Shown: positions 1 to 64,000, counted from the stretch's first letter. The stretch is 64,000 nucleotides of DNA from Alphaproteobacteria bacterium (GCA_965262615.1 OZ253545.1:1344001-1408000); one strand, 5' to 3'. Numbers and translations are program-made. The notes: generated from the letters alone by a model not told the origin.

Positions 1-1
1 A

Positions 2-421
2 TTCTTCAAACTCTATCCTGAAATCAAAACCTATCAGCACAAGACCATTGACCAAGCGCGCCGCAAGGGTTATGTCACGACCCTTTTTGGCAGACGCATT
101 CACATCCCTCACATTCACGCCAAAACGGTGACACAACGTCAGTTCAGTGAGCGCGCCGCCATCAATGCGCCCATTCAAGGCAGTGCCGCCGATATCATCA
201 AGCGCGCCATGATTCATATTGACAAAGCCGCCCTCAATGCCACAATGCTGTTGCAGGTTCATGACGAATTGCTGTTTGAGGTTACCAAAAATCAAGCCGA
301 ACCATTGGCACACACCATCACCCGAATTATGCAAAATGCCGCCACCCCCGCTTTATCTTTGTCAGTGCCTCTTGAGGTATCGTGTCACATTGGACGCCAC
401 TGGCAAGAAGCACACGGATAA
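2..421 (+). CDS. polA: DNA polymerase I, C-terminal part (5' truncated by window)
   Basis: Open frame from window start; motifs GYVTTLFGRRI, ERAAINAPIQGSAADIIK, LLQVHDELLFE. Confidence 0.95.
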   Translation, partial: FFKLYPEIKTYQHKTIDQARRKGYVTTLFGRRIHIPHIHAKTVTQRQFSERAAINAPIQGSAADIIKRAMIHIDKAALNATMLLQVHDELLFEVTKNQAEPLAHTITRIMQNAATPALSLSVPLEVSCHIGRHWQEAHG

Positions 422-1165
422 ATGATGCCTTACCGTTTCTTGTCACTGTGTCTGATATTGATTCTGCCCACCAGTGGACACGCGTGGGAGGTCAGCCGCA
501 TCATTGACGGCAAGCCCATCGTGGTGGAGCTGTTCACCTCACAGGGATGTTCATCGTGTCCGCCCGCCGACCATCTGCTGAGTCGTTTGAGCACCCGCCG
601 CAACATTCTGGCTTTGAGTCAGCATGTGGATTACTGGAACTACATCGGCTGGAGCGACCCCTATTCCAGTGAGGCAACCTCCAATCGCCAACGCAGCTAC
701 GCGACACACATGGGGATGAATCGCATCTACACACCACAGGCGGTGGTGGCGGGCGTCATTGAAGGAATCGGCAGCAGCCCCGTGACAATGCAAAAAGCCA
801 TCACGCAAGCACCACGCCCCATCACCGCCATGACAATTTCTATTGACAAAGACCAAGCTCATTTTCACATTGCCGCCAGCGAAGACGCTTCACCAAATCC
901 TTCGGTCGTCTGGGTCGCAGAGCTCAACGCAAAGCGCACCGATTCCATCACACGGGGCGAAAATGACGGCAAAAGTCTCACCCATAGCCATGTGGTGCGT
1001 GATTTTTATGCCATCGCTCAGTGGAATGGCGAGGAGACGCGCTATGTCATTGATTTGCCTCAGCTATGGCAACAAGGACGAGATGGCGTGGCGGTGATTG
1101 TTCAAGAAGGCGAGAATGCCACAGGGGTCATTGATGCCGCCGCCGCCCTCTTCATACGCCCTTGA
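422..1165 (+). CDS. DUF1223 family thioredoxin-like secreted protein
   Basis: Signal peptide; VVELFTSQGCSSCPPAD, HVDYWNYIGWSDP, YTPQ motifs. Confidence 0.88.
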   Translation: MMPYRFLSLCLILILPTSGHAWEVSRIIDGKPIVVELFTSQGCSSCPPADHLLSRLSTRRNILALSQHVDYWNYIGWSDPYSSEATSNRQRSYATHMGMNRIYTPQAVVAGVIEGIGSSPVTMQKAITQAPRPITAMTISIDKDQAHFHIAASEDASPNPSVVWVAELNAKRTDSITRGENDGKSLTHSHVVRDFYAIAQWNGEETRYVIDLPQLWQQGRDGVAVIVQEGENATGVIDAAAALFIRP

Positions 1166-2411
1166 GTTCCCTCCCCGCCACATCGGTAATGCGGCATGAC
1201 ACAATGCGCCCCGCCCGCTCTTGGCGATTGAGTCGCACCATGACACCACACTCACTGCGTCCATAACCCTCTTTTTCCATCAGCAATGAGACTTGCCGCC
1301 CCAGCATGGAGTGCAAAAAATTTCGGCGCATGGTGTCACCCAAAGCCCGCACGCGCGCCGCTCGCTCTTTGATGACCGATGCCGCCACAGGCGGCATCCG
1401 ACTCGCCGCCGTGCCATCACGCGCCGCAAACGGAAACACATGCAAGAATAACAATGGACAGTCCCGCACCAAATCAAGAGTGCGCCGAAACATCGTCTCA
1501 CTCTCAGTGGGAAAGCCCACGATGAGATCCGCGCCAAACACCATGTTGTCTCGCTCGCGACTGAGCCGCTCACACAACCCTCGCAGCTGCGCCGCCGAAT
1601 GGCGTCTTTTCATGCGTTTCAAAATAACATCATCACCCGCCTGAGCACTCAGGTGAATGGCGGGCATCACCACATCGGATGTGGTGATGATCTCAATCGC
1701 CGCCTCATCCAATTCCGCCGCATCCAGCGAAGACAAACGCAATCGCTTCATGCCACCGCGCCGCACCAACTGCTCCAACAACTGAGAAAATCGCGCGGGC
1801 TGAGGCAAGTCCTTGCCCCACGCCGTGATGTCCACTCCCGTCACAATCAGCTCCTGATAGCCCATCGCCACCAATTGCCGTGCCTCGTCAATGACCTGTT
1901 CCAACGGCAAACTGCGACTTTTTCCCCTGCCCTGCGGAATGGCACAAAAGGTGCAATCATGATCGCACCCGCGCTGCACCGCCACATAGGCACGGGTCAT
2001 GCCATCAAAATCAATGCCGCTATGATTCACGCCATCGCCCCACTCATCATCGCCTCGCAGCATGGAGGCTGGATGATGTGCCTGTTTGGGCTTCATGGTT
2101 GCCAGTTTTTTGAAATGCCGCCACTGCCGTTTGGCATCATTGTCCATGACCACATCCACCTCATCCAAAGCGGCGTAGTCTTCCATAGAGCGATGCGCCG
2201 CACATCCCGTGACCACAAGCAAGGACTGCGGATAGCGTCGCCGCAGACGGCGAATGGTTTGGCGCGTGTCTCGCTCAGCCTCTGCCGTCACGGCACAGCT
2301 GTTGATGACCACGCACTCTTGCTCAAATCCCGCATCACGCGCCATGCGGCGCATCACGGCACTCTCATGAATGTTCAAACGGCAGCCTTTGGTGACAAAA
2401 TGCACCGTCAT
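1152..2411 (-). CDS. mtaB: tRNA methylthiotransferase MtaB (radical SAM)
   Basis: GCRLNIHES, NSCAVT, CDHDCTFC radical-SAM motif; start moved to MTVHF (2411), overlapping the dapF stop. Confidence 0.9.
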   Translation of the reverse strand: MTVHFVTKGCRLNIHESAVMRRMARDAGFEQECVVINSCAVTAEAERDTRQTIRRLRRRYPQSLLVVTGCAAHRSMEDYAALDEVDVVMDNDAKRQWRHFKKLATMKPKQAHHPASMLRGDDEWGDGVNHSGIDFDGMTRAYVAVQRGCDHDCTFCAIPQGRGKSRSLPLEQVIDEARQLVAMGYQELIVTGVDITAWGKDLPQPARFSQLLEQLVRRGGMKRLRLSSLDAAELDEAAIEIITTSDVVMPAIHLSAQAGDDVILKRMKRRHSAAQLRGLCERLSRERDNMVFGADLIVGFPTESETMFRRTLDLVRDCPLLFLHVFPFAARDGTAASRMPPVAASVIKERAARVRALGDTMRRNFLHSMLGRQVSLLMEKEGYGRSECGVMVRLNRQERAGRIVSCRITDVAGRELKGV

Positions 2412-3268
2412 TTCTCTTCCCCCTGCCAGCATCCGCGAAACAAAAAGCGGCTTGCACCTTCAATGGTGACATGGTCATCCGCCAGCCATTCGCCGCGCAC
2501 CGTGCCACCATCCATGATGATGGTGGCGCAACGGTCAGTTTTTTGCCGCAACCGAGCCACCACCACCGATGCCGCCGCCGCCGTGCCACACGCCAGCGTC
2601 ATGCCCGCACCGCGCTCCCACACCCGCAGACGCAACGCCCCATCATCTTGGAAATGAACGAACGACACATTCACTCTTTCAGGAAACAACGGATGATGTT
2701 CGCACTGTTTGCCCCACCGACTCACTTGGTCATCGGAAGGGACGGCATCGCACATAAAAACAACATGAGGATTGCCCACATTCACGGCACAGCCATCACC
2801 AAGAATGCCCTCGCCTAACGATACATGCATCACATCCATCGGTTTTGCCAGAGGAATATCGCGCCAATTGAGACGCACCGCGCCCAAATCCACCCGCATG
2901 GCGTTGCCCTCGCCCGCCTCCACTTCCAATTCGCCACCCAAAGTTTCAATGGTGAGAACACCCTTCTCCATCTCGTCTCGCAACAACAAGCCCACACAGC
3001 GCGCCGCATTGCCGCACGATTCCACCTCACCGCCATCGCCATTAAAAATCCGCATGCGAACATGATGCGCTCGCGCCCCATTCTCCAGCACAATCAGCTG
3101 GTCACAGCCAATGCCGTAATGACGGTCACACAAGCGGCGCACCAAGTTTGGTGACGCGGGCGCGCCATGCCGCCGCCCGTCAATGACGATAAAATCATTG
3201 CCCAAACCTTCCATCTTGACGAACTCGCCATTCCATTCACCGCTTACTTTTGATAGCGTTTTTTCCAT
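2408..3268 (-). CDS. dapF: Diaminopimelate epimerase
   Basis: KMEGLGNDF, CGNAARC, NVGNPH, ERGAGMTLACGT; exact start uncertain. Confidence 0.95.
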   Translation of the reverse strand: MEKTLSKVSGEWNGEFVKMEGLGNDFIVIDGRRHGAPASPNLVRRLCDRHYGIGCDQLIVLENGARAHHVRMRIFNGDGGEVESCGNAARCVGLLLRDEMEKGVLTIETLGGELEVEAGEGNAMRVDLGAVRLNWRDIPLAKPMDVMHVSLGEGILGDGCAVNVGNPHVVFMCDAVPSDDQVSRWGKQCEHHPLFPERVNVSFVHFQDDGALRLRVWERGAGMTLACGTAAAASVVVARLRQKTDRCATIIMDGGTVRGEWLADDHVTIEGASRFLFRGCWQGEEK

Positions 3269-3528
3269 TCATCATACGCCATGCCATAGATGCGTTCTCT
3301 TGCTTCTGGGTCACTGATGGTCACGCCTTGTTTTTCCGCCTCGGCACGATACCACTTTGCCAGACAATTGCGACAAAATCCCGCCAGATTCATGAGATCA
3401 ATGTTTTGCACATCGGTGCGCGTCTGCAAAAATTCCACCAAATGACGAAACACCGCCGCCTCAATGGCTTGTTGGGAATTGGGTTGATTTTCGTTATGGT
3501 CATTCATGAGCATCCTCTTGGCTTTCAT
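3244..3528 (-). CDS. DUF1244 family protein
   Basis: RTDVQNIDLMNLAGFCRNCLAKW, IYGMAYDEWK. Confidence 0.88.
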   Translation of the reverse strand: MKAKRMLMNDHNENQPNSQQAIEAAVFRHLVEFLQTRTDVQNIDLMNLAGFCRNCLAKWYRAEAEKQGVTISDPEARERIYGMAYDEWKKRYQK

Positions 3529-3563
3529 CTATATCAATCCTTGTTGTATGACACAATAACATC

Positions 3564-4736
3564 ATGAACATCATGGCTATGCGTTATCACTCATCCATCC
3601 ACCACATTGGACGCGACTCATGGGACGCGTGCAATCATGATAATCCTCTCACCAGCTATGATTTTCTCTCGGCACTGGAGGACAGCCATTCGGTCTGTGC
3701 CCGCCGTGGATGGCAGCCGTTCCATCTCACCTGCCACAACGAGGCGGGTGACATCATTGCCTGCGTGCCTTTGTATATCAAAAGCCATTCCCGAGGGGAG
3801 TTTATTTTTGATGATGGCTGGGCGGATGCCATTGAGCGGTCGGGTCGGTTTTATTATCCCAAGCTGCTGGCGGGCGTTCCTTTGACGCCGTGCTCGGGAC
3901 GCCGTTTTCTTTTGCGCGATCCTCACGATGATGCCTCGCGTCATCGCATCGTGGCGGCTCTGCAACGGCGACACGATTTTCCCTCCGTCCATGTTGCCTT
4001 TCCTCATGATGATGACCGCGCCGTTTTGCATCAAGCCGGCTTTGCCTTCAAGAGTCACTGTCAGTTTCACTGGCGCAACCATGAATTCAGCTCCTTTGAT
4101 GATTTTCTCGCGACTTTGCGTTCCGCCAAACGCAAACAACTGAAAAAAGAACGGGCATGGGTGCATCAACACCTCACCATTGACACCCAACACGGCGATG
4201 AACTGAGCCTCAATGATTGGCAAGAGATTTATGGCTTCTATCGTCACACCACCGACCGCAAGTGGGGCGGGGCGTATTTAACCGACACTTTTTTTCCTTT
4301 GCTCAGTGAACGCATGGGCTCAAACATTGTCATTCACAGTGCCTATGACAAGCACGGCGCGAGGAAAGCTCGGGTGGCAATGGCTCTGCACATCAGAGGC
4401 TCGGACACGCTTTATGGACGCTATTGGGGCAGCATCAGCAATGTCTCATATCTGCATTTTGAGCTGTGTTACTATCAAGCCATTGAGTATGCCATCGGAC
4501 ACGGCTTGGCGCGGGTGGAGGCGGGCGCGCAAGGCGAACACAAACTGCTACGAGGTTACGAGCCAAATTCCATTTACAGCGCGCACTTTTTTCATGAAAA
4601 ACAAATTCAGAGATTGATTGAGCAGGCGTTGCAAGGCAGTGACGATGACGGCGCGCGTCTCAATCGCCATCTAGCTAATTATTTACCGCAAAAAAGAAAG
4701 GCTCGCAACAATGACTTGAAAAATTCAAACAAATAG
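3564..4736 (+). CDS. GNAT/FemAB-like (DUF482-type) N-acetyltransferase
   Basis: KSHSRGEFIFD, YYPKL, LYGRYWG, HFELCYYQAI, EAGAQGEHKL. Confidence 0.88.
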   Translation: MNIMAMRYHSSIHHIGRDSWDACNHDNPLTSYDFLSALEDSHSVCARRGWQPFHLTCHNEAGDIIACVPLYIKSHSRGEFIFDDGWADAIERSGRFYYPKLLAGVPLTPCSGRRFLLRDPHDDASRHRIVAALQRRHDFPSVHVAFPHDDDRAVLHQAGFAFKSHCQFHWRNHEFSSFDDFLATLRSAKRKQLKKERAWVHQHLTIDTQHGDELSLNDWQEIYGFYRHTTDRKWGGAYLTDTFFPLLSERMGSNIVIHSAYDKHGARKARVAMALHIRGSDTLYGRYWGSISNVSYLHFELCYYQAIEYAIGHGLARVEAGAQGEHKLLRGYEPNSIYSAHFFHEKQIQRLIEQALQGSDDDGARLNRHLANYLPQKRKARNNDLKNSNK

Positions 4737-4789
4737 GCAATTATGAGGATTGCAATTCCCATACGGCTTGACCATTGAGTCAATCAATT

Positions 4790-4879
4790 GTCGGGCTTCT
4801 CACTGAATACAATACCAACGCACATTGTGCGGAGGGAATAGGTGAGGGCTTACCTGTACGTGGCTTGCAAAAGCCCGAT
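4790..4879 (+). ncRNA. C4-antisense-like structured RNA, copy 1
   Basis: Terminal stem GTCGGGCTT...AAGCCCGAT; internal AATACAATACC-hairpin-GGGAATAGG; third hairpin. Confidence 0.55.
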
Positions 4880-4953
4880 CCCTTCGGGGGTCATTGCAAA
4901 ACATGCGGAGAAAACCATGAAAAAACCAACGACAAAAATTGATTTAATTGATG

Positions 4954-5041
4954 GTCGGGCTTCTTGCTGAATACAATACCAATGCACATTGTGTTGAGGA
5001 AATAGGTAAGGGCTACCGTATGGGGCTTGCAAAAGCCCGAT
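4954..5041 (+). ncRNA. C4-antisense-like structured RNA, copy 2 (tandem duplicate)
   Basis: Diverged direct repeat of copy 1, offset 164 bp, including the downstream CCCTTYGGGGGTCATTGCA. Confidence 0.55.
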
Positions 5042-5068
5042 CCCTTTGGGGGTCATTGCACAAAATAC

Positions 5069-5099
5069 CAAGAGAAGGAGCGTCATGCTCCCTCTCTTG
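5069..5099. terminator. Hairpin between convergent units
   Basis: CAAGAGAAGGAGC-GTCAT-GCTCCCTCTCTTG inverted repeat followed by TTT. Confidence 0.45.
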
Positions 5100-5100
5100 T

Positions 5101-5349
5101 TTATGAATTTTCAAATTGCATGACAGAAAAATAGCCCAAATCAATGGGGGCAGCATTAATTTTGTGCAAACTATACCTGTCGTCTTTGAACTTTCCGCGC
5201 GCAAAGAGATGTGCATCGGCGGCACTATCAAAACTATGAACCAATTTTCCATCACGCATCAAAGCGTACTTGCCCGCCTCATCAACAAGGCTTGGCGACA
5301 ACTCCCGCAAAGCTGCCAAATTGGATTTCAACATCTCACCTCTATCCAC
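5101..5349 (-). CDS. Small hypothetical protein (DUF5678-like)
   Basis: 82 aa ORF with AGGAG RBS; GKYALMRDGKLVHSFDS pattern. Confidence 0.55.
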   Translation of the reverse strand: MDRGEMLKSNLAALRELSPSLVDEAGKYALMRDGKLVHSFDSAADAHLFARGKFKDDRYSLHKINAAPIDLGYFSVMQFENS

Positions 5350-5472
5350 CGCAAATCTCCTTTTTAGAATTCAACACCGCACACGCCCGCGATATAGCTA
5401 ATTGCACGGCTAAGTCAAGATATTCTAACACAATAGCGCGGCAAAACATACCCTCATCATGCTCCCTTGTGT

Positions 5473-5673
5473 CTAGTCCCGTTCTTCCATCCATGCTTGC
5501 TGAATGGCTTCTAAAATTTTCTCATTAGAACCATTTGGGTCATCGTCAAATTCGTCCAGTTCGGTAATCCAGCGATGCAAATCGGTGTAGCGCAAATTGA
5601 TGTTATCCACCTCGGGAAATTTATCCTCAAGGGCAATGGCAATCTCCAGCGTGTCCGTCCATTTCAGAGACAT
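5473..5673 (-). CDS. iscX: Fe-S cluster assembly protein IscX
   Basis: LKWTD..EIAIAL, DFDDDP-like acidic segment, EKILEAIQ; last gene of the isc cluster. Confidence 0.93.
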   Translation of the reverse strand: MSLKWTDTLEIAIALEDKFPEVDNINLRYTDLHRWITELDEFDDDPNGSNEKILEAIQQAWMEERD

Positions 5674-5683
5674 ATCAAAACCA

Positions 5684-6019
5684 TCACTTGCCCACCTGCA
5701 TGTTGCGGGTGGCGGCGGGCAGAGTCACCACCAAACCGTCCAACGAATCATTCATGATAATCTGACACCCCAGCCGCGAGGTATGAGTGAGACCCCACGC
5801 CAAATCCAACATGTCCTCTTCGGCATCGGTGGCTTCGGGCAGGCGATCATAAAACGCATCGTCCACAATCACATGACAGGTGGAACACGCCAGCGACCCC
5901 TCACACGCCCCTTCTAAATCAATGTGGTTGGCGTGAGCGATATCCAACAACGACTGACCGTTCTCCACCGTCAGTTCATGCTTCTTGCCGGAGGGCTCAA
6001 TAAAAGTCACTTTTGGCAT
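5684..6019 (-). CDS. fdx: 2Fe-2S ferredoxin (adrenodoxin type)
   Basis: [21 protein letters not shown]; start at MPKVTF. Confidence 0.95.
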
Positions 6020-6073
6020 CACAGTATCCTTGCTTTCATCGTAACGCAAAGATGCCCTCAAGCCAAGAGGCAA

Positions 6074-7939
6074 TTACGAGGAACTCTTATCTATGGCATG
6101 AATTTTTTTGCCCTTGAGAGCATCCCGCATCGCCTTGCTCATGCGCCGCGTCGCGAGCGGACGGCTCACCTCATCCAAATCCGTGGTGGCGCGCACAATG
6201 GCATCACGGTCGGTTTGTTGCATGGCTTGAGCCAATCGCTTCATCGCCGTTCGTATGTCTTGTTCCTCATTTTTCGCGAGCTTCTCCTCTTGCACAATTG
6301 CCTGCAATGCCTTGAGCAATTGTTCTCCTGCCACTCGCGCCTCTGCCAGCAATCGCTGCGTCATGTCATCACGGGCATGGCTTTGACTGGCGCGCACCAT
6401 CTCAATCATCGCCGCCTCAGACAAGCCGTATGAGGGCTTCACCTCAATGTGATGCGCCGTGCCAGTTGTTTTTTCCTGAGCCGACACCGTGAGCAAGCCA
6501 TCGGCATCAATGGTGAAGGTGACCGCAATGCGAGCCGTGCCCGCCGTCATGGGGGGAATGTCCGTCACATGAAAGCGAGCCAGCGAGCGATTGTCGCTCA
6601 CCATCTCTCGCTCCCCCTGCACCACATGCATCATCATGGCGGTCTGTCCATCCTGCCAAGTGGTGAACTCCTGACTCTTGCTCACCGGAATGGGCGTGTT
6701 GCGATGAATCAATTTTTGCGTCACACCGCCCATCGTCTCAAGCCCCAGCGATAAAGGCGCAACATCCAACAACACATGACCCCTCTCAGACAAATGACCC
6801 GATAATGCCGCCGCCTGCAAAACAGCCCCCCGCACCACAACCTCATCAGGATTAAAATCACAAATGGGTTCAGTGCCAAACAATTGCAAAACCCTTTGAC
6901 GCACCAATGGGGTGCGTGTGGTGCCGCCCGCGAGCACCACCCCCTTCACATCCGATGGCGACAGATGAGCATCCGCCAACACATGAGAACACACATCCAA
7001 TGTGCGCTGCACCAGTGGCTGCATTGCCGTCTCGCAATCCTCACGCGTCAAAGAAAGAGTCTTTGCTGCCGCAAAGGGATGAGGCTCACGACACATGGTA
7101 TCTTGACTGAGAGCTTCTCGCATACGCCGCGCCGTGTTCATCCATTGTTTGCGCGCCGCAAGGGGGCAGTCTTGCCATGAAATCTCATGGGCTGTCAAAT
7201 GACGCGCCACGGCAATATCCAAATCATCACCCCCCAAAGCGGCATCGCCGCCAGTGGCTTTGACGCGAAACACCCCTTTTTGCAAATCCAGCAACGAGAC
7301 ATCAAAAGTGCCACCGCCCCAATCATACACCCCATAAAGCCCCTCGCTACCGTGATCCAAGCCATACGCCAATGCCGCCGCGGTGGGCTCATTGACCAGA
7401 CGCATCACCTCCAATCCCGCCATGCGAGCGGCATCACGCGTGGCACTGCGCGCGCCATCGTCAAAATAGGCAGGAACGGTAATCACCGCCCGATGCACCT
7501 CTTGTTCCAAAAAAGATTCAACCCGCTCCCGCAACACTCGTAAAATCACCGATGACAACGCCACAGGAGACACCTCATGACCGGACAGCCGCACCTGTGC
7601 CATAGCGTTTTTATCGGATGCCACCACATCAAAGGGCATGTCCGCCACATCGGCAGCGGCGCGCCCCATCAGACGCTTGACCGAAGAGACTTGTTCATCG
7701 GCATCTCTCGCCAATGCCTCATATCCCGCCACCGCCGTCTCCAGAGTGTCATTCTTGCCCATTGCCACCACCGACGGCACAATCACTCGGTTTTGTTCAT
7801 CACGACACAGAGTCATTGTGCCGTCTTTCATCACCCCCACCAGAGAGTGAGTCGTCCCCAAATCAATGCCCACAATGACATCGGCGGGGCGCGCATCAAC
7901 CGATGATTGCCCCGGCTCAGAAATTTGCAATGCCATCAC
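6074..7939 (-). CDS. hscA: Fe-S chaperone HscA
   Basis: LQISEPG N-terminus, [11 protein letters not shown], Hsp70 motifs, isc context. Confidence 0.95.
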
Positions 7940-8529
7940 ATCGCCCGCCTTTTGTCCTCAATGGCATCCCGCAGACGCAGCCCATAACGCAAACGCAGCA
8001 GCGACTCTTTGGCATGCTGCAATTCTTTTTTCTCATGCCACTCAGAAAACCGCTCCATTTCTTGTGTGATTTTTTTCTCGTTTTTGTCGTGCAATGAAGC
8101 GATAGATTGGGCATCGCTGGAGGCTTCCAGTTGCTCTCGGTCTTCCATCGCCGCCATCAGCAATTGAGGGTCGTCAATGGTCTGTTCCTCTTCCAGTGAA
8201 ATCTCCATGCCCTCACGGCTCAGCAAAAGAATGGCGCGCCGCAAGGGATTTTTGATCGCCTCATAGGCATCATTGACCGTTGCGGCGTTCTGCTCCGCCA
8301 CAAGACGCACCGCATCCGACTGCTGCACATAGCGGTCGGGATGAAACAAACTGGCAAAATGATGATACCGCCGCTCCAACGCCGTCTCATCAATGGCAAA
8401 GCGCGGCGCAAGAGAAAAAATCACAAAGGCATCCGTCTGACCGAGCGGCTGCACCACTCCACAGGAATCACAAAAAAAATCTTGGGTCGTGAACGGGTGA
8501 GAACAATACCAGCAGTGTCCCTCAGACAT
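7936..8529 (-). CDS. hscB: Co-chaperone HscB with N-terminal Cys motif
   Basis: CWYC..FFCDSC, J-domain HPD; start at MSEGH. Confidence 0.92.
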   Translation of the reverse strand: MSEGHCWYCSHPFTTQDFFCDSCGVVQPLGQTDAFVIFSLAPRFAIDETALERRYHHFASLFHPDRYVQQSDAVRLVAEQNAATVNDAYEAIKNPLRRAILLLSREGMEISLEEEQTIDDPQLLMAAMEDREQLEASSDAQSIASLHDKNEKKITQEMERFSEWHEKKELQHAKESLLRLRYGLRLRDAIEDKRRAM

Positions 8530-8851
8530 GAAAAGACTCGCCGCAGCCACATCGCCCCTTCTCATTGGGATTGCGAAAGACAAAGCCCTCCTCAAGGTCG
8601 CTCCTGACATAGTCCATCTCAGTGCCCAGCAAAAACAAGGTGGCTTTGGGCTCAACAAAAATGGCAAATCCGTCACAATCAATGCGTTCATCGCCTTGGC
8701 AGGCATCTTCGGCAAATTCCAGCGCATAAGATAATCCCGAACACCCGCGCGAGCGAATCATCACCCGCACACCCGCGGTGGTGCGCTTGCGCGAGGCAAT
8801 CATGTCTCGCACACGCGCCTGAGCCGCATCGGTGACCGTCATCAGAGTCAT
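8522..8851 (-). CDS. iscA: Fe-S cluster assembly accessory protein IscA
   Basis: GCSGLSY, NPNEKGRCGCGESF. Confidence 0.95.
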   Translation of the reverse strand: MTLMTVTDAAQARVRDMIASRKRTTAGVRVMIRSRGCSGLSYALEFAEDACQGDERIDCDGFAIFVEPKATLFLLGTEMDYVRSDLEEGFVFRNPNEKGRCGCGESFHV

Positions 8852-8878
8852 GGCAACCGCCCTTTGCAAGACAAAGAC

Positions 8879-9262
8879 TCAGCTATTTTTCTTGTCCTGA
8901 TAGTCCTTCACCGCCGCCTTGATGGCATCTTCCGCCAAAATGGAACAGTGGATTTTAACAGGAGGCAAAGCCAAATGTTCGGCGATTTGCGTGTTTTTAA
9001 TCGCCATCGCTTCATCCAAACTCTTGCCTTTGACCCATTCGGTCACCAATGAACTGGAAGCAATGGCAGAGCCACAGCCAAAGGTTTTGAATTTGGCATC
9101 CACAATCACATCGTTGTGATCCACCTGAATTTGCAGCTTCATGACATCACCGCACGCGGGCGCACCCACAAGACCTGTGCCCACATCGGCATCACCTTGC
9201 TTCATAGAGCCAATGTTGCGGGGATTTTCGTAGTGATCCAACAGTTGTTCGCTATAAGCCAT
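8879..9262 (-). CDS. iscU: Fe-S scaffold IscU
   Basis: GAPACGDVM, FGCGSAIASSS, LPPVKIHCS. Confidence 0.97.
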   Translation of the reverse strand: MAYSEQLLDHYENPRNIGSMKQGDADVGTGLVGAPACGDVMKLQIQVDHNDVIVDAKFKTFGCGSAIASSSLVTEWVKGKSLDEAMAIKNTQIAEHLALPPVKIHCSILAEDAIKAAVKDYQDKKNS

Positions 9263-9286
9263 CGTCTTCTCCTTGACATGATGTTA

Positions 9287-10531
9287 TTAATGATGTGCCC
9301 ACTCAATCTTGCTGATGTCAATGCCCTCTTGAGCCATTTCCCACAAGGGTGACATCTCCCGCAAGCGTTGAACATTGCGCACAATGGAATCCACCGCATA
9401 AGTAACCTCGTCCTCCGTGGTGAATCGACCAAAACCGACGCGCAAACTGGTATGAGCCAATTCCTCCTCAACGCCCAGCGCACGCAAAACATAAGACGGC
9501 TCCAAACTGGCAGAAGTGCAAGCCGAGCCCGATGATAATGATAAATCATTGATGCCCATCATCAGAGATTCTCCCTCAACATAGGCAAAACTCACATTGA
9601 TGTTGCCCGGAATACGCTGTTCCAAATCCCCATTGACATAAATGTCTTCCAATGATTTCCGCAACCCCTGCAAAAACATGGAGCGCAAATGATGCAAACG
9701 CTCATTCTCCTGAGCCATTTCTTCAGACGCAATGCGACACGCCTCACCCAATCCCACACACAAAGGCGTGGCAAGCGTTCCCGAGCGCATGCCGCGTTCT
9801 TGTCCGCCGCCGCTCATCAAGGGCTTGATGCGAACGCGCGGACGGCGGCGCACATACAAAGCCCCAACCCCCTTGGGTCCATACAACTTGTGAGCAGAAA
9901 TGCTCATCAAATCAATGTTCATCTCCTGCACATCAAGAGGAATCTTGCCCACCGCCTGAGCACAATCAGAATGAAAAAAGACGCCCTTCTCACGACACAA
10001 AGCACCAATCTCTTTGACCGGCTGAATCACACCAATCTCATTATGCACCGCCATAATAGACACCAAACATGTCTGGTCGGTGATGGCATCCTTCAACTGA
10101 TTGAGATCAATCAAGCCGTTGCTTTGCACCGGCAGATATGTGACATCCATCCCCTCTTGGGAAATGTGACGACACGATTCCAAAACACACTTATGCTCCG
10201 TCACACAAGTGATGATATGATTTTTGCGATCCTTATAAAATCCTCCCACCCCCTTGATGGCAATGTTATTGGACTCAGTCGCTCCAGAGGTGAAAATAAT
10301 CTCCTTGGGGTCAGCACCAATCAGCTGAGCCAGTTGAGTGCGAGCCTCTTCCACACCCTGTTCGGCTTCCCATCCATGGGCGTGATTGCGCGAGTGAGGA
10401 TTGCCAAAACGCTCAGTCATGTAGGGTGTCATCGCCTTGATGACGCGCTCATCCAAAGGCGTGGTCGCCTGATAATCAAGATAGATGGGTTTGCTGTTCA
10501 CACGCACCGTCATGACCTTATTATAGGGCAA
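9287..10531 (-). CDS. iscS: Cysteine desulfurase IscS
   Basis: [36 protein letters not shown]. Confidence 0.97.
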
Positions 10532-11666
10532 AAGAGTGCTTCAATGCAAGGGGTGGAGCGATTCGTTTCATGGTTTTCAGCACATAATCCACATCTTTTT
10601 TTGTGTGTTCGGCACCAAAACTGACACGCAACAACTCGGATGCCTGCTTTTTTGTGCCTCCCATGGCGGTGATGACTCGTGATGGCTGAATTTGCCCCGA
10701 TGAACACGCCGAGCCACTGCTCACCGCAATGCCCTCAAGATCCAGTGCCATCACCATCTCAATGCTGCGCCATCCCTCAATGGAAAAACAACTCACCCCC
10801 GCCAGTCTCGGCGATCGCACCCCCCACACAGTCAGACGGGTGGCAAAAATATTATGCAATTGTTTTTCAAAATAATCACGCAAGCTTTCCAGCTGCGATT
10901 GCTGCCGCCACGCCTCAGGACAATGAACCAATGCCGCTGCAAATGACGCAATGGCAGCGACATTCTCTGTTCCCGCCCGCAAGCCGTGTTCCTGTCCGCC
11001 ACCGTGAATCACAGGACGCATCCCCTCCAACAAAGCGGCATCATCACTGAGCACAATCAGCGCGCCCGCGCCCATCGCCCCACCAATCTTGTGAGACGAC
11101 ACCGAAATCATGTCTGCCCCCTCATACCATCGTGATGCCACCCGCCCCAGTGACTGAACGCCATCACAATGAAGCCATCCGCCCGCATCATGAATGGAAC
11201 TGGCGAGGCTTGGAATGTTCCACATCACGCCGGTTTCATTGTTGGCAGCCATCAGTGACACCAAAAATCTCTTTCCCTGACACGCCGCCATCGCCCGCCG
11301 CAACGATTCCTCACACAGCAAACCATCGGCTGTGACATCAACAACAGCCGCCTCCCTTGCCTGTGCCACCTTCCAGACGGAATCATGCTCCACCGCGCTC
11401 ACGATGAGATGAGGCGTGCACACACCCTGCAGTGCCAGATTATTGGCTTCGGTCGCCGATGAGGTGAAAATCACCCGCCGTGATGAGGTGGCGAAAAAAT
11501 CGGCAAAAGACCGCCGCGCCTCATCCAGCACTCGCCTTTTGGCTCTGCCAAACCCATGAACCGATGAGCCATTGCCCACCACCGTCAATTGTTCAGACAA
11601 AGCTTCCCGCGCCGCAGGCAACAATGGCGCGGTGGCATGGTGATCAAAATAACGAGACGGATTCAT
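10521..11666 (-). CDS. Second cysteine desulfurase (NifS/IscS-like)
   Basis: [25 protein letters not shown]. Confidence 0.9.
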
Positions 11667-12256
11667 CGGTTGCCATCTCGCACAATGCCGTAAGGGTCAA
11701 AGCGATCATCTTTTGCCTTCCTGCCTTGAGACACCGCACGCGCAGGAACGCCCACCACCGTCACCGACGAAGGAACATCATGAGTGACAACAGACCCCGC
11801 ACCCACGCGCGCGAAATCTCCGATGGTCACATTGCCCAAAATATGTGCCCCCGCGCCCACAATCACCCCATTCTCCAGTGTGGGATGCCGCTTATGATTC
11901 ACCTGACTTTTAGAATTGGTCGCAGGCGCAATGCCGCCAAGGGTCACCCCGTGATACAAAGTCACATCGTCACCAATGTGGGTGGTCTCGCCAATCACCA
12001 AGCCACTGCCGTGGTCAATCACCAAGCCCTTGCCAATGCGAGCGGCTGGATGAATCTCAATCTGCGTGAGCAAGCGCGCCAGCCAGCTCACACCGCGCGC
12101 CACAAAATAAAAGCCATGACCCCACAAATAATGCCCCACCCGATGAAACAACAGTGCATGAAATCCCGCATAAAAAAACGCCACCTCCCACAGGGTGCGC
12201 GCCGCAGGGTCTCGCTCCTTAAAAGCTCGTAAATCACGCCCCAAGCTCTTGAACAT
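11663..12256 (-). CDS. cysE: Serine O-acetyltransferase
   Basis: RDPAAR, IEIHPAA, IDHGSG, KRHPTL hexapeptide repeats; start at MFKSL. Confidence 0.93.
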   Translation of the reverse strand: MFKSLGRDLRAFKERDPAARTLWEVAFFYAGFHALLFHRVGHYLWGHGFYFVARGVSWLARLLTQIEIHPAARIGKGLVIDHGSGLVIGETTHIGDDVTLYHGVTLGGIAPATNSKSQVNHKRHPTLENGVIVGAGAHILGNVTIGDFARVGAGSVVTHDVPSSVTVVGVPARAVSQGRKAKDDRFDPYGIVRDGNR

Positions 12257-12344
12257 CACGCCATCCTCATTTACATACAAAGACTTCACGCCAGCTTCAT
12301 ACATGATAGCTTCCAACGCATAGGTCAAGATATGGGATCAAGAT

Positions 12345-12992
12345 ATGGCTAAAATTATTCTCAATGGCTCAGCGGGACGCATTGAATGTCTTTACAGTCG
12401 TGCTGCGAGAAATGCTCCCGTTGTGCTGCTGCTGCATCCTCATCCCCAATTCAGAGGACACATGAACAACCCCATGATGAATCAATTGAGTGACTGTTTT
12501 TCGCAACTGGGCTTTGCCGTCTTACGCCTCAATTTCAGAGGCTCAGGCAAAACCGAAGGCAACCGAGACGAAAAAGAAGGCGACATCCTTGACACCACCA
12601 CCGCACTCAACTGGCTGGAATCTCAGCACGCCGATTCCCAACAAACATGGATTTGTGGCTTCTCATTCGGCGCATGGGTGGGCATGCAACTCCTCATGCG
12701 GCGACCCGGAATCTTTCGCTTCATCTCCATCACGCCCCCCATCGGACCATTCAATTTTGATTTTCTTGCTCCCTGTCCCACATCGGGAGTCATCATTTCC
12801 GCCAAAGCCGACCAATATGTCAATGGCAAGAGTCTCAAAGAACTCAACAGAAAACTCAAAAATACTCGACTCATTGATGTGAAACATCACATCATCAAAG
12901 ATGCCAATCACTTCGTGGCCGGCAAGGAAGATGAAGTCACACACCGAATCCAACAATATGTCACCCGAGAAATGAAAAAAAAGCCTCCATAG
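12345..12992 (+). CDS. Alpha/beta hydrolase (isc-associated)
   Basis: LHPHPQFRGHMNN, GFSFG, QLLMRRP; divergent from cysE as is typical in alphaproteobacteria. Confidence 0.9.
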   Translation: MAKIILNGSAGRIECLYSRAARNAPVVLLLHPHPQFRGHMNNPMMNQLSDCFSQLGFAVLRLNFRGSGKTEGNRDEKEGDILDTTTALNWLESQHADSQQTWICGFSFGAWVGMQLLMRRPGIFRFISITPPIGPFNFDFLAPCPTSGVIISAKADQYVNGKSLKELNRKLKNTRLIDVKHHIIKDANHFVAGKEDEVTHRIQQYVTREMKKKPP

Positions 12993-13013
12993 AGGAATAA
13001 AATCCGCTATGGA
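12984..13013. terminator. Hairpin after hydrolase gene
   Basis: CTCCATAG...CTATGGAG inverted repeat. Confidence 0.35.
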
Positions 13014-13175
13014 GACTCTGCCGAAGGAGGAGGCATCAGAAGCATGTTGCCATTCTTCTTATAAACAGTTTATGTGGTATGGCGTGTTTTTCAATACCCC
13101 TAAAAATAGTTTAGCGTCCATAATTTGATATAATTCAATTACCAAACGCAAAGTATAGACATCCACCACACAGCC

Positions 13176-13916
13176 TCACCGCACGCCGGTGACAAACCAC
13201 TGCCGAATGACGCGCCCCCAATTGCCTCTTCTGTGCCTTGTGGTATCCGTTACATGAAACGCATCGCCAATGTGATGCGCCAGTGACGGCAATTGCGACA
13301 CAATAAAATAACCCCGAGCCAGAAAAAACTTCCCCAAACTGCCTTCTGTCACAAAATTCCACCACGGACCGTAGTCACGCCACAAAGATGTTGGCAATAG
13401 ACACGGATTAAAATTAAATGAATTCCACCTCTCTGTGACACCATCACTGTAACCAAAGAGTGTGCCGTCCAATTTTTTCTTTTTGTAATCGGGGCGATCC
13501 TTGTACCGACGATGCATAGCGTTTGAATAAAGCACCAAAGAAACCTTCTTCGTCCCATCCGTCAATGCGCCACCCAGAATTTTTTTACCAGTGGCAAAAT
13601 CGGGACAAGCATCAAAAATCCAATCATCTTCGGTGTGAAAAATAAAGGGTGTTTGAACACACCCATAGGCTCTGTCTATGGAAGCATGCTGTCCTCGTTT
13701 GGGGTCATTGATGAGAATCGTCCATCCCTTGTCTCGCAAGTCTTCCAGAAACGGCGATGTGACAGGATAATCCTCAACGATGATCTTTTGAGCAAAGACA
13801 TCAAGCCACCCCTTCATAGAATCAATGGAGCGCGCCAACAGCTCATGGCGGTGACAAGAAGTCATGACAAGAGTGATGTCTTTAGCGATGTCTTTAGTGA
13901 TGTCTTTGGCATTCAT
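13176..13916 (-). CDS. Glycosyltransferase (GT2-like, GT-A fold)
   Basis: ITLVMTSCHR, IIVED, GQHASID, FHTEDDW; short KDI(T/A) repeats at N-terminus. Confidence 0.75.
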   Translation of the reverse strand: MNAKDITKDIAKDITLVMTSCHRHELLARSIDSMKGWLDVFAQKIIVEDYPVTSPFLEDLRDKGWTILINDPKRGQHASIDRAYGCVQTPFIFHTEDDWIFDACPDFATGKKILGGALTDGTKKVSLVLYSNAMHRRYKDRPDYKKKKLDGTLFGYSDGVTERWNSFNFNPCLLPTSLWRDYGPWWNFVTEGSLGKFFLARGYFIVSQLPSLAHHIGDAFHVTDTTRHRRGNWGRVIRQWFVTGVR

Positions 13917-13957
13917 GCCGCCAATGGTAACACCGTCACGAAGCAACACAAGAGAAA

Positions 13958-14179
13958 TCAGTGCAATGTGACATGTTGTAGTCCCTTGAGAATGATGGAG
14001 GCAAAGGCGTCATCACGATTGCCATAGACGGCAATGAGTCTGCCGTCCGCATGGTGCGTGGCATAGCATGACTCTCCCTTGATGGTCACATTGCGAATGT
14101 AAGCACACACATCCACACCCAGACAGAGCAAATCACCCTGACTGATGGAACCATGAGGCTTGGCATGATGGAAATTCAT
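13958..14179 (-). CDS. DUF1150 family protein
   Basis: AYIR..., HHADGR, C-terminal VTLH; downstream of Hsp20. Confidence 0.75.
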   Translation of the reverse strand: MNFHHAKPHGSISQGDLLCLGVDVCAYIRNVTIKGESCYATHHADGRLIAVYGNRDDAFASIILKGLQHVTLH

Positions 14180-14243
14180 GGCATCAAAGCCCGCACCCCA
14201 TGAAACGGGGGAGAATCATGGGATGCGGTATCTCTAAGAGTGG

Positions 14244-14765
14244 TCAGTGAGAGAGCTTCGCAGCAGTGGCGTTTTGCTTCTGAGCGGTCGCGCCCACCTC
14301 GTGTGCGATGGCTTTTTTCGCACTTTGAGCGACACCATTGCCCTTCTTGATGGGAATGACCTGTGCGCTCTCCTCCACCTGCGGGCGCACCAGTTCAATG
14401 GTGAGCAAACCGTTATCCAGATGGGCATCGGTCACCTCAATGCCTTCTGCCAGCACGAAGCGGCGTTCAAATTCGCGCGCCGCAATGCCCTGATGCAAAA
14501 AGCGTTTGTCTTGACCCTTTGCCTCGCCATTAGCTTTCTTCTTGCCACTGACGGTCAATTGGTTGCGATTGAAGGTCACATCCAAATCGTCATCGCTGAA
14601 GCCCGCAACGGCAATGCTGATTTGATAGTGATGATCATCCAGCTGCTCAATGTTGTAGGGTGGATAGCCGCCTTGGCTCATCTCACCGAACTCGTCAAGC
14701 ATCCGCTCCAGATGGTCAAACCCCAGCAACGAGGGGTGTTGAAAAAATGAAAGTCGTGTCATCAT
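14244..14765 (-). CDS. ibpA: Small heat shock protein (Hsp20/IbpA)
   Basis: LLGFDHL, YPPYNIE, AVAGF, GIAAREFERRF, NGLLTIEL; AGGAG RBS before MMTR. Confidence 0.93.
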   Translation of the reverse strand: MMTRLSFFQHPSLLGFDHLERMLDEFGEMSQGGYPPYNIEQLDDHHYQISIAVAGFSDDDLDVTFNRNQLTVSGKKKANGEAKGQDKRFLHQGIAAREFERRFVLAEGIEVTDAHLDNGLLTIELVRPQVEESAQVIPIKKGNGVAQSAKKAIAHEVGATAQKQNATAAKLSH

Positions 14766-14792
14766 GACATTCTCCTTTGGAAAGCGAGACTG
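14766..14792 (-). promoter_or_regulatory. ROSE-like RNA thermometer hairpin
   Basis: UCUCGCU-UUCCAA-AGGAGA: U(U/C)GCU motif opposite the Shine-Dalgarno sequence of an sHSP. Confidence 0.6.
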
Positions 14793-14864
14793 CACAAAAG
14801 ACCTCAAAAGCATCCCTGCACAGCGTCTTGGTTGTGCCGACACAAAACCATGCCGACAATACTC

Positions 14865-14893
14865 ATATAGGTGTTTGAATTCACGCCGTCAAG
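14865..14893 (-). promoter_or_regulatory. RpoH (sigma32) promoter of ibpA
   Basis: CTTGAC-N16-CCTATAT matches the alphaproteobacterial CTTGAA-N15/16-CCTATAT consensus. Confidence 0.7.
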
Positions 14894-16409
14894 GCTTTTT
14901 TGAATTGGCAGGCGGCAGAATGGCGTAATAAATCACATGAGGAAATTCGTCAATCACCATTGTCTGTTCTTGCAGCTGCAGACGCTTGATCGCTTGACGG
15001 GTTTTTTCTTTTCTCCGATCATTGCCAGCGATCACAAATAACGCGCCATCTTGTCGCAACAGGTGGTCTTCTTTGGGCTTTTTTTGTGGATACGGATGAG
15101 CCAGACGCACCTCATCGCCTCCATAGAGCGCGAGCAAACTGCCGAATGTTCCGATATTTCCATACACTATCTTGAGGGGAGCGTTTGCTGTCTGCGTATT
15201 CCATTCATGCATGATTTTTTTGCTAATGACCCAGTGATTATCGCTTTGCGGATAAAATCCGTGCGTCAGTGGATAGTAATACACAGGCTTGAGCAACAAC
15301 ACAACGGCAGCCAATAAAATCAGATGCGGGCTATAAGCGCGCCATGTGGGACGCATGGTTGCCACCAGCACAATTCCCCACAGGGCATACATGGGGAGTG
15401 TCCACGAAAAAAAAGGTGCTCCCTGCACAAGCAAGAAACCCGCCGCCAGAATCGCAAAAGGCATAAAGGTGATGAACAAAAGAAAATGGCTCGCGCGCCG
15501 TGTCAGCCCAGCAAAAGGATAGATGAGCCTTGTTCGCAGCGATATGCCTCGTGCCAGCACCGCCACCGCCATGACGGAGGCAACAATCACCATCACCTCG
15601 CTGATGTGCTCAAACTGTCCCGTATGATACCCCATGACCAAAACATGAAAAGCCGTGTCCGCCAAATGATAAAACCCATAATAAATAGGCTTTGCACCAA
15701 TCGTCAGACACAAAATAATGGCGAGGTAAGGGTGGGCGGTTTTATAATGTTGACGCGCCTCACGGTCAATGAGAGTCCATGCCAGCACCGTGCCATAAAG
15801 AAGCCCGATGGATATTTTTGTCCAGCATCCCATTCCCAGCAACACACCCAACACCAGCCAAAACCAATGCTGATGAGCTTTTTCACGCAAGGGGCGCGTG
15901 GCATAAAAGGTGACGAGAGGAATGAAAATCCAAAAAGGATACTGCAGCACATTGTGATTGAGTCCCTGCAAATAGCCATGATTGAACTCAGCGACAGGCG
16001 CGCCCTGATACACCCCCAATGGAATAAGCAAAAACACAGAGACAAGGGCATCGCGTTTATTGTTCAGCAAAGCCAAGCCCATGTAATACACCCCGATATA
16101 TGTGGCAATGACAAACAATTGGGCGGCAATGTTGTGAGGATACACCAACAACGGCTCGCCGAAATTCAGCCAGTGGGTGAGCCAATACGCGACAGGCGGA
16201 TGACGATAATGCTCACCCCAAAAATCAAAGTCGGTCATCCGTCCCACAACGGAGTGAAACAAGATGTCCACATAAGGAATGGGCATGAAAAATGTGACGA
16301 GAATCCCCCACCCCACCATTTGCAAAACACAAATAAGCACCAGCCCGCGCCATGGCTTTTGAACAAAAAAATCCAGCAAAAGATACACGCGTTTGAGCAC
16401 TCTATTCAT
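14889..16409 (-). CDS. GT-C-like glycosyltransferase, array gene 1 (subtype A)
   Basis: Many TM segments; RHPP, NHNVLQYPFW, GCWTKIS. Confidence 0.8.
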   Translation of the reverse strand: MNRVLKRVYLLLDFFVQKPWRGLVLICVLQMVGWGILVTFFMPIPYVDILFHSVVGRMTDFDFWGEHYRHPPVAYWLTHWLNFGEPLLVYPHNIAAQLFVIATYIGVYYMGLALLNNKRDALVSVFLLIPLGVYQGAPVAEFNHGYLQGLNHNVLQYPFWIFIPLVTFYATRPLREKAHQHWFWLVLGVLLGMGCWTKISIGLLYGTVLAWTLIDREARQHYKTAHPYLAIILCLTIGAKPIYYGFYHLADTAFHVLVMGYHTGQFEHISEVMVIVASVMAVAVLARGISLRTRLIYPFAGLTRRASHFLLFITFMPFAILAAGFLLVQGAPFFSWTLPMYALWGIVLVATMRPTWRAYSPHLILLAAVVLLLKPVYYYPLTHGFYPQSDNHWVISKKIMHEWNTQTANAPLKIVYGNIGTFGSLLALYGGDEVRLAHPYPQKKPKEDHLLRQDGALFVIAGNDRRKEKTRQAIKRLQLQEQTMVIDEFPHVIYYAILPPANSKKP

Positions 16410-16412
16410 CTT

Positions 16413-17927
16413 CTATTTTTCGGCTGGCGGCAGAATGGCGTAATAAATCACATGAGGATATTCATCAATCTTCATGCTTTGCTCTGGCAGCTGCCAATCC
16501 TCTATGACTTGATGCCACTGTTTTTTCTCCGAATCCCAATCATCCTCGGAAAAAACAATAAGAGCTCCTTTTTGCTTGAGTTCCTCGTTCATTGTCACAT
16601 CTGGGTAAATGGTTTGATGTTGTTTTTTTTCAATTTCCAAATAGAGGGACAGCAGACCACCTAAATTTCCTGTCCGCCTATTAACAAAGCCTATGGGAGC
16701 ATTTCCTGTCTGGCTATTCCACTGATTCATGATTTTCTCAGAAATCACCCAATGATTATCCGCCCGAGGATAAAATCCGTGCGTCAATGGGTAGTAATAC
16801 ACAGGCTTGAGCAACAGCACAATGGCAGCCAATAAAATCAGATGGGGGGTATAAGTGCGCCATGTGGAACGCATGATTGCCACCAGCACAACACCCCATA
16901 ACCCATACATGGGCAGTGTCCAAGGAAAAGGAGGAACCACCTGCAGAGACACAGACCCCACCAGTATCACGGCAAACGGCATAAAGGTGATGAACAAGAG
17001 AAAGAAACTCCCCCGCCGTGTCATGTGTGCAAAGGGATACATCAAACGGGTCTGTAATGATACGCCTCTCGCCACAATCGCCACACCCACCATAGAAGCC
17101 CAAATCTCTAAAATAGCAGTGGCTCTATTCAATCTATCCAAATTGAATGCGAAGATTGAAACATACTGAACCACATAAGCCCAATGATAAAGCCCATAAT
17201 AAATGGGCTTTGCACCAATCAACAGACACAAAATAATGGCGAGGTAGGGGTAGACGGTTTTATAATGTTGACGCGCCTCACGGTCAATCAGAGTCCATGC
17301 CAACAGTGTGCCATAAAGTATCCCGATGGAGATTTTTGTCCAGCATCCCATTCCCAACAACACACCCAACACCAACCACCACAAAGATTGCCGCGCTTTC
17401 TCACTCAAAGGACGCGTGGCATAAAAGGTGACGAGAGGAAGCAACACCCAAAACGGATACTGCAGCACATTGTGATTGAGTCCCGCCAAATGCCCCTGAG
17501 CGAATGTCAAAGTGGGTGCGCCTTGATACACCCCCAACGGAATAAGCAGCAAAACAGCAACAAGGGCATCGCGTTTATTGTTCAGCAACGCCAACGCCAT
17601 GTAATACACCCCAATATATGTGGCGATGACAAAAATCTGTGCGGCGATGTTATGAGAATTAACCAGCAACGGCTCGCCAAAATTCAGCCAATGGGTGAGC
17701 CAGTAAGCCAAAGGCGGATGACGATACGCATCGCCCCAAAAATCAGCATCAGGACTTCTTCCAACAAATGTATGGAACAAGATGTCAGAATAGGGGATGG
17801 GCATGAAAAATGTGACGAGAATCCCCCACCCCACCATTTGCAAAACACAGATGAGAATCAGCCCGCGTGATGGCTTTTCCACAAAAAAATCCAACCACTG
17901 ATAGATGCGTGCGAGCAATGTATTCAT
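16413..17927 (-). CDS. GT-C-like glycosyltransferase, array gene 2 (subtype A)
   Basis: Paralog with the same motifs. Confidence 0.8.
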   Translation of the reverse strand: MNTLLARIYQWLDFFVEKPSRGLILICVLQMVGWGILVTFFMPIPYSDILFHTFVGRSPDADFWGDAYRHPPLAYWLTHWLNFGEPLLVNSHNIAAQIFVIATYIGVYYMALALLNNKRDALVAVLLLIPLGVYQGAPTLTFAQGHLAGLNHNVLQYPFWVLLPLVTFYATRPLSEKARQSLWWLVLGVLLGMGCWTKISIGILYGTLLAWTLIDREARQHYKTVYPYLAIILCLLIGAKPIYYGLYHWAYVVQYVSIFAFNLDRLNRATAILEIWASMVGVAIVARGVSLQTRLMYPFAHMTRRGSFFLLFITFMPFAVILVGSVSLQVVPPFPWTLPMYGLWGVVLVAIMRSTWRTYTPHLILLAAIVLLLKPVYYYPLTHGFYPRADNHWVISEKIMNQWNSQTGNAPIGFVNRRTGNLGGLLSLYLEIEKKQHQTIYPDVTMNEELKQKGALIVFSEDDWDSEKKQWHQVIEDWQLPEQSMKIDEYPHVIYYAILPPAEK

Positions 17928-17930
17928 CTT

Positions 17931-19415
17931 CTATTTCTCAGTGGGTGGGAGGATTGCGTAATAAATCACATGGGGATATTGGTCAATCGCCATTGTTTGT
18001 TCTGGCAGCTGAAGTTTTTTCATGACAAGACGCATTGAGTCCTTTTGCCAATCACCGTCACTGGAGAGCAGCAGTGCGCCGTTTGCATTGTGCTCCTTTG
18101 TCAGCTCACCATTGAAGATGCTTTGCGGCGCGTCCGCTCCCGCATAAAGAGCCACCACCCCGGCGAGTCTGCCAATATTGCCATAGATTGTGGTGAGGGG
18201 AGCGTTGTGTGTCTGGGCGTTCCATTCATCCATGATTTTTTCGCTGATGACCCAATGATTGTCGCTTTGCGGATAAAATCCGTGCGCCAGTGGATAGTAA
18301 TACACCGGCTTGAGCAACAGCACAACGGCAGCCAACAGCATCACATGAGGGCTATAGACGCGCCAAGCAGGACGCATGATTGCCACCAAAACGATTCCCC
18401 ACAGGGCATACATGGGCAGTGTCCACGAAAAAGCGGGCTCTATGTGAAGCCACGCCGCGACCATCATAAGAATTGCAAAAGGCATAAAGGTGACAACCAA
18501 GAGAAAATGGCTCATCCGCCGTGTCAGACCCACAAAGGGATAACAAAGGCGCGTGTCTTTTGATACGCCTCGTGCCAGCATCGCGACCGCCATCATGGAG
18601 GCAAAAATCACCAGCACCTCGCTGATGCGATCAAAGTCGGCGACATAGTGTGCCTTGTCCATAATGTATTCGGTCATATCTTTCCAATGGAGAATTCCAT
18701 AATACAAAGGTTTCATCCCAATCGTCAGACACACAAGAAGGGCGAGATAGGGCGCAATGGTTTTGTAATGCTGGCGCGCCTCACGGTCAATGAGAGTCCA
18801 TGCCAGCACCGTGCCATACAGTAGCCCGATGGAGATTTTTGTCCAGAATCCCATTCCCAACAAAACGCCTAATACCAACCACCAAAAAGATTGCCGCGCC
18901 TTCTCACTCAAGGGGCGTGTGGCATAAAGGGTGACGAGAGGAATGAAAATCCACAAAGGATACTGCAACACATTGTGATTGAGCCCCTGCAAGTAGCCAT
19001 GATTGAATTCGGTGATGGGCGCGCCCTGATACACTCCCAATGGAATAAGCAAAAACACAGAAACCAAAGCCTGCACTTTGTCTTTGAACAAAGCCAATGC
19101 CATGTAATAAACACCACCATATGTGGCAATGACGAACAATTGGGCGGCGATGTTGTGAGGATACACCAGCAAATTCTCACCGAAATTCAGCCAATGGGTG
19201 AGCATATAGGCAAGCGGCGGATGATGAAAGGACTCACCCCAAAAATTATGACTTCTTCCAATGAAAGAATGAAACACAATATCAAAATACGGGATGGGCA
19301 TGAAAAATGTGACAAGAATTCCCCACCCCACCATTTGCAAAGCACAGATGAGCAAAAGCCCCCGTGACGGTTTTTGCACAAAGAAATCCAACCACCGATA
19401 GCCGTGTGCCAACAC
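17931..19415 (-). CDS. GT-C-like glycosyltransferase, array gene 3 (subtype A, GTG start)
   Basis: Paralog; the ATG at the homologous position is absent. Confidence 0.78.
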   Translation of the reverse strand: MLAHGYRWLDFFVQKPSRGLLLICALQMVGWGILVTFFMPIPYFDIVFHSFIGRSHNFWGESFHHPPLAYMLTHWLNFGENLLVYPHNIAAQLFVIATYGGVYYMALALFKDKVQALVSVFLLIPLGVYQGAPITEFNHGYLQGLNHNVLQYPLWIFIPLVTLYATRPLSEKARQSFWWLVLGVLLGMGFWTKISIGLLYGTVLAWTLIDREARQHYKTIAPYLALLVCLTIGMKPLYYGILHWKDMTEYIMDKAHYVADFDRISEVLVIFASMMAVAMLARGVSKDTRLCYPFVGLTRRMSHFLLVVTFMPFAILMMVAAWLHIEPAFSWTLPMYALWGIVLVAIMRPAWRVYSPHVMLLAAVVLLLKPVYYYPLAHGFYPQSDNHWVISEKIMDEWNAQTHNAPLTTIYGNIGRLAGVVALYAGADAPQSIFNGELTKEHNANGALLLSSDGDWQKDSMRLVMKKLQLPEQTMAIDQYPHVIYYAILPPTEK

Positions 19416-19426
19416 CTTATTGGTCT

Positions 19427-20911
19427 CTATTTTTCGGCTGGCGGTAGAATGGCGTAATGAATCACATGGGGATACTCATCAATCTTCATGGTCTGCTCTG
19501 GCACCTGCAGGTCCTCTATGATTTGGTAAAAATGATCCTTATACCATTGAGCACTGTCAAAAACAACAAGAGCGCCCCTGTGGCGTTCATTCTCTACTAT
19601 ACGCTCTTGAGGCGTATCGGCGTCGTTATAGAGGGATACCACACCTCCAAGAACTCCAGCAGTGCCATAGACGATGCCCAGGGGCGCATTGTCTGTCTGC
19701 TGATTCCATTCATCCATGATTTTCTCAGCAACGACCCAGTGATTGTCCACTCTAGGATACAATTTGTGTTTCATTGAGGAGTGATAGACAGGCTCGAGCA
19801 ACAGCACAATGGCAGCCAATAAAATCAGATGAGGGGTATAAGTTCGCCATGTGGAACGCATGATTGCCACCAGCACAACGCCCCATAGCCCATACATGGG
19901 CAGTGTCCAAGAAAAGAGAGGGGGCGACCGCCACACCGCTCCCACCGCCAGAACCGCGAAAGGCATAAAGGTGATGAACAAGAGAAAATGGCTCGCGCGC
20001 CGCGTCATAGAAGCGAAGGGGTAACAAAGACGAGTCCGCAACGATATCCCTCCAGCCAGCACCGCCACCGCCGCCATATAAAGCAAAATATTCCAAATAT
20101 GAGTGATGGAATTAGAGTCGGCTTCATGGTGTATCTTTTCCACAAGATACTGAGCCATGTTCTGCCAATAGAGCAGTCCATAATACAGAGGCTTTGCGCC
20201 AATTGCCAGACACACAAGAAAGGCAAGATAGGGATAGGGAGTTTTGTAATGCTGACGCGCCTCACGATCAATCAGAGTCCATGCCAGAATCGCGCCATAA
20301 AGCAAGCCGATGGAGATTTTTGTCCAGAAACCAATCCCCAACAACACCCCCAGTGCCAGCCACCACCAATGCTGATGTGCCTTTTCACTCAAAGGACGCG
20401 TGGCATGAAAGGCGGCGAGAGGAATCAACACCCAAAACGGATACTGCAACACATTGTGATTGAGTCCCTGCAAATCCCATAGCCCGTGATACACCCCCAA
20501 TGGAATGAGCAACAATACAGAAACAAAAGCGTGCACTTTATTTTTGAATAATGCCAACCCCATATGATAAACCCCAAAATATGTGGCAATGACAAACAGT
20601 TGCGCGGCAATGTTGTGAGGATACAGCAAAAACGGCTCGCCGAAATTCAGCCAATGGGTGAGCAAATAAGCTGCCGGTGGATGACGATAATACTCACCCC
20701 AAAAATTGACACCAAGATCCCTTCCAACATAGGTATGGTACAAGATGTCATAATGAGGGATGGGCATGAAGAATGTGACGAGAATGAACCATGCCACCAT
20801 TTGCAAGCCACAGATGAGCAATAGCCCACGCATCGGCTTTTGCACAAAAAAATCCAACCCCCGATAGCCGTGTGTCAATAATTGATTGCCGTATGTCAAA
20901 AGTTTATTCAT
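19427..20911 (-). CDS. GT-C-like glycosyltransferase, array gene 4 (subtype A)
   Basis: Paralog; shortened loop before LQGLNHNV. Confidence 0.8.
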   Translation of the reverse strand: MNKLLTYGNQLLTHGYRGLDFFVQKPMRGLLLICGLQMVAWFILVTFFMPIPHYDILYHTYVGRDLGVNFWGEYYRHPPAAYLLTHWLNFGEPFLLYPHNIAAQLFVIATYFGVYHMGLALFKNKVHAFVSVLLLIPLGVYHGLWDLQGLNHNVLQYPFWVLIPLAAFHATRPLSEKAHQHWWWLALGVLLGIGFWTKISIGLLYGAILAWTLIDREARQHYKTPYPYLAFLVCLAIGAKPLYYGLLYWQNMAQYLVEKIHHEADSNSITHIWNILLYMAAVAVLAGGISLRTRLCYPFASMTRRASHFLLFITFMPFAVLAVGAVWRSPPLFSWTLPMYGLWGVVLVAIMRSTWRTYTPHLILLAAIVLLLEPVYHSSMKHKLYPRVDNHWVVAEKIMDEWNQQTDNAPLGIVYGTAGVLGGVVSLYNDADTPQERIVENERHRGALVVFDSAQWYKDHFYQIIEDLQVPEQTMKIDEYPHVIHYAILPPAEK

Positions 20912-20914
20912 GGG

Positions 20915-22399
20915 TCATCTCTGTTGAGCAGGCGGCATGATAGCGTAATAAATCACATGAGGATATTCGTCAATCTTCATGGTCTGCTCTGACAACTGCC
21001 AATTCTTTATGTCTTGGCGAATTCGGTTCTTATGCCAATCATCTTCGGAGAAAACAAAGAACGCTCCTTGTTTTTGCAGCAATTCATCATCTGCTGGCTT
21101 GTTGCGTTGATGGCTGAGCCGCACCTCATCGCCCGCATAGAGTGCCACCACCCCTGCCAAGTGCCCAATACTGCCAAAAACATGATACAGGGGCTGATTG
21201 GATGTTTGTTGTCGCCAGCGGTCTATGATTTTACCGACAATCACCTGAGCATTATTCAAGCGAGGATAGAAGCCAGTCTCAAATGGGTATTTATAGAAGG
21301 GTTCTAATAAGAGAGCCATAGCCAATACTAAAATCACATGGGCACTGTATGTGCACCACCCCGCTCGCACCAGTGCCACCACCACGATGCCCCACAGAGG
21401 ATACATGGGCGATACCCAATGATCAGTCATATTAACAGGGATGATGAGGGTGATGAGAAAAAGGATGATGAACGGCATCAAGGCAAACAGACACAAAAAG
21501 TGCGTGTCTCGTTTCGTCATGTGATGAAATGGATAGGTGAGACGCGTGCGCCATGAAACCAAGCCCGCCAGCAGCACCGCCAGCAGCATGAGTTTTGGGG
21601 TCTTGATGACATTACTCCACACATGATCATCTTCATCTCTACGCCACTGAAGATAGCTCTCAATGGCATGACTGTATTGCCACGCTTGCTCCAAAGGAAT
21701 TGCCGCAATACACAGAAAGATTAGCAATGCAGCGTAGGGATAGGGTGTGGCAAGATGAGCGCGCGCCTCTTTATCCATGAGAGTCCACAGTGCCACCGTT
21801 GCCAGCAATAAAACAATGGAATATTTCGCCCACAGAGCCACCCCCATGACAAAACCCAACAGCAACCACCAACGGTGCTGCCGTGCATCTTGATTCAAAG
21901 GACGCGTGGCATAAAAGGTGAGCAAGGGAATTAACGCCCACAGTGGATATTGAATCACATTGTGATTGACTCCAACCCAAGACCCTTTTTGATACACATA
22001 CAACCCCGTGAGCAACAAGGTGGCGACAAGGGCTTGCACTTTGTCTTTGAGAAGCACAACGCCCATGGCGTAGACCGCACCATAGGTGGCAATCACAAAC
22101 AATTGCGTGATGATATAATAGGCAGGAAATGGCGGCACATCGCCACTGCTCAACAGGTAGTAAAACATATTGACCAGAGGCGGATTGCGCAGTTCAGCCG
22201 CCGCAAATCCAAATTCCCGCACAAGATAAGAGAGGGCAACCGTGTCAAAGGGAGGAATTGGTTTGACAAAAATTCCCATCATCCCCCACCCAAGCACCTG
22301 CAATCCCATGAGCAACACCAAACCGCGTGACGGCTTTTGAACAAAAAAATCTAAAATTTGATAGCCGCGTGTGAGCAATTGTTGTAATGGGCGTTTCAT
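20915..22399 (-). CDS. GT-C-like glycosyltransferase, array gene 5 (subtype B1)
   Basis: REFGF..LRNPPLVN, NHNVIQYP, WAKYS; start at MKRPLQ. Confidence 0.8.
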   Translation of the reverse strand: MKRPLQQLLTRGYQILDFFVQKPSRGLVLLMGLQVLGWGMMGIFVKPIPPFDTVALSYLVREFGFAAAELRNPPLVNMFYYLLSSGDVPPFPAYYIITQLFVIATYGAVYAMGVVLLKDKVQALVATLLLTGLYVYQKGSWVGVNHNVIQYPLWALIPLLTFYATRPLNQDARQHRWWLLLGFVMGVALWAKYSIVLLLATVALWTLMDKEARAHLATPYPYAALLIFLCIAAIPLEQAWQYSHAIESYLQWRRDEDDHVWSNVIKTPKLMLLAVLLAGLVSWRTRLTYPFHHMTKRDTHFLCLFALMPFIILFLITLIIPVNMTDHWVSPMYPLWGIVVVALVRAGWCTYSAHVILVLAMALLLEPFYKYPFETGFYPRLNNAQVIVGKIIDRWRQQTSNQPLYHVFGSIGHLAGVVALYAGDEVRLSHQRNKPADDELLQKQGAFFVFSEDDWHKNRIRQDIKNWQLSEQTMKIDEYPHVIYYAIMPPAQQR

Positions 22400-22400
22400 G

Positions 22401-23912
22401 TCATGGCTCGGCGGGCGGCACAATGGCATAATAAATCACATGAGGATATTCATCAATCTTCATGGTCTGCTCTGGCGCTTGCAAATTTTTTATGACTTGG
22501 CGAAATTTATGACTGTTCCTCTCGCCATCTCGTAAAACAACAAGAGCTCCTCTGTGCCGTTCATTCTCTGCGATACGGGTGTGCGGGAAACCAGCTCCAC
22601 CATAAAGGGACACCAAGCCTCCAAGACTTCCATGAACCCCATACACGACACCAAGGGGCGCGTTGTTTGTCTGAGTCTTCCACTGATTCACAACTTTTTC
22701 GGCGATCACCCAGTGATTATCGCGTTTGGGATAAAATCCGTGTGCCAACGGATAGTAATACACAGGCTTGAGCAACAGCACGATGGCAGCCAGCAGGATT
22801 ATATGAGGGGTATAAGTGCGCCATGTGGAACGCATGATTGCCACCAACACAATTCCCCACAGAGCATACATGGGCAGTAACCAAGAAAAAGCAGGAATAC
22901 CCAGCCGATACACCGACCCCACCACCAAAACCGCAAAAGGCATAAAGGTGATGAACAAGAGAAAGAAACTCCCCCGCCGTGTCATGGAATCGAAGGGATA
23001 CATCAGACGAGTCCGCAATGATATACCTCGTGCCAGCACCGCAACGCCCATCATAGATAAAAACATCACAGCGAATGGAAAGTCGCCATCATAACCACCG
23101 CCAGCTGATTTTGCTGCCGCCACAACATAACGAGCCGTGTCAGCCCAATGATAAAACCCATAATAGATGGGCTTTGCGCCAATCAACAGACACAAAATCA
23201 TGGCAAGGTAGGGATAGACGGTTTTGTAGTGCAGGCGCGCGTCGCGATCAATCAGAGTCCATGCCAACAGTGTGCCATACAGTAGCCCAATGGAGGTTTT
23301 TGTCCAGCACCCCATTCCCAACAACACGCCCAACACCAGCCAAAACCAATGCTGATGAGCTTTTTCACGCAAAGGACGGGTGGCGTAAAAGGTGACGAGA
23401 GGAAGCAACGCCCAAAACGGATACTGCAGCACATTGTGATTGAGTCCCTGCAAATAGCCATGATTGAACCCAGTGCTAGGCGCGCCCTGATACACCCCCA
23501 ACGGAATAAGCAACAATACACAGACAAGGGCATCTCGTTTATTGTTCAGCAACGCCAAACCCATATGATAAACACCAACATATGTGGCAATGACAAACAC
23601 CTGAGCGGCGATGTTCTGAGAATTAACCAACAGTGGCTCGCCGAAATTCAGCCAATGAGTGATCCAGTAAGCCAAAGGCGGATTACGATACCCATCGCCC
23701 CAAAAATCAGCATCAAGATTGCTTCCAGCAAGGGTATGGAGCACAATATCAAAATACGGGATGGGCATGAAGAATGTGACGAGAATTCCCCACCCCACCA
23801 TTTGCAAAACACAAATGAGCAATAACCCGCGCGCTGGCTTTTGAACAAAAAAATCCAACCACCGATAGCCGTATGTCAATAATTGATTGCCGTATGTCAA
23901 AAGTTTATTCAT
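22401..23912 (-). CDS. GT-C-like glycosyltransferase, array gene 6 (subtype A)
   Basis: Paralog with the same motifs. Confidence 0.8.
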   Translation of the reverse strand: MNKLLTYGNQLLTYGYRWLDFFVQKPARGLLLICVLQMVGWGILVTFFMPIPYFDIVLHTLAGSNLDADFWGDGYRNPPLAYWITHWLNFGEPLLVNSQNIAAQVFVIATYVGVYHMGLALLNNKRDALVCVLLLIPLGVYQGAPSTGFNHGYLQGLNHNVLQYPFWALLPLVTFYATRPLREKAHQHWFWLVLGVLLGMGCWTKTSIGLLYGTLLAWTLIDRDARLHYKTVYPYLAMILCLLIGAKPIYYGFYHWADTARYVVAAAKSAGGGYDGDFPFAVMFLSMMGVAVLARGISLRTRLMYPFDSMTRRGSFFLLFITFMPFAVLVVGSVYRLGIPAFSWLLPMYALWGIVLVAIMRSTWRTYTPHIILLAAIVLLLKPVYYYPLAHGFYPKRDNHWVIAEKVVNQWKTQTNNAPLGVVYGVHGSLGGLVSLYGGAGFPHTRIAENERHRGALVVLRDGERNSHKFRQVIKNLQAPEQTMKIDEYPHVIYYAIVPPAEP

Positions 23913-23915
23913 GGG

Positions 23916-25388
23916 TTATCTCCGTTGAGCAGGCGGTAGAATAGCGTAATAAATCACATGAGGATATTCGTCAATCTTCATGCTCTGCTCTGGCAGCTGC
24001 CAATTCTTCATGTCTCGGCGAATTCGGTTCTTGTGCCAATCATCTTCGGAGAAAACAAAGAACGCTCCTTGTTTTTGTAGCAATTCATCATCTGCTGGCT
24101 TGTTGCGTTGATGGCTGAGCCGCGCCTCATCGCCCGCATGGAGAGCCACCACCCCCGCCAAGAGCCCAACATTGCCAAAAATATGATGGAGAGGCTGATT
24201 GGATGTTTGTTGTCGCCAGCGGTCTATAATTTTTTCGCCAATCGCTCGCGAATTATTCAAGCGAGGATAAAAACCTAGCTTGAATGGATGTTGATAGATG
24301 GGCTTTAATAAAACAGCCAGTGCCAATATTAAAATCACATGGGTGCTGTAGTGCCGCCAGCCCGCCCGCACCAGTGCCACCAATAAGAGACTCCACAGAG
24401 GATACATGGCGGATGTCCAATAAAATTTCAGGATCGCATCCATCGCGACTCCAGCCACAAAAAAAACGATGAACGGCATCAATGCAAAGAAGCACAAAAA
24501 ATTTGTCTCTCGTTTTGTCATGGTGTGAAAGGGATAGGTGAGACGCGTCTTCAATGAGATGACCCCAGCGAGCAACACGGCAAGCAGCATGAATTTCGGC
24601 GTGGTGATGACTCTCCACCAAAAATTGTGGCTATCCCCTGTTCCCCATGCCTCAATGGCATGACTGTATTGCCATGCTTGTTCCAAAGGAATCGCCGCAA
24701 CACACAGAAAGATTAACAATGCAGCGTAAGGATATGGCGTAGCAAGATGGGCGCGCGCCTCTTTGTCAATGAGAACCCATAGCCCCACAGTCGCCAGCAG
24801 TATAAAAATGTGATACTTCATCCAGATTGGAATTCCCATGACGAAGCCCAACAATAACCACCAACGATGTTGATGTGCATCTTGACTCAAAGGGCGCGTG
24901 GCATAAAAAGTGAGCAATGGAATCAACGCCCAAAACGGATACATCATCACATCCTGATTGACCCCCACCCAAGTGTATCCCTGATACACATGCAGCCCCA
25001 CCAACAATAAAGTGGCGGCGAGTGCTTGCAATTTGTTTTTAAGAAGCACAACGCCCATCCCATATACCGCGCCATAGGTGGCAATCACAAACAATTGCGC
25101 CACGACATAATGAGGCAACGGCAACAACCCCTCACCCATATTGAGCCAATGATGAACGATATAGACAAGCGGCGGATGTCTTGCTTCATAGGCATCCTCG
25201 CCATAGAGTCCCACGAGTGAATTAAAAAGTATGTCATGGTGCGGGACTGCATTAAAAAAGGTCGCCATGACACCCCATCCCAGCACCTGCAGTCCCATGA
25301 GCAACGCCAAGCCACGACTTGGCTTTTCCACAAAGAAATCCAACAAAAGATACACGCGTTTGAGCAATTGTTGTAATGGGCGTTTCAT
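23916..25388 (-). CDS. GT-C-like glycosyltransferase, array gene 7 (subtype B2)
   Basis: HHDILFNSL, RHPPL, NQDV, WMKYH; start at MKRPLQ. Confidence 0.8.
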   Translation of the reverse strand: MKRPLQQLLKRVYLLLDFFVEKPSRGLALLMGLQVLGWGVMATFFNAVPHHDILFNSLVGLYGEDAYEARHPPLVYIVHHWLNMGEGLLPLPHYVVAQLFVIATYGAVYGMGVVLLKNKLQALAATLLLVGLHVYQGYTWVGVNQDVMMYPFWALIPLLTFYATRPLSQDAHQHRWWLLLGFVMGIPIWMKYHIFILLATVGLWVLIDKEARAHLATPYPYAALLIFLCVAAIPLEQAWQYSHAIEAWGTGDSHNFWWRVITTPKFMLLAVLLAGVISLKTRLTYPFHTMTKRETNFLCFFALMPFIVFFVAGVAMDAILKFYWTSAMYPLWSLLLVALVRAGWRHYSTHVILILALAVLLKPIYQHPFKLGFYPRLNNSRAIGEKIIDRWRQQTSNQPLHHIFGNVGLLAGVVALHAGDEARLSHQRNKPADDELLQKQGAFFVFSEDDWHKNRIRRDMKNWQLPEQSMKIDEYPHVIYYAILPPAQRR

Positions 25389-25389
25389 G

Positions 25390-26907
25390 TCATGGCTCGG
25401 CGGGCGGCACAATGGCGTAATAAATCACATGAGGATATTCGTCAATCTTCATGCTCTGCTCTGGCACTTGCAAAATCTTCATGGCTTGGCGAAGTAGCCC
25501 CGCACCCCAATCAGTATTGTCAAAAACAAAAAGAGCCCCATGACGCTTGAGGTCTTCACTATTCACGGTGGTTTCTTGATTAATAATAGCCTGAGCCCCC
25601 TCAGCACCATCAATGCCTGCATAGAGTGATACCACACCGCCTATTTTTCCATAATCGCCATAGATTTTGACAAGAGGCGCGTTGTTTGTCTGAGTCTTCC
25701 ACTGATTCACAACTTTCTCGCTAATGACCCAGTGATTGTCCGCCTTGGGATAAAATCCGTGTGCCAACGGATAGTAATACACCGGCTTGAGTAGCAGCAC
25801 AACGGCAGCCAATAAAATCACATGAGGGGTATAAGTGCGCCATGTGGAGCGCATGAGTGCCACCAACACAATGCCCCACATGGCATACATGGGCAGTGTC
25901 CAAGAAAAGAGAGCAGATACTTGCCGATACACCGAGCCCACCAAGATTATTGCGAAAGGCACAAAGGTCACAAACAGAAGAAAGAAGCTCAATCGCCCTG
26001 TCATGTGTGCAAAGGGAACCATCAGGCGCGTGTTCATTGATATGCCTCTTGCCACAATCGCCACGCCCACCATATAAGCAAAACTCACCAAAATATGAAT
26101 GGTGCTGTCATGATCTGCCAAATTAAATGCGTTCACAGCAGATGCTCTGCTTAAAACATAATGAGCCCCATCAGACCAATTATGAAGCCCATAATAAATA
26201 GTCATTGACCCAATCAACAGACACAAAATCATGGCAAGGTAGGGATAGACGGTTTTGTAATGCAGGCGCGCCTCACGATCAATCAGAGTCCACACCAACA
26301 GTGTGCCATGAAGTATCCCGATGGAGATTTTTGTCCATAACCCCATTCCTGACAACACGCCCAACACCAACCACCAAAAAGATTGACGCGCTTTTTCACG
26401 CAAAGGACGCGTGGCATAAAAGGTGACGAGAGGAAGCAACACCCAAAACGGATACTGCAGCACATTGTGATTGAGTCCCTGCAAATAACCGTGATTGTAA
26501 TACAGAACGGGAGCTCCCTGATACACCCCCAATGGAATGAGCAACAAAACAGAAACCAAAGCCTGCACTTTGTCTTTGAACAAAGCCAAACCCATATAAT
26601 AAACACCAATATATGTGGTAATGACAAACACCTGCGCGGCGATGTTCTGAGAATTAACCAACAACGGTTCGCCGAAATTCAGCCAATGAGTGACCCAATA
26701 AGCTAACGGCGGATTCACACCGCCCCAACGAGCACCTGTTCCAGCAAAGGTATGGATTAAGATATCAGTATAAGGGATGGGCATGAAAAATGTGACGAGA
26801 ATTCCCCACCCCACCATTTGCAAAACACAAATGAGCACCAACCCGCGCACCGGCTTTTCCACAAAAAAATCCAACCACTGATAGATGCGTGTGGGCAATG
26901 TATTCAT
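25390..26907 (-). CDS. GT-C-like glycosyltransferase, array gene 8 (subtype A)
   Basis: Paralog with the same motifs. Confidence 0.8.
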   Translation of the reverse strand: MNTLPTRIYQWLDFFVEKPVRGLVLICVLQMVGWGILVTFFMPIPYTDILIHTFAGTGARWGGVNPPLAYWVTHWLNFGEPLLVNSQNIAAQVFVITTYIGVYYMGLALFKDKVQALVSVLLLIPLGVYQGAPVLYYNHGYLQGLNHNVLQYPFWVLLPLVTFYATRPLREKARQSFWWLVLGVLSGMGLWTKISIGILHGTLLVWTLIDREARLHYKTVYPYLAMILCLLIGSMTIYYGLHNWSDGAHYVLSRASAVNAFNLADHDSTIHILVSFAYMVGVAIVARGISMNTRLMVPFAHMTGRLSFFLLFVTFVPFAIILVGSVYRQVSALFSWTLPMYAMWGIVLVALMRSTWRTYTPHVILLAAVVLLLKPVYYYPLAHGFYPKADNHWVISEKVVNQWKTQTNNAPLVKIYGDYGKIGGVVSLYAGIDGAEGAQAIINQETTVNSEDLKRHGALFVFDNTDWGAGLLRQAMKILQVPEQSMKIDEYPHVIYYAIVPPAEP

Positions 26908-26910
26908 CTT

Positions 26911-28365
26911 CTATTTCTCAGTGGGCGGCAGGATGGCATAATAAATCACATGAGGAAATTCATCAATCTTCATGCTTTGCTCTGGCAGCTGCCAATTCTT
27001 CATGGCTTGGCGAATTCGGTTCTTCTGCCAATCATCCTCGGAAAAAACAAAGAACAATCCGTCTTTTTGCAACAGTTCATCGTCTGCCGCCTCGTGGTGC
27101 TTGAGAAACCGCACCTCATTGCCGGCAGACATCGCCACCAATCCTCCCAAGCCTCCAGGGCTGCCCAAAACATGAGCTATGGGCTCATTGGATGTTTGTT
27201 GTCGCCAGTTCTCTATAATTTTCTCGGCGACCACCGACGGATTGTTAAAGCGAGGATAAAAAGCCTTCTTGAATGGGTATTGATAGAAGGGCTTCAATAA
27301 GAGAGCCACAGCCAATACTAAAATCACATGAGCACTGTATTTGCGCCACCCTGTTCGCACCAGTGCCACCAATAAGAGACTCCACAGAGGATACATGGAA
27401 GATGTCCAATAAAATTTCAGGTTAGTATCCACCACGACTCCAACCACAAAAAAAACGATGAATGGCATCAATGCAAAGAAGCAAAGGAAATTTGTCTCTC
27501 GTTTTGTCATATTGTGAAAAGGATAGGTGAGACGCGTCTTCAATGAGATGACCCCAGCGAGCAACAGGGCAAGCAGCATGAGTTTCGGCATGGTGATGAC
27601 TCTCCACCAAAAATTTTCGGTATCATGTGGAAATTTTCCATACCCCATAATATCATACCTGTATTGCCATGCTTGTTCTAAAGGAATCGCCGCAACACAC
27701 AGAAAGATTAGCAATGCCCAATAAGGATATGGCGTGACAAGATGGGCGCGCGCCTCTTTGTCCATGAGAACCCATAGCCCCACAGTCACCAGCAGTATAA
27801 AAATGTGATACTTCATCCAGATTGGAATTCCCATGACAAACCCCAACAATAACCACCAACGGGACTGCTGTGCATCTTGACTCAAAGGACGGGTGGCATA
27901 GAAGGTGAGCAATGGAATCAACGCCCAAAACGGAAACATCATCACATCATGATTGACCCCCACCCGAGTATATTCCTGATACACAGGTAGTCCCACCAAC
28001 AATAAAGTGGCAGCCAGAGCTTGCAATTTGTTTTTAAGAAGCACAACGCCCATCCCATATACCGCGCCATAGGTGGCAATGACAAATAATTGCGCCACGA
28101 CATAATGAGGTAACAATAACACCCCCTCACCCATATTGAGCCAATGGTTGAAAGCATAGACAAGCGGCGGATGTCTTTTGTCATCACCGCCATGGAGTCC
28201 CAAAAGAGAATTCAAAGTTATATCATGGTGGGGGGTTGCATGAAAAAAAGTCACCATGACACCCCATCCCAGCACCTGCAATCCCATCAGCAACGCCAAG
28301 CCGCGTGACGGCTTTTCCACAAAAAAATCCAGCAAAAGATACACGCGTTTGAGCACTCTATTCAT
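26911..28365 (-). CDS. GT-C-like glycosyltransferase, array gene 9 (subtype B2)
   Basis: Paralog with the same motifs. Confidence 0.8.
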   Translation of the reverse strand: MNRVLKRVYLLLDFFVEKPSRGLALLMGLQVLGWGVMVTFFHATPHHDITLNSLLGLHGGDDKRHPPLVYAFNHWLNMGEGVLLLPHYVVAQLFVIATYGAVYGMGVVLLKNKLQALAATLLLVGLPVYQEYTRVGVNHDVMMFPFWALIPLLTFYATRPLSQDAQQSRWWLLLGFVMGIPIWMKYHIFILLVTVGLWVLMDKEARAHLVTPYPYWALLIFLCVAAIPLEQAWQYRYDIMGYGKFPHDTENFWWRVITMPKLMLLALLLAGVISLKTRLTYPFHNMTKRETNFLCFFALMPFIVFFVVGVVVDTNLKFYWTSSMYPLWSLLLVALVRTGWRKYSAHVILVLAVALLLKPFYQYPFKKAFYPRFNNPSVVAEKIIENWRQQTSNEPIAHVLGSPGGLGGLVAMSAGNEVRFLKHHEAADDELLQKDGLFFVFSEDDWQKNRIRQAMKNWQLPEQSMKIDEFPHVIYYAILPPTEK

Positions 28366-28368
28366 CTT

Positions 28369-29856
28369 CTATTTCTCGGCTGGCGGCACAATGGCATAAT
28401 AAATCACATGAGGATATTCATCAATCTTCATGCTTTGCTCTGGCACTTGCAAATTTTTTATGACTTGGCGAAATTTATGACTGTGCATCTCACCCTCGCG
28501 AAAAACAACAAGAGCTCCTCTGTGCCGTTCATTCTCTGCGAGACGGTTTTGCGGCAAATCAGCTCCACCATAAAGGGACACCACGCCTCCAAGAATTCCA
28601 TGAACCCCATACACGACACCAAGGGGCGCGTTGTTTGTCTGCCGATTCCATTCATCCATGACTTTTTCGCTAATCACCCAGTGATTGTCGCGTTTGGGAT
28701 AAAATCCGTGTGCCAACGGATAGTAATAAACGGGCTTGAGCAGTAGCAAAACGGCAGCCAATAAAATCACATGAGGGGTATAAGTGCGCCATGTGGAGCG
28801 CATGATTGCCACCAACACAATGCCCAATAACCCATACATGGGCAGTGTCCAAGAAAAAAGTGGAAGCAGCTGCCGATACACCGACCCCACGACCAAAACC
28901 GCAAAAGGCACAAAGGTGACAAATAGGAGAAAAAAGCTATCACGCCGTGTCAGGGAATCGAAGGGATAACAAAGGCGCGTGTTCATTGATATGCCTCGTG
29001 CCACAATCGCCACACTCACCATGGAAGCCAAAATCACCACAATATCAATGGGGTGGTCAAAAACTCTCAAACGAGATGCTCTGCTTAAGACTTCATGAGC
29101 CGTCCCCGTCCAATGATAAAACCCATAATAAATGGGATTCCAGCCAATCAACAGACACAACCCAATGGCAAGGTAGGGATAGACGGTTTTGTAGTGCTGG
29201 CGCGCCTCACGGTCAATCAGAGTCCACACCAATAGAGTGCCATACAGTAGCCCAATGGAAATCTTTGTCCAGCATCCCATTCCCAATAACACGCCCAGTG
29301 CCAGCCACCACCAATGCTGATGAGCTTTTTCACGCAAAGGGCGTGTGGCGTAAAAGGTGACGAGAGGAAGCAAAATCCAAAAAGGATACTGCAACACATT
29401 GTGATTGAGTCCCTGCAAATAGCCATGATTGAACTCAACGATGGGAGATCCCTGATACACCCCCAATGGAATGAGCAACAAAACAGCAACAAGGGCATGA
29501 CTTTTGTTTTTAAGCAAAGCCAGTGCCATGTAATACACCCCAATGTATGTGGCAATGACAAACAATTGAGCGGCGATGTGATGTGGATACACGAGCAATG
29601 GTTCGCCAAAATTCAGCCAATGGGTGAGCAAATAAGCTGTCGGCGGATGACGATACCAATCGCCCCAAAAATCAGCATCAGGATTTCTTCCAAAAAAGGT
29701 ATGGATCACAATATCATAATACGGGATGGGCATGAAAAATGTGACGAGAATCCCCCACCCCACCATTTGCAAAACACAAATGAGCAATAACCCGCGCGCT
29801 GGCTTTTGCACAAAAAAATCCAACCAAAGATACACGCGTGTGAGCACTCTATTCAT
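28369..29856 (-). CDS. GT-C-like glycosyltransferase, array gene 10 (subtype A)
   Basis: Paralog with the same motifs. Confidence 0.8.
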   Translation of the reverse strand: MNRVLTRVYLWLDFFVQKPARGLLLICVLQMVGWGILVTFFMPIPYYDIVIHTFFGRNPDADFWGDWYRHPPTAYLLTHWLNFGEPLLVYPHHIAAQLFVIATYIGVYYMALALLKNKSHALVAVLLLIPLGVYQGSPIVEFNHGYLQGLNHNVLQYPFWILLPLVTFYATRPLREKAHQHWWWLALGVLLGMGCWTKISIGLLYGTLLVWTLIDREARQHYKTVYPYLAIGLCLLIGWNPIYYGFYHWTGTAHEVLSRASRLRVFDHPIDIVVILASMVSVAIVARGISMNTRLCYPFDSLTRRDSFFLLFVTFVPFAVLVVGSVYRQLLPLFSWTLPMYGLLGIVLVAIMRSTWRTYTPHVILLAAVLLLLKPVYYYPLAHGFYPKRDNHWVISEKVMDEWNRQTNNAPLGVVYGVHGILGGVVSLYGGADLPQNRLAENERHRGALVVFREGEMHSHKFRQVIKNLQVPEQSMKIDEYPHVIYYAIVPPAEK

Positions 29857-29859
29857 CTT

Positions 29860-31344
29860 CTATTTCTCGGCGGGTGGCAGAATGGCATAATAAATCACAT
29901 GAGGATATTCATCAATCTTCATGGTCTGCTCTGGCACTTGCAGACGCTTTATGGTTTCTCGTATCGGATTTTTCGCCCAGTCATAATCATGAAAAACAAA
30001 AAGCACCCCTCTATGAAGGTCATTGTCTCTTACAGAATGTTTAAGCGTCGCAGCACTGTTATAAAGGGATACCAGCCCTCCAAGAATAACACTCCCATAC
30101 ACAATGCCAATGGGGGTGTTTTGCGTCTGCTTGTTCCATTCATCGGTGATTTTCTCGGCGATCACCCAGTGATTATCGCGTTTGGGATAAAATCCGTTTA
30201 CCAAAGGATAGTAATAGACAGGCTTGAGCAACAACACGATGGCTGCCAGTAAGATCACATGAGGGGTATAAGTGCGCCATGTGGAACGCATGATTGCCAC
30301 CAAAACGATTCCCAATAGGGCATACATGGGCTGTGTCCAAGAAAAATAAGGAAATATTTGCCAATACACCAACCCCACCAAGATCATTGCAAAGGGGACA
30401 AATGTCACAAACAGAAGAAAGAAGCTCAATCGCCGTGTCAGACGCGCGAAAGGATACATCAGGCGCGTGTTCATTGATATGCCTCGTGCCACAATCGCCA
30501 CGCCCACCATGGAAGCCAAAATCACCACAATATCAATGGGGTGGTCAAAAACGAGCAAACGAGATGCTCTGCGGAAGACATAATGAGCCGTATCCGCCCA
30601 ATGATACAACCCATAATAAATGGGCATTGCCCCAATCAACAGACACAAAATAATGGCAAGGTAGGGATAGACGGTTTTGTAGTGCCCACGCGCCTCACGG
30701 TCAATCAGAGTCCACACCAATAGAGTGCTGTAAAGCAGCCCAATGGAAATCTTTGTCCAGCACCCCATTCCCAACAACACCCCCAACACCAGCCAAAACC
30801 AATGCTGATGAGCTTTTTCGCTCAAAGGACGCGTGGCATAGAAAGTCGCAAGAGGAAGCAACACCCAAAAAGGATACTGCAACACATTATGATTAAGACC
30901 CTGCAAATAACCATAAGAAAACTCGGTAACAGGCGCGCCCTGATACACTCCCAATGGAATAAGCAATAAAACAGAAACCAAAGCCTGCACTTTGTCTTTG
31001 AACAAAGCCAAGCCCATGTGATACACCCCGATATATGTGACAATGACAAACAATTGGGCGGCAATGTTGTGAGGATACACCAGCAACGGCTCGCCAAAAT
31101 TCAGCCAATGAGTGAGCCAGTAAGCCAAAGGCGGATTACGATAATCCTCGCCCCCAAAATCAGCATCAGGATCGCTTGCAAAAAAGGTATGGAGCAAGAT
31201 ATCATAATAGGGTATGGGCATGAAGAATGTGACGAGAATGCCCCATCCCACCATTTGCAAAGCACAGATGAGCACCAACCCGCGCACCGGCTTTTCCACA
31301 AAGAAATCCAACCACCGATAGCCGTGTGCCAACAATCTATTCAT
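29860..31344 (-). CDS. GT-C-like glycosyltransferase, array gene 11 (subtype A)
   Basis: Paralog with the same motifs. Confidence 0.8.
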   Translation of the reverse strand: MNRLLAHGYRWLDFFVEKPVRGLVLICALQMVGWGILVTFFMPIPYYDILLHTFFASDPDADFGGEDYRNPPLAYWLTHWLNFGEPLLVYPHNIAAQLFVIVTYIGVYHMGLALFKDKVQALVSVLLLIPLGVYQGAPVTEFSYGYLQGLNHNVLQYPFWVLLPLATFYATRPLSEKAHQHWFWLVLGVLLGMGCWTKISIGLLYSTLLVWTLIDREARGHYKTVYPYLAIILCLLIGAMPIYYGLYHWADTAHYVFRRASRLLVFDHPIDIVVILASMVGVAIVARGISMNTRLMYPFARLTRRLSFFLLFVTFVPFAMILVGLVYWQIFPYFSWTQPMYALLGIVLVAIMRSTWRTYTPHVILLAAIVLLLKPVYYYPLVNGFYPKRDNHWVIAEKITDEWNKQTQNTPIGIVYGSVILGGLVSLYNSAATLKHSVRDNDLHRGVLFVFHDYDWAKNPIRETIKRLQVPEQTMKIDEYPHVIYYAILPPAEK

Positions 31345-31347
31345 CTT

Positions 31348-32823
31348 CTATTTCTCGGCTGGCGGCAGAATGGCGTAATAAATCACATGAGGATATTCGT
31401 CAATCTTCATGCTTTGCTCTTTGAGATTAAATTGCGCTATTTTCTGACGCACTCGCCCCTTGAGCCAATCGCCGCCATCATCAAAAATGAATAATGCACC
31501 CTCTTTTTGCAACAGTTCATCATCTGTTGCCTTGTTGTGTTGATGGCTGAGCCTCGCCTCATTCCCCACATAGAGAGCCACCACCCCTGCCAAGTTCCCA
31601 ACATTGCCAAAAATATGATGGAGGGGCTGATTGGATGTTTGTTGTCTCCAGTTTTCCATAATTTTTTCGGCAATCACCTGCGGATTATTCAAGCGAGGAT
31701 AAAAGCCAGTCTTGAATGGGTATTGATAGAAGGGCTCTAATAAGAGAGCCACAGCCAATACTAAAATCACATGAGCACTGTATTTGCGCCACCCCGTTCG
31801 CACCAGTGCCACCAATAAGAGACTCCACAGAGGATACATGGAAGATGTCCAATAAAATTTCAGTTCAGTATTCATCGCGACTCCAGCTAAAAATAAAATG
31901 ACAAATGGCATCAGTGCAAAGAGACACAAAAAATTTGTCTCTCGTTTTGTCATATTGTGAAAAGGATAGGTGAGACGCGTCCTCAATGAAATCAACCCCG
32001 CGAGCAACACAGCAATTAGCATGAGTTTCGGCGTGATAATCACTCTCCACCAAAAATTTTCGGTATCATATGAAGTCCCATACCCCTCAATCACATGACG
32101 GTATTGCCATGCTTGTTCTAAAGGAACTGCCGCGACACACAAACATATCAATAGTGCGCCATAAGGATAGGGCGTGGTGAGATGAGCTCGCGCCTCTTTG
32201 TCCATGAGAATCCACAGTGCCACAGTCACCAGCAGTATAAAAATGTGATACTTCATCCAGATTGGAATTCCCATGACGAAGCCTAACAATAACCACCAGT
32301 GGTGCTGTTGTGCCTTTTGTGTGAGGGGACGGGTGGCATAGAAGGTGAGCAATGGAATCAACGCCCAAAACGGATACATCATTATATCCTGATTGGCCCC
32401 CACCCGAGTATATCCCTGATACACATGCAGCCCCACCAACAATAAAGTGGCAGCAAGAGCTTGTTCTTTGTTTTTGAACAAAACGACCCCCAAGCGATAG
32501 ACGACACCATAGGTCGCAATGACAAAAAATTGTGCCGCGACATAATGAGGCAACGGCAACAACCCCTCACCCATGTTGAGCCAATGATGAACAATATAGA
32601 CAAGTGGCGGATGTCTTGGCTCGTAAGCTTCCTCGCCATAGAGTCCCACAAGTGAATTAAAAAGTATATCATGGTGAGGGGCTGCATTAAAAAAGGTCGC
32701 CATGACTCCCCATCCCAGCACCTGCAGTCCCATAATCAACGCCAAGCCGCGTGACGGTTTTTCCACAAAAAAATCCAACAAAAGATACACGCGTTTGAGC
32801 AATCGTTGTAATGGGCGTTTCAT
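31348..32823 (-). CDS. GT-C-like glycosyltransferase, array gene 12 (subtype B2)
   Basis: Paralog; start at MKRPLQ. Confidence 0.8.
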   Translation of the reverse strand: MKRPLQRLLKRVYLLLDFFVEKPSRGLALIMGLQVLGWGVMATFFNAAPHHDILFNSLVGLYGEEAYEPRHPPLVYIVHHWLNMGEGLLPLPHYVAAQFFVIATYGVVYRLGVVLFKNKEQALAATLLLVGLHVYQGYTRVGANQDIMMYPFWALIPLLTFYATRPLTQKAQQHHWWLLLGFVMGIPIWMKYHIFILLVTVALWILMDKEARAHLTTPYPYGALLICLCVAAVPLEQAWQYRHVIEGYGTSYDTENFWWRVIITPKLMLIAVLLAGLISLRTRLTYPFHNMTKRETNFLCLFALMPFVILFLAGVAMNTELKFYWTSSMYPLWSLLLVALVRTGWRKYSAHVILVLAVALLLEPFYQYPFKTGFYPRLNNPQVIAEKIMENWRQQTSNQPLHHIFGNVGNLAGVVALYVGNEARLSHQHNKATDDELLQKEGALFIFDDGGDWLKGRVRQKIAQFNLKEQSMKIDEYPHVIYYAILPPAEK

Positions 32824-32824
32824 G

Positions 32825-34303
32825 TCATGGCTCGGCGGGCGGCAGAATGGCATAATAAATCACATGAGGATATTCATCAATCTTCATGCTTTGTTCTTTG
32901 AGATTAAAGCGCGCTATTTTCTGACGCACTTCATCACTGAACCAATGTTTTCCATCAAAAACAAAGAGCACTCCTTGTTTTTGCAACAGTTCATCATCGG
33001 CTGCCTTGTTGTATTGATGAATGAGCCGCGCCTCATTGCCCGCATAGAGAGCCACCACCCCTGCCAATTGCCCAATATTGCCAAAAACATGATAGAGGGG
33101 CTGATTGGATGTTTGTTGTCTCCAGCGGTCTATAATTTTACCGACAATCACCTGCGAATTATTGAAGCGAGGATAAAACCCCCTCTCGAATGGGTATTGA
33201 TAGACGGGCTTTAATAAGAGAGCCACAGCCAATACTAAAATCACATGAGCACTGTATTTGCGCCACCCCGCTCGCACCAATGCCACCAACACAATCCCCC
33301 ACAAAGGATACATGGGTGATAACCAATGAAAAATCATATTAACAGGGATTATGAGGGTGATGAGAAAAAGGATGATGAACGGCATCAATGCAAAGAGACA
33401 CAAAAAGTGTGTGTCTCGTTTCGTCATGTGATGGAATGGATAGGTGAGACGAGTTCGCCATGAAACCAAGCCCGCCAGCAGTACCGCCAGCAGCATGAGT
33501 TTTGGTTTGTTGATGACATTACTCCACACATTTTCGTCTCTATCCCACCACCGCAGATGGTTCTCAATGGCATGACTGTTTTGCCAAGCTTGTTCTAAAG
33601 GAATTGCCGCGACACACAGAAATATCAACAATGCCCCATAGGGATAGGGTGTGGCAAGATGAGCGCGCGCCTCTTTGTCAATGAGAACCCACAGCCCCAC
33701 GGTTGCCAGCAGCAGAGCGATGGAATATTTCGCCCACAGAGACACCCCCATGACAAACCCCAACAGCAACCACCAGCGATGTTGATGTGCCTTTTGTGTG
33801 AGAGGACGAGTGGCATAAAAGGTGAGCAAAGGAATTAACGCCCAGAACGGATATTGAATCGTATTGTGATTCAATCCAACCAAAGAATATCTGTTATACG
33901 GATCCAACCCCGTGAGCAACAAGGTGGCGACAAGGGCTTGCACTTTGTCTTTGAGAAGCACAACGCCCATGGCGTAGACCGCGCCATAGGTGGCAATCAC
34001 AAATAATTGCGTGATGATATAATGGGCAGGAAATGGCGGCATATCGCCACTGCCCAACAGGTAGTAAACCATATTGACAAGAGGCGGATTGCGCAGTTCA
34101 GCTGCTCCAAATCCAAATTCCCTCACAAAATAAGAGAGTACAACCATGTCAAAGGGAGGAATGGGATTGACAAAAATTCCCATCATCCCCCACCCAAGCA
34201 CCTGCAATCCCATCAGCAACACCAAACCGCGTGACGGCTTTTGCACAAAAAAATCCAACAAAAGATACACGCGTGTGAGCAATTGTTGTAATGGGCGTTT
34301 CAT
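32825..34303 (-). CDS. GT-C-like glycosyltransferase, array gene 13 (subtype B1)
   Basis: Paralog with the same motifs. Confidence 0.8.
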   Translation of the reverse strand: MKRPLQQLLTRVYLLLDFFVQKPSRGLVLLMGLQVLGWGMMGIFVNPIPPFDMVVLSYFVREFGFGAAELRNPPLVNMVYYLLGSGDMPPFPAHYIITQLFVIATYGAVYAMGVVLLKDKVQALVATLLLTGLDPYNRYSLVGLNHNTIQYPFWALIPLLTFYATRPLTQKAHQHRWWLLLGFVMGVSLWAKYSIALLLATVGLWVLIDKEARAHLATPYPYGALLIFLCVAAIPLEQAWQNSHAIENHLRWWDRDENVWSNVINKPKLMLLAVLLAGLVSWRTRLTYPFHHMTKRDTHFLCLFALMPFIILFLITLIIPVNMIFHWLSPMYPLWGIVLVALVRAGWRKYSAHVILVLAVALLLKPVYQYPFERGFYPRFNNSQVIVGKIIDRWRQQTSNQPLYHVFGNIGQLAGVVALYAGNEARLIHQYNKAADDELLQKQGVLFVFDGKHWFSDEVRQKIARFNLKEQSMKIDEYPHVIYYAILPPAEP

Positions 34304-34304
34304 G

Positions 34305-35804
34305 TCATGGCTCGGCGGGTGGCAGAATGGCGTAATGAATCACATGAGGATATTCATCAATCTTCATGCTCTGCTCTGGCACTTGCAAATTTTTTATGAC
34401 TTGGCGAAATTGATGACTGTTCATCTCGCCCTCTCGAAAAACAACAAGAGCTCCTCTGTGCCGTTCATTCTCTGCGAGATGCCCGATGGGATAACCGCCA
34501 CCACCATAAAGGGACACCACGCCTCCAAGAATTCCACTCACCCCATACACGACACCAAGGGGCGCATTGTCTGTCTGCCGATTCCATTCACGCATGACTT
34601 TTTCGGCAATCACCCAGTGATTGTCCGTTCTGGGATAAAATCCATGTGCCAACGGATAGTAATACACCGGCTTGAGCAACAACACAACAGCAGCCAATAG
34701 TATCAGATGAGGGCTATAGGCGCGCCATGTGGAACGCATGATTGCCACCAACACAATTCCCCACAAAGCATACATGGGCAGTGTCCAAGAAAAAAGTGGA
34801 AGCACCTGCCGATACACCGACCCCACGACCAAAACTGCAAAAGGCACAAAGGTCACAAACAGGAGAAAGAAACTCGCCCGCCGTGTCATGCGCGTAAAGG
34901 GATACATCAGGCGCGTGTTCATTGATATGCCTCGTGCCACAATCGCCACACCCACCATAGAAGCCAAAATCACCACAATATCAATGGGGTCGTCAAAAGA
35001 CACCACATCAGATGCTCTGTCTAAAACATAATTAGCCGTCCACGCCCAATGATAAAACCCATAATAAATGGGCATTGCCCCAATCAACAGACACAAAATC
35101 ATGGCAAGGTAGGGGTGGGCGGTTTTATAGTGCCCACGCGCGTCGCGATCAATCAGAGTCCATGCCAACAGTGTGCCATACAGGAGCCCAATGGAGATTA
35201 TCGTCCAACATCCCATTCCCAACAACACCCCCAACACCAGCCAAAACCAATGCTGATGAGCTTTTTCACGCAAAGGAAGGGTGGCGTAAAAGGTGACGAG
35301 AGGAATGAAAATCCAAAAAGGATACTGCAACACATTGTGATTGAGCCCTTGCAAATAGCCGTGAGTGAATTCAATAATGGGTGCGCCTTGATACACCCCC
35401 AATGGAATGAGCAACAAAACAGAAACCAAAGCCTGCACTTTGTCTTTGAACAAAGCCAAACCCATGTAATAAACACCAATATATGTGGCAATGACAAAAA
35501 TCTGCGCGGCGATGTTATGAGAATAAACCAACAGTGTTTCGCCGAAATTCAGCCAATGAGCGAGCCAGTAAGCCAAAGGCGAATTACGATACCCATCGCC
35601 CCAAAAATCAGTATCAGGATTGCTTCCAATAAAGGTATGGAGCAAGATATCAAAATACGGGATGGGCATGAAGAATGTGACGAGAATGCCCCATCCCACC
35701 ATTTGCAAAACACAAATGAGCACCAGTCCGTGCACCGGCTTTTGCACAAAAAAATCCAGCCAAAGATACACGCGTGTGAGCAATTGTTGTAATGGGCGTT
35801 TCAT
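34305..35804 (-). CDS. GT-C-like glycosyltransferase, array gene 14 (subtype A)
   Basis: Paralog; NSP replaces HPP and the conserved Lys is Ile (GCWTIIS). Confidence 0.78.
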   Translation of the reverse strand: MKRPLQQLLTRVYLWLDFFVQKPVHGLVLICVLQMVGWGILVTFFMPIPYFDILLHTFIGSNPDTDFWGDGYRNSPLAYWLAHWLNFGETLLVYSHNIAAQIFVIATYIGVYYMGLALFKDKVQALVSVLLLIPLGVYQGAPIIEFTHGYLQGLNHNVLQYPFWIFIPLVTFYATLPLREKAHQHWFWLVLGVLLGMGCWTIISIGLLYGTLLAWTLIDRDARGHYKTAHPYLAMILCLLIGAMPIYYGFYHWAWTANYVLDRASDVVSFDDPIDIVVILASMVGVAIVARGISMNTRLMYPFTRMTRRASFFLLFVTFVPFAVLVVGSVYRQVLPLFSWTLPMYALWGIVLVAIMRSTWRAYSPHLILLAAVVLLLKPVYYYPLAHGFYPRTDNHWVIAEKVMREWNRQTDNAPLGVVYGVSGILGGVVSLYGGGGYPIGHLAENERHRGALVVFREGEMNSHQFRQVIKNLQVPEQSMKIDEYPHVIHYAILPPAEP

Positions 35805-35805
35805 G

Positions 35806-37314
35806 TCATGGCTCGGCTGGCGGTAGAATAGCGTAATAAATCACATAAGGATATTCGTCAATCTTCATGCTTTGCTCTGGCACTTGCAGACGCTCTATGG
35901 TTTTGCGCAAATGATTTTTCGTCCAGTCATAATCATGAAAAACAAAAAGCACCCCTCCTCTATGGAGTTCATTGTCCACTTCATAATAGTGAAGCGTATA
36001 AGCCATGTTATACAAGGATACCAGCCCTCCAAGAACAACACTCCCATACACAATGCCAAGGGGAGCGTTTTGCGTCTGCTTGTTCCATTCATCCGTTATT
36101 TTCTCGGCGATCACCCAGTGATTATCCGCTCTGGGATAAAATCCGTGTGCCAACGGATAGTAATAGACAGGCTTGAGCAACAGCACAATGGCAGCCAATA
36201 AAATCAGATGGGGACTATAGTGATGCCATGTGGAACGCATGATTGCCACCAGCACAACGCCCAATAGCCCATACATGGGCAGTGTCCAAGAAAAAGGAGG
36301 AATCACCTGCAGAGACACCGACCCCACCAATATCACCGCAAAAGGCATAAAGGTTAGAACCAAGAGAAAATGGCTCGCGCGCCGTGTCAGACGCGCAAAG
36401 GGATAGCAAAGACTTGTTCGCAGCGATATGCCTCTTGCCACAATCGCCACACCCACCATAGAAGCCAAAATCACCACAATATCAATGGGGTGGTCAAAAT
36501 CTATCAAACGATATGCTCTGCCTAAAGCATGATTAGCATGATTGGCCACATTAGCCCAATGATAAAACCCATAATACAAGGGCATCGCGCCAATCAACAG
36601 ACACAACCCAATGGCAAGATAGGGATAGGCGGTTTTATAGTGCCCACGCGCCTCACGATCAATCAGAGTCCATGCCAACAGTGTGCTGTAGAGCAATCCG
36701 ATGGAGATTTTTGTCCAGCATCCCATTCCCAACAACACGCCCAACACCAGCCACCACAAAGATTGACGCGCCTTTTCCCTCAAAGGACGCGTGGCATAAA
36801 AGGTGACAAGAGGAATCAAAATCCAAAAAGGATACTGCAGCACATTGTGATTAAGACCCTGCAAATAACCATGAGAAAACTCGGTAATGGGCGCGCCTTG
36901 ATACACCCCCAATGGAATGAGCAACAATACACAGACAAGGGCATCGCGTTTATTTTTCAGCAATTCCAAGCCCATGTAATACACCCCAATGTATGTGGCA
37001 ATGACAAACAATTGAGCGGCGATGTGATGTGGATACACCAACAACGGCTCGCCAAAATTCAGCCAATGAGTGAGCCAGTAAGCCAAAGGCGGATGATGAT
37101 ACCCATCGCCCCAAAAATCAGCATCAGGGTTTCTTCCAACAAAGGTATGGAGCAAGATATCATAATACGGGATGGGCATGAAGAATGTGACCAAAATCCC
37201 CCACCCCACCATTTGCAAGCCACAAATGAGCAAAAGCCCCCGCACCGGCTTTTCCACAAAAAAATCCAGCAAAAGATACACGCGTTTGAGCAATTGTTGT
37301 AATGGGCGTTTCAT
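35806..37314 (-). CDS. GT-C-like glycosyltransferase, array gene 15 (subtype A)
   Basis: Paralog with the same motifs. Confidence 0.8.
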   Translation of the reverse strand: MKRPLQQLLKRVYLLLDFFVEKPVRGLLLICGLQMVGWGILVTFFMPIPYYDILLHTFVGRNPDADFWGDGYHHPPLAYWLTHWLNFGEPLLVYPHHIAAQLFVIATYIGVYYMGLELLKNKRDALVCVLLLIPLGVYQGAPITEFSHGYLQGLNHNVLQYPFWILIPLVTFYATRPLREKARQSLWWLVLGVLLGMGCWTKISIGLLYSTLLAWTLIDREARGHYKTAYPYLAIGLCLLIGAMPLYYGFYHWANVANHANHALGRAYRLIDFDHPIDIVVILASMVGVAIVARGISLRTSLCYPFARLTRRASHFLLVLTFMPFAVILVGSVSLQVIPPFSWTLPMYGLLGVVLVAIMRSTWHHYSPHLILLAAIVLLLKPVYYYPLAHGFYPRADNHWVIAEKITDEWNKQTQNAPLGIVYGSVVLGGLVSLYNMAYTLHYYEVDNELHRGGVLFVFHDYDWTKNHLRKTIERLQVPEQSMKIDEYPYVIYYAILPPAEP

Positions 37315-37315
37315 G

Positions 37316-38815
37316 TCATGGCTCGGCTGGCGGCAGAATGGCGTAATAAATCACATGAGGAAATTCATTAATGACCAATTTTTTCTCTTTGAGATTAAAG
37401 CGCGCCATTTCCTGACGCACCTCACCTTTGAACCCATCATTTCCACTATGGAAGACGAATAAAGCCCCTTCTTTTTGCAGCAGCTGACCGTCTTTGACCT
37501 CCTCTCTGTATTGACGGCTGGGATACATATCGTATTGATGAATGAGTTTCACCTCTTTTCCCCCATAGAGACCCAGCAGACCTCCCAATGAACCAATATC
37601 GCCCCAAATATAAGCCATTGGTGCATCGTTGGTTTCTTGCCTCCACCGCTCCACAATTTTTTCAGCCACCACCTGATGATTATTCAAACGAGGATAAAAA
37701 CCCTTGAATGGATGTTGATAGAAAGGCTTTAATAAGAGAGCCAGTGCCAATAGCAAAATCACATGGGCACTGTAGTGCCGCCATCCTGCCCGTAGCAGTG
37801 CCACCAATAAAATTCCCCACAGAGGATACATGGAGGATGTCCAATAAAATCTCAGGGGAATATCCATCACGACTCCTGCCACAAAAAGCACGATGAATGG
37901 CATCAATGCGAAGAAGCAAAGAAAATGAGTCTCTCGTTTTGTCATGGTGTGAAAAGGATAGACAAGACGCGTCTTCAATGAAATGAGCCCAGCAAGCAAC
38001 ACGGCAAGGAGCATGAGTTTCGGAATGATGATGACTCTCAACCAAAAATTTTCTGTGTCATGGTAACCTCCATAACCCTCAATCGCATGACTGTATTGCC
38101 ATGCTTGTTCTAAAGGAACTGCCGCCACACACAAACAGATTAACAATGCGCCATAGGGATAGGGCGTGGCAAGGTGAGCGCGCGCCTCTTTGTCCATGAG
38201 AACCCATAGTCCCATCGTCACCAACAGCACAACAATATAATACTTCGCCCAAATTGGTATTCCCATGACAAAACCCAACAATAGCCACCAGCGGTGCTGC
38301 TGTGCACCTTGATTCAAAGGACGGGTGGCATAAAAAGTGAGCAATGGAATCAATGCCCAAAACGGATACATCATCAAATCATGATTGACCCCCACCCAAG
38401 TATATTTCTGATACAGATACAATCCCACCAACAATAGGGTGGCAGCGAGGGCTTGCACTTTATTTTTCAGCAAAACAATCCCCAATTGATATACGGCAGC
38501 ATAAGTCGCAATGACAAATAATTGTGCCACGACATAATGAGGCAAAAGAAACAACGGCTCATCCATATAAAGCCAATGATTGAGCAGATACGAAAGCGGC
38601 GGATGTCTTTTCTCAGAACCATCCGCGCCATGGAGTCCGACCAGTGAATTCACAAGTATATCATGGTTCGGGATTGCATGAAAAAAAGTCCTCATCACCC
38701 CCCACCCCAGCATCTGCAATCCCATGAGCAACGCCAAGCCGCGTGACGGTTTTTGCACAAAAAAATCCAACCACCGATAGCCGCGTGCTAATAATTTTTG
38801 TAATGGGCGTTTCAT
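37316..38815 (-). CDS. GT-C-like glycosyltransferase, array gene 16 (subtype B2)
   Basis: Paralog with the same motifs. Confidence 0.8.
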   Translation of the reverse strand: MKRPLQKLLARGYRWLDFFVQKPSRGLALLMGLQMLGWGVMRTFFHAIPNHDILVNSLVGLHGADGSEKRHPPLSYLLNHWLYMDEPLFLLPHYVVAQLFVIATYAAVYQLGIVLLKNKVQALAATLLLVGLYLYQKYTWVGVNHDLMMYPFWALIPLLTFYATRPLNQGAQQHRWWLLLGFVMGIPIWAKYYIVVLLVTMGLWVLMDKEARAHLATPYPYGALLICLCVAAVPLEQAWQYSHAIEGYGGYHDTENFWLRVIIIPKLMLLAVLLAGLISLKTRLVYPFHTMTKRETHFLCFFALMPFIVLFVAGVVMDIPLRFYWTSSMYPLWGILLVALLRAGWRHYSAHVILLLALALLLKPFYQHPFKGFYPRLNNHQVVAEKIVERWRQETNDAPMAYIWGDIGSLGGLLGLYGGKEVKLIHQYDMYPSRQYREEVKDGQLLQKEGALFVFHSGNDGFKGEVRQEMARFNLKEKKLVINEFPHVIYYAILPPAEP

Positions 38816-38816
38816 G

Positions 38817-40295
38817 TCATGGCTCGGCTGGCGGCAGAATGGCGTAATAAATCACATGAGGATATTCATCAATCTTCATTTTTTGCTCTTTGAGATTAAA
38901 GCGCGCCATTTCCTGACGCACTTCATCCCTGAACCAATCGCCTTCAAAAGACACAAACAATGCACCCTCTTTTTGCAACAGTTCATCGTCTGCTGCCTCG
39001 TTGCGTTCATTGATGAGCCGCGCCTGATTGCCCGCATAGAGAGCCACCACCCCTCCCAAGAACCCAATATTGCCAAAAACATGATATATGGGTTGATTGG
39101 ATGTTTGTTGTCTCCAATTTTCCATAATTTTTTCGCTAATCACCTGAGGATTATTCAAGCGAGGATAAAAACCTCTCTTGAATGGGGATTGATAGAAGGG
39201 CTTTAATAAGAGAGCCACTGCCAATATTAAAATCACATGGGCACTGTAGTGCCGCCACCCAGCCCGCACCAGTGCCACCAACAAAATCCCCCACAAGGGA
39301 TACATGGAGTATGTCCAATAATACTTTAGCTCAATATGGATCATGAGAGTGAGTAGCCCAAGCATTATGAACGGCATCAGTGCAAAGAGGCACAAAAAGT
39401 GTGTGTCTCGTTTTGTCATGTCATGGAATGGATAGGTGAAACGAGTTCGCAATGAGACCAACCCCGCCAACAGTGCCGCAAGTAGCATGAGTTTTGGCAT
39501 CAATAACACCTTGAGCCACACATTTCTTTCTGCATTTTCCCGTTGAATATGTCCCTCAATAAAATGGCTATATTGCCATGCTTGTTCCAAAGGAATCGCC
39601 GCCACACACAGAAATATCAACAATGCCCCGTAGGGATAGGGTGTGGTGAGATGAGCGCGCGCCTCTTTGTCAATGATAACCCATATTCCCACCGTTGCCA
39701 GCAATAAAACAATGGAATACTTAGTCCAAAGAGCCAGCCCCATGACAAAGCCCAGCAACAACCACCAGCGATGCTGCTGTGCATCTTGACTCAAAGGACG
39801 CGTGGCATAAAAGGTGAGCAAAGGAATCAAAGCCCAAAATGGATATTGAATCACATTGTGATTGACTCCAATCCAAGCCTCTTTGTGATACACCCCCAAC
39901 CCCACCAACAATAAGGTGGCAACAAGGGCTTGCACCTTGTTTTTGAGAAGTGCAATGCCCATGCCGTAGACCGCGCCATAGGTGGCAATCACAAATAATT
40001 GCGTGATGATATAATGGGCAGGAAATGGCGGCATATCGCCACTGCCCAACAGGTAGAATAATATATTGACAAGAGGCGGATGGCGCAGGCTACCTGTTCC
40101 GAATCCAAATTCTCTCACTTGATAAGAGTGTCCGATCATGTCATAGGGAGGGATTGGAAAAACAAAAATTGCCATGACTCCCCACCCCAGCACTTGCAAT
40201 CCCATCAGCAATGCCAAGCCACGCATTGGCTTTTCCACAAAAAAATCCAGCCACCGATAGACGCGTACTAATAATTTTTGTAATGGGCGTTTCAT
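38817..40295 (-). CDS. GT-C-like glycosyltransferase, array gene 17 (subtype B1)
   Basis: Paralog with the same motifs. Confidence 0.8.
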   Translation of the reverse strand: MKRPLQKLLVRVYRWLDFFVEKPMRGLALLMGLQVLGWGVMAIFVFPIPPYDMIGHSYQVREFGFGTGSLRHPPLVNILFYLLGSGDMPPFPAHYIITQLFVIATYGAVYGMGIALLKNKVQALVATLLLVGLGVYHKEAWIGVNHNVIQYPFWALIPLLTFYATRPLSQDAQQHRWWLLLGFVMGLALWTKYSIVLLLATVGIWVIIDKEARAHLTTPYPYGALLIFLCVAAIPLEQAWQYSHFIEGHIQRENAERNVWLKVLLMPKLMLLAALLAGLVSLRTRFTYPFHDMTKRDTHFLCLFALMPFIMLGLLTLMIHIELKYYWTYSMYPLWGILLVALVRAGWRHYSAHVILILAVALLLKPFYQSPFKRGFYPRLNNPQVISEKIMENWRQQTSNQPIYHVFGNIGFLGGVVALYAGNQARLINERNEAADDELLQKEGALFVSFEGDWFRDEVRQEMARFNLKEQKMKIDEYPHVIYYAILPPAEP

Positions 40296-40296
40296 G

Positions 40297-41808
40297 TCAT
40301 GGCTCGGCGGGTGGCAGAATGGCGTAATAAATCACATGAGGATATTCATCAATCTTCATGCTCTGCTCCTTGAGATTAAAGCGCGCGATTTCCTGACGCA
40401 CTTCATCTTTGAACAAATCATTTCCACTATGGAAAACGAATAAAGCCCCTTCTTTTCGAAGCAGCTGACCGTCTTTAACCTCCTCTTTGTATTGACGGCT
40501 AGGATACACATCGTCGTATTGATGAATGAACTTCACCTCTTTTCCGCCATAAAGACCCAGCACACCTCCCAATGAAGTAATATCACCAAAAATATAAGCC
40601 ATTGGTGCATCATTGGTTTCTTGTCTCCACCGCTCCACAATTTTTTCAGCCACCACCTGCGGATTGTTAAGGGACAAATAGAGGTCTTTTGTGAAGGGAT
40701 ACTTATAGAAAGGCTTCAGCAATAAATACAAAGCCAACAGTAAAATCACATGGGCACTGTATTTCCGCCACCCCGCTCGCACCAGTGCCACCAATAAGAG
40801 ACTCCACAGGGGATACATGGCGGCTGTCCAATAAAATCTCATGCTGGCATCCATCACGCCTGCAACCACAAAAAGAACGATGAATGGCATCAATGCAAAG
40901 AAACAAAGAAAATGAGTCTCTCGTTTTGTCATGGTGTGAAAAGGATAGGTGAGACGCGTCTTCAATGAGATGAGCCCAGCGAACAGCACGGCAAACAGCA
41001 TAAATTTCGGCTTGGTGATGACTTTCAACCAAAAATTTTCGTCATCATGTCCAGACTTTCCCCACCCCTCAATCGCGTGACTGTATTGCCATGCTTGTTC
41101 TAAAGGAACTGCCGCCACACACGCAAATATCAGCAACGCCCCATAGGGATAGGGCGTGGCAAGATGAGCGCGTGCCTCTTTGTCCATGAGAACCCACAGT
41201 CCCACAGTCACCAACAACAAAGCAATCTGATACTTCACCCAGACTGGCACTCCCATGACGAAGCCCAACAACAACCACCATCGGTGCTGCTGTGCATCGT
41301 GACTCAAAGGACGCGTGGCATAAAAAGTGAGCAATGGAATCAACGCCCAAAACGGATACATCATCACATTATGATTGACTCCAACAAACCAAGTAGATTT
41401 ATAATACTCATACAATCCCACCAACAATAAGGTGGCGGCGAGGGCTTGCACTTTATTTTTGAACAAGACGACTCCCAATTGATAGACGACACCATAGGTG
41501 GCAATCACAAATAATTGCGCCACGACATAATGAGGCAAAAGGAACAAAGGCTCACCCATATGAAGCCAATGGTTGACAACATAGGGAAGATGCGGATGTC
41601 TTTTATCGTGAGCATCTTCGCCATGGAGTCCTATCAGTGAATTCAAAAGTATATCAAGGTCAGGGATTGGATTAAAAAAGGTCGCCATCACCCCCAATGC
41701 CAGCACCTGCAATCCCATGAGCAACGCCAAGCCGCGCCACGGCTTCTGCACAAAAAAATCCAAGAAGCGATAAAGAGGCATCCCTAGGCGATACACTCTT
41801 TTTTTCAT
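40297..41808 (-). CDS. GT-C-like glycosyltransferase, array gene 18 (subtype B2, first transcribed)
   Basis: Paralog with a unique N-terminus; ATGA overlap with the etfA stop. Confidence 0.8.
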   Translation of the reverse strand: MKKRVYRLGMPLYRFLDFFVQKPWRGLALLMGLQVLALGVMATFFNPIPDLDILLNSLIGLHGEDAHDKRHPHLPYVVNHWLHMGEPLFLLPHYVVAQLFVIATYGVVYQLGVVLFKNKVQALAATLLLVGLYEYYKSTWFVGVNHNVMMYPFWALIPLLTFYATRPLSHDAQQHRWWLLLGFVMGVPVWVKYQIALLLVTVGLWVLMDKEARAHLATPYPYGALLIFACVAAVPLEQAWQYSHAIEGWGKSGHDDENFWLKVITKPKFMLFAVLFAGLISLKTRLTYPFHTMTKRETHFLCFFALMPFIVLFVVAGVMDASMRFYWTAAMYPLWSLLLVALVRAGWRKYSAHVILLLALYLLLKPFYKYPFTKDLYLSLNNPQVVAEKIVERWRQETNDAPMAYIFGDITSLGGVLGLYGGKEVKFIHQYDDVYPSRQYKEEVKDGQLLRKEGALFVFHSGNDLFKDEVRQEIARFNLKEQSMKIDEYPHVIYYAILPPAEP

Positions 41809-42740
41809 AATTTTTTCGTTAATTGCGGCAGTGCATCAAAGAGGTCGGCGACCAATCCATAGTCGGCGATTTGAAAAATGGGAGCTTCTTCATCCTTGTT
41901 GATGGCGACAATGACTTTGGCATCCTTGATTCCCGCCAGATGCTGAATAGCTCCCGATATTCCCACGGCAATGTAAAGGTCGGGGGCAACGATTTTTCCC
42001 GTTTGTCCCACCTGCCAATCGTTGGGGACAAATCCCGCATCCACCGCAGCGCGCGATGCGCCGATGGCTGCTCCCAGTTTGTCAGCCAGTTGTTCCAGCA
42101 GTTTGAAGTTGTCGCTGCTGCCCACGCCCCGTCCGCCTGAGATGACAATGCGCGCCGCCGTCAATTCGGGACGATCCCCACCGCTGAGCTGCTGGCTGTG
42201 AAACGCCGACAATTCCCGCTCCCTCTTCCATGAAATGTTTTCAATGGGGGCGATTTTTTTGCTCTCGCCACAGGCATCAAATGCGGTGGCACGCACAGTC
42301 AGCACGATTTTTTTGTCACGGACGCGCAAAGTCTCCAACGCATTGCCGGCATAAATGGGACGCACAAAGACATCTTTGTCCTCAATGGCAATGACATCAG
42401 ACAACGGCTGCACATTCAACAAAGCGGCAAAACGCGGCATGATGTTCTTGCCAAAACTGGTAGCCGCCGCCACGAATCCCTCATAGTCGGACGCCATAGA
42501 CATCATGACATCGGTCACATCCTCCGCCAGAGGATGCTCAAAACACTCATGAGAAACACACACAACGCGGGCAACGCCGTCCAGAGAGGCGGCACTCCGA
42601 GCAACCCGCTCCAACTGCTGATGCCCGAGAAGCAACAAGGTGACATCCCCGCGCTGCCACGAACACGCCGCCGTCACAGCACGGCGACTGGCATCACTGA
42701 GCTCATTGCCCGTTATTTCCCCACAGACGAGAACGCTCAT
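41805..42740 (-). CDS. etfA: Electron transfer flavoprotein alpha subunit
   Basis: [33 protein letters not shown]. Confidence 0.97.
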
Positions 42741-43492
42741 AACACTTTTGCCTTGTTTTTCAATTGGTCAATCAATTCATCCACATCCTTGACCATCATT
42801 CCCGCCGCCCGTGATGATGGCTCACGCACCGCCAACCGCTCCCAGTGTTGCTCAATGGCAACGCCCAATTCCTCACACGACACAGACGCTATGGGTTTTC
42901 GTTTTGCCTGCATGATATGAGGCAACGAGGCATAGCGCGGGGTGTTCAGGCGCAAGTCGGTGGTGACCACCGCAGGCAGAGGGCATTGCAGAGTCTCCAG
43001 TCCGCCATCTATTTCGCGCGTTGCCAAGATGGTTTGGTCTTGCACCTCCAATTGAGAGACGAAGGTTGCCTGTGCCCATTGCAGCAGGGCGGCGAGCATT
43101 TGCCCGCATTGATTGCAGTCATCATCAATGGCTTGCTTGCCCATAACCACCAATTGAACATCTTCCCTGCCCACCACTTCTTTCAGCAAACGCGCCACCT
43201 GCAAAGGCTCGCAATCATTCTCCTGGTCATACACCACATGAACGGCGCGATCGCATCCCATCGCCATTGCCTGACGCAATGTCTCTTGTGCGGCGGCTGT
43301 GCCAATGGTGACGGCAATGACCTCAGAGGCGATGGATTTCTCCTTGAGGCACACGGCTTCCTCAACGGCAATTTCATCAAACGGGTTCATGCTCATTTTG
43401 ACATGGTCGGTCTCAACGCCGCTCTGGTCGGCGCGCACACGAATATGCACATTGTAATCAATGACTCGTTTGACGGGAACAAGAACTTTCAT
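42737..43492 (-). CDS. etfB: Electron transfer flavoprotein beta subunit
   Basis: KRVIDYNV, MNPFDEIAVEEA, GKQAIDDD, PRYASL. Confidence 0.97.
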   Translation of the reverse strand: MKVLVPVKRVIDYNVHIRVRADQSGVETDHVKMSMNPFDEIAVEEAVCLKEKSIASEVIAVTIGTAAAQETLRQAMAMGCDRAVHVVYDQENDCEPLQVARLLKEVVGREDVQLVVMGKQAIDDDCNQCGQMLAALLQWAQATFVSQLEVQDQTILATREIDGGLETLQCPLPAVVTTDLRLNTPRYASLPHIMQAKRKPIASVSCEELGVAIEQHWERLAVREPSSRAAGMMVKDVDELIDQLKNKAKVL

Positions 43493-43504
43493 GACATTTA
43501 TTGA

Positions 43505-44074
43505 CTATTGACGGTTTTGCGAGGGTTGCCACAAGATGTCATCGGCTCCCTTGCCATTGAGGAGGCGGGCAAAAACAAAAAGATGGTCCGACAAGCGATT
43601 GAGATAAATAACCGTCTGCTGATTGATGGTGTCATCGGAACGGCGCAATTCATGTGCCAACGATTCGGCTCGTCTGACGATGGTGCGTGCCGAATGAAGC
43701 CATGCCGATGCCTCCGAGCCACCGGGCAAAATGAACGACCGCAAAGGGTGCAGTTGGTCGTTCATGGTGTCTATTTCTTGCTCTAGTCTTTGCACATAGG
43801 ATTCATCAATGCGCGGACAAGTCTCTTGCGATTGGACGGGCGTTGCCAAGTCAGCCCCCACATCAAAGAGGTCATTTTGAATGGCGGCGATGATGTTTTG
43901 TTCCTGAGGCAGATGATTCATAGAGCAACGCGCCAATCCCAGTGTGGCATTGGCTTCATCAATGGCGGCAAAGGTGCGAATGCGAGGGTGATCTTTTGGG
44001 ACGCGCGTGCCATTGGCAAGGGAAGTCTCTCCTCCGTCACCGCCTTTGGTGTAGATTTTATCCAGCTTCACCAT
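43505..44074 (-). CDS. ATP:cob(I)alamin adenosyltransferase (PduO type)
   Basis: IYTKGGDGGET, QNDLFDVGADL, SFILPGG, YLNRLSD. Confidence 0.93.
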   Translation of the reverse strand: MVKLDKIYTKGGDGGETSLANGTRVPKDHPRIRTFAAIDEANATLGLARCSMNHLPQEQNIIAAIQNDLFDVGADLATPVQSQETCPRIDESYVQRLEQEIDTMNDQLHPLRSFILPGGSEASAWLHSARTIVRRAESLAHELRRSDDTINQQTVIYLNRLSDHLFVFARLLNGKGADDILWQPSQNRQ

Positions 44075-44304
44075 GATGTCATCATCATATGAACGGCGAA
44101 AGCAATGATGGCAGCCAGTTGCAAGGCAACACGCCAGCGCATGAATTTCTGGCTATAGGCACGACTCACTTCACCACCCCGCGCCATGACCACCAACCCA
44201 GCCGCGAGCACCATCAGCACGGCGACAGACAACACAAGAGTCAGCCACGATAACGAGGTCACAGGATTTAAGATGTTCCTTTTTTCTGTCCTGATGTCAT
44301 CCAA
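44068..44304 (-). CDS. HIG1-like twin-transmembrane small protein
   Basis: GLVVMARGG..SQKFMRWRVALQ. Confidence 0.85.
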   Translation of the reverse strand: MDDIRTEKRNILNPVTSLSWLTLVLSVAVLMVLAAGLVVMARGGEVSRAYSQKFMRWRVALQLAAIIAFAVHMMMTSW

Positions 44305-44972
44305 GCGATGGTGCCGCCCGCCATGATGGCAGCAAACAGCTGCACGGCAACATACAGAACGGATGAATCGGGATTAATTCCCGCCATAGACGATGTGAAG
44401 ATGCGTCCAAAAGTCACGGCGGGATTCATAAAGCCTGCCGAAGGGGAGCTGATAATTGCCGCACTCACAAACAGTCCTGCCGCCAACGCCGTGCGGGACG
44501 GATTATTCTGAATGGTGGATACCAGCACCAACATGAACAGATAGGTAAAGACACCCTCCGCGATCAGCACCGCATTGGATGAGCGATCAATGCCTGAGAT
44601 GGACAGCAAGTGAGTCGTTTCAAAGCTGACAAAAGTGGTGAACATCATGTGAGCCAGCAGCACCCCAACCGCCGCACCGGCACATTGTGCCACCAGATAA
44701 AAAGGCAACTCGTAGAACGGCAAGGAGCGTCTGAACACCATCACCACCGACAAGGCGGGATTAAAATGAGCATCCGCTATGGGCGAAAAGATGGCAATCA
44801 AAGCAAAAAGGGCAAAACCCACCGCCATGGCATGCACCAGCAATGCCAAAAGGCTCAGCTGCGGCTCATACTGAACCACCAACAAAGCGGAAGCAACGAT
44901 GGCAATCAAGAGCCCCGCCGTTCCTAAAAATTCAGCGACTGTGCGCTTTATCAACGATAATCTCATGGTCAA
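44268..44972 (-). CDS. MIP/aquaporin family channel
   Basis: AEFLGT, two NPA motifs (HFNPA, FMNPA). Confidence 0.9.
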   Translation of the reverse strand: MTMRLSLIKRTVAEFLGTAGLLIAIVASALLVVQYEPQLSLLALLVHAMAVGFALFALIAIFSPIADAHFNPALSVVMVFRRSLPFYELPFYLVAQCAGAAVGVLLAHMMFTTFVSFETTHLLSISGIDRSSNAVLIAEGVFTYLFMLVLVSTIQNNPSRTALAAGLFVSAAIISSPSAGFMNPAVTFGRIFTSSMAGINPDSSVLYVAVQLFAAIMAGGTIAWMTSGQKKGTS

Positions 44973-45089
44973 TCTCCTTCACTTCTCGTTCGTTTGAGAC
45001 GATGTTTTATAAAACACTGATGGCATATCGTCAAGGGATATATGACGGTGCAGCTGGACAACACACTTATCCCTTGTCATAGTTTTTCC

Positions 45090-45737
45090 ATGACTCAAGC
45101 GGTTATTCAGGCGGTGATTTTTGACCTAGACGGCACACTGCTGGATTCTGCCGCCGATTTGACGGCGGCATTGAATCATGTGCTGCGGCGTGAGGGCAGG
45201 CAGTCGTTGTCACTGGCACAGACGCGTCCGTTGGTGGGCGGTGGCGCTGAGCCGTTGTTGCGCAAGGCATTGTCGTTGTCTGACGATGAGCCTTGCGATG
45301 ATTTGATCAAGCACTTTCTTGATTATTACGAAGCCCATCTGGTGGATGAATCCACCCTCTATGAGGGCACACTGCCATTGCTTGCGGCATTGCGGTCTCG
45401 TTCCATCAAGGTTGGCTTATGCACCAACAAGCCGCTTCATTTGACCACACGCATCACGGCGGCATTGGGTCTGGATGATTTTCTGGACGGCACTGTCGCT
45501 TATGAGGTGGGTGGCACGCGCAAGCCAGACCCCGCTCATTTGCAAAAAGCTCTGGGTCTTCTGGGCGTGACGGCGGACACCGCCATGCTGGTGGGGGACT
45601 CCATGAGCGATGTGCTCGCCGCCGAGGCATTGGGCGTTGCCATGATTTTTGCCAGCTACGGCTATGGCTCATTGGATGAGGGGGCACGCGTCACCCACAC
45701 CATTGGTCATGTGGGCGAGGTGTGCCATGTGCTTTAG
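45090..45737 (+). CDS. gph: Phosphoglycolate phosphatase-like HAD hydrolase
   Basis: FDLDGTLLDSA, CTNKP, KPDP, VGDS. Confidence 0.85.
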   Translation: MTQAVIQAVIFDLDGTLLDSAADLTAALNHVLRREGRQSLSLAQTRPLVGGGAEPLLRKALSLSDDEPCDDLIKHFLDYYEAHLVDESTLYEGTLPLLAALRSRSIKVGLCTNKPLHLTTRITAALGLDDFLDGTVAYEVGGTRKPDPAHLQKALGLLGVTADTAMLVGDSMSDVLAAEALGVAMIFASYGYGSLDEGARVTHTIGHVGEVCHVL

Positions 45738-46312
45738 GCGTGCCCACTGGTGTGGCTCATGTTCATGATGTTGAATCCCGTCTGTTGCAGTGCTTTGTTC
45801 CATTTATCTTTTGCGCCATCGGCAAAGATGAGGTGTTCATCGGCGGGGATGTGAATCCAAGCGATTTGTTCAATTTCGCTTTCCAGCTGCCCGCCGTCCC
45901 AGTGAGCAAAGCCCAAAGCCACCAGCACTTTGGCAGGACCCTTGCCGTGAGCGATATCACGAATGATGTCGGTGTGGGCGGTCATGGAAATGGTTGATTG
46001 GCAGGACACGGTGGATTCAATGGTGTAATCGTTGGTGTGCAGGGCAAATCCGCGATTGGGCTCAAGGGGCCCGCCGTTGTGAATGATGGGTGACGGCGTG
46101 ATGGGCGATGATGCCTCAATGTCCAGTTGCGCCAGCAGTTGAGCAAAGGTGACGCTGTTGCTGGGCTTGTTCACCACCAATCCCATTGCCCCCTTGATGC
46201 CGTGCTCAAGCATGTAAATGAGGCTATGGCGAAAGCGGCGATCGCTCATCTGCGGCGTGGCAATCAGCAGCTGACCTGCCAATCCGTCGGCGATGTCTGG
46301 GCGCGTGGTCAT
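45734..46312 (-). CDS. YqgE/AlgH family protein
   Basis: LLIATPQMSD, GAMGLVVN, GGP, W.GGQLESEI. Confidence 0.92.
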   Translation of the reverse strand: MTTRPDIADGLAGQLLIATPQMSDRRFRHSLIYMLEHGIKGAMGLVVNKPSNSVTFAQLLAQLDIEASSPITPSPIIHNGGPLEPNRGFALHTNDYTIESTVSCQSTISMTAHTDIIRDIAHGKGPAKVLVALGFAHWDGGQLESEIEQIAWIHIPADEHLIFADGAKDKWNKALQQTGFNIMNMSHTSGHA

Positions 46313-46367
46313 GGCTCATCTATAGCACGAATGAAGTGCTTCATACAGAGATATTTTTGCGTTTGCG

Positions 46368-46454
46368 ATGTCGGGTTGGCGCGGGGGTGTCTCAAGACCA
46401 CGCGAGCAAGACGAGCCTGCCGTAAGGTTTTGTATTAGGCGAGAAGCCCGACAT
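46368..46454 (-). ncRNA. C4-antisense-like structured RNA, copy 3
   Basis: ATGTCGGG...CCCGACAT terminal stem; AATACAAAACC core. Confidence 0.5.
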
Positions 46455-46578
46455 AAAGTCGGTCTCTGTATTTTCTTGCCCTTCTACTTTATGCCAAAAG
46501 ACACCAAAAAACAAGGCTACTTGCTTCCTAGACATATCATGCTTATTGTTCCATATTGGGTGCAGGAGTTTTGTTATC

Positions 46579-48253
46579 ATGGATTATAGTGACAGAGAAC
46601 AGCTTCAAAGGGCGGCAGATGGCGGTGATGCCAAAGCAATGTTTTGGCTGGGAATCAATCTTCTTAATGAGAATTTCAAGAAGGCATACGCTTGGCTTGA
46701 AAAATCTGCCCAAAAAGGAAATACCAATGCCCTCAATGTTCTTGGAATCATATACGCGCAAGGTTGGCACTTTGCAGTAGATGAGAAAAAAGCTGAAGGA
46801 TTTCTCTTGAAGGCTGCCAACGAAGGGAATGACGCAGCTCAGGTCAATCTCGCCGATATGTATCGTAAAAGCATGGGAGATATGAAAAACACAGCAGAAG
46901 CCGTCCGTTGGTACAAAAAGGCTATTAAACAAGGGTCTTCCGATGCTCTATTTAAACTTGGCGATATGTACCATAAGGGCGATGGCGTTGAGCAAAGTGA
47001 CAAGGAAGCCTGCAAGCTTTTTTCGCAAGCCGCCGAACAGGGGCATGCTCAAGCCCAATTTGAGCTTGGCAACATGTATCTTGAAGGCAAAGTCGTTGAA
47101 GAAGAAAATGCAAATTACTAAAAAAAGTGCAGAAAAAGCCCTCAAATTGCATCGCAAGGCTTATGAAAGTGGCATTGAACAGGCTTTCACAAATTATCTT
47201 GTTTTAGACTCCTTTGATAAAGAGGGTTTGCCACTGGATGATTGTAATGAAGTGATTGACCTTGTGAAAAAGCTAAATGTTAAAGTTTTAGAGATTTTGC
47301 AAAAGCGTCATAATGTTAAAAATAAATTGAACGCAGATGAAGCTCTTGAAGTGTGTCATTACACGAAATACAAACACTTGAAGAATATGTTGAAAGGTGC
47401 GGATGAAAATCATCTGCGAATGTATAATGTGCGCTATTGCAATGATCCCACCGAAGGTAATTATTTCTTTGGCAAGGCAAACCTAAACAGCTCTTTAGGT
47501 TATTTTGCCCAAGAGAGAAAAAATCACACTCAATTATCAGAAAACCCTCTTGCATCAACCTATATTCTGTCTCTGTGCGATATCACTAATAAAGATCAAG
47601 AAAAACGAGAAATACCCAACTTATGGAGTGTGCATGGTGATGGTGCGCGCGGTGTATGCCTCACTTTTGATATTCCCGCAACAAGTCTCAGCGATCCCAG
47701 CACACAAGATACCACTGCAGCGGCAATTGCTGCCGCCACTGCGGCGGCAATTGCCGCGGAAACCTCCACAACTGATAAAACCATTGATTCATCAATGACC
47801 GTCTATCGCATCCTCTACAAAAAGAGTGAGCGTGATCAAACAATGGCTGATTTAGAAGGAGAATTAAAAGACATTGAAGATGTTATTAAACGCAATACGC
47901 AATACAAAGAGGTATTGGTGCAATTGGTTTTGGCGGTTTTGGGCTTGCTTCCCTATCTCTACAAGGATGAATCCTATGCCTATGAGGATGAGTGTCGCAT
48001 CATTCGCAATTTTATTCCCGATGACGACCGACTCAAAACCGATGACAACGACCACCTCTATTGGCAAACGCCGCTGGGATTGCTACGAGAGGTGACCATT
48101 GCTGGCAAGAAAAAAAATCAATGCACCATTATTCTGGGCTATGGCATGGGCGACAACGCAGGAGCAAGAGACTACATCAAAAATCGCCTACGGCGCATCA
48201 GCAAAGAAGACCAGCTTCTGCCATCGGTTGTCTTTTCTCGCCTGCGTTATTGA
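46579..48253 (+). pseudogene. Sel1-repeat + DUF2971-like protein, split by a +1 insertion near 47119
   Basis: Five Sel1 repeats end at TAC TAA (47121); the next frame continues KKSAEKAL... and is collinear with the intact paralog at 50170-52320. Confidence 0.75.
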
Positions 48254-48297
48254 GCGCGCCCTAGCATACGCCATTCCAATGGTGCAAGACTGATTTC

Positions 48298-48349
48298 ATC
48301 ACCGGCGAGACCATGGCAATCAACGGCGGACAATACATGGACTAAGTGA
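48298..48349 (+). repeat. Perfect 52-bp inverted copy of the phbB 3' end (52322-52373)
   Basis: ATCACCGGCGAGACCATGGCAATCAACGGCGGACAATACATGGACTAAGTGA occurs at both sites. Confidence 0.95.
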
Positions 48350-48358
48350 TTGTGTGCT

Positions 48359-48471
48359 GTCGGGCTGGCGTGGGGGTGTCCCAAGACCACGCGAGCCCCA
48401 ATACAACAAAAGGCTCTCGCTTATTTCCCTATCTCAACGATTCGGGTTTTGTATTGAGCAAGCAACCCGAC
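48359..48471 (-). ncRNA. C4-antisense-like structured RNA, copy 4
   Basis: GTCGGG...CCCGAC stem, AATACAAAACCC..GGGAAATAAG; ~39 bp nearly identical to copy 3. Confidence 0.55.
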
Positions 48472-48570
48472 GCGCACCGTCAGCGGTGCGGTGGTGTTTC
48501 GCTTGCTTCTTGATATGTGATGAGTGTCATGATGACCTCCGTTGATTTGTTTCGCTGTGTCCCAGCTCGC

Positions 48571-48653
48571 GCCGGGCTTTGCGAAAGCTGCCAACGGGTC
48601 AGCTCCTGCTTATTTCCCACCAAGTGGGTGTTGTATTTAGCAAGAAGCCCGAC
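48571..48653 (-). ncRNA. C4-antisense-like structured RNA, copy 5
   Basis: GTCGGGCTTCTTGCT-AAATACAACA-CCCAC/GTGGG-AAATAAGCAGG-AGCTG/CAGCT-TTCGC-AAAGCCCGGC three-stem fold. Confidence 0.6.
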
Positions 48654-48743
48654 TCATGCCAAAGCATGAGCCAGACCGTTGGCTGACTTTACGCCTCTCT
48701 ACTTTATGGCAAAAGGCATCATAAAACAAGATTTTTTATAAGC

Positions 48744-48826
48744 ATCGGGCTTTGCGAAAGCTGCCCAATGGTCAGCTCCTGCCTATTTCCCACGAAGTGG
48801 GTGTTGTATTGAGCAGGAAGCCCGAC
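48744..48826 (-). ncRNA. C4-antisense-like structured RNA, copy 6
   Basis: Near-identical to copy 5 with a different third-loop sequence; abuts the purB stop codon. Confidence 0.6.
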
Positions 48827-50125
48827 TTAGGTGTCATCGAACACCCGCGCCATAATATCATCTATATGGCGCAGGTAGAATGAGGGTTGCAGTTGTTTTT
48901 TGAGGTCAGAGGGCGAGCAGTGCGCGGTGATCTCTTTGTGGGCGAGAACGATGGCGGCAAAGTTGGTTTGGTTTTTGTGGGCATCAAAGGCGCATGATTG
49001 CACGAGGCGATAGGCTTGGTCGCGCTCCATTCCCGCCTCAGTGAGCATGAGCAGCACCACGCCCGATGCCCACAGTCCGTGTGATGCCTCCAGATTGCGC
49101 GCCATCGCCTCCTCGTTCACCTCCAATCCCGCCATGACGCCGTTGAGGCGATGGAGAGCGAAATCCAGCGTGATGGTGGCATCGGGGGCGATGACCCGTT
49201 CCACCGATGAGTGGGAGATATCCCGTTCGTGCCACAGGGCGATGTTTTCCAGCGCCGGAATGGCAAACGAGCGCACCAGACGCGCGAGTCCAGTGAGGTT
49301 TTCGGCAAGCACGGGATTGCGTTTGTGGGGCATGGCGGATGAGCCTTTTTGCTGTTTGCCAAATGGCTCCATGGCTTCCCCCACCTCGCTGCGCTGCCAA
49401 TGACGCACCTCCACCGCCAGTCGCTCCACCGATGAGGCGATGCCCGCCAGCACCGAGAAATAAAAGCCATGACGATCGCGCGCAATCACCTGAGTGGAAA
49501 TGGGCTCACATGCCATGTTCAGTTTTTTTGCCACATGAGCCTCCACCTGTGGCGGCAGATGGGCAAATGTCCCCATCGCGCCCGACAGAGCAATGTGAGC
49601 GATGTCTTTTTTTGCCTGCTCTAATCGTGTCTGCCAGCGTGAGAATTCGGCGTGAGCTTGAGCCATTTTGAAGCCAAAAGAAATGGGCTCGCCGTGAATG
49701 CCGTGGGAGCGTCCCATCATGAGGGTGTTTTTGTGGCTGCGAGCTTGTTTTTTGAGGGTGGCGCGCAGTGTTGTGAGGTCATTCAATAGGATATCGGTGG
49801 CGTTGCACAGCTGCACGGCAAACGCACTGTCTATGATGTCCGATGAGGTCAAGCCGCGATGCACATAGCGCGCCTCATCCCCCAGCGATTCCCCCACGCT
49901 GGTGAGAAAGGCGATGACATCATGATGCACCTCCGCTTCAATGGCTTTGATGCGCTCTTCATCAAAATGAGCGTTGGCGCGAATGCGCCGCGCGGCATCG
50001 TTTGGGATGAGCTGCAGTTCGGCTTGAGCTTCACACGCCAAAATCTCAATCTCCAGCCAGATGGCAAAGCGGCTGGCATCGCTCCAGATGGCGGTCATTT
50101 CCTTGCGGCTGTAACGCTCAATCAT
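48827..50125 (-). CDS. purB: Adenylosuccinate lyase
   Basis: MIERYSR, HDVIAF, GRSHGIH, GSSAMPHKRNP, WHERDISHSS. Confidence 0.97.
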   Translation of the reverse strand: MIERYSRKEMTAIWSDASRFAIWLEIEILACEAQAELQLIPNDAARRIRANAHFDEERIKAIEAEVHHDVIAFLTSVGESLGDEARYVHRGLTSSDIIDSAFAVQLCNATDILLNDLTTLRATLKKQARSHKNTLMMGRSHGIHGEPISFGFKMAQAHAEFSRWQTRLEQAKKDIAHIALSGAMGTFAHLPPQVEAHVAKKLNMACEPISTQVIARDRHGFYFSVLAGIASSVERLAVEVRHWQRSEVGEAMEPFGKQQKGSSAMPHKRNPVLAENLTGLARLVRSFAIPALENIALWHERDISHSSVERVIAPDATITLDFALHRLNGVMAGLEVNEEAMARNLEASHGLWASGVVLLMLTEAGMERDQAYRLVQSCAFDAHKNQTNFAAIVLAHKEITAHCSPSDLKKQLQPSFYLRHIDDIMARVFDDT

Positions 50126-50169
50126 GTAATGAGTCTTACATCATTGAGCTGGCGTGTGCTAGGGCGCGC

Positions 50170-52320
50170 TTAATAACGCAAGCGAGAAAAGGTGATGGCG
50201 GGAAGAGGTTGGTCTTTACAGATTTCTCGTAGGCGATGCTCTAGGTAATCGCGCGTGCCTCCTTTGTCTTTCATGTCGTAACCGAGAATGATGGTGCAGG
50301 GGCTTTTTGTTTTGCCGCCACTTTTGACCTTTTTTAGCAATCCCAAATTTGTTTCGTAGTAAAGACGCGGCGGCGCGTGGCGGTCATCTGCTTTGAGGCG
50401 GTGGTCACCAGGAACAAAATTGCGAATGATGCGATATTCCTTATCGTAGCGATAAAAATCATCTTTATAGAGATAAGGTAGCGAACCCAGCACCGCCAAA
50501 ACAATTTGGCTCACCACGCTTTTATATCGCTCATATTTTTCCTCAGCTTCTTTTTTTTCAATAAAATCTCGGATAGCTGCCAATTCGTCTTCCAACTTAC
50601 CGACCGTTGTCTCATACTTCTCTTTCTCTTCCTCTTCCTCATCTTTTTCATCTTTGTAAACAATTCTATAAACCGCCATCTTGGTATCATCATCTTTATT
50701 TTTTTCAGCCGAAATGAGGTCGGCTATTAACTCATCTCCTGCATGGGATTGTTGTATCTTCGTATCACCAAGATCTTCTGCTGGAATGTCAAGAGTGAGG
50801 CAGACACCTTGCCCTTTGTTGCCATGCAAATTCCACAAATTGAGATTATCTTCTTTGTCATTATCGCATAGGGATAAAATATAAGTAGAAACAAGAGGTC
50901 TGTGTGATGAGTGGATGCGGTCTCTCTCTTGAGCGAAATAATGTAAAGCGGTGTCGTCTTTTGCTTGCTTAAAAAAATAACTTCCCTCAGTGGGGTCATT
51001 GCAATAACGCACATTGTACATCCGCAGCAAGCTCTTATCCCCTCCTTTGTCTTCATCTTTATCCTTATCTTCCAGCATATTTTCCAAGTGCTTATATTTC
51101 GTGTAATGACACACTTTAAGGACATCTTGTCCATTGGCTTCTAATATACTTTTAACATTATGACGCTTTTGCAAAATCTCTAAAACTTTTTTGTTCAATT
51201 GATTCAAAAGGCTTTGCACTTTACCGCAATCATCTAGTGGTAAATTCTCTTTAAGAAAAGAGTCCAACACAAGATAACGAACGAAAGCTAGTTCAAAACC
51301 ATTACCATAAGCCTCGCGATACCATTTGAAAGATTCGTTAAAATCTTTATCAACACCTACACCATCTTGATACAGGTGTCCAAGAAAGAATTGAGAAGCG
51401 GCATGCCCCTGTTCAGCAGATTTTCGGTAAAGTTCCGCAGCCTTCTCTTCATTTTTTTCAACACCTAGACCGTGTAGGTGTAAGTATCCAAGAAAGTATT
51501 GAGCATGGTCATTTCCTTGGTTGGCAGCCTGGCGATAAAATTCCACAGCTTTTTCATAACTTTGCTCAACACCCCTGCCATGTTCGTACAAGAATCCAAG
51601 ATAGAATTGAGCGGGGGCATGCCCTTGGTCGGCAGCTTTTTGGTAAAATTCCGCAGCTTTTTCATAACTTTGCTCAACACCTATACCTTCGTGGTACAAG
51701 ACTCCAAGAGAGGCTTGAGCATGGGCATGCCCTTTGTCGGCAGCTTCTTGGTAAAGCTCCGCAGCTTTTTTGTCACTTTGCTCAACACCCATCCCTCGTT
51801 GGTACAAGATACCAAGACGGAATTGAGCATTGACATCCCCTTGTTCGGCAGCTTGGCGATAAAGTTGCACCGCTTTTTTATAATCTATGTCAACGCCTAG
51901 ACCTTGTTGGTAGAGGAAACCAAGAAAAGCTTGAGCATTGGCATGCCCTTTGTCGGCAGCTTCTTGGTAAAATTTTGCAGCTTTTTTGTAATTTTTCTCA
52001 ACAACCTTACCTTCTTGGCACAAGATACCAAGATAGAATTGAGCATTTGCATGACCTTGTTCAGCAGCTTGGTGATAAAGTTCCACAGCTTTTTTGTCAT
52101 TCTTCTCAACAACCCTACCTTCTTGGTAAAAAGATCCAAGACGGAATTGAGCATTGGCATTTCCTTGTGTAGCAGATTTTTCAAACCAAACAAGTGCTTG
52201 AGAATCATCGTGCGGAAAGCCCCCACTGCCCATTGCAAAACAAGAAGCCACCTCACACATCGCATTGGTGTCACCCGCCAGTGCTTGTTTGTAAATGTCG
52301 CTGTCTTTGTAATCCGCCAT
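50170..52320 (-). CDS. Sel1-repeat (9x) + DUF2971-like domain protein
   Basis: 36-aa repeats (AQFxLGxxYxxGxGVExxxxKA); C-terminal CHYT, CNDPTEG, YILSLC, NLW, GVCL, YK..Y.Y..E.R; AT-rich. Confidence 0.85.
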   Translation of the reverse strand: MADYKDSDIYKQALAGDTNAMCEVASCFAMGSGGFPHDDSQALVWFEKSATQGNANAQFRLGSFYQEGRVVEKNDKKAVELYHQAAEQGHANAQFYLGILCQEGKVVEKNYKKAAKFYQEAADKGHANAQAFLGFLYQQGLGVDIDYKKAVQLYRQAAEQGDVNAQFRLGILYQRGMGVEQSDKKAAELYQEAADKGHAHAQASLGVLYHEGIGVEQSYEKAAEFYQKAADQGHAPAQFYLGFLYEHGRGVEQSYEKAVEFYRQAANQGNDHAQYFLGYLHLHGLGVEKNEEKAAELYRKSAEQGHAASQFFLGHLYQDGVGVDKDFNESFKWYREAYGNGFELAFVRYLVLDSFLKENLPLDDCGKVQSLLNQLNKKVLEILQKRHNVKSILEANGQDVLKVCHYTKYKHLENMLEDKDKDEDKGGDKSLLRMYNVRYCNDPTEGSYFFKQAKDDTALHYFAQERDRIHSSHRPLVSTYILSLCDNDKEDNLNLWNLHGNKGQGVCLTLDIPAEDLGDTKIQQSHAGDELIADLISAEKNKDDDTKMAVYRIVYKDEKDEEEEEKEKYETTVGKLEDELAAIRDFIEKKEAEEKYERYKSVVSQIVLAVLGSLPYLYKDDFYRYDKEYRIIRNFVPGDHRLKADDRHAPPRLYYETNLGLLKKVKSGGKTKSPCTIILGYDMKDKGGTRDYLEHRLREICKDQPLPAITFSRLRY

Positions 52321-52325
52321 CTCAC

Positions 52326-53060
52326 TTAGTCCATGTATTGTCCGCCGTTGATTGCCATGGTCTCGCCGGTGATAAAAGATGCATGGTCGGATGCCAAAAA
52401 ACAGGTCGCCGCGGCGATCTCTTCCGCCAAGCCAAAGCGTCCCACGGGAATGCCGCTGCGGATGGCATCGCGCACCTTCTCGGGAACAGCCGCCACCATG
52501 TCGGTATCAATGTAACCGGGGGCGACCACATTCACCGTCACGCCCTTTGCCGCTCCCTCCAGTGCCAATGCCTTGGAAAACCCAATAATGCCCGCCTTTG
52601 AGGTGGCATAGTTCACCTGTCCAAACTGTCCTTTTTGTCCGTTGATGGAGCTCATGCTGATGATGCGTCCCCAGCCGCGCTCCCTCATGCCCGCAAAAAC
52701 CAAACTGCTCATGTGGAAGACAGAATCCAAATTGGCAGACAACACCTCACGCCACGCCTCAACGCTCATTTTATGAAACGCGCCGTCACGGGTAATGCCG
52801 GCATTGTTCACCAGCACATCAACCGCACCCAGTTCTTTTTCCACCTGAGCCACGCCGTGCTGGCAGGCATCATAATCAGAGACATCCCACTTCCACGCCT
52901 GAATTCCTGTCTCTTTGGTGAAGCCTCGCGCTCGCTCCTCATTGCCCACATAGGTCACACCCACCGTGTGACCCTCTTTTTGCAACGCCCGCGCCACCGC
53001 CGCGCCGATGCCGCGCGTGCCGCCCGTCACCAACGCCACTCTTGCCATCTCAGATGCCAT
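52326..53060 (-). CDS. phbB: Acetoacetyl-CoA reductase
   Basis: TGGTRGIG, NNAGITRD, SSINGQKGQFGQVNY; TGATG overlap with phbA. Confidence 0.93.
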   Translation of the reverse strand: MASEMARVALVTGGTRGIGAAVARALQKEGHTVGVTYVGNEERARGFTKETGIQAWKWDVSDYDACQHGVAQVEKELGAVDVLVNNAGITRDGAFHKMSVEAWREVLSANLDSVFHMSSLVFAGMRERGWGRIISMSSINGQKGQFGQVNYATSKAGIIGFSKALALEGAAKGVTVNVVAPGYIDTDMVAAVPEKVRDAIRSGIPVGRFGLAEEIAAATCFLASDHASFITGETMAINGGQYMD

Positions 53061-54235
53061 CACAGAGCCTCCACACACATGGCGATGCCCTGTCCGCCGC
53101 CAATGCACAAAGTGGCAAGCCCTTTAGAAGCCCCGCGTTTTTGCAACTCATGAATGAGGGTCACCAAAATGCGCGCCCCCGATGCACCAATGGGATGCCC
53201 CAACGCAATCGCCCCGCCATTGACATTGATTTTCTCCGAATCCCATCCCAAATCCTTTGTCACCGCACATGCTTGTGCCGCAAACGCCTCATTGGCTTCA
53301 ATCAAATCAAGGTCATCCATAGACCAGCCTGCAAGTTCCAACGCTTTGCGACTGGCGGTGATGGGTCCGCTTCCCATCAAAGCGGGTGACACCCCCACGG
53401 TCGCCCACGACACAATGCGCGCCAACGGCTGGCATTTTTGTCGCGTTGCACGCTCACCACTCATGACCACCACCGCCGCCGCGCCATCATTGATGCCAGA
53501 CGCATTGCCCGCCGTGACCGTCCCGTCCTTCTTAAAGGCGGGACGCAGTCTCTCCAGCTGCTCCAGCGTCACGCCATGACGAGGAAACTCATCATCGCTC
53601 ACCTCCACCGTCTCCTTGCGGTGGGTGACAGGAACAGGGATGATTTCATCCTTAAAGCGACCGCTTTTTTGCGCCTTTTCTGCTTTGCGTTGCGATGCCA
53701 AAGAGAGCTCATCTTGCTCCTTGCGGCTCACCTGCCATTTCTCGGCAACATTTTCGGCGGTGATGCCCATATGATAATCATTCATGGCGCACCAAATGCC
53801 GTCCTTGATCATGGTATCGGTGAAGCTCATGTCGCCCATTTTTTTGCCCTGACGCAACAACGCCGCATGGGGAGCAAGGCTCATGTTTTCTTGTCCGCCC
53901 GCCACGATGCAACAGCTGTCACCACAGCGAATAGATTGCGATGCCATCGCCACCGCCCGCAATCCCGAACCGCACACCTGATTGATGGTGACCGCCGTCT
54001 TATCCTCTGAGATGCCCGCCTTGAGAGCCGCCTGGCGAGCAGGATTTTGTCCGCAAGCAGCGGTGAGCACTTGTCCCATCAGCACCTCATCCACCTCGCC
54101 GCCATCAACAGATGACCGCTTCAATGATGACTCAATAACCAGTGCTCCCAAATCGCTCGCCGACACAGAGCTCAAAGCACCGCCCAGTGAGCCAATAGGC
54201 GTGCGCACCGCCGCGGTAATGACAATATCATTCAT
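53060..54235 (-). CDS. phbA: Acetyl-CoA C-acetyltransferase
   Basis: [31 protein letters not shown]. Confidence 0.95.
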
Positions 54236-54280
54236 AACCTCACCTTATATCATATCCTATATCATATCCACTGTGTCATC

Positions 54281-54745
54281 TCAAGCACTGTCAAAAGCGG
54301 TGATGATTTTCTGCACGGCGGCATCATCGGCGGCATCTCGCAAACTGGCGCATCGCTCGCCATCACGAAAAAAGCGTGACACCAGCGACAGCGCATTCAA
54401 ATGATCCCCTCCCGCATCCACAGGAGCAATCAGTGCCATGACCAAATTCACATCCTCCCCATCGGCAGAGGCGAAATCCACAGCCTTTTCCAGCGTCACA
54501 AACGCCCCCATAATGCGGGTGATGCCTTCCAAGCGTCCGTGAGGAATGGCGATTCCTTTGCCCGTGCCAGTGCTGCCCAGTCGTTCGCGCTCAATCAACA
54601 CATCGAAAATGCGTCCATCGGAACAATCGGCATGAGGCGCAAGCAGGCGCGCCATCGTCTCCAGCAAGTCCTTTTTGCCTCCCACAGACACACGAGCCCG
54701 CACGCCATCCTTCACAATGATATCCGCCAAATCCATCGCCGTCAT
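54281..54745 (-). CDS. ptsN: PTS EIIA-Ntr
   Basis: ERERLGSTG, IAIPH, HLNALS. Confidence 0.9.
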   Translation of the reverse strand: MTAMDLADIIVKDGVRARVSVGGKKDLLETMARLLAPHADCSDGRIFDVLIERERLGSTGTGKGIAIPHGRLEGITRIMGAFVTLEKAVDFASADGEDVNLVMALIAPVDAGGDHLNALSLVSRFFRDGERCASLRDAADDAAVQKIITAFDSA

Positions 54746-54826
54746 TCTATAGACTCACCACCTAAGCCGCAAGGTTGATTGCCCACACATTGAGCAATAG
54801 TATGGGCAATAGTATTCCTCACTGTC

Positions 54827-55579
54827 ATGAGCACACCGTCTCGCAAAAAATCACCCAGAGTCGAATTGTGGCTCTATGGCATCCATAGCGTCACCGCCGC
54901 CTTGAGCAATGAGGCGCGCATCTGTGATCAATGCCTCATTCAAAAGGATCTCAAAGAACGCCATCAGCACATTCATCGCTTGGCACAAAAAAAATCATGC
55001 GACATCACATTCGTGCCTCGTCAGCAATTGACTCATTACCTTCCGCCGATGGCGGTGCATCAGGGAGTGGCATTGCGATGTCTGGCGTTGCGAGAGCATG
55101 ATGTGAATTCGTTCTTTTCTCATCATCCTCGCGCCCATCGTCTTGTCATGCTGGATCGCGTGACCGATCCTCACAATGTGGGGGCAATCATGCGTTCGGC
55201 ATATCTGTTTGGCTGGCATGGTCTTGTGTGCTGTCGCGCCGATGCCCCGCCGCAAAATGCCATTGTTGCCAAATCATCATCGGGCGCATTGGAACACATC
55301 CCCATCATGCGGGTGACCAAGCTGACCGACATCATCACCCAGCTCCAAAAACGGGATTTCTTTTGTCTCGCTCTGGATGGCAAAAGCCGCCAGCAGCTGC
55401 ATGATGTCCCCGTTCCCTCACACCTTGCCCTGTTGTTGGGAGCTGAGGGACGAGGAATTCATCCGCAGCTGCACAAGCTGTGTGATGCCGCCGCCGCCAT
55501 TGGCACACGCCATCCCACGATGGGACTCAATGTTTCTAATGCCGCCGCCATTGCCTTTTATCAATTGCAGAAAAAGTGA
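54827..55579 (+). CDS. rlmB: TrmH/RlmB family RNA methyltransferase
   Basis: YGIHSV, HQGV, LDRVTDPHNVGAIMRSA, GAEGRG, LNVSNA. Confidence 0.85.
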   Translation: MSTPSRKKSPRVELWLYGIHSVTAALSNEARICDQCLIQKDLKERHQHIHRLAQKKSCDITFVPRQQLTHYLPPMAVHQGVALRCLALREHDVNSFFSHHPRAHRLVMLDRVTDPHNVGAIMRSAYLFGWHGLVCCRADAPPQNAIVAKSSSGALEHIPIMRVTKLTDIITQLQKRDFFCLALDGKSRQQLHDVPVPSHLALLLGAEGRGIHPQLHKLCDAAAAIGTRHPTMGLNVSNAAAIAFYQLQKK

Positions 55580-55595
55580 TATAGCGTTATGAATT

Positions 55596-55669
55596 CGGAG
55601 TGTAGCTCAGCCTGGTAGAGCACTGCGTTCGGGACGCAGGGGTCGGAGGTTCGAATCCTCTCACTCCGA
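55596..55669 (+). tRNA. tRNA-Pro(CGG), CCA not encoded
   Basis: CGGAGTG/CACTCCG acceptor stem, anticodon loop TTCGGGA, GGTTCGAATCC T-arm. Confidence 0.95.
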
Positions 55670-55693
55670 CACAAAAACCATAGAGAAAACAAC

Positions 55694-57139
55694 ATGAACA
55701 CACATTCTTGGGACATTGTCATTGGATTAGAAGTGCATGCGCAGGTGACTCTTGCCTCTAAATTATTTTCGCCCTGCCGCATAGGTCGTGATGGGGTTGC
55801 CAATCGTCATGTTCATTTTGTGGATGCGGCGATGCCGGGCATGCTGCCCATTCTCAACAAGGATGCCATCACGCAAGCGGTGCGCACGGGACTGGCGTTG
55901 GATGCGGAGATCAATTTGTTTTCTCGCTTTGATCGCAAGCATTATTTTTACGCCGACCTGCCTCAGGGCTATCAAATCTCGCAGTATCATCATCCCATTG
56001 TGGGACGGGGCGCGTTGCCTTTTACCGCTGATGATGGCACAGAAAAAAGCCTTGCGGTGACTCGTCTGCATTTGGAACAAGACGCCGGCAAGAGCATTCA
56101 TGATGCCCATCCCTCCTATTCGCTGATTGACCTCAATCGCTCTGGCGTGACATTGATGGAGATTGTCTTTGAGCCGGAACTTCATTCGGCACAGGATGCG
56201 GGAGCGGCGATGCGAGCACTGCGAGCCTTGCTGCGCGCCATTGGCAGCTGTGATGGCAACATGGAGGAGGGCAATCTGCGGGCGGATGTCAATGTGTCGG
56301 TGCGCCGTTCGGGCGAGCCTTTGGGCACACGCACGGAGACCAAAAATCTCAATTCCATTCGTTTTATTCAACAAGCCATCACCTTTGAGGCAAATCGTCA
56401 GATTGAACTGCTGACCCGCGGCGAATCGGTGGTGCAACAGACGCGCCTGTTTGATTCCAAGAGCGGCGAAACATACGCCATGCGCAGCAAAGAAGAGGCT
56501 CATGACTATCGCTATTTTCCCGACCCCGACCTGCCGCCTTTGCACATCTCGGCTGACTGGGTGGCTGACATGAAGGCATCCTTGCCCGAATTGCCCCATC
56601 ACCGCCGAACGCGTTTTTGTCATGAATATCACCTCACCGCCGAGCAGGCGGCTCTGCTGGCGGATGACCCCGATATTGCTGATTATTTTGAGGCGGTGGC
56701 GAAAAATCACGAAAGCCACGATGTCGCCCGCTGGATGGTGGGCGATGTGTTTGCCTTTCTCAACAAAAATCATCTCACAATTCGCGACTGTCCCGTGACG
56801 CAAAACGATTTGAGCGATTTGCTTGATGAGATTAAAAACGGCACGCTGTCGCAGCGTCTTGCCAAAGAGGTGTTTCATGAGCTCACCCAAACGCCCAGCC
56901 ACACGGTGGCGGATATCATCAAAAGCCAGGGCATGGCGCAAATTTCCGATGATGACACCCTTGCCGCCATTATATCCGATGTGCTGGCGCAGCACGGCGA
57001 CAAGGTGGCGGATTATCAGGGCGGCAAGGACAAACTCTTTGGCTTTTTTGTGGGACAGGTCATGGCAGCCACCAAAGGACAAGCCAATCCGCAAAAGGTG
57101 GGCAATCTGCTGCGTGATGCACTGCAAAAGCCTTTATGA
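55694..57139 (+). CDS. gatB: Asp/Glu-tRNA amidotransferase subunit B
   Basis: IGLEVHAQ, DLPQGYQISQ, HLEQDAGK, YRYFPDPDL. Confidence 0.97.
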   Translation: MNTHSWDIVIGLEVHAQVTLASKLFSPCRIGRDGVANRHVHFVDAAMPGMLPILNKDAITQAVRTGLALDAEINLFSRFDRKHYFYADLPQGYQISQYHHPIVGRGALPFTADDGTEKSLAVTRLHLEQDAGKSIHDAHPSYSLIDLNRSGVTLMEIVFEPELHSAQDAGAAMRALRALLRAIGSCDGNMEEGNLRADVNVSVRRSGEPLGTRTETKNLNSIRFIQQAITFEANRQIELLTRGESVVQQTRLFDSKSGETYAMRSKEEAHDYRYFPDPDLPPLHISADWVADMKASLPELPHHRRTRFCHEYHLTAEQAALLADDPDIADYFEAVAKNHESHDVARWMVGDVFAFLNKNHLTIRDCPVTQNDLSDLLDEIKNGTLSQRLAKEVFHELTQTPSHTVADIIKSQGMAQISDDDTLAAIISDVLAQHGDKVADYQGGKDKLFGFFVGQVMAATKGQANPQKVGNLLRDALQKPL

Positions 57140-58169
57140 TTTTTATCTGCCCGATGACCGCATCGCACTGCGTCCCATGATGCCGCGCGACCGCGCCCGC
57201 CTGCTCACCATTGATCACGCCCATTGCCATCATGGCACAATGCGTCAGCTGGCGATGCGATTCAAACGCGGCGACCACATCGTGCTGAACGATACCCGCG
57301 TGCGCGCCGCGGCATTCACCGTGCATGGCACCGTGCGAGGACAATCAAGAGCGTTTTCGTGTCTGTTGCTGGGATGCAATGAGAATCAGCGCGATGTGTG
57401 GCGAGCATTGATGCGTCCGGCGCGCCATCTTAACGAAGGCATGGAGTTGTCTTTTGGCGATTCACTGACGGCGAATTTTGTCGGGCGCGATGAAACCAAT
57501 CATTGTTTGTTGCGGTTTGCCGATGCGACACATCTTGAAACACGACTGGAGCGGCTGGGTCACATGCCACTGCCGCCTTACATTGTGCGCCATCGCCATG
57601 CCGATGAGCGGGATCGCACCGATTATCAGACGCTGTTTGCTCGTCATGATGGCTCTGTTGCCGCGCCCACGGCGGGGCTGCACATCACGCCTGCTCTCAT
57701 TCGCAGCTGGCGGCGGCGGGGGGTGCGTGTGAGTTATGTGACGCTGCATGTGGGGGTGGGAACTTTCATGCCCATGCGCAATGACATTCATCAGCATCAT
57801 CTTCATGCTGAATGGGGTGAGGTGCGGACTTGCGTGGCGCGCGCCCTCAATGAGACGAGACGGCGCGGCGGGCGCATCATTGCCGTGGGCACGACCGCCC
57901 TGCGATTGCTGGAATCCGCCGCCGATGCAAGTGAACACATCCATCCTTTTTGCGGCAAAACATCACTCTTCATCAAACCCCATCATCGTTTTCGCAGCGC
58001 AAATTATTTATTGACCAATTTTCATCTGCCGTCATCATCGTTGTTTGTGTTGGTGTGTGCCTTTGCGGGAGCAGCCGCCATGCGGCGCGCCTATGCACTG
58101 GCAAAGGTGAATGGCTATCGTTTTTATTCCTATGGCGATGGATGTCTTTTGCAAAGACAGCAAACCTAA
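57117..58169 (+). CDS. queA: SAM:tRNA ribosyltransferase-isomerase
   Basis: YDFYLP, PLPPYI, AAPTAGLH, TNFHLP, YRFYSYGD; start at MHCKSL. Confidence 0.95.
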   Translation: MHCKSLYDFYLPDDRIALRPMMPRDRARLLTIDHAHCHHGTMRQLAMRFKRGDHIVLNDTRVRAAAFTVHGTVRGQSRAFSCLLLGCNENQRDVWRALMRPARHLNEGMELSFGDSLTANFVGRDETNHCLLRFADATHLETRLERLGHMPLPPYIVRHRHADERDRTDYQTLFARHDGSVAAPTAGLHITPALIRSWRRRGVRVSYVTLHVGVGTFMPMRNDIHQHHLHAEWGEVRTCVARALNETRRRGGRIIAVGTTALRLLESAADASEHIHPFCGKTSLFIKPHHRFRSANYLLTNFHLPSSSLFVLVCAFAGAAAMRRAYALAKVNGYRFYSYGDGCLLQRQQT

Positions 58170-58200
58170 TGCCTTGCGATAAGAAATATAACCCAATATA

Positions 58201-58872
58201 ATGTTGTTCATGACAGATATAAAAAAAGACATATCACCAAAATTTAGAGCAAAAGCATTTCAGTGTCCCCACTGTCATGCTTTCGCCCAACAAACATGGA
58301 AGAATATAATAGATGAAACTCGTCATAACACGCTAACGATGGAATATGGTAAAACAGTTCGCAGAATTTATGATTCAGCGGAATGTGTCGTATGTAAAAA
58401 ACTGTCCTTTTGGAAAAACAAAGAAATGATTTATCCTGCGACACCCAGCGCGCCCACCCCTACGGATGACATGCCACCAAGCGTCAAAAAGATTTATGAA
58501 GAGGCAAGACTTATTGAACCTCACTCAAAGCGAGCGGCGATGGTTCTTTTGCGAGTATGCCTAGAAAAATTGATGGCTCATTTACAAATGAAAGGAAAAA
58601 CGCTCAATGAAAAAATCAAGAACCTCGCAAAAAAAGGCGTGACAGAGGAAGCCATTCGTTGGCTGCTTGCCGTCAAGGTCATGGGCAATGAAGCCGCTCA
58701 CATCGGCAACATTGACCCAAACGATAAAGAAATCGTAGAAAAATTAAACAAAGTGTTCACCACCATTAATTTGATTGTGACAGTGACCATCACACTGAAA
58801 AACATGGCGGATGACCTCACCAAAAAACAACCCCAAAATAACAACCAGACAAAGCAAAAGAAAAATCCATAA
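58201..58872 (+). CDS. DUF4145 domain protein with N-terminal Cys motifs
   Basis: CPHC, CVVC, IYEEAR, LLRVCLEKL, GNEAAH (HEPN-like); AT-rich. Confidence 0.8.
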   Translation: MLFMTDIKKDISPKFRAKAFQCPHCHAFAQQTWKNIIDETRHNTLTMEYGKTVRRIYDSAECVVCKKLSFWKNKEMIYPATPSAPTPTDDMPPSVKKIYEEARLIEPHSKRAAMVLLRVCLEKLMAHLQMKGKTLNEKIKNLAKKGVTEEAIRWLLAVKVMGNEAAHIGNIDPNDKEIVEKLNKVFTTINLIVTVTITLKNMADDLTKKQPQNNNQTKQKKNP

Positions 58873-58928
58873 GTTAAGGCATCTTTGGATGGCTGTTTGC
58901 TGACACGACAAGACGCGTAATTAATTGC

Positions 58929-58956
58929 TTGATAAAATCTTTGAGAGTATTATAAA
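58929..58956 (+). promoter_or_regulatory. Putative sigma70 promoter
   Basis: TTGATA-N16-TATAAA followed by AGGAG. Confidence 0.4.
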
Positions 58957-58975
58957 CAAAGTAGGAGTTCGATGT

Positions 58976-59341
58976 ATGATTAGTGGCGTTGGTGTATTGG
59001 GTTGGCTTTTGGCTACGATTTTGGCATCCGTGATGGCTGTTCGCGGAACAGTGCATGTTGATGTCAATGAGTGGTTAAAGGGAAGAAGAAATAGAAAAAA
59101 AGAGCGTCTACAAAAACTCATACAAGAAACATGTCCTCATATACTTGTCGTAGACGGAAAGCCCACCTCCCAATTTTTCAAACAACCCGATTTGACATGG
59201 CGGTGCGATGGTTGTGGCACAGAGACGGATGATGAAGACTATATTCACCATGTTACTGAATATTGGATTAGCAATCCGAAAGGGTATGCAAAAGCCTTCG
59301 AAAAAAGAAACAAACTCATACGACAATATAACAGATTGTGA
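58976..59341 (+). CDS. Hypothetical membrane-anchored Cys/His protein, paralog 1
   Basis: AGGAG RBS; TM helix, RGTV, RRNRK, CPH, WRCDGC. Confidence 0.65.
   Translation: MISGVGVLGWLLATILASVMAVRGTVHVDVNEWLKGRRNRKKERLQKLIQETCPHILVVDGKPTSQFFKQPDLTWRCDGCGTETDDEDYIHHVTEYWISNPKGYAKAFEKRNKLIRQYNRL

Positions 59342-64000: not shown

Follow-up and report, generated by a model that had tools for sequence, protein, structure and literature searches.

What might 18 consecutive genes for GT-C glycosyltransferases do for a marine sponge-associated alphaproteobacterium whose genome, a single contig, is 1.54 Mb long? The genes fill positions 14889-41808 of the window (the 64-kb stretch of DNA that was analysed; the array lies at C1:1358889-1385808 in the genome) and account for 1.75% of the genome. 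Here we ask whether the array is sound, what its genes are predicted to encode, how the copies have diverged, and which biological role best fits these observations.

Layout and distribution of the array

The initial annotation had reported 18 intact same-strand ORFs of 484-506 aa, and the ORF listing agrees: all 18 lie back to back on the minus strand, each with a single terminal stop and none with an internal stop (Table 1). The ORFs of G05, G07 and G12 are extended at the N terminus by 8-10 codons, into the upstream gene, probably through an artefact of the ORF caller; the common MKRPLQ start gives a 1-nt spacer. Upstream of the array, a promoter-like site (44082-44055) overlaps the start codon of the cob(I)alamin adenosyltransferase-family gene (ATR).

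Table 1. Features of the array and its flanks, in window coordinates and in the direction of transcription; type B subtypes follow the sequence of the first loop
Feature	Position	Strand	Remarks
ATR, cob(I)alamin adenosyltransferase-family gene	43505..44074	-	conserved head of ATR-etfB-etfA unit in relatives
etfB	42737..43492	-	
etfA, directly upstream of array	41805..42740	-	stop overlaps G18 start
G18, type B (B2) GT-C, first transcribed	40297..41808	-	ATG overlaps etfA stop (ATGA); PMT_2 5.7e-15
G17, type B (B1)	38817..40295	-	ORF and PMT_2 six-frame match
G16, type B (B2)	37316..38815	-	ORF and PMT_2 six-frame match
G15, type A	35806..37314	-	ORF and PMT_2 six-frame match
G14, type A	34305..35804	-	ORF intact; sole copy without PMT_2 six-frame match
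G13, type B (B1)	32825..34303	-	ORF and PMT_2 six-frame match
G12, type B (B2)	31348..32853	-	probable true start 32823 (MKRPLQ)
G11, type A	29860..31344	-	ORF and PMT_2 six-frame match
Internal gene junction, example of 17	29796..29935	-	conserved end-spacer-start stretch
G10, type A, copy modelled	28369..29856	-	pLDDT 91.4; ArnT Z 23.7
G09, type B (B2)	26911..28365	-	PMT_2 4.2e-15
G08, type A	25390..26907	-	ORF and PMT_2 six-frame match
G07, type B (B2)	23916..25412	-	probable true start 25388; PMT_2 5.7e-14
G06, type A	22401..23912	-	ORF and PMT_2 six-frame match
G05, type B (B1)	20915..22429	-	probable true start 22399
G04, type A	19427..20911	-	10 deviations at nearly invariant columns
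G03, type A	17931..19415	-	GTG start; ORF and PMT_2 six-frame match
G02, type A	16413..17927	-	ORF and PMT_2 six-frame match
G01, type A, final array gene	14889..16409	-	ORF and PMT_2 six-frame match
Hsp20-family gene, downstream of array	14244..14843	-	

Misassembly, which had been raised as a concern, is unlikely, since no two copies are the same, exact identity between any two extends over at most 92 nt (median 34 nt), and contigs from three other runs covered 30/30 bins of 22000-41999, with 27/30 covered by those of a fourth run. The copy number is indeed unusual, as had been claimed: the other 400 genomes of the class gave 0-8 PMT_2 matches, with at most nine candidates scored per genome. 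The etfA locus of relatives had also been proposed for inspection, and in 3/3 same-order genomes the ATR-etfB-etfA unit is followed by other genes, while a relative of G10, used as the query, was found in 0/3. Comparison with these three genomes suggests that the array is a lineage-specific gain. A literature search did not find a paper on a comparable array.

Enzyme family, fold and types

Both the profile search and the structure prediction that the initial annotation had proposed were run. Pfam PMT_2 (PF13231) matched 15/18 copies by hmmscan at E<=0.001 and 17/18 in a six-frame search, at 38-63 bits against a curated cut-off of 26.1 bits; a separate profile search left G01 and G14 without a match at E<=0.01. 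An AF2 model of G10 (pLDDT 91.4, pTM 0.93) was compared with the PDB using Foldseek, and all 21 matches at E<=0.001 were GT-C enzymes. With VIA, the best whole-length structural match to the model, C-terminal domain included, was ArnT (5f15; Z 23.7, rmsd 4.5, 427 residues aligned, model residues 10-493), and STT3 was matched at Z about 21.5. Each copy is predicted to span the membrane with about 11 helices and to have a C-terminal periplasmic domain of ~110 residues, and among named metagenomic relatives the closest carries the annotation 'ArnT-like glycosyltransferase'. The model and profile matches thus bear out the class that had been assigned, with the array copies predicted to be GT-C-fold enzymes, PMT_2/ArnT-like.

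ArnT itself (CAZy GT83; 5EZM/5F15) is the undecaprenyl-phosphate-Ara4N:lipid A transferase. It shares its size and general architecture with the array copies, but residues aligned by structure are 11-13% identical, and an assignment to ArnT proper was rejected at the sequence level: NCBIfam ArnT models gave no match at E<=0.1 among the five copies searched, and the family profiles A1 and A3 gave no PDB sequence match at E<=1. Moreover, ArnT is normally encoded by a single gene in an arn operon, whereas the array holds 18 recombining copies without adjoining sugar-synthesis genes.

The copies fall into types A (n=10; 60-83% identity in the all-against-all matrix) and B (n=8; 59-83%), with 41-48% identity between them. 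An earlier division into A, B1 and B2 (ten, three and five copies) therefore stands in its A/B split; B1 and B2 are visible in the first loop but not sharp in whole-length identity. The motifs RHPPL, GLNHNVLQYPFW and W-x-K, as claimed, were found in array copies. Variation had been placed in the loop before xPP, the central loop and the C-terminal domain, and the most variable blocks (residues 54-62, 133-150, 243-284, 325-334 and 429-470 of G10) include all three. Conversely, Asp48, placed in the first loop from the helices of the AlphaFold model, is invariant in 18/18 copies and 35/35 array-type sequences and conserved in 90% or more of 133 family members, and W336 is invariant in 133/133. 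The consensus of the wider family is D-V-x-E, and the Glu three residues after the loop-1 Asp is replaced in the array. Conserved positions are altered in G14, G04 and G18; in G14 the changes are R21H, P71S, R172L and K198I, all four at positions that are otherwise conserved. Judging from the sequences, at least 17 of the 18 enzymes appear functional, G14 being the copy changed at conserved positions.

Selection and exchange among copies

The proposed dN/dS check was run by topological segment, with topology taken from a reading of the model helices, hydropathy and the positive-inside rule rather than from coordinates. Overall dN/dS was 0.33 within type A and 0.32 within type B, which indicates purifying selection and not neutrality. 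Values were highest in predicted periplasmic loops (0.42 in A, 0.57 in B), compared to 0.26 and 0.20 in TM segments and 0.25 and 0.23 in cytoplasmic segments, so that divergence follows the side of the membrane and is not uniform. Loops EL4 (type A), EL5 (both types) and EL2 (type B) reached about 1, which can reflect relaxed constraint and does not require selection for diversity. Together with synonymous differences of about 0.42, the overall dN/dS of about 0.32 implies that the copies are old and constrained.

At the DNA level, conservation at the junctions across types A and B takes in the last ~75 nt of one gene, a spacer of 1-11 nt and the opening ~60 nt of the gene that follows. Synonymous difference between the types is 0.6-0.85 in gene interiors versus 0.34-0.52 at both ends. 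Different segments of a copy have different nearest neighbours, which at the 3' end include copies of the other type; G05 and G07, whose proteins are 70% identical overall, are 97% identical in nucleotides over columns 461-520 (the C-terminal region of G05). These patterns point to gene ends homogenised between types A and B and to mosaic interiors.

Related strains provide further evidence of exchange. In 15 pairs of an array copy and its sister-strain ortholog, 355/425 residue differences (84%) match the residue of another array copy at that column, whereas 200 shuffles averaged 22% and never exceeded 27.5%; this control ignores site-specific residue preferences, so that parallel substitution explains part of the 84%. 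In addition, 9/26 sister-strain clusters are less than 90% identical to any copy in the window (54-87%). Metagenome contigs also connect one copy with another, displaced by nearly whole multiples of the ~1.5-kb unit, although these joints come from short contigs at 90% likeness and could be other paralogs or assembly-graph chimeras. Taken together, the comparisons indicate that copies exchange segments and that sister strains carry types absent here, which strengthens the earlier idea of a diversification system. We propose that the junction stretch offers a homology handle to both unequal crossing-over and gene conversion; the former would pair conserved gene ends and the latter would move segments between copies, and the two together would give related strains different, mosaic repertoires.

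The families msp2 (Anaplasma), p28/omp-1 (Ehrlichia), vls (Borrelia) and pilS (Neisseria) encode surface antigens and combine one expression site with truncated silent cassettes. The array resembles them in having clustered paralogs that exchange segments and variants that differ among strains, but its genes encode predicted enzymes, and each of the 18 is full-length and has a start codon of its own. The likeness to msp2 and p28 drawn in the initial annotation consequently holds for segmental gene conversion and fails for the expression site and truncated silent copies, neither of which is evident in the array. A phase-variation signal was looked for, and none was found.

Sugar donor, acceptor and the role of the array

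Three-component periplasmic glycosylation, as described for GtrA/GtrB/GtrC of Salmonella and Shigella (Kelly et al. 2024, PMC11127046; Davies et al. 2013, PMC3688519; Broadbent et al. 2010, PMC2909390), combines a polyprenyl-phosphate-sugar synthase, a flippase and a GT-C transferase that determines specificity. In such systems, surface-antigen diversity arises from several transferases within a genome. Candidates for all three parts are encoded in this genome. One GtrB-like GT2 (PF00535, 9.5e-29) with two C-terminal hydrophobic segments was found outside the array, adjoining the sole GtrA-family gene of the genome (1.5e-17). The logic would be the same, but Gtr systems are clustered in one locus, whereas this pair (C1:213085-214465) lies 1.13 Mb from the array and is unlinked to it; a single synthase/flippase pair would serve 19 transferases, counting a further GT-C, distant from the array family, elsewhere in the genome; and Gtr diversity comes by prophage-borne operons, here by recombination within the array. 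The genome also encodes LpxC and, in a second array, 10 soluble GT2 genes. Searches of the genome (98% complete) found no Wzy_C, Polysacc_synt or Bac_transf, and no O-antigen ligase, Wzx or initiating phosphoglycosyltransferase, so the acceptor, unlike that of Gtr systems, is probably not O antigen and would most likely be lipid A-core (rough LPS) or exported proteins.

Based on these data, we consider it somewhat better than an even bet that the array is a recombining library through which periplasmic "third-component" glycosyltransferases diversify a surface glycoconjugate. The GtrB-like GT2 would make a carrier-linked sugar that the GtrA-like protein would flip, and each inner-membrane GT-C, if expressed and active, would probably take the polyprenyl-phosphate-carried sugar at the periplasmic face and add it to the surface glycoconjugate. 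Given that the catalytic scaffold is kept while periplasmic loops and the C-terminal domain differ, the paralogs would differ in acceptor or linkage specificity.

It is also possible, but unlikely, that the 18 enzymes, acting in sequence or with fixed, separate tasks, jointly build a single complex polymer in the periplasm or at the surface, as mycobacterial GT-C enzymes build arabinan and mannan. AftA, AftB, AftD, Emb and PimE are among the structural matches, 18/18 copies are intact and under purifying selection, and a conventional Und-PP-based pathway for polysaccharides was not found, which leaves extracytoplasmic assembly as a possible main route. Fixed, distinct steps would not predict within-type identity as high as 83%, however, and free segment exchange, homogenised ends and sister-strain types missing from this genome argue against such a scheme, as does the absence of the family from the three same-order genomes searched, which implies that it is not an ancient conserved pathway.

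We regard as improbable a third reading, in which PMT-like paralogs O-glycosylate proteins, each with its own set of exported or surface substrates, such as the Sel1-repeat family (one Sel1 gene lies within the window) or giant surface proteins. PMT_2 is a mannosyltransferase family, Pmt4 (Z 22.2) and Pmt1-Pmt2 rank high among the structural matches (Z 20.7-22.2), O-antigen machinery was not found, and the 19th GT-C stands head-to-head with a 4830-aa lipoprotein-type gene with 16-26% Ser+Thr. Pmt structures, however, align only to the membrane part (model residues 13-384), while ArnT aligns over the whole protein, and no candidate substrate gene was found to be linked to the array. GT39 protein O-mannosyltransferases of eukaryotes and actinobacteria have a lumenal MIR-type domain and a DE motif in loop 1; in the array, the 18 copies yielded only PMT_2 and no MIR-type domain, and D48 is followed by I, V, M or T, not E.

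Largely redundant amplification by runaway unequal crossing-over, with copies kept by dosage or chance and no distinct specificities, is very improbable, for although the conserved junctions would ease such events, some loops approach a dN/dS of 1 and G14, G04 and G18 are altered, there are 0/18 pseudogenes in a 1.54-Mb genome, the copies are old and constrained, and their divergence is patterned by membrane side.

The recombining library thus remains our preferred explanation, and a plausible selective driver would be to vary the cell surface in the face of phages or cells of the sponge host. If this is correct, the array would vary the sugars on the cell surface by swapping pieces among 18 enzymes.

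Layout of the array and integrity of its copies

The initial annotation had described the GT-C array as 18 intact genes, and the ORF listing of the window bears this out: 18 consecutive full-length minus-strand ORFs (G01 to G18) encode proteins of 484-506 aa, each with a single terminal stop and no internal stop. An all-versus-all identity matrix resolves them into type A (G01-04, 06, 08, 10, 11, 14, and 15; n = 10), with 60-83% mutual identity, and type B (G05, 07, 09, 12, 13, 16, 17, and 18; n = 8), with 59-83%, while identity between the types is 41-48%. The repeat unit is ~1.5 kb and the genes abut, with spacers of 1-11 nt when G05, G07, and G12 are counted without their 8-10-codon N-terminal extensions, which are probably artefacts of the ORF caller. 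A model of A/B heterodimers, by analogy to Pmt1-Pmt2, was set aside because the two types do not alternate in the gene order. Upstream lie etfA, etfB, and a cobalamin adenosyltransferase-family gene (ATR), with the etfA stop overlapping the G18 start (ATGA); the downstream neighbor is an Hsp20 gene, and no tRNA gene was found flanking the array.

No two copies are alike, the longest exact stretch shared by any pair being 92 nt (median 34 nt), which makes it unlikely that the assembly collapsed or inflated the array. Contigs of each of three other sequencing runs covered 30/30 bins of positions 22000-41999, and those of a fourth run (X5) covered 27/30, so that the copy-number misassembly which the initial annotation had considered was also judged unlikely. 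GC content is 47.2% in the array versus 51.4% in the genome, and GC3 is 0.52 versus a genome median of 0.58, within the 5-95% range; a foreign origin is not indicated by composition. Elsewhere in the window, lower-GC stretches (42-45% in 2-kb windows) encode a DUF2971 protein, a 716-aa protein with nine Sel1 repeats and DUF2971, and a DUF4145 protein.

Coordinates of the features discussed; positions are those of the window unless prefixed by G000:C1, the single contig of this genome, with the L handles denoting excerpts of it
Feature	Position	Strand	Remark
GT-C array	14889-41808	minus	18 genes
G14	34305-35804	minus	array member
T7 tract	29812-29818		example
Promoter-like site	32880-32852	minus	
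Promoter-like site	29915-29887	minus	
Promoter-like site	28424-28396	minus	
Promoter-like site	26966-26938	minus	
Promoter-like site	22456-22428	minus	
Lower-GC stretch	46943-48253		
Lower-GC stretch	50170-52320		
Lower-GC stretch	58201-58872		
Thiolase and short-chain reductase	52326-54235		
GtrB-like GT2, GtrA-like gene, and three adjacent small paralogs	G000:C1:213085-216793 (L009:1085-4793)		
19th GT-C region	G000:C1:696663-714365 (L007:2663-5799 + L016:73-14565)		
Ten-gene GT2 array	G000:C1:720946-731502 (L008:2946-13502)	minus	Pfam Glyco_tranf_2_4

Signals that might govern expression were also surveyed. Homopolymer tracts of at least 7 nt occur at 0.89 per kb in the array versus 0.66 genome-wide, and with the longest in the array at 8 nt there is no case for phase variation by homopolymers. 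A T7 tract lies 39-81 nt past the start of 15 of the 18 genes in the context GAT TTT TTT GTG, corresponding to a conserved D-F-F-V, and a C interrupts the run in G03, G07, and G11; judged by its sequence, this tract is too short for a claim of slipped-strand phase variation. Sigma-70-like sites are not enriched in the array (36 versus 29.6 +/- 5.1; 18 versus 18.0 +/- 4.2). Terminator-like sites are (57 versus 23.9 +/- 4.6; 39 versus 16.2 +/- 3.9), but they are weak stems within T-rich coding sequence that recur among the copies, and we draw no inference from them. A promoter-like TTGATG-N17-TATTAT motif is found at 5 of the 17 internal junctions, where it falls within the conserved 3' terminus of the preceding gene; the remaining junctions lose the final T of the -10 hexamer through a synonymous TAT-to-TAC change. 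The presence of the motif at five junctions could be due to chance.

Fold, conserved residues, and selection

PMT_2 (Pfam) was matched by 15/18 copies with hmmscan and by 17/18 in a six-frame genome search, leaving G14 unmatched. An NCBIfam search with five of the copies returned chance-level matches only, and searching PDB sequences with family profiles gave no match at E <= 1. Among 1.84 billion sequences, the representative protein search returned 1153 matches at E <= 0.001, 493 at E <= 1e-10, and 27 at E <= 1e-30. For the type-A copy G10, a first AlphaFold alignment of 35 array-type sequences only gave an unusable model (pLDDT 53.6), and a second of 133 sequences, in which the relatives not belonging to the array lineage share 18-27% identity with G10, gave a model with pLDDT 91.4 and pTM 0.93. 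All 21 Foldseek matches of this model at E <= 0.001 are GT-C enzymes (STT3/OST, ArnT, ALG12, AglB, DPY19, and AftA). With VIA-align, ArnT (5f15) ranked first (Z 23.7, rmsd 4.5, 427 residues, model residues 10-493), followed by Pmt4 (Z 22.2, model residues 13-384) and STT3 (Z about 21.5). The modelled fold and the PMT_2 matches thus agree with the GT-C assignment made initially.

Asp48, in the first loop, is present in 18/18 copies; across the alignment of 133 members its conservation is at least 90%, and W336 is invariant in 133/133. The array does not retain the glutamate of the D-V-x-E consensus of the family. G14 has an intact ORF and carries R21H, P71S, R172L, and K198I at positions that are conserved among the remaining 17 copies; in the wider family, too, K198 and P71 reach at least 90% conservation. 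These substitutions suggest that G14 may be either an inactive or impaired member or one that has been altered or re-purposed.

Between copies of one type, dN/dS is 0.33 for A and 0.32 for B, with synonymous differences of about 0.42-0.43, indicating that the copies are old and constrained and not, as the initial annotation had allowed for, neutrally evolving. Topology was read from the helices of the model together with hydropathy and the positive-inside rule, and comprises 11 predicted membrane helices, with the N-terminus in and the C-terminal domain out. On this prediction, dN/dS is 0.42 (A) and 0.57 (B) in periplasmic loops, 0.26 and 0.20 in TM segments, and 0.25 and 0.23 in cytoplasmic segments, and is near 1 in EL4 (A), EL5 (both types), and EL2 (B). 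The most variable blocks all fall on the predicted periplasmic side, save for a spill into TM8, and it appears from the model that the copies diverge where substrates would be met.

Exchange among copies and variation between strains

Types A and B differ at synonymous sites by 0.6-0.85 in the gene interiors (0.41-0.59 in three 20-column windows there) and by 0.34-0.52 at the ends, taken as the first 40 and final 28 columns of the alignment. The junction DNA occurs as three spacer variants that track position in the array, not gene type. Moreover, the nearest neighbor of a copy switches from segment to segment, crossing types at the 3' end (G01 to G17, G03 to G09, and G09 to G10), and G05 and G07, whose overall identity is 70%, are 97% nt-identical in alignment columns 461-520.

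Close relatives of the copies were found only as metagenome proteins, forming at least 26 clusters among 8000 candidates scored; a locus search with an 18-sequence alignment found none in genome or metagenome contigs. Of the 26 clusters, 17 share 90% identity or more with some window copy, while nine are 54-87% identical to the nearest one and therefore represent types absent from this genome. Orthologs were compared as 15 full-length pairs, leaving out the fragmentary clusters P0016 and P0026, and 355 of 425 residue differences (84%) matched the residue of another window paralog in the same column. When residues were shuffled among the differing columns (200 shuffles), the mean was 22% and the maximum 27.5%, although the excess is an upper estimate of gene conversion because this control ignores site preferences. 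Short metagenome contigs also join different copies at offsets of 1488 to 6335 nt, near multiples of the repeat unit; these joints fit mosaic genes in other strains, but could also be caused by other paralogs or graph chimeras. Related sequence is contained in runs labelled sponge metagenome and marine metagenome, the 7 runs from 3 studies listed for it including no RNA run.

Beyond these strains, the G10 query matched 0/3 same-order and 2/37 same-class genomes, both matches being weak (E 1.4e-12 and 1.8e-6). At the etfA locus, where the initial annotation had proposed comparing copy number, the ATR-etfB-etfA unit of 3/3 same-order genomes continues into other genes and not into a GT-C array: judging only from N-termini and the lengths of the ORFs, the unit is succeeded by thiolase-like ORFs in two of them and by a 292-aa ORF in the remaining one. 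In L014 and L015, excerpts of two same-order genomes, thiolase-like and reductase-like ORFs (by the same N-termini and sizes) stand directly after etfA; in this genome a thiolase and a short-chain reductase lie ~10 kb upstream of ATR-etfBA, and the GT-C array follows etfA. PMT_2 is present in 245/401 genomes of the class, a set that includes the unpublished G242, and with the best 9 candidates scored per genome there are 0-8 matches in each of the other 400 and at least 9 in this one. As to the initial statement that no equivalent was known, the literature searched yielded no such array, supplementary files being outside its scope.

Glycan pathway and interpretation

The genome (G000) is a single contig of 1,542,258 bp. 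A single strong GT2 with two C-terminal hydrophobic segments adjoins the only GtrA-family gene in it. Beside this GtrB-like and GtrA-like pair are three small paralogs of 131-155 aa matching retropepsin-like aspartyl protease families, one of them below curated cut-offs. LpxC is present, and neither an O-antigen ligase, nor a Wzx-type flippase, nor a Bac_transf initiating enzyme was found in the genome, which is 98.3% complete. Because the search turned up no O-antigen pathway, lipid A-core or exported proteins are the probable acceptor.

A 19th, distant GT-C gene (29% identical; PMT_2 3.7e-26) lies elsewhere in the genome, preceded by a gene for a 538-aa polytopic membrane protein with no Pfam family. 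Divergent to it is a 4830-aa lipoprotein-type gene, Gly/Thr/Ser-rich (16-26% Ser+Thr), for which a Pfam search found nothing and whose product is a candidate glycosylated giant surface protein. The GT2 array, 21 kb from the 19th GT-C gene, encodes ten soluble proteins of 328-421 aa, 43-89% identical and lacking any hydrophobic segment. It resembles the GT-C array in having near-identical gene starts amid lower overall identity, the first ~45 residues being nearly identical in 10/10 copies despite ~50% overall identity, and a C-terminal tail is common to 6/10 copies.

Based on these data, we lean towards the view that the GT-C array is a recombining library, with a strain-dependent content, of periplasmic glycosyltransferases that act as the "third component" and share a single polyprenyl-phosphate-sugar synthase and a single flippase. 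The logic of synthase, flippase, and third-component transferase is as outlined for Gtr-type and related systems (PMC11127046). The initial annotation had likened the array to those of msp2/p28 type, which have an expression site and truncated silent cassettes; the GT-C array has neither, and the analogy fails on mechanism.

A bolder reading, which we advance tentatively and regard as rather doubtful, is that a self-shuffling enzyme library and the GT2 array together produce a strain-specific surface sugar code deciding recognition by sponge cells and phages. Here the conserved ~140-nt gene junctions would serve as recombination handles, allowing swap, duplication, and loss of whole genes and gene segments, and a 1.5-Mb symbiont would thereby keep generating new periplasmic glycosyltransferase specificities. 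The GT-C array and the ten-gene GT2 array would write strain-specific sugars on rough LPS or surface proteins, and this code would settle recognition by both. If true, this would amount to antigenic variation by diversified enzymes, not diversified antigens.

That the array is instead a fixed assembly line for one polymer is unlikely. Protein O-glycosylation as the main role, which overlaps the recombining-library reading as to mechanism, seems marginally less likely still, and redundant amplification is very improbable.

Surface glycans determine which phages and host cells recognize a bacterium, and they are known to be varied through phase-variable transferases, gtr operons carried by prophages, and the exchange of entire polysaccharide loci. 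This 1.54-Mb genome, apparently without a conventional O-antigen pathway, gives 1.75% of its DNA to 18 intact, recombining copies of a periplasmic transferase, or 2.4% together with the GT2 array. If the copies differ in specificity, this would be a compact way for an uncultured, animal-associated bacterium to achieve glycan diversity via recombination among enzyme genes. What sets acceptor specificity is poorly understood for the GT-C family, and mapping it could make use of the array, whose copies form a natural series of GT-C chimeras.
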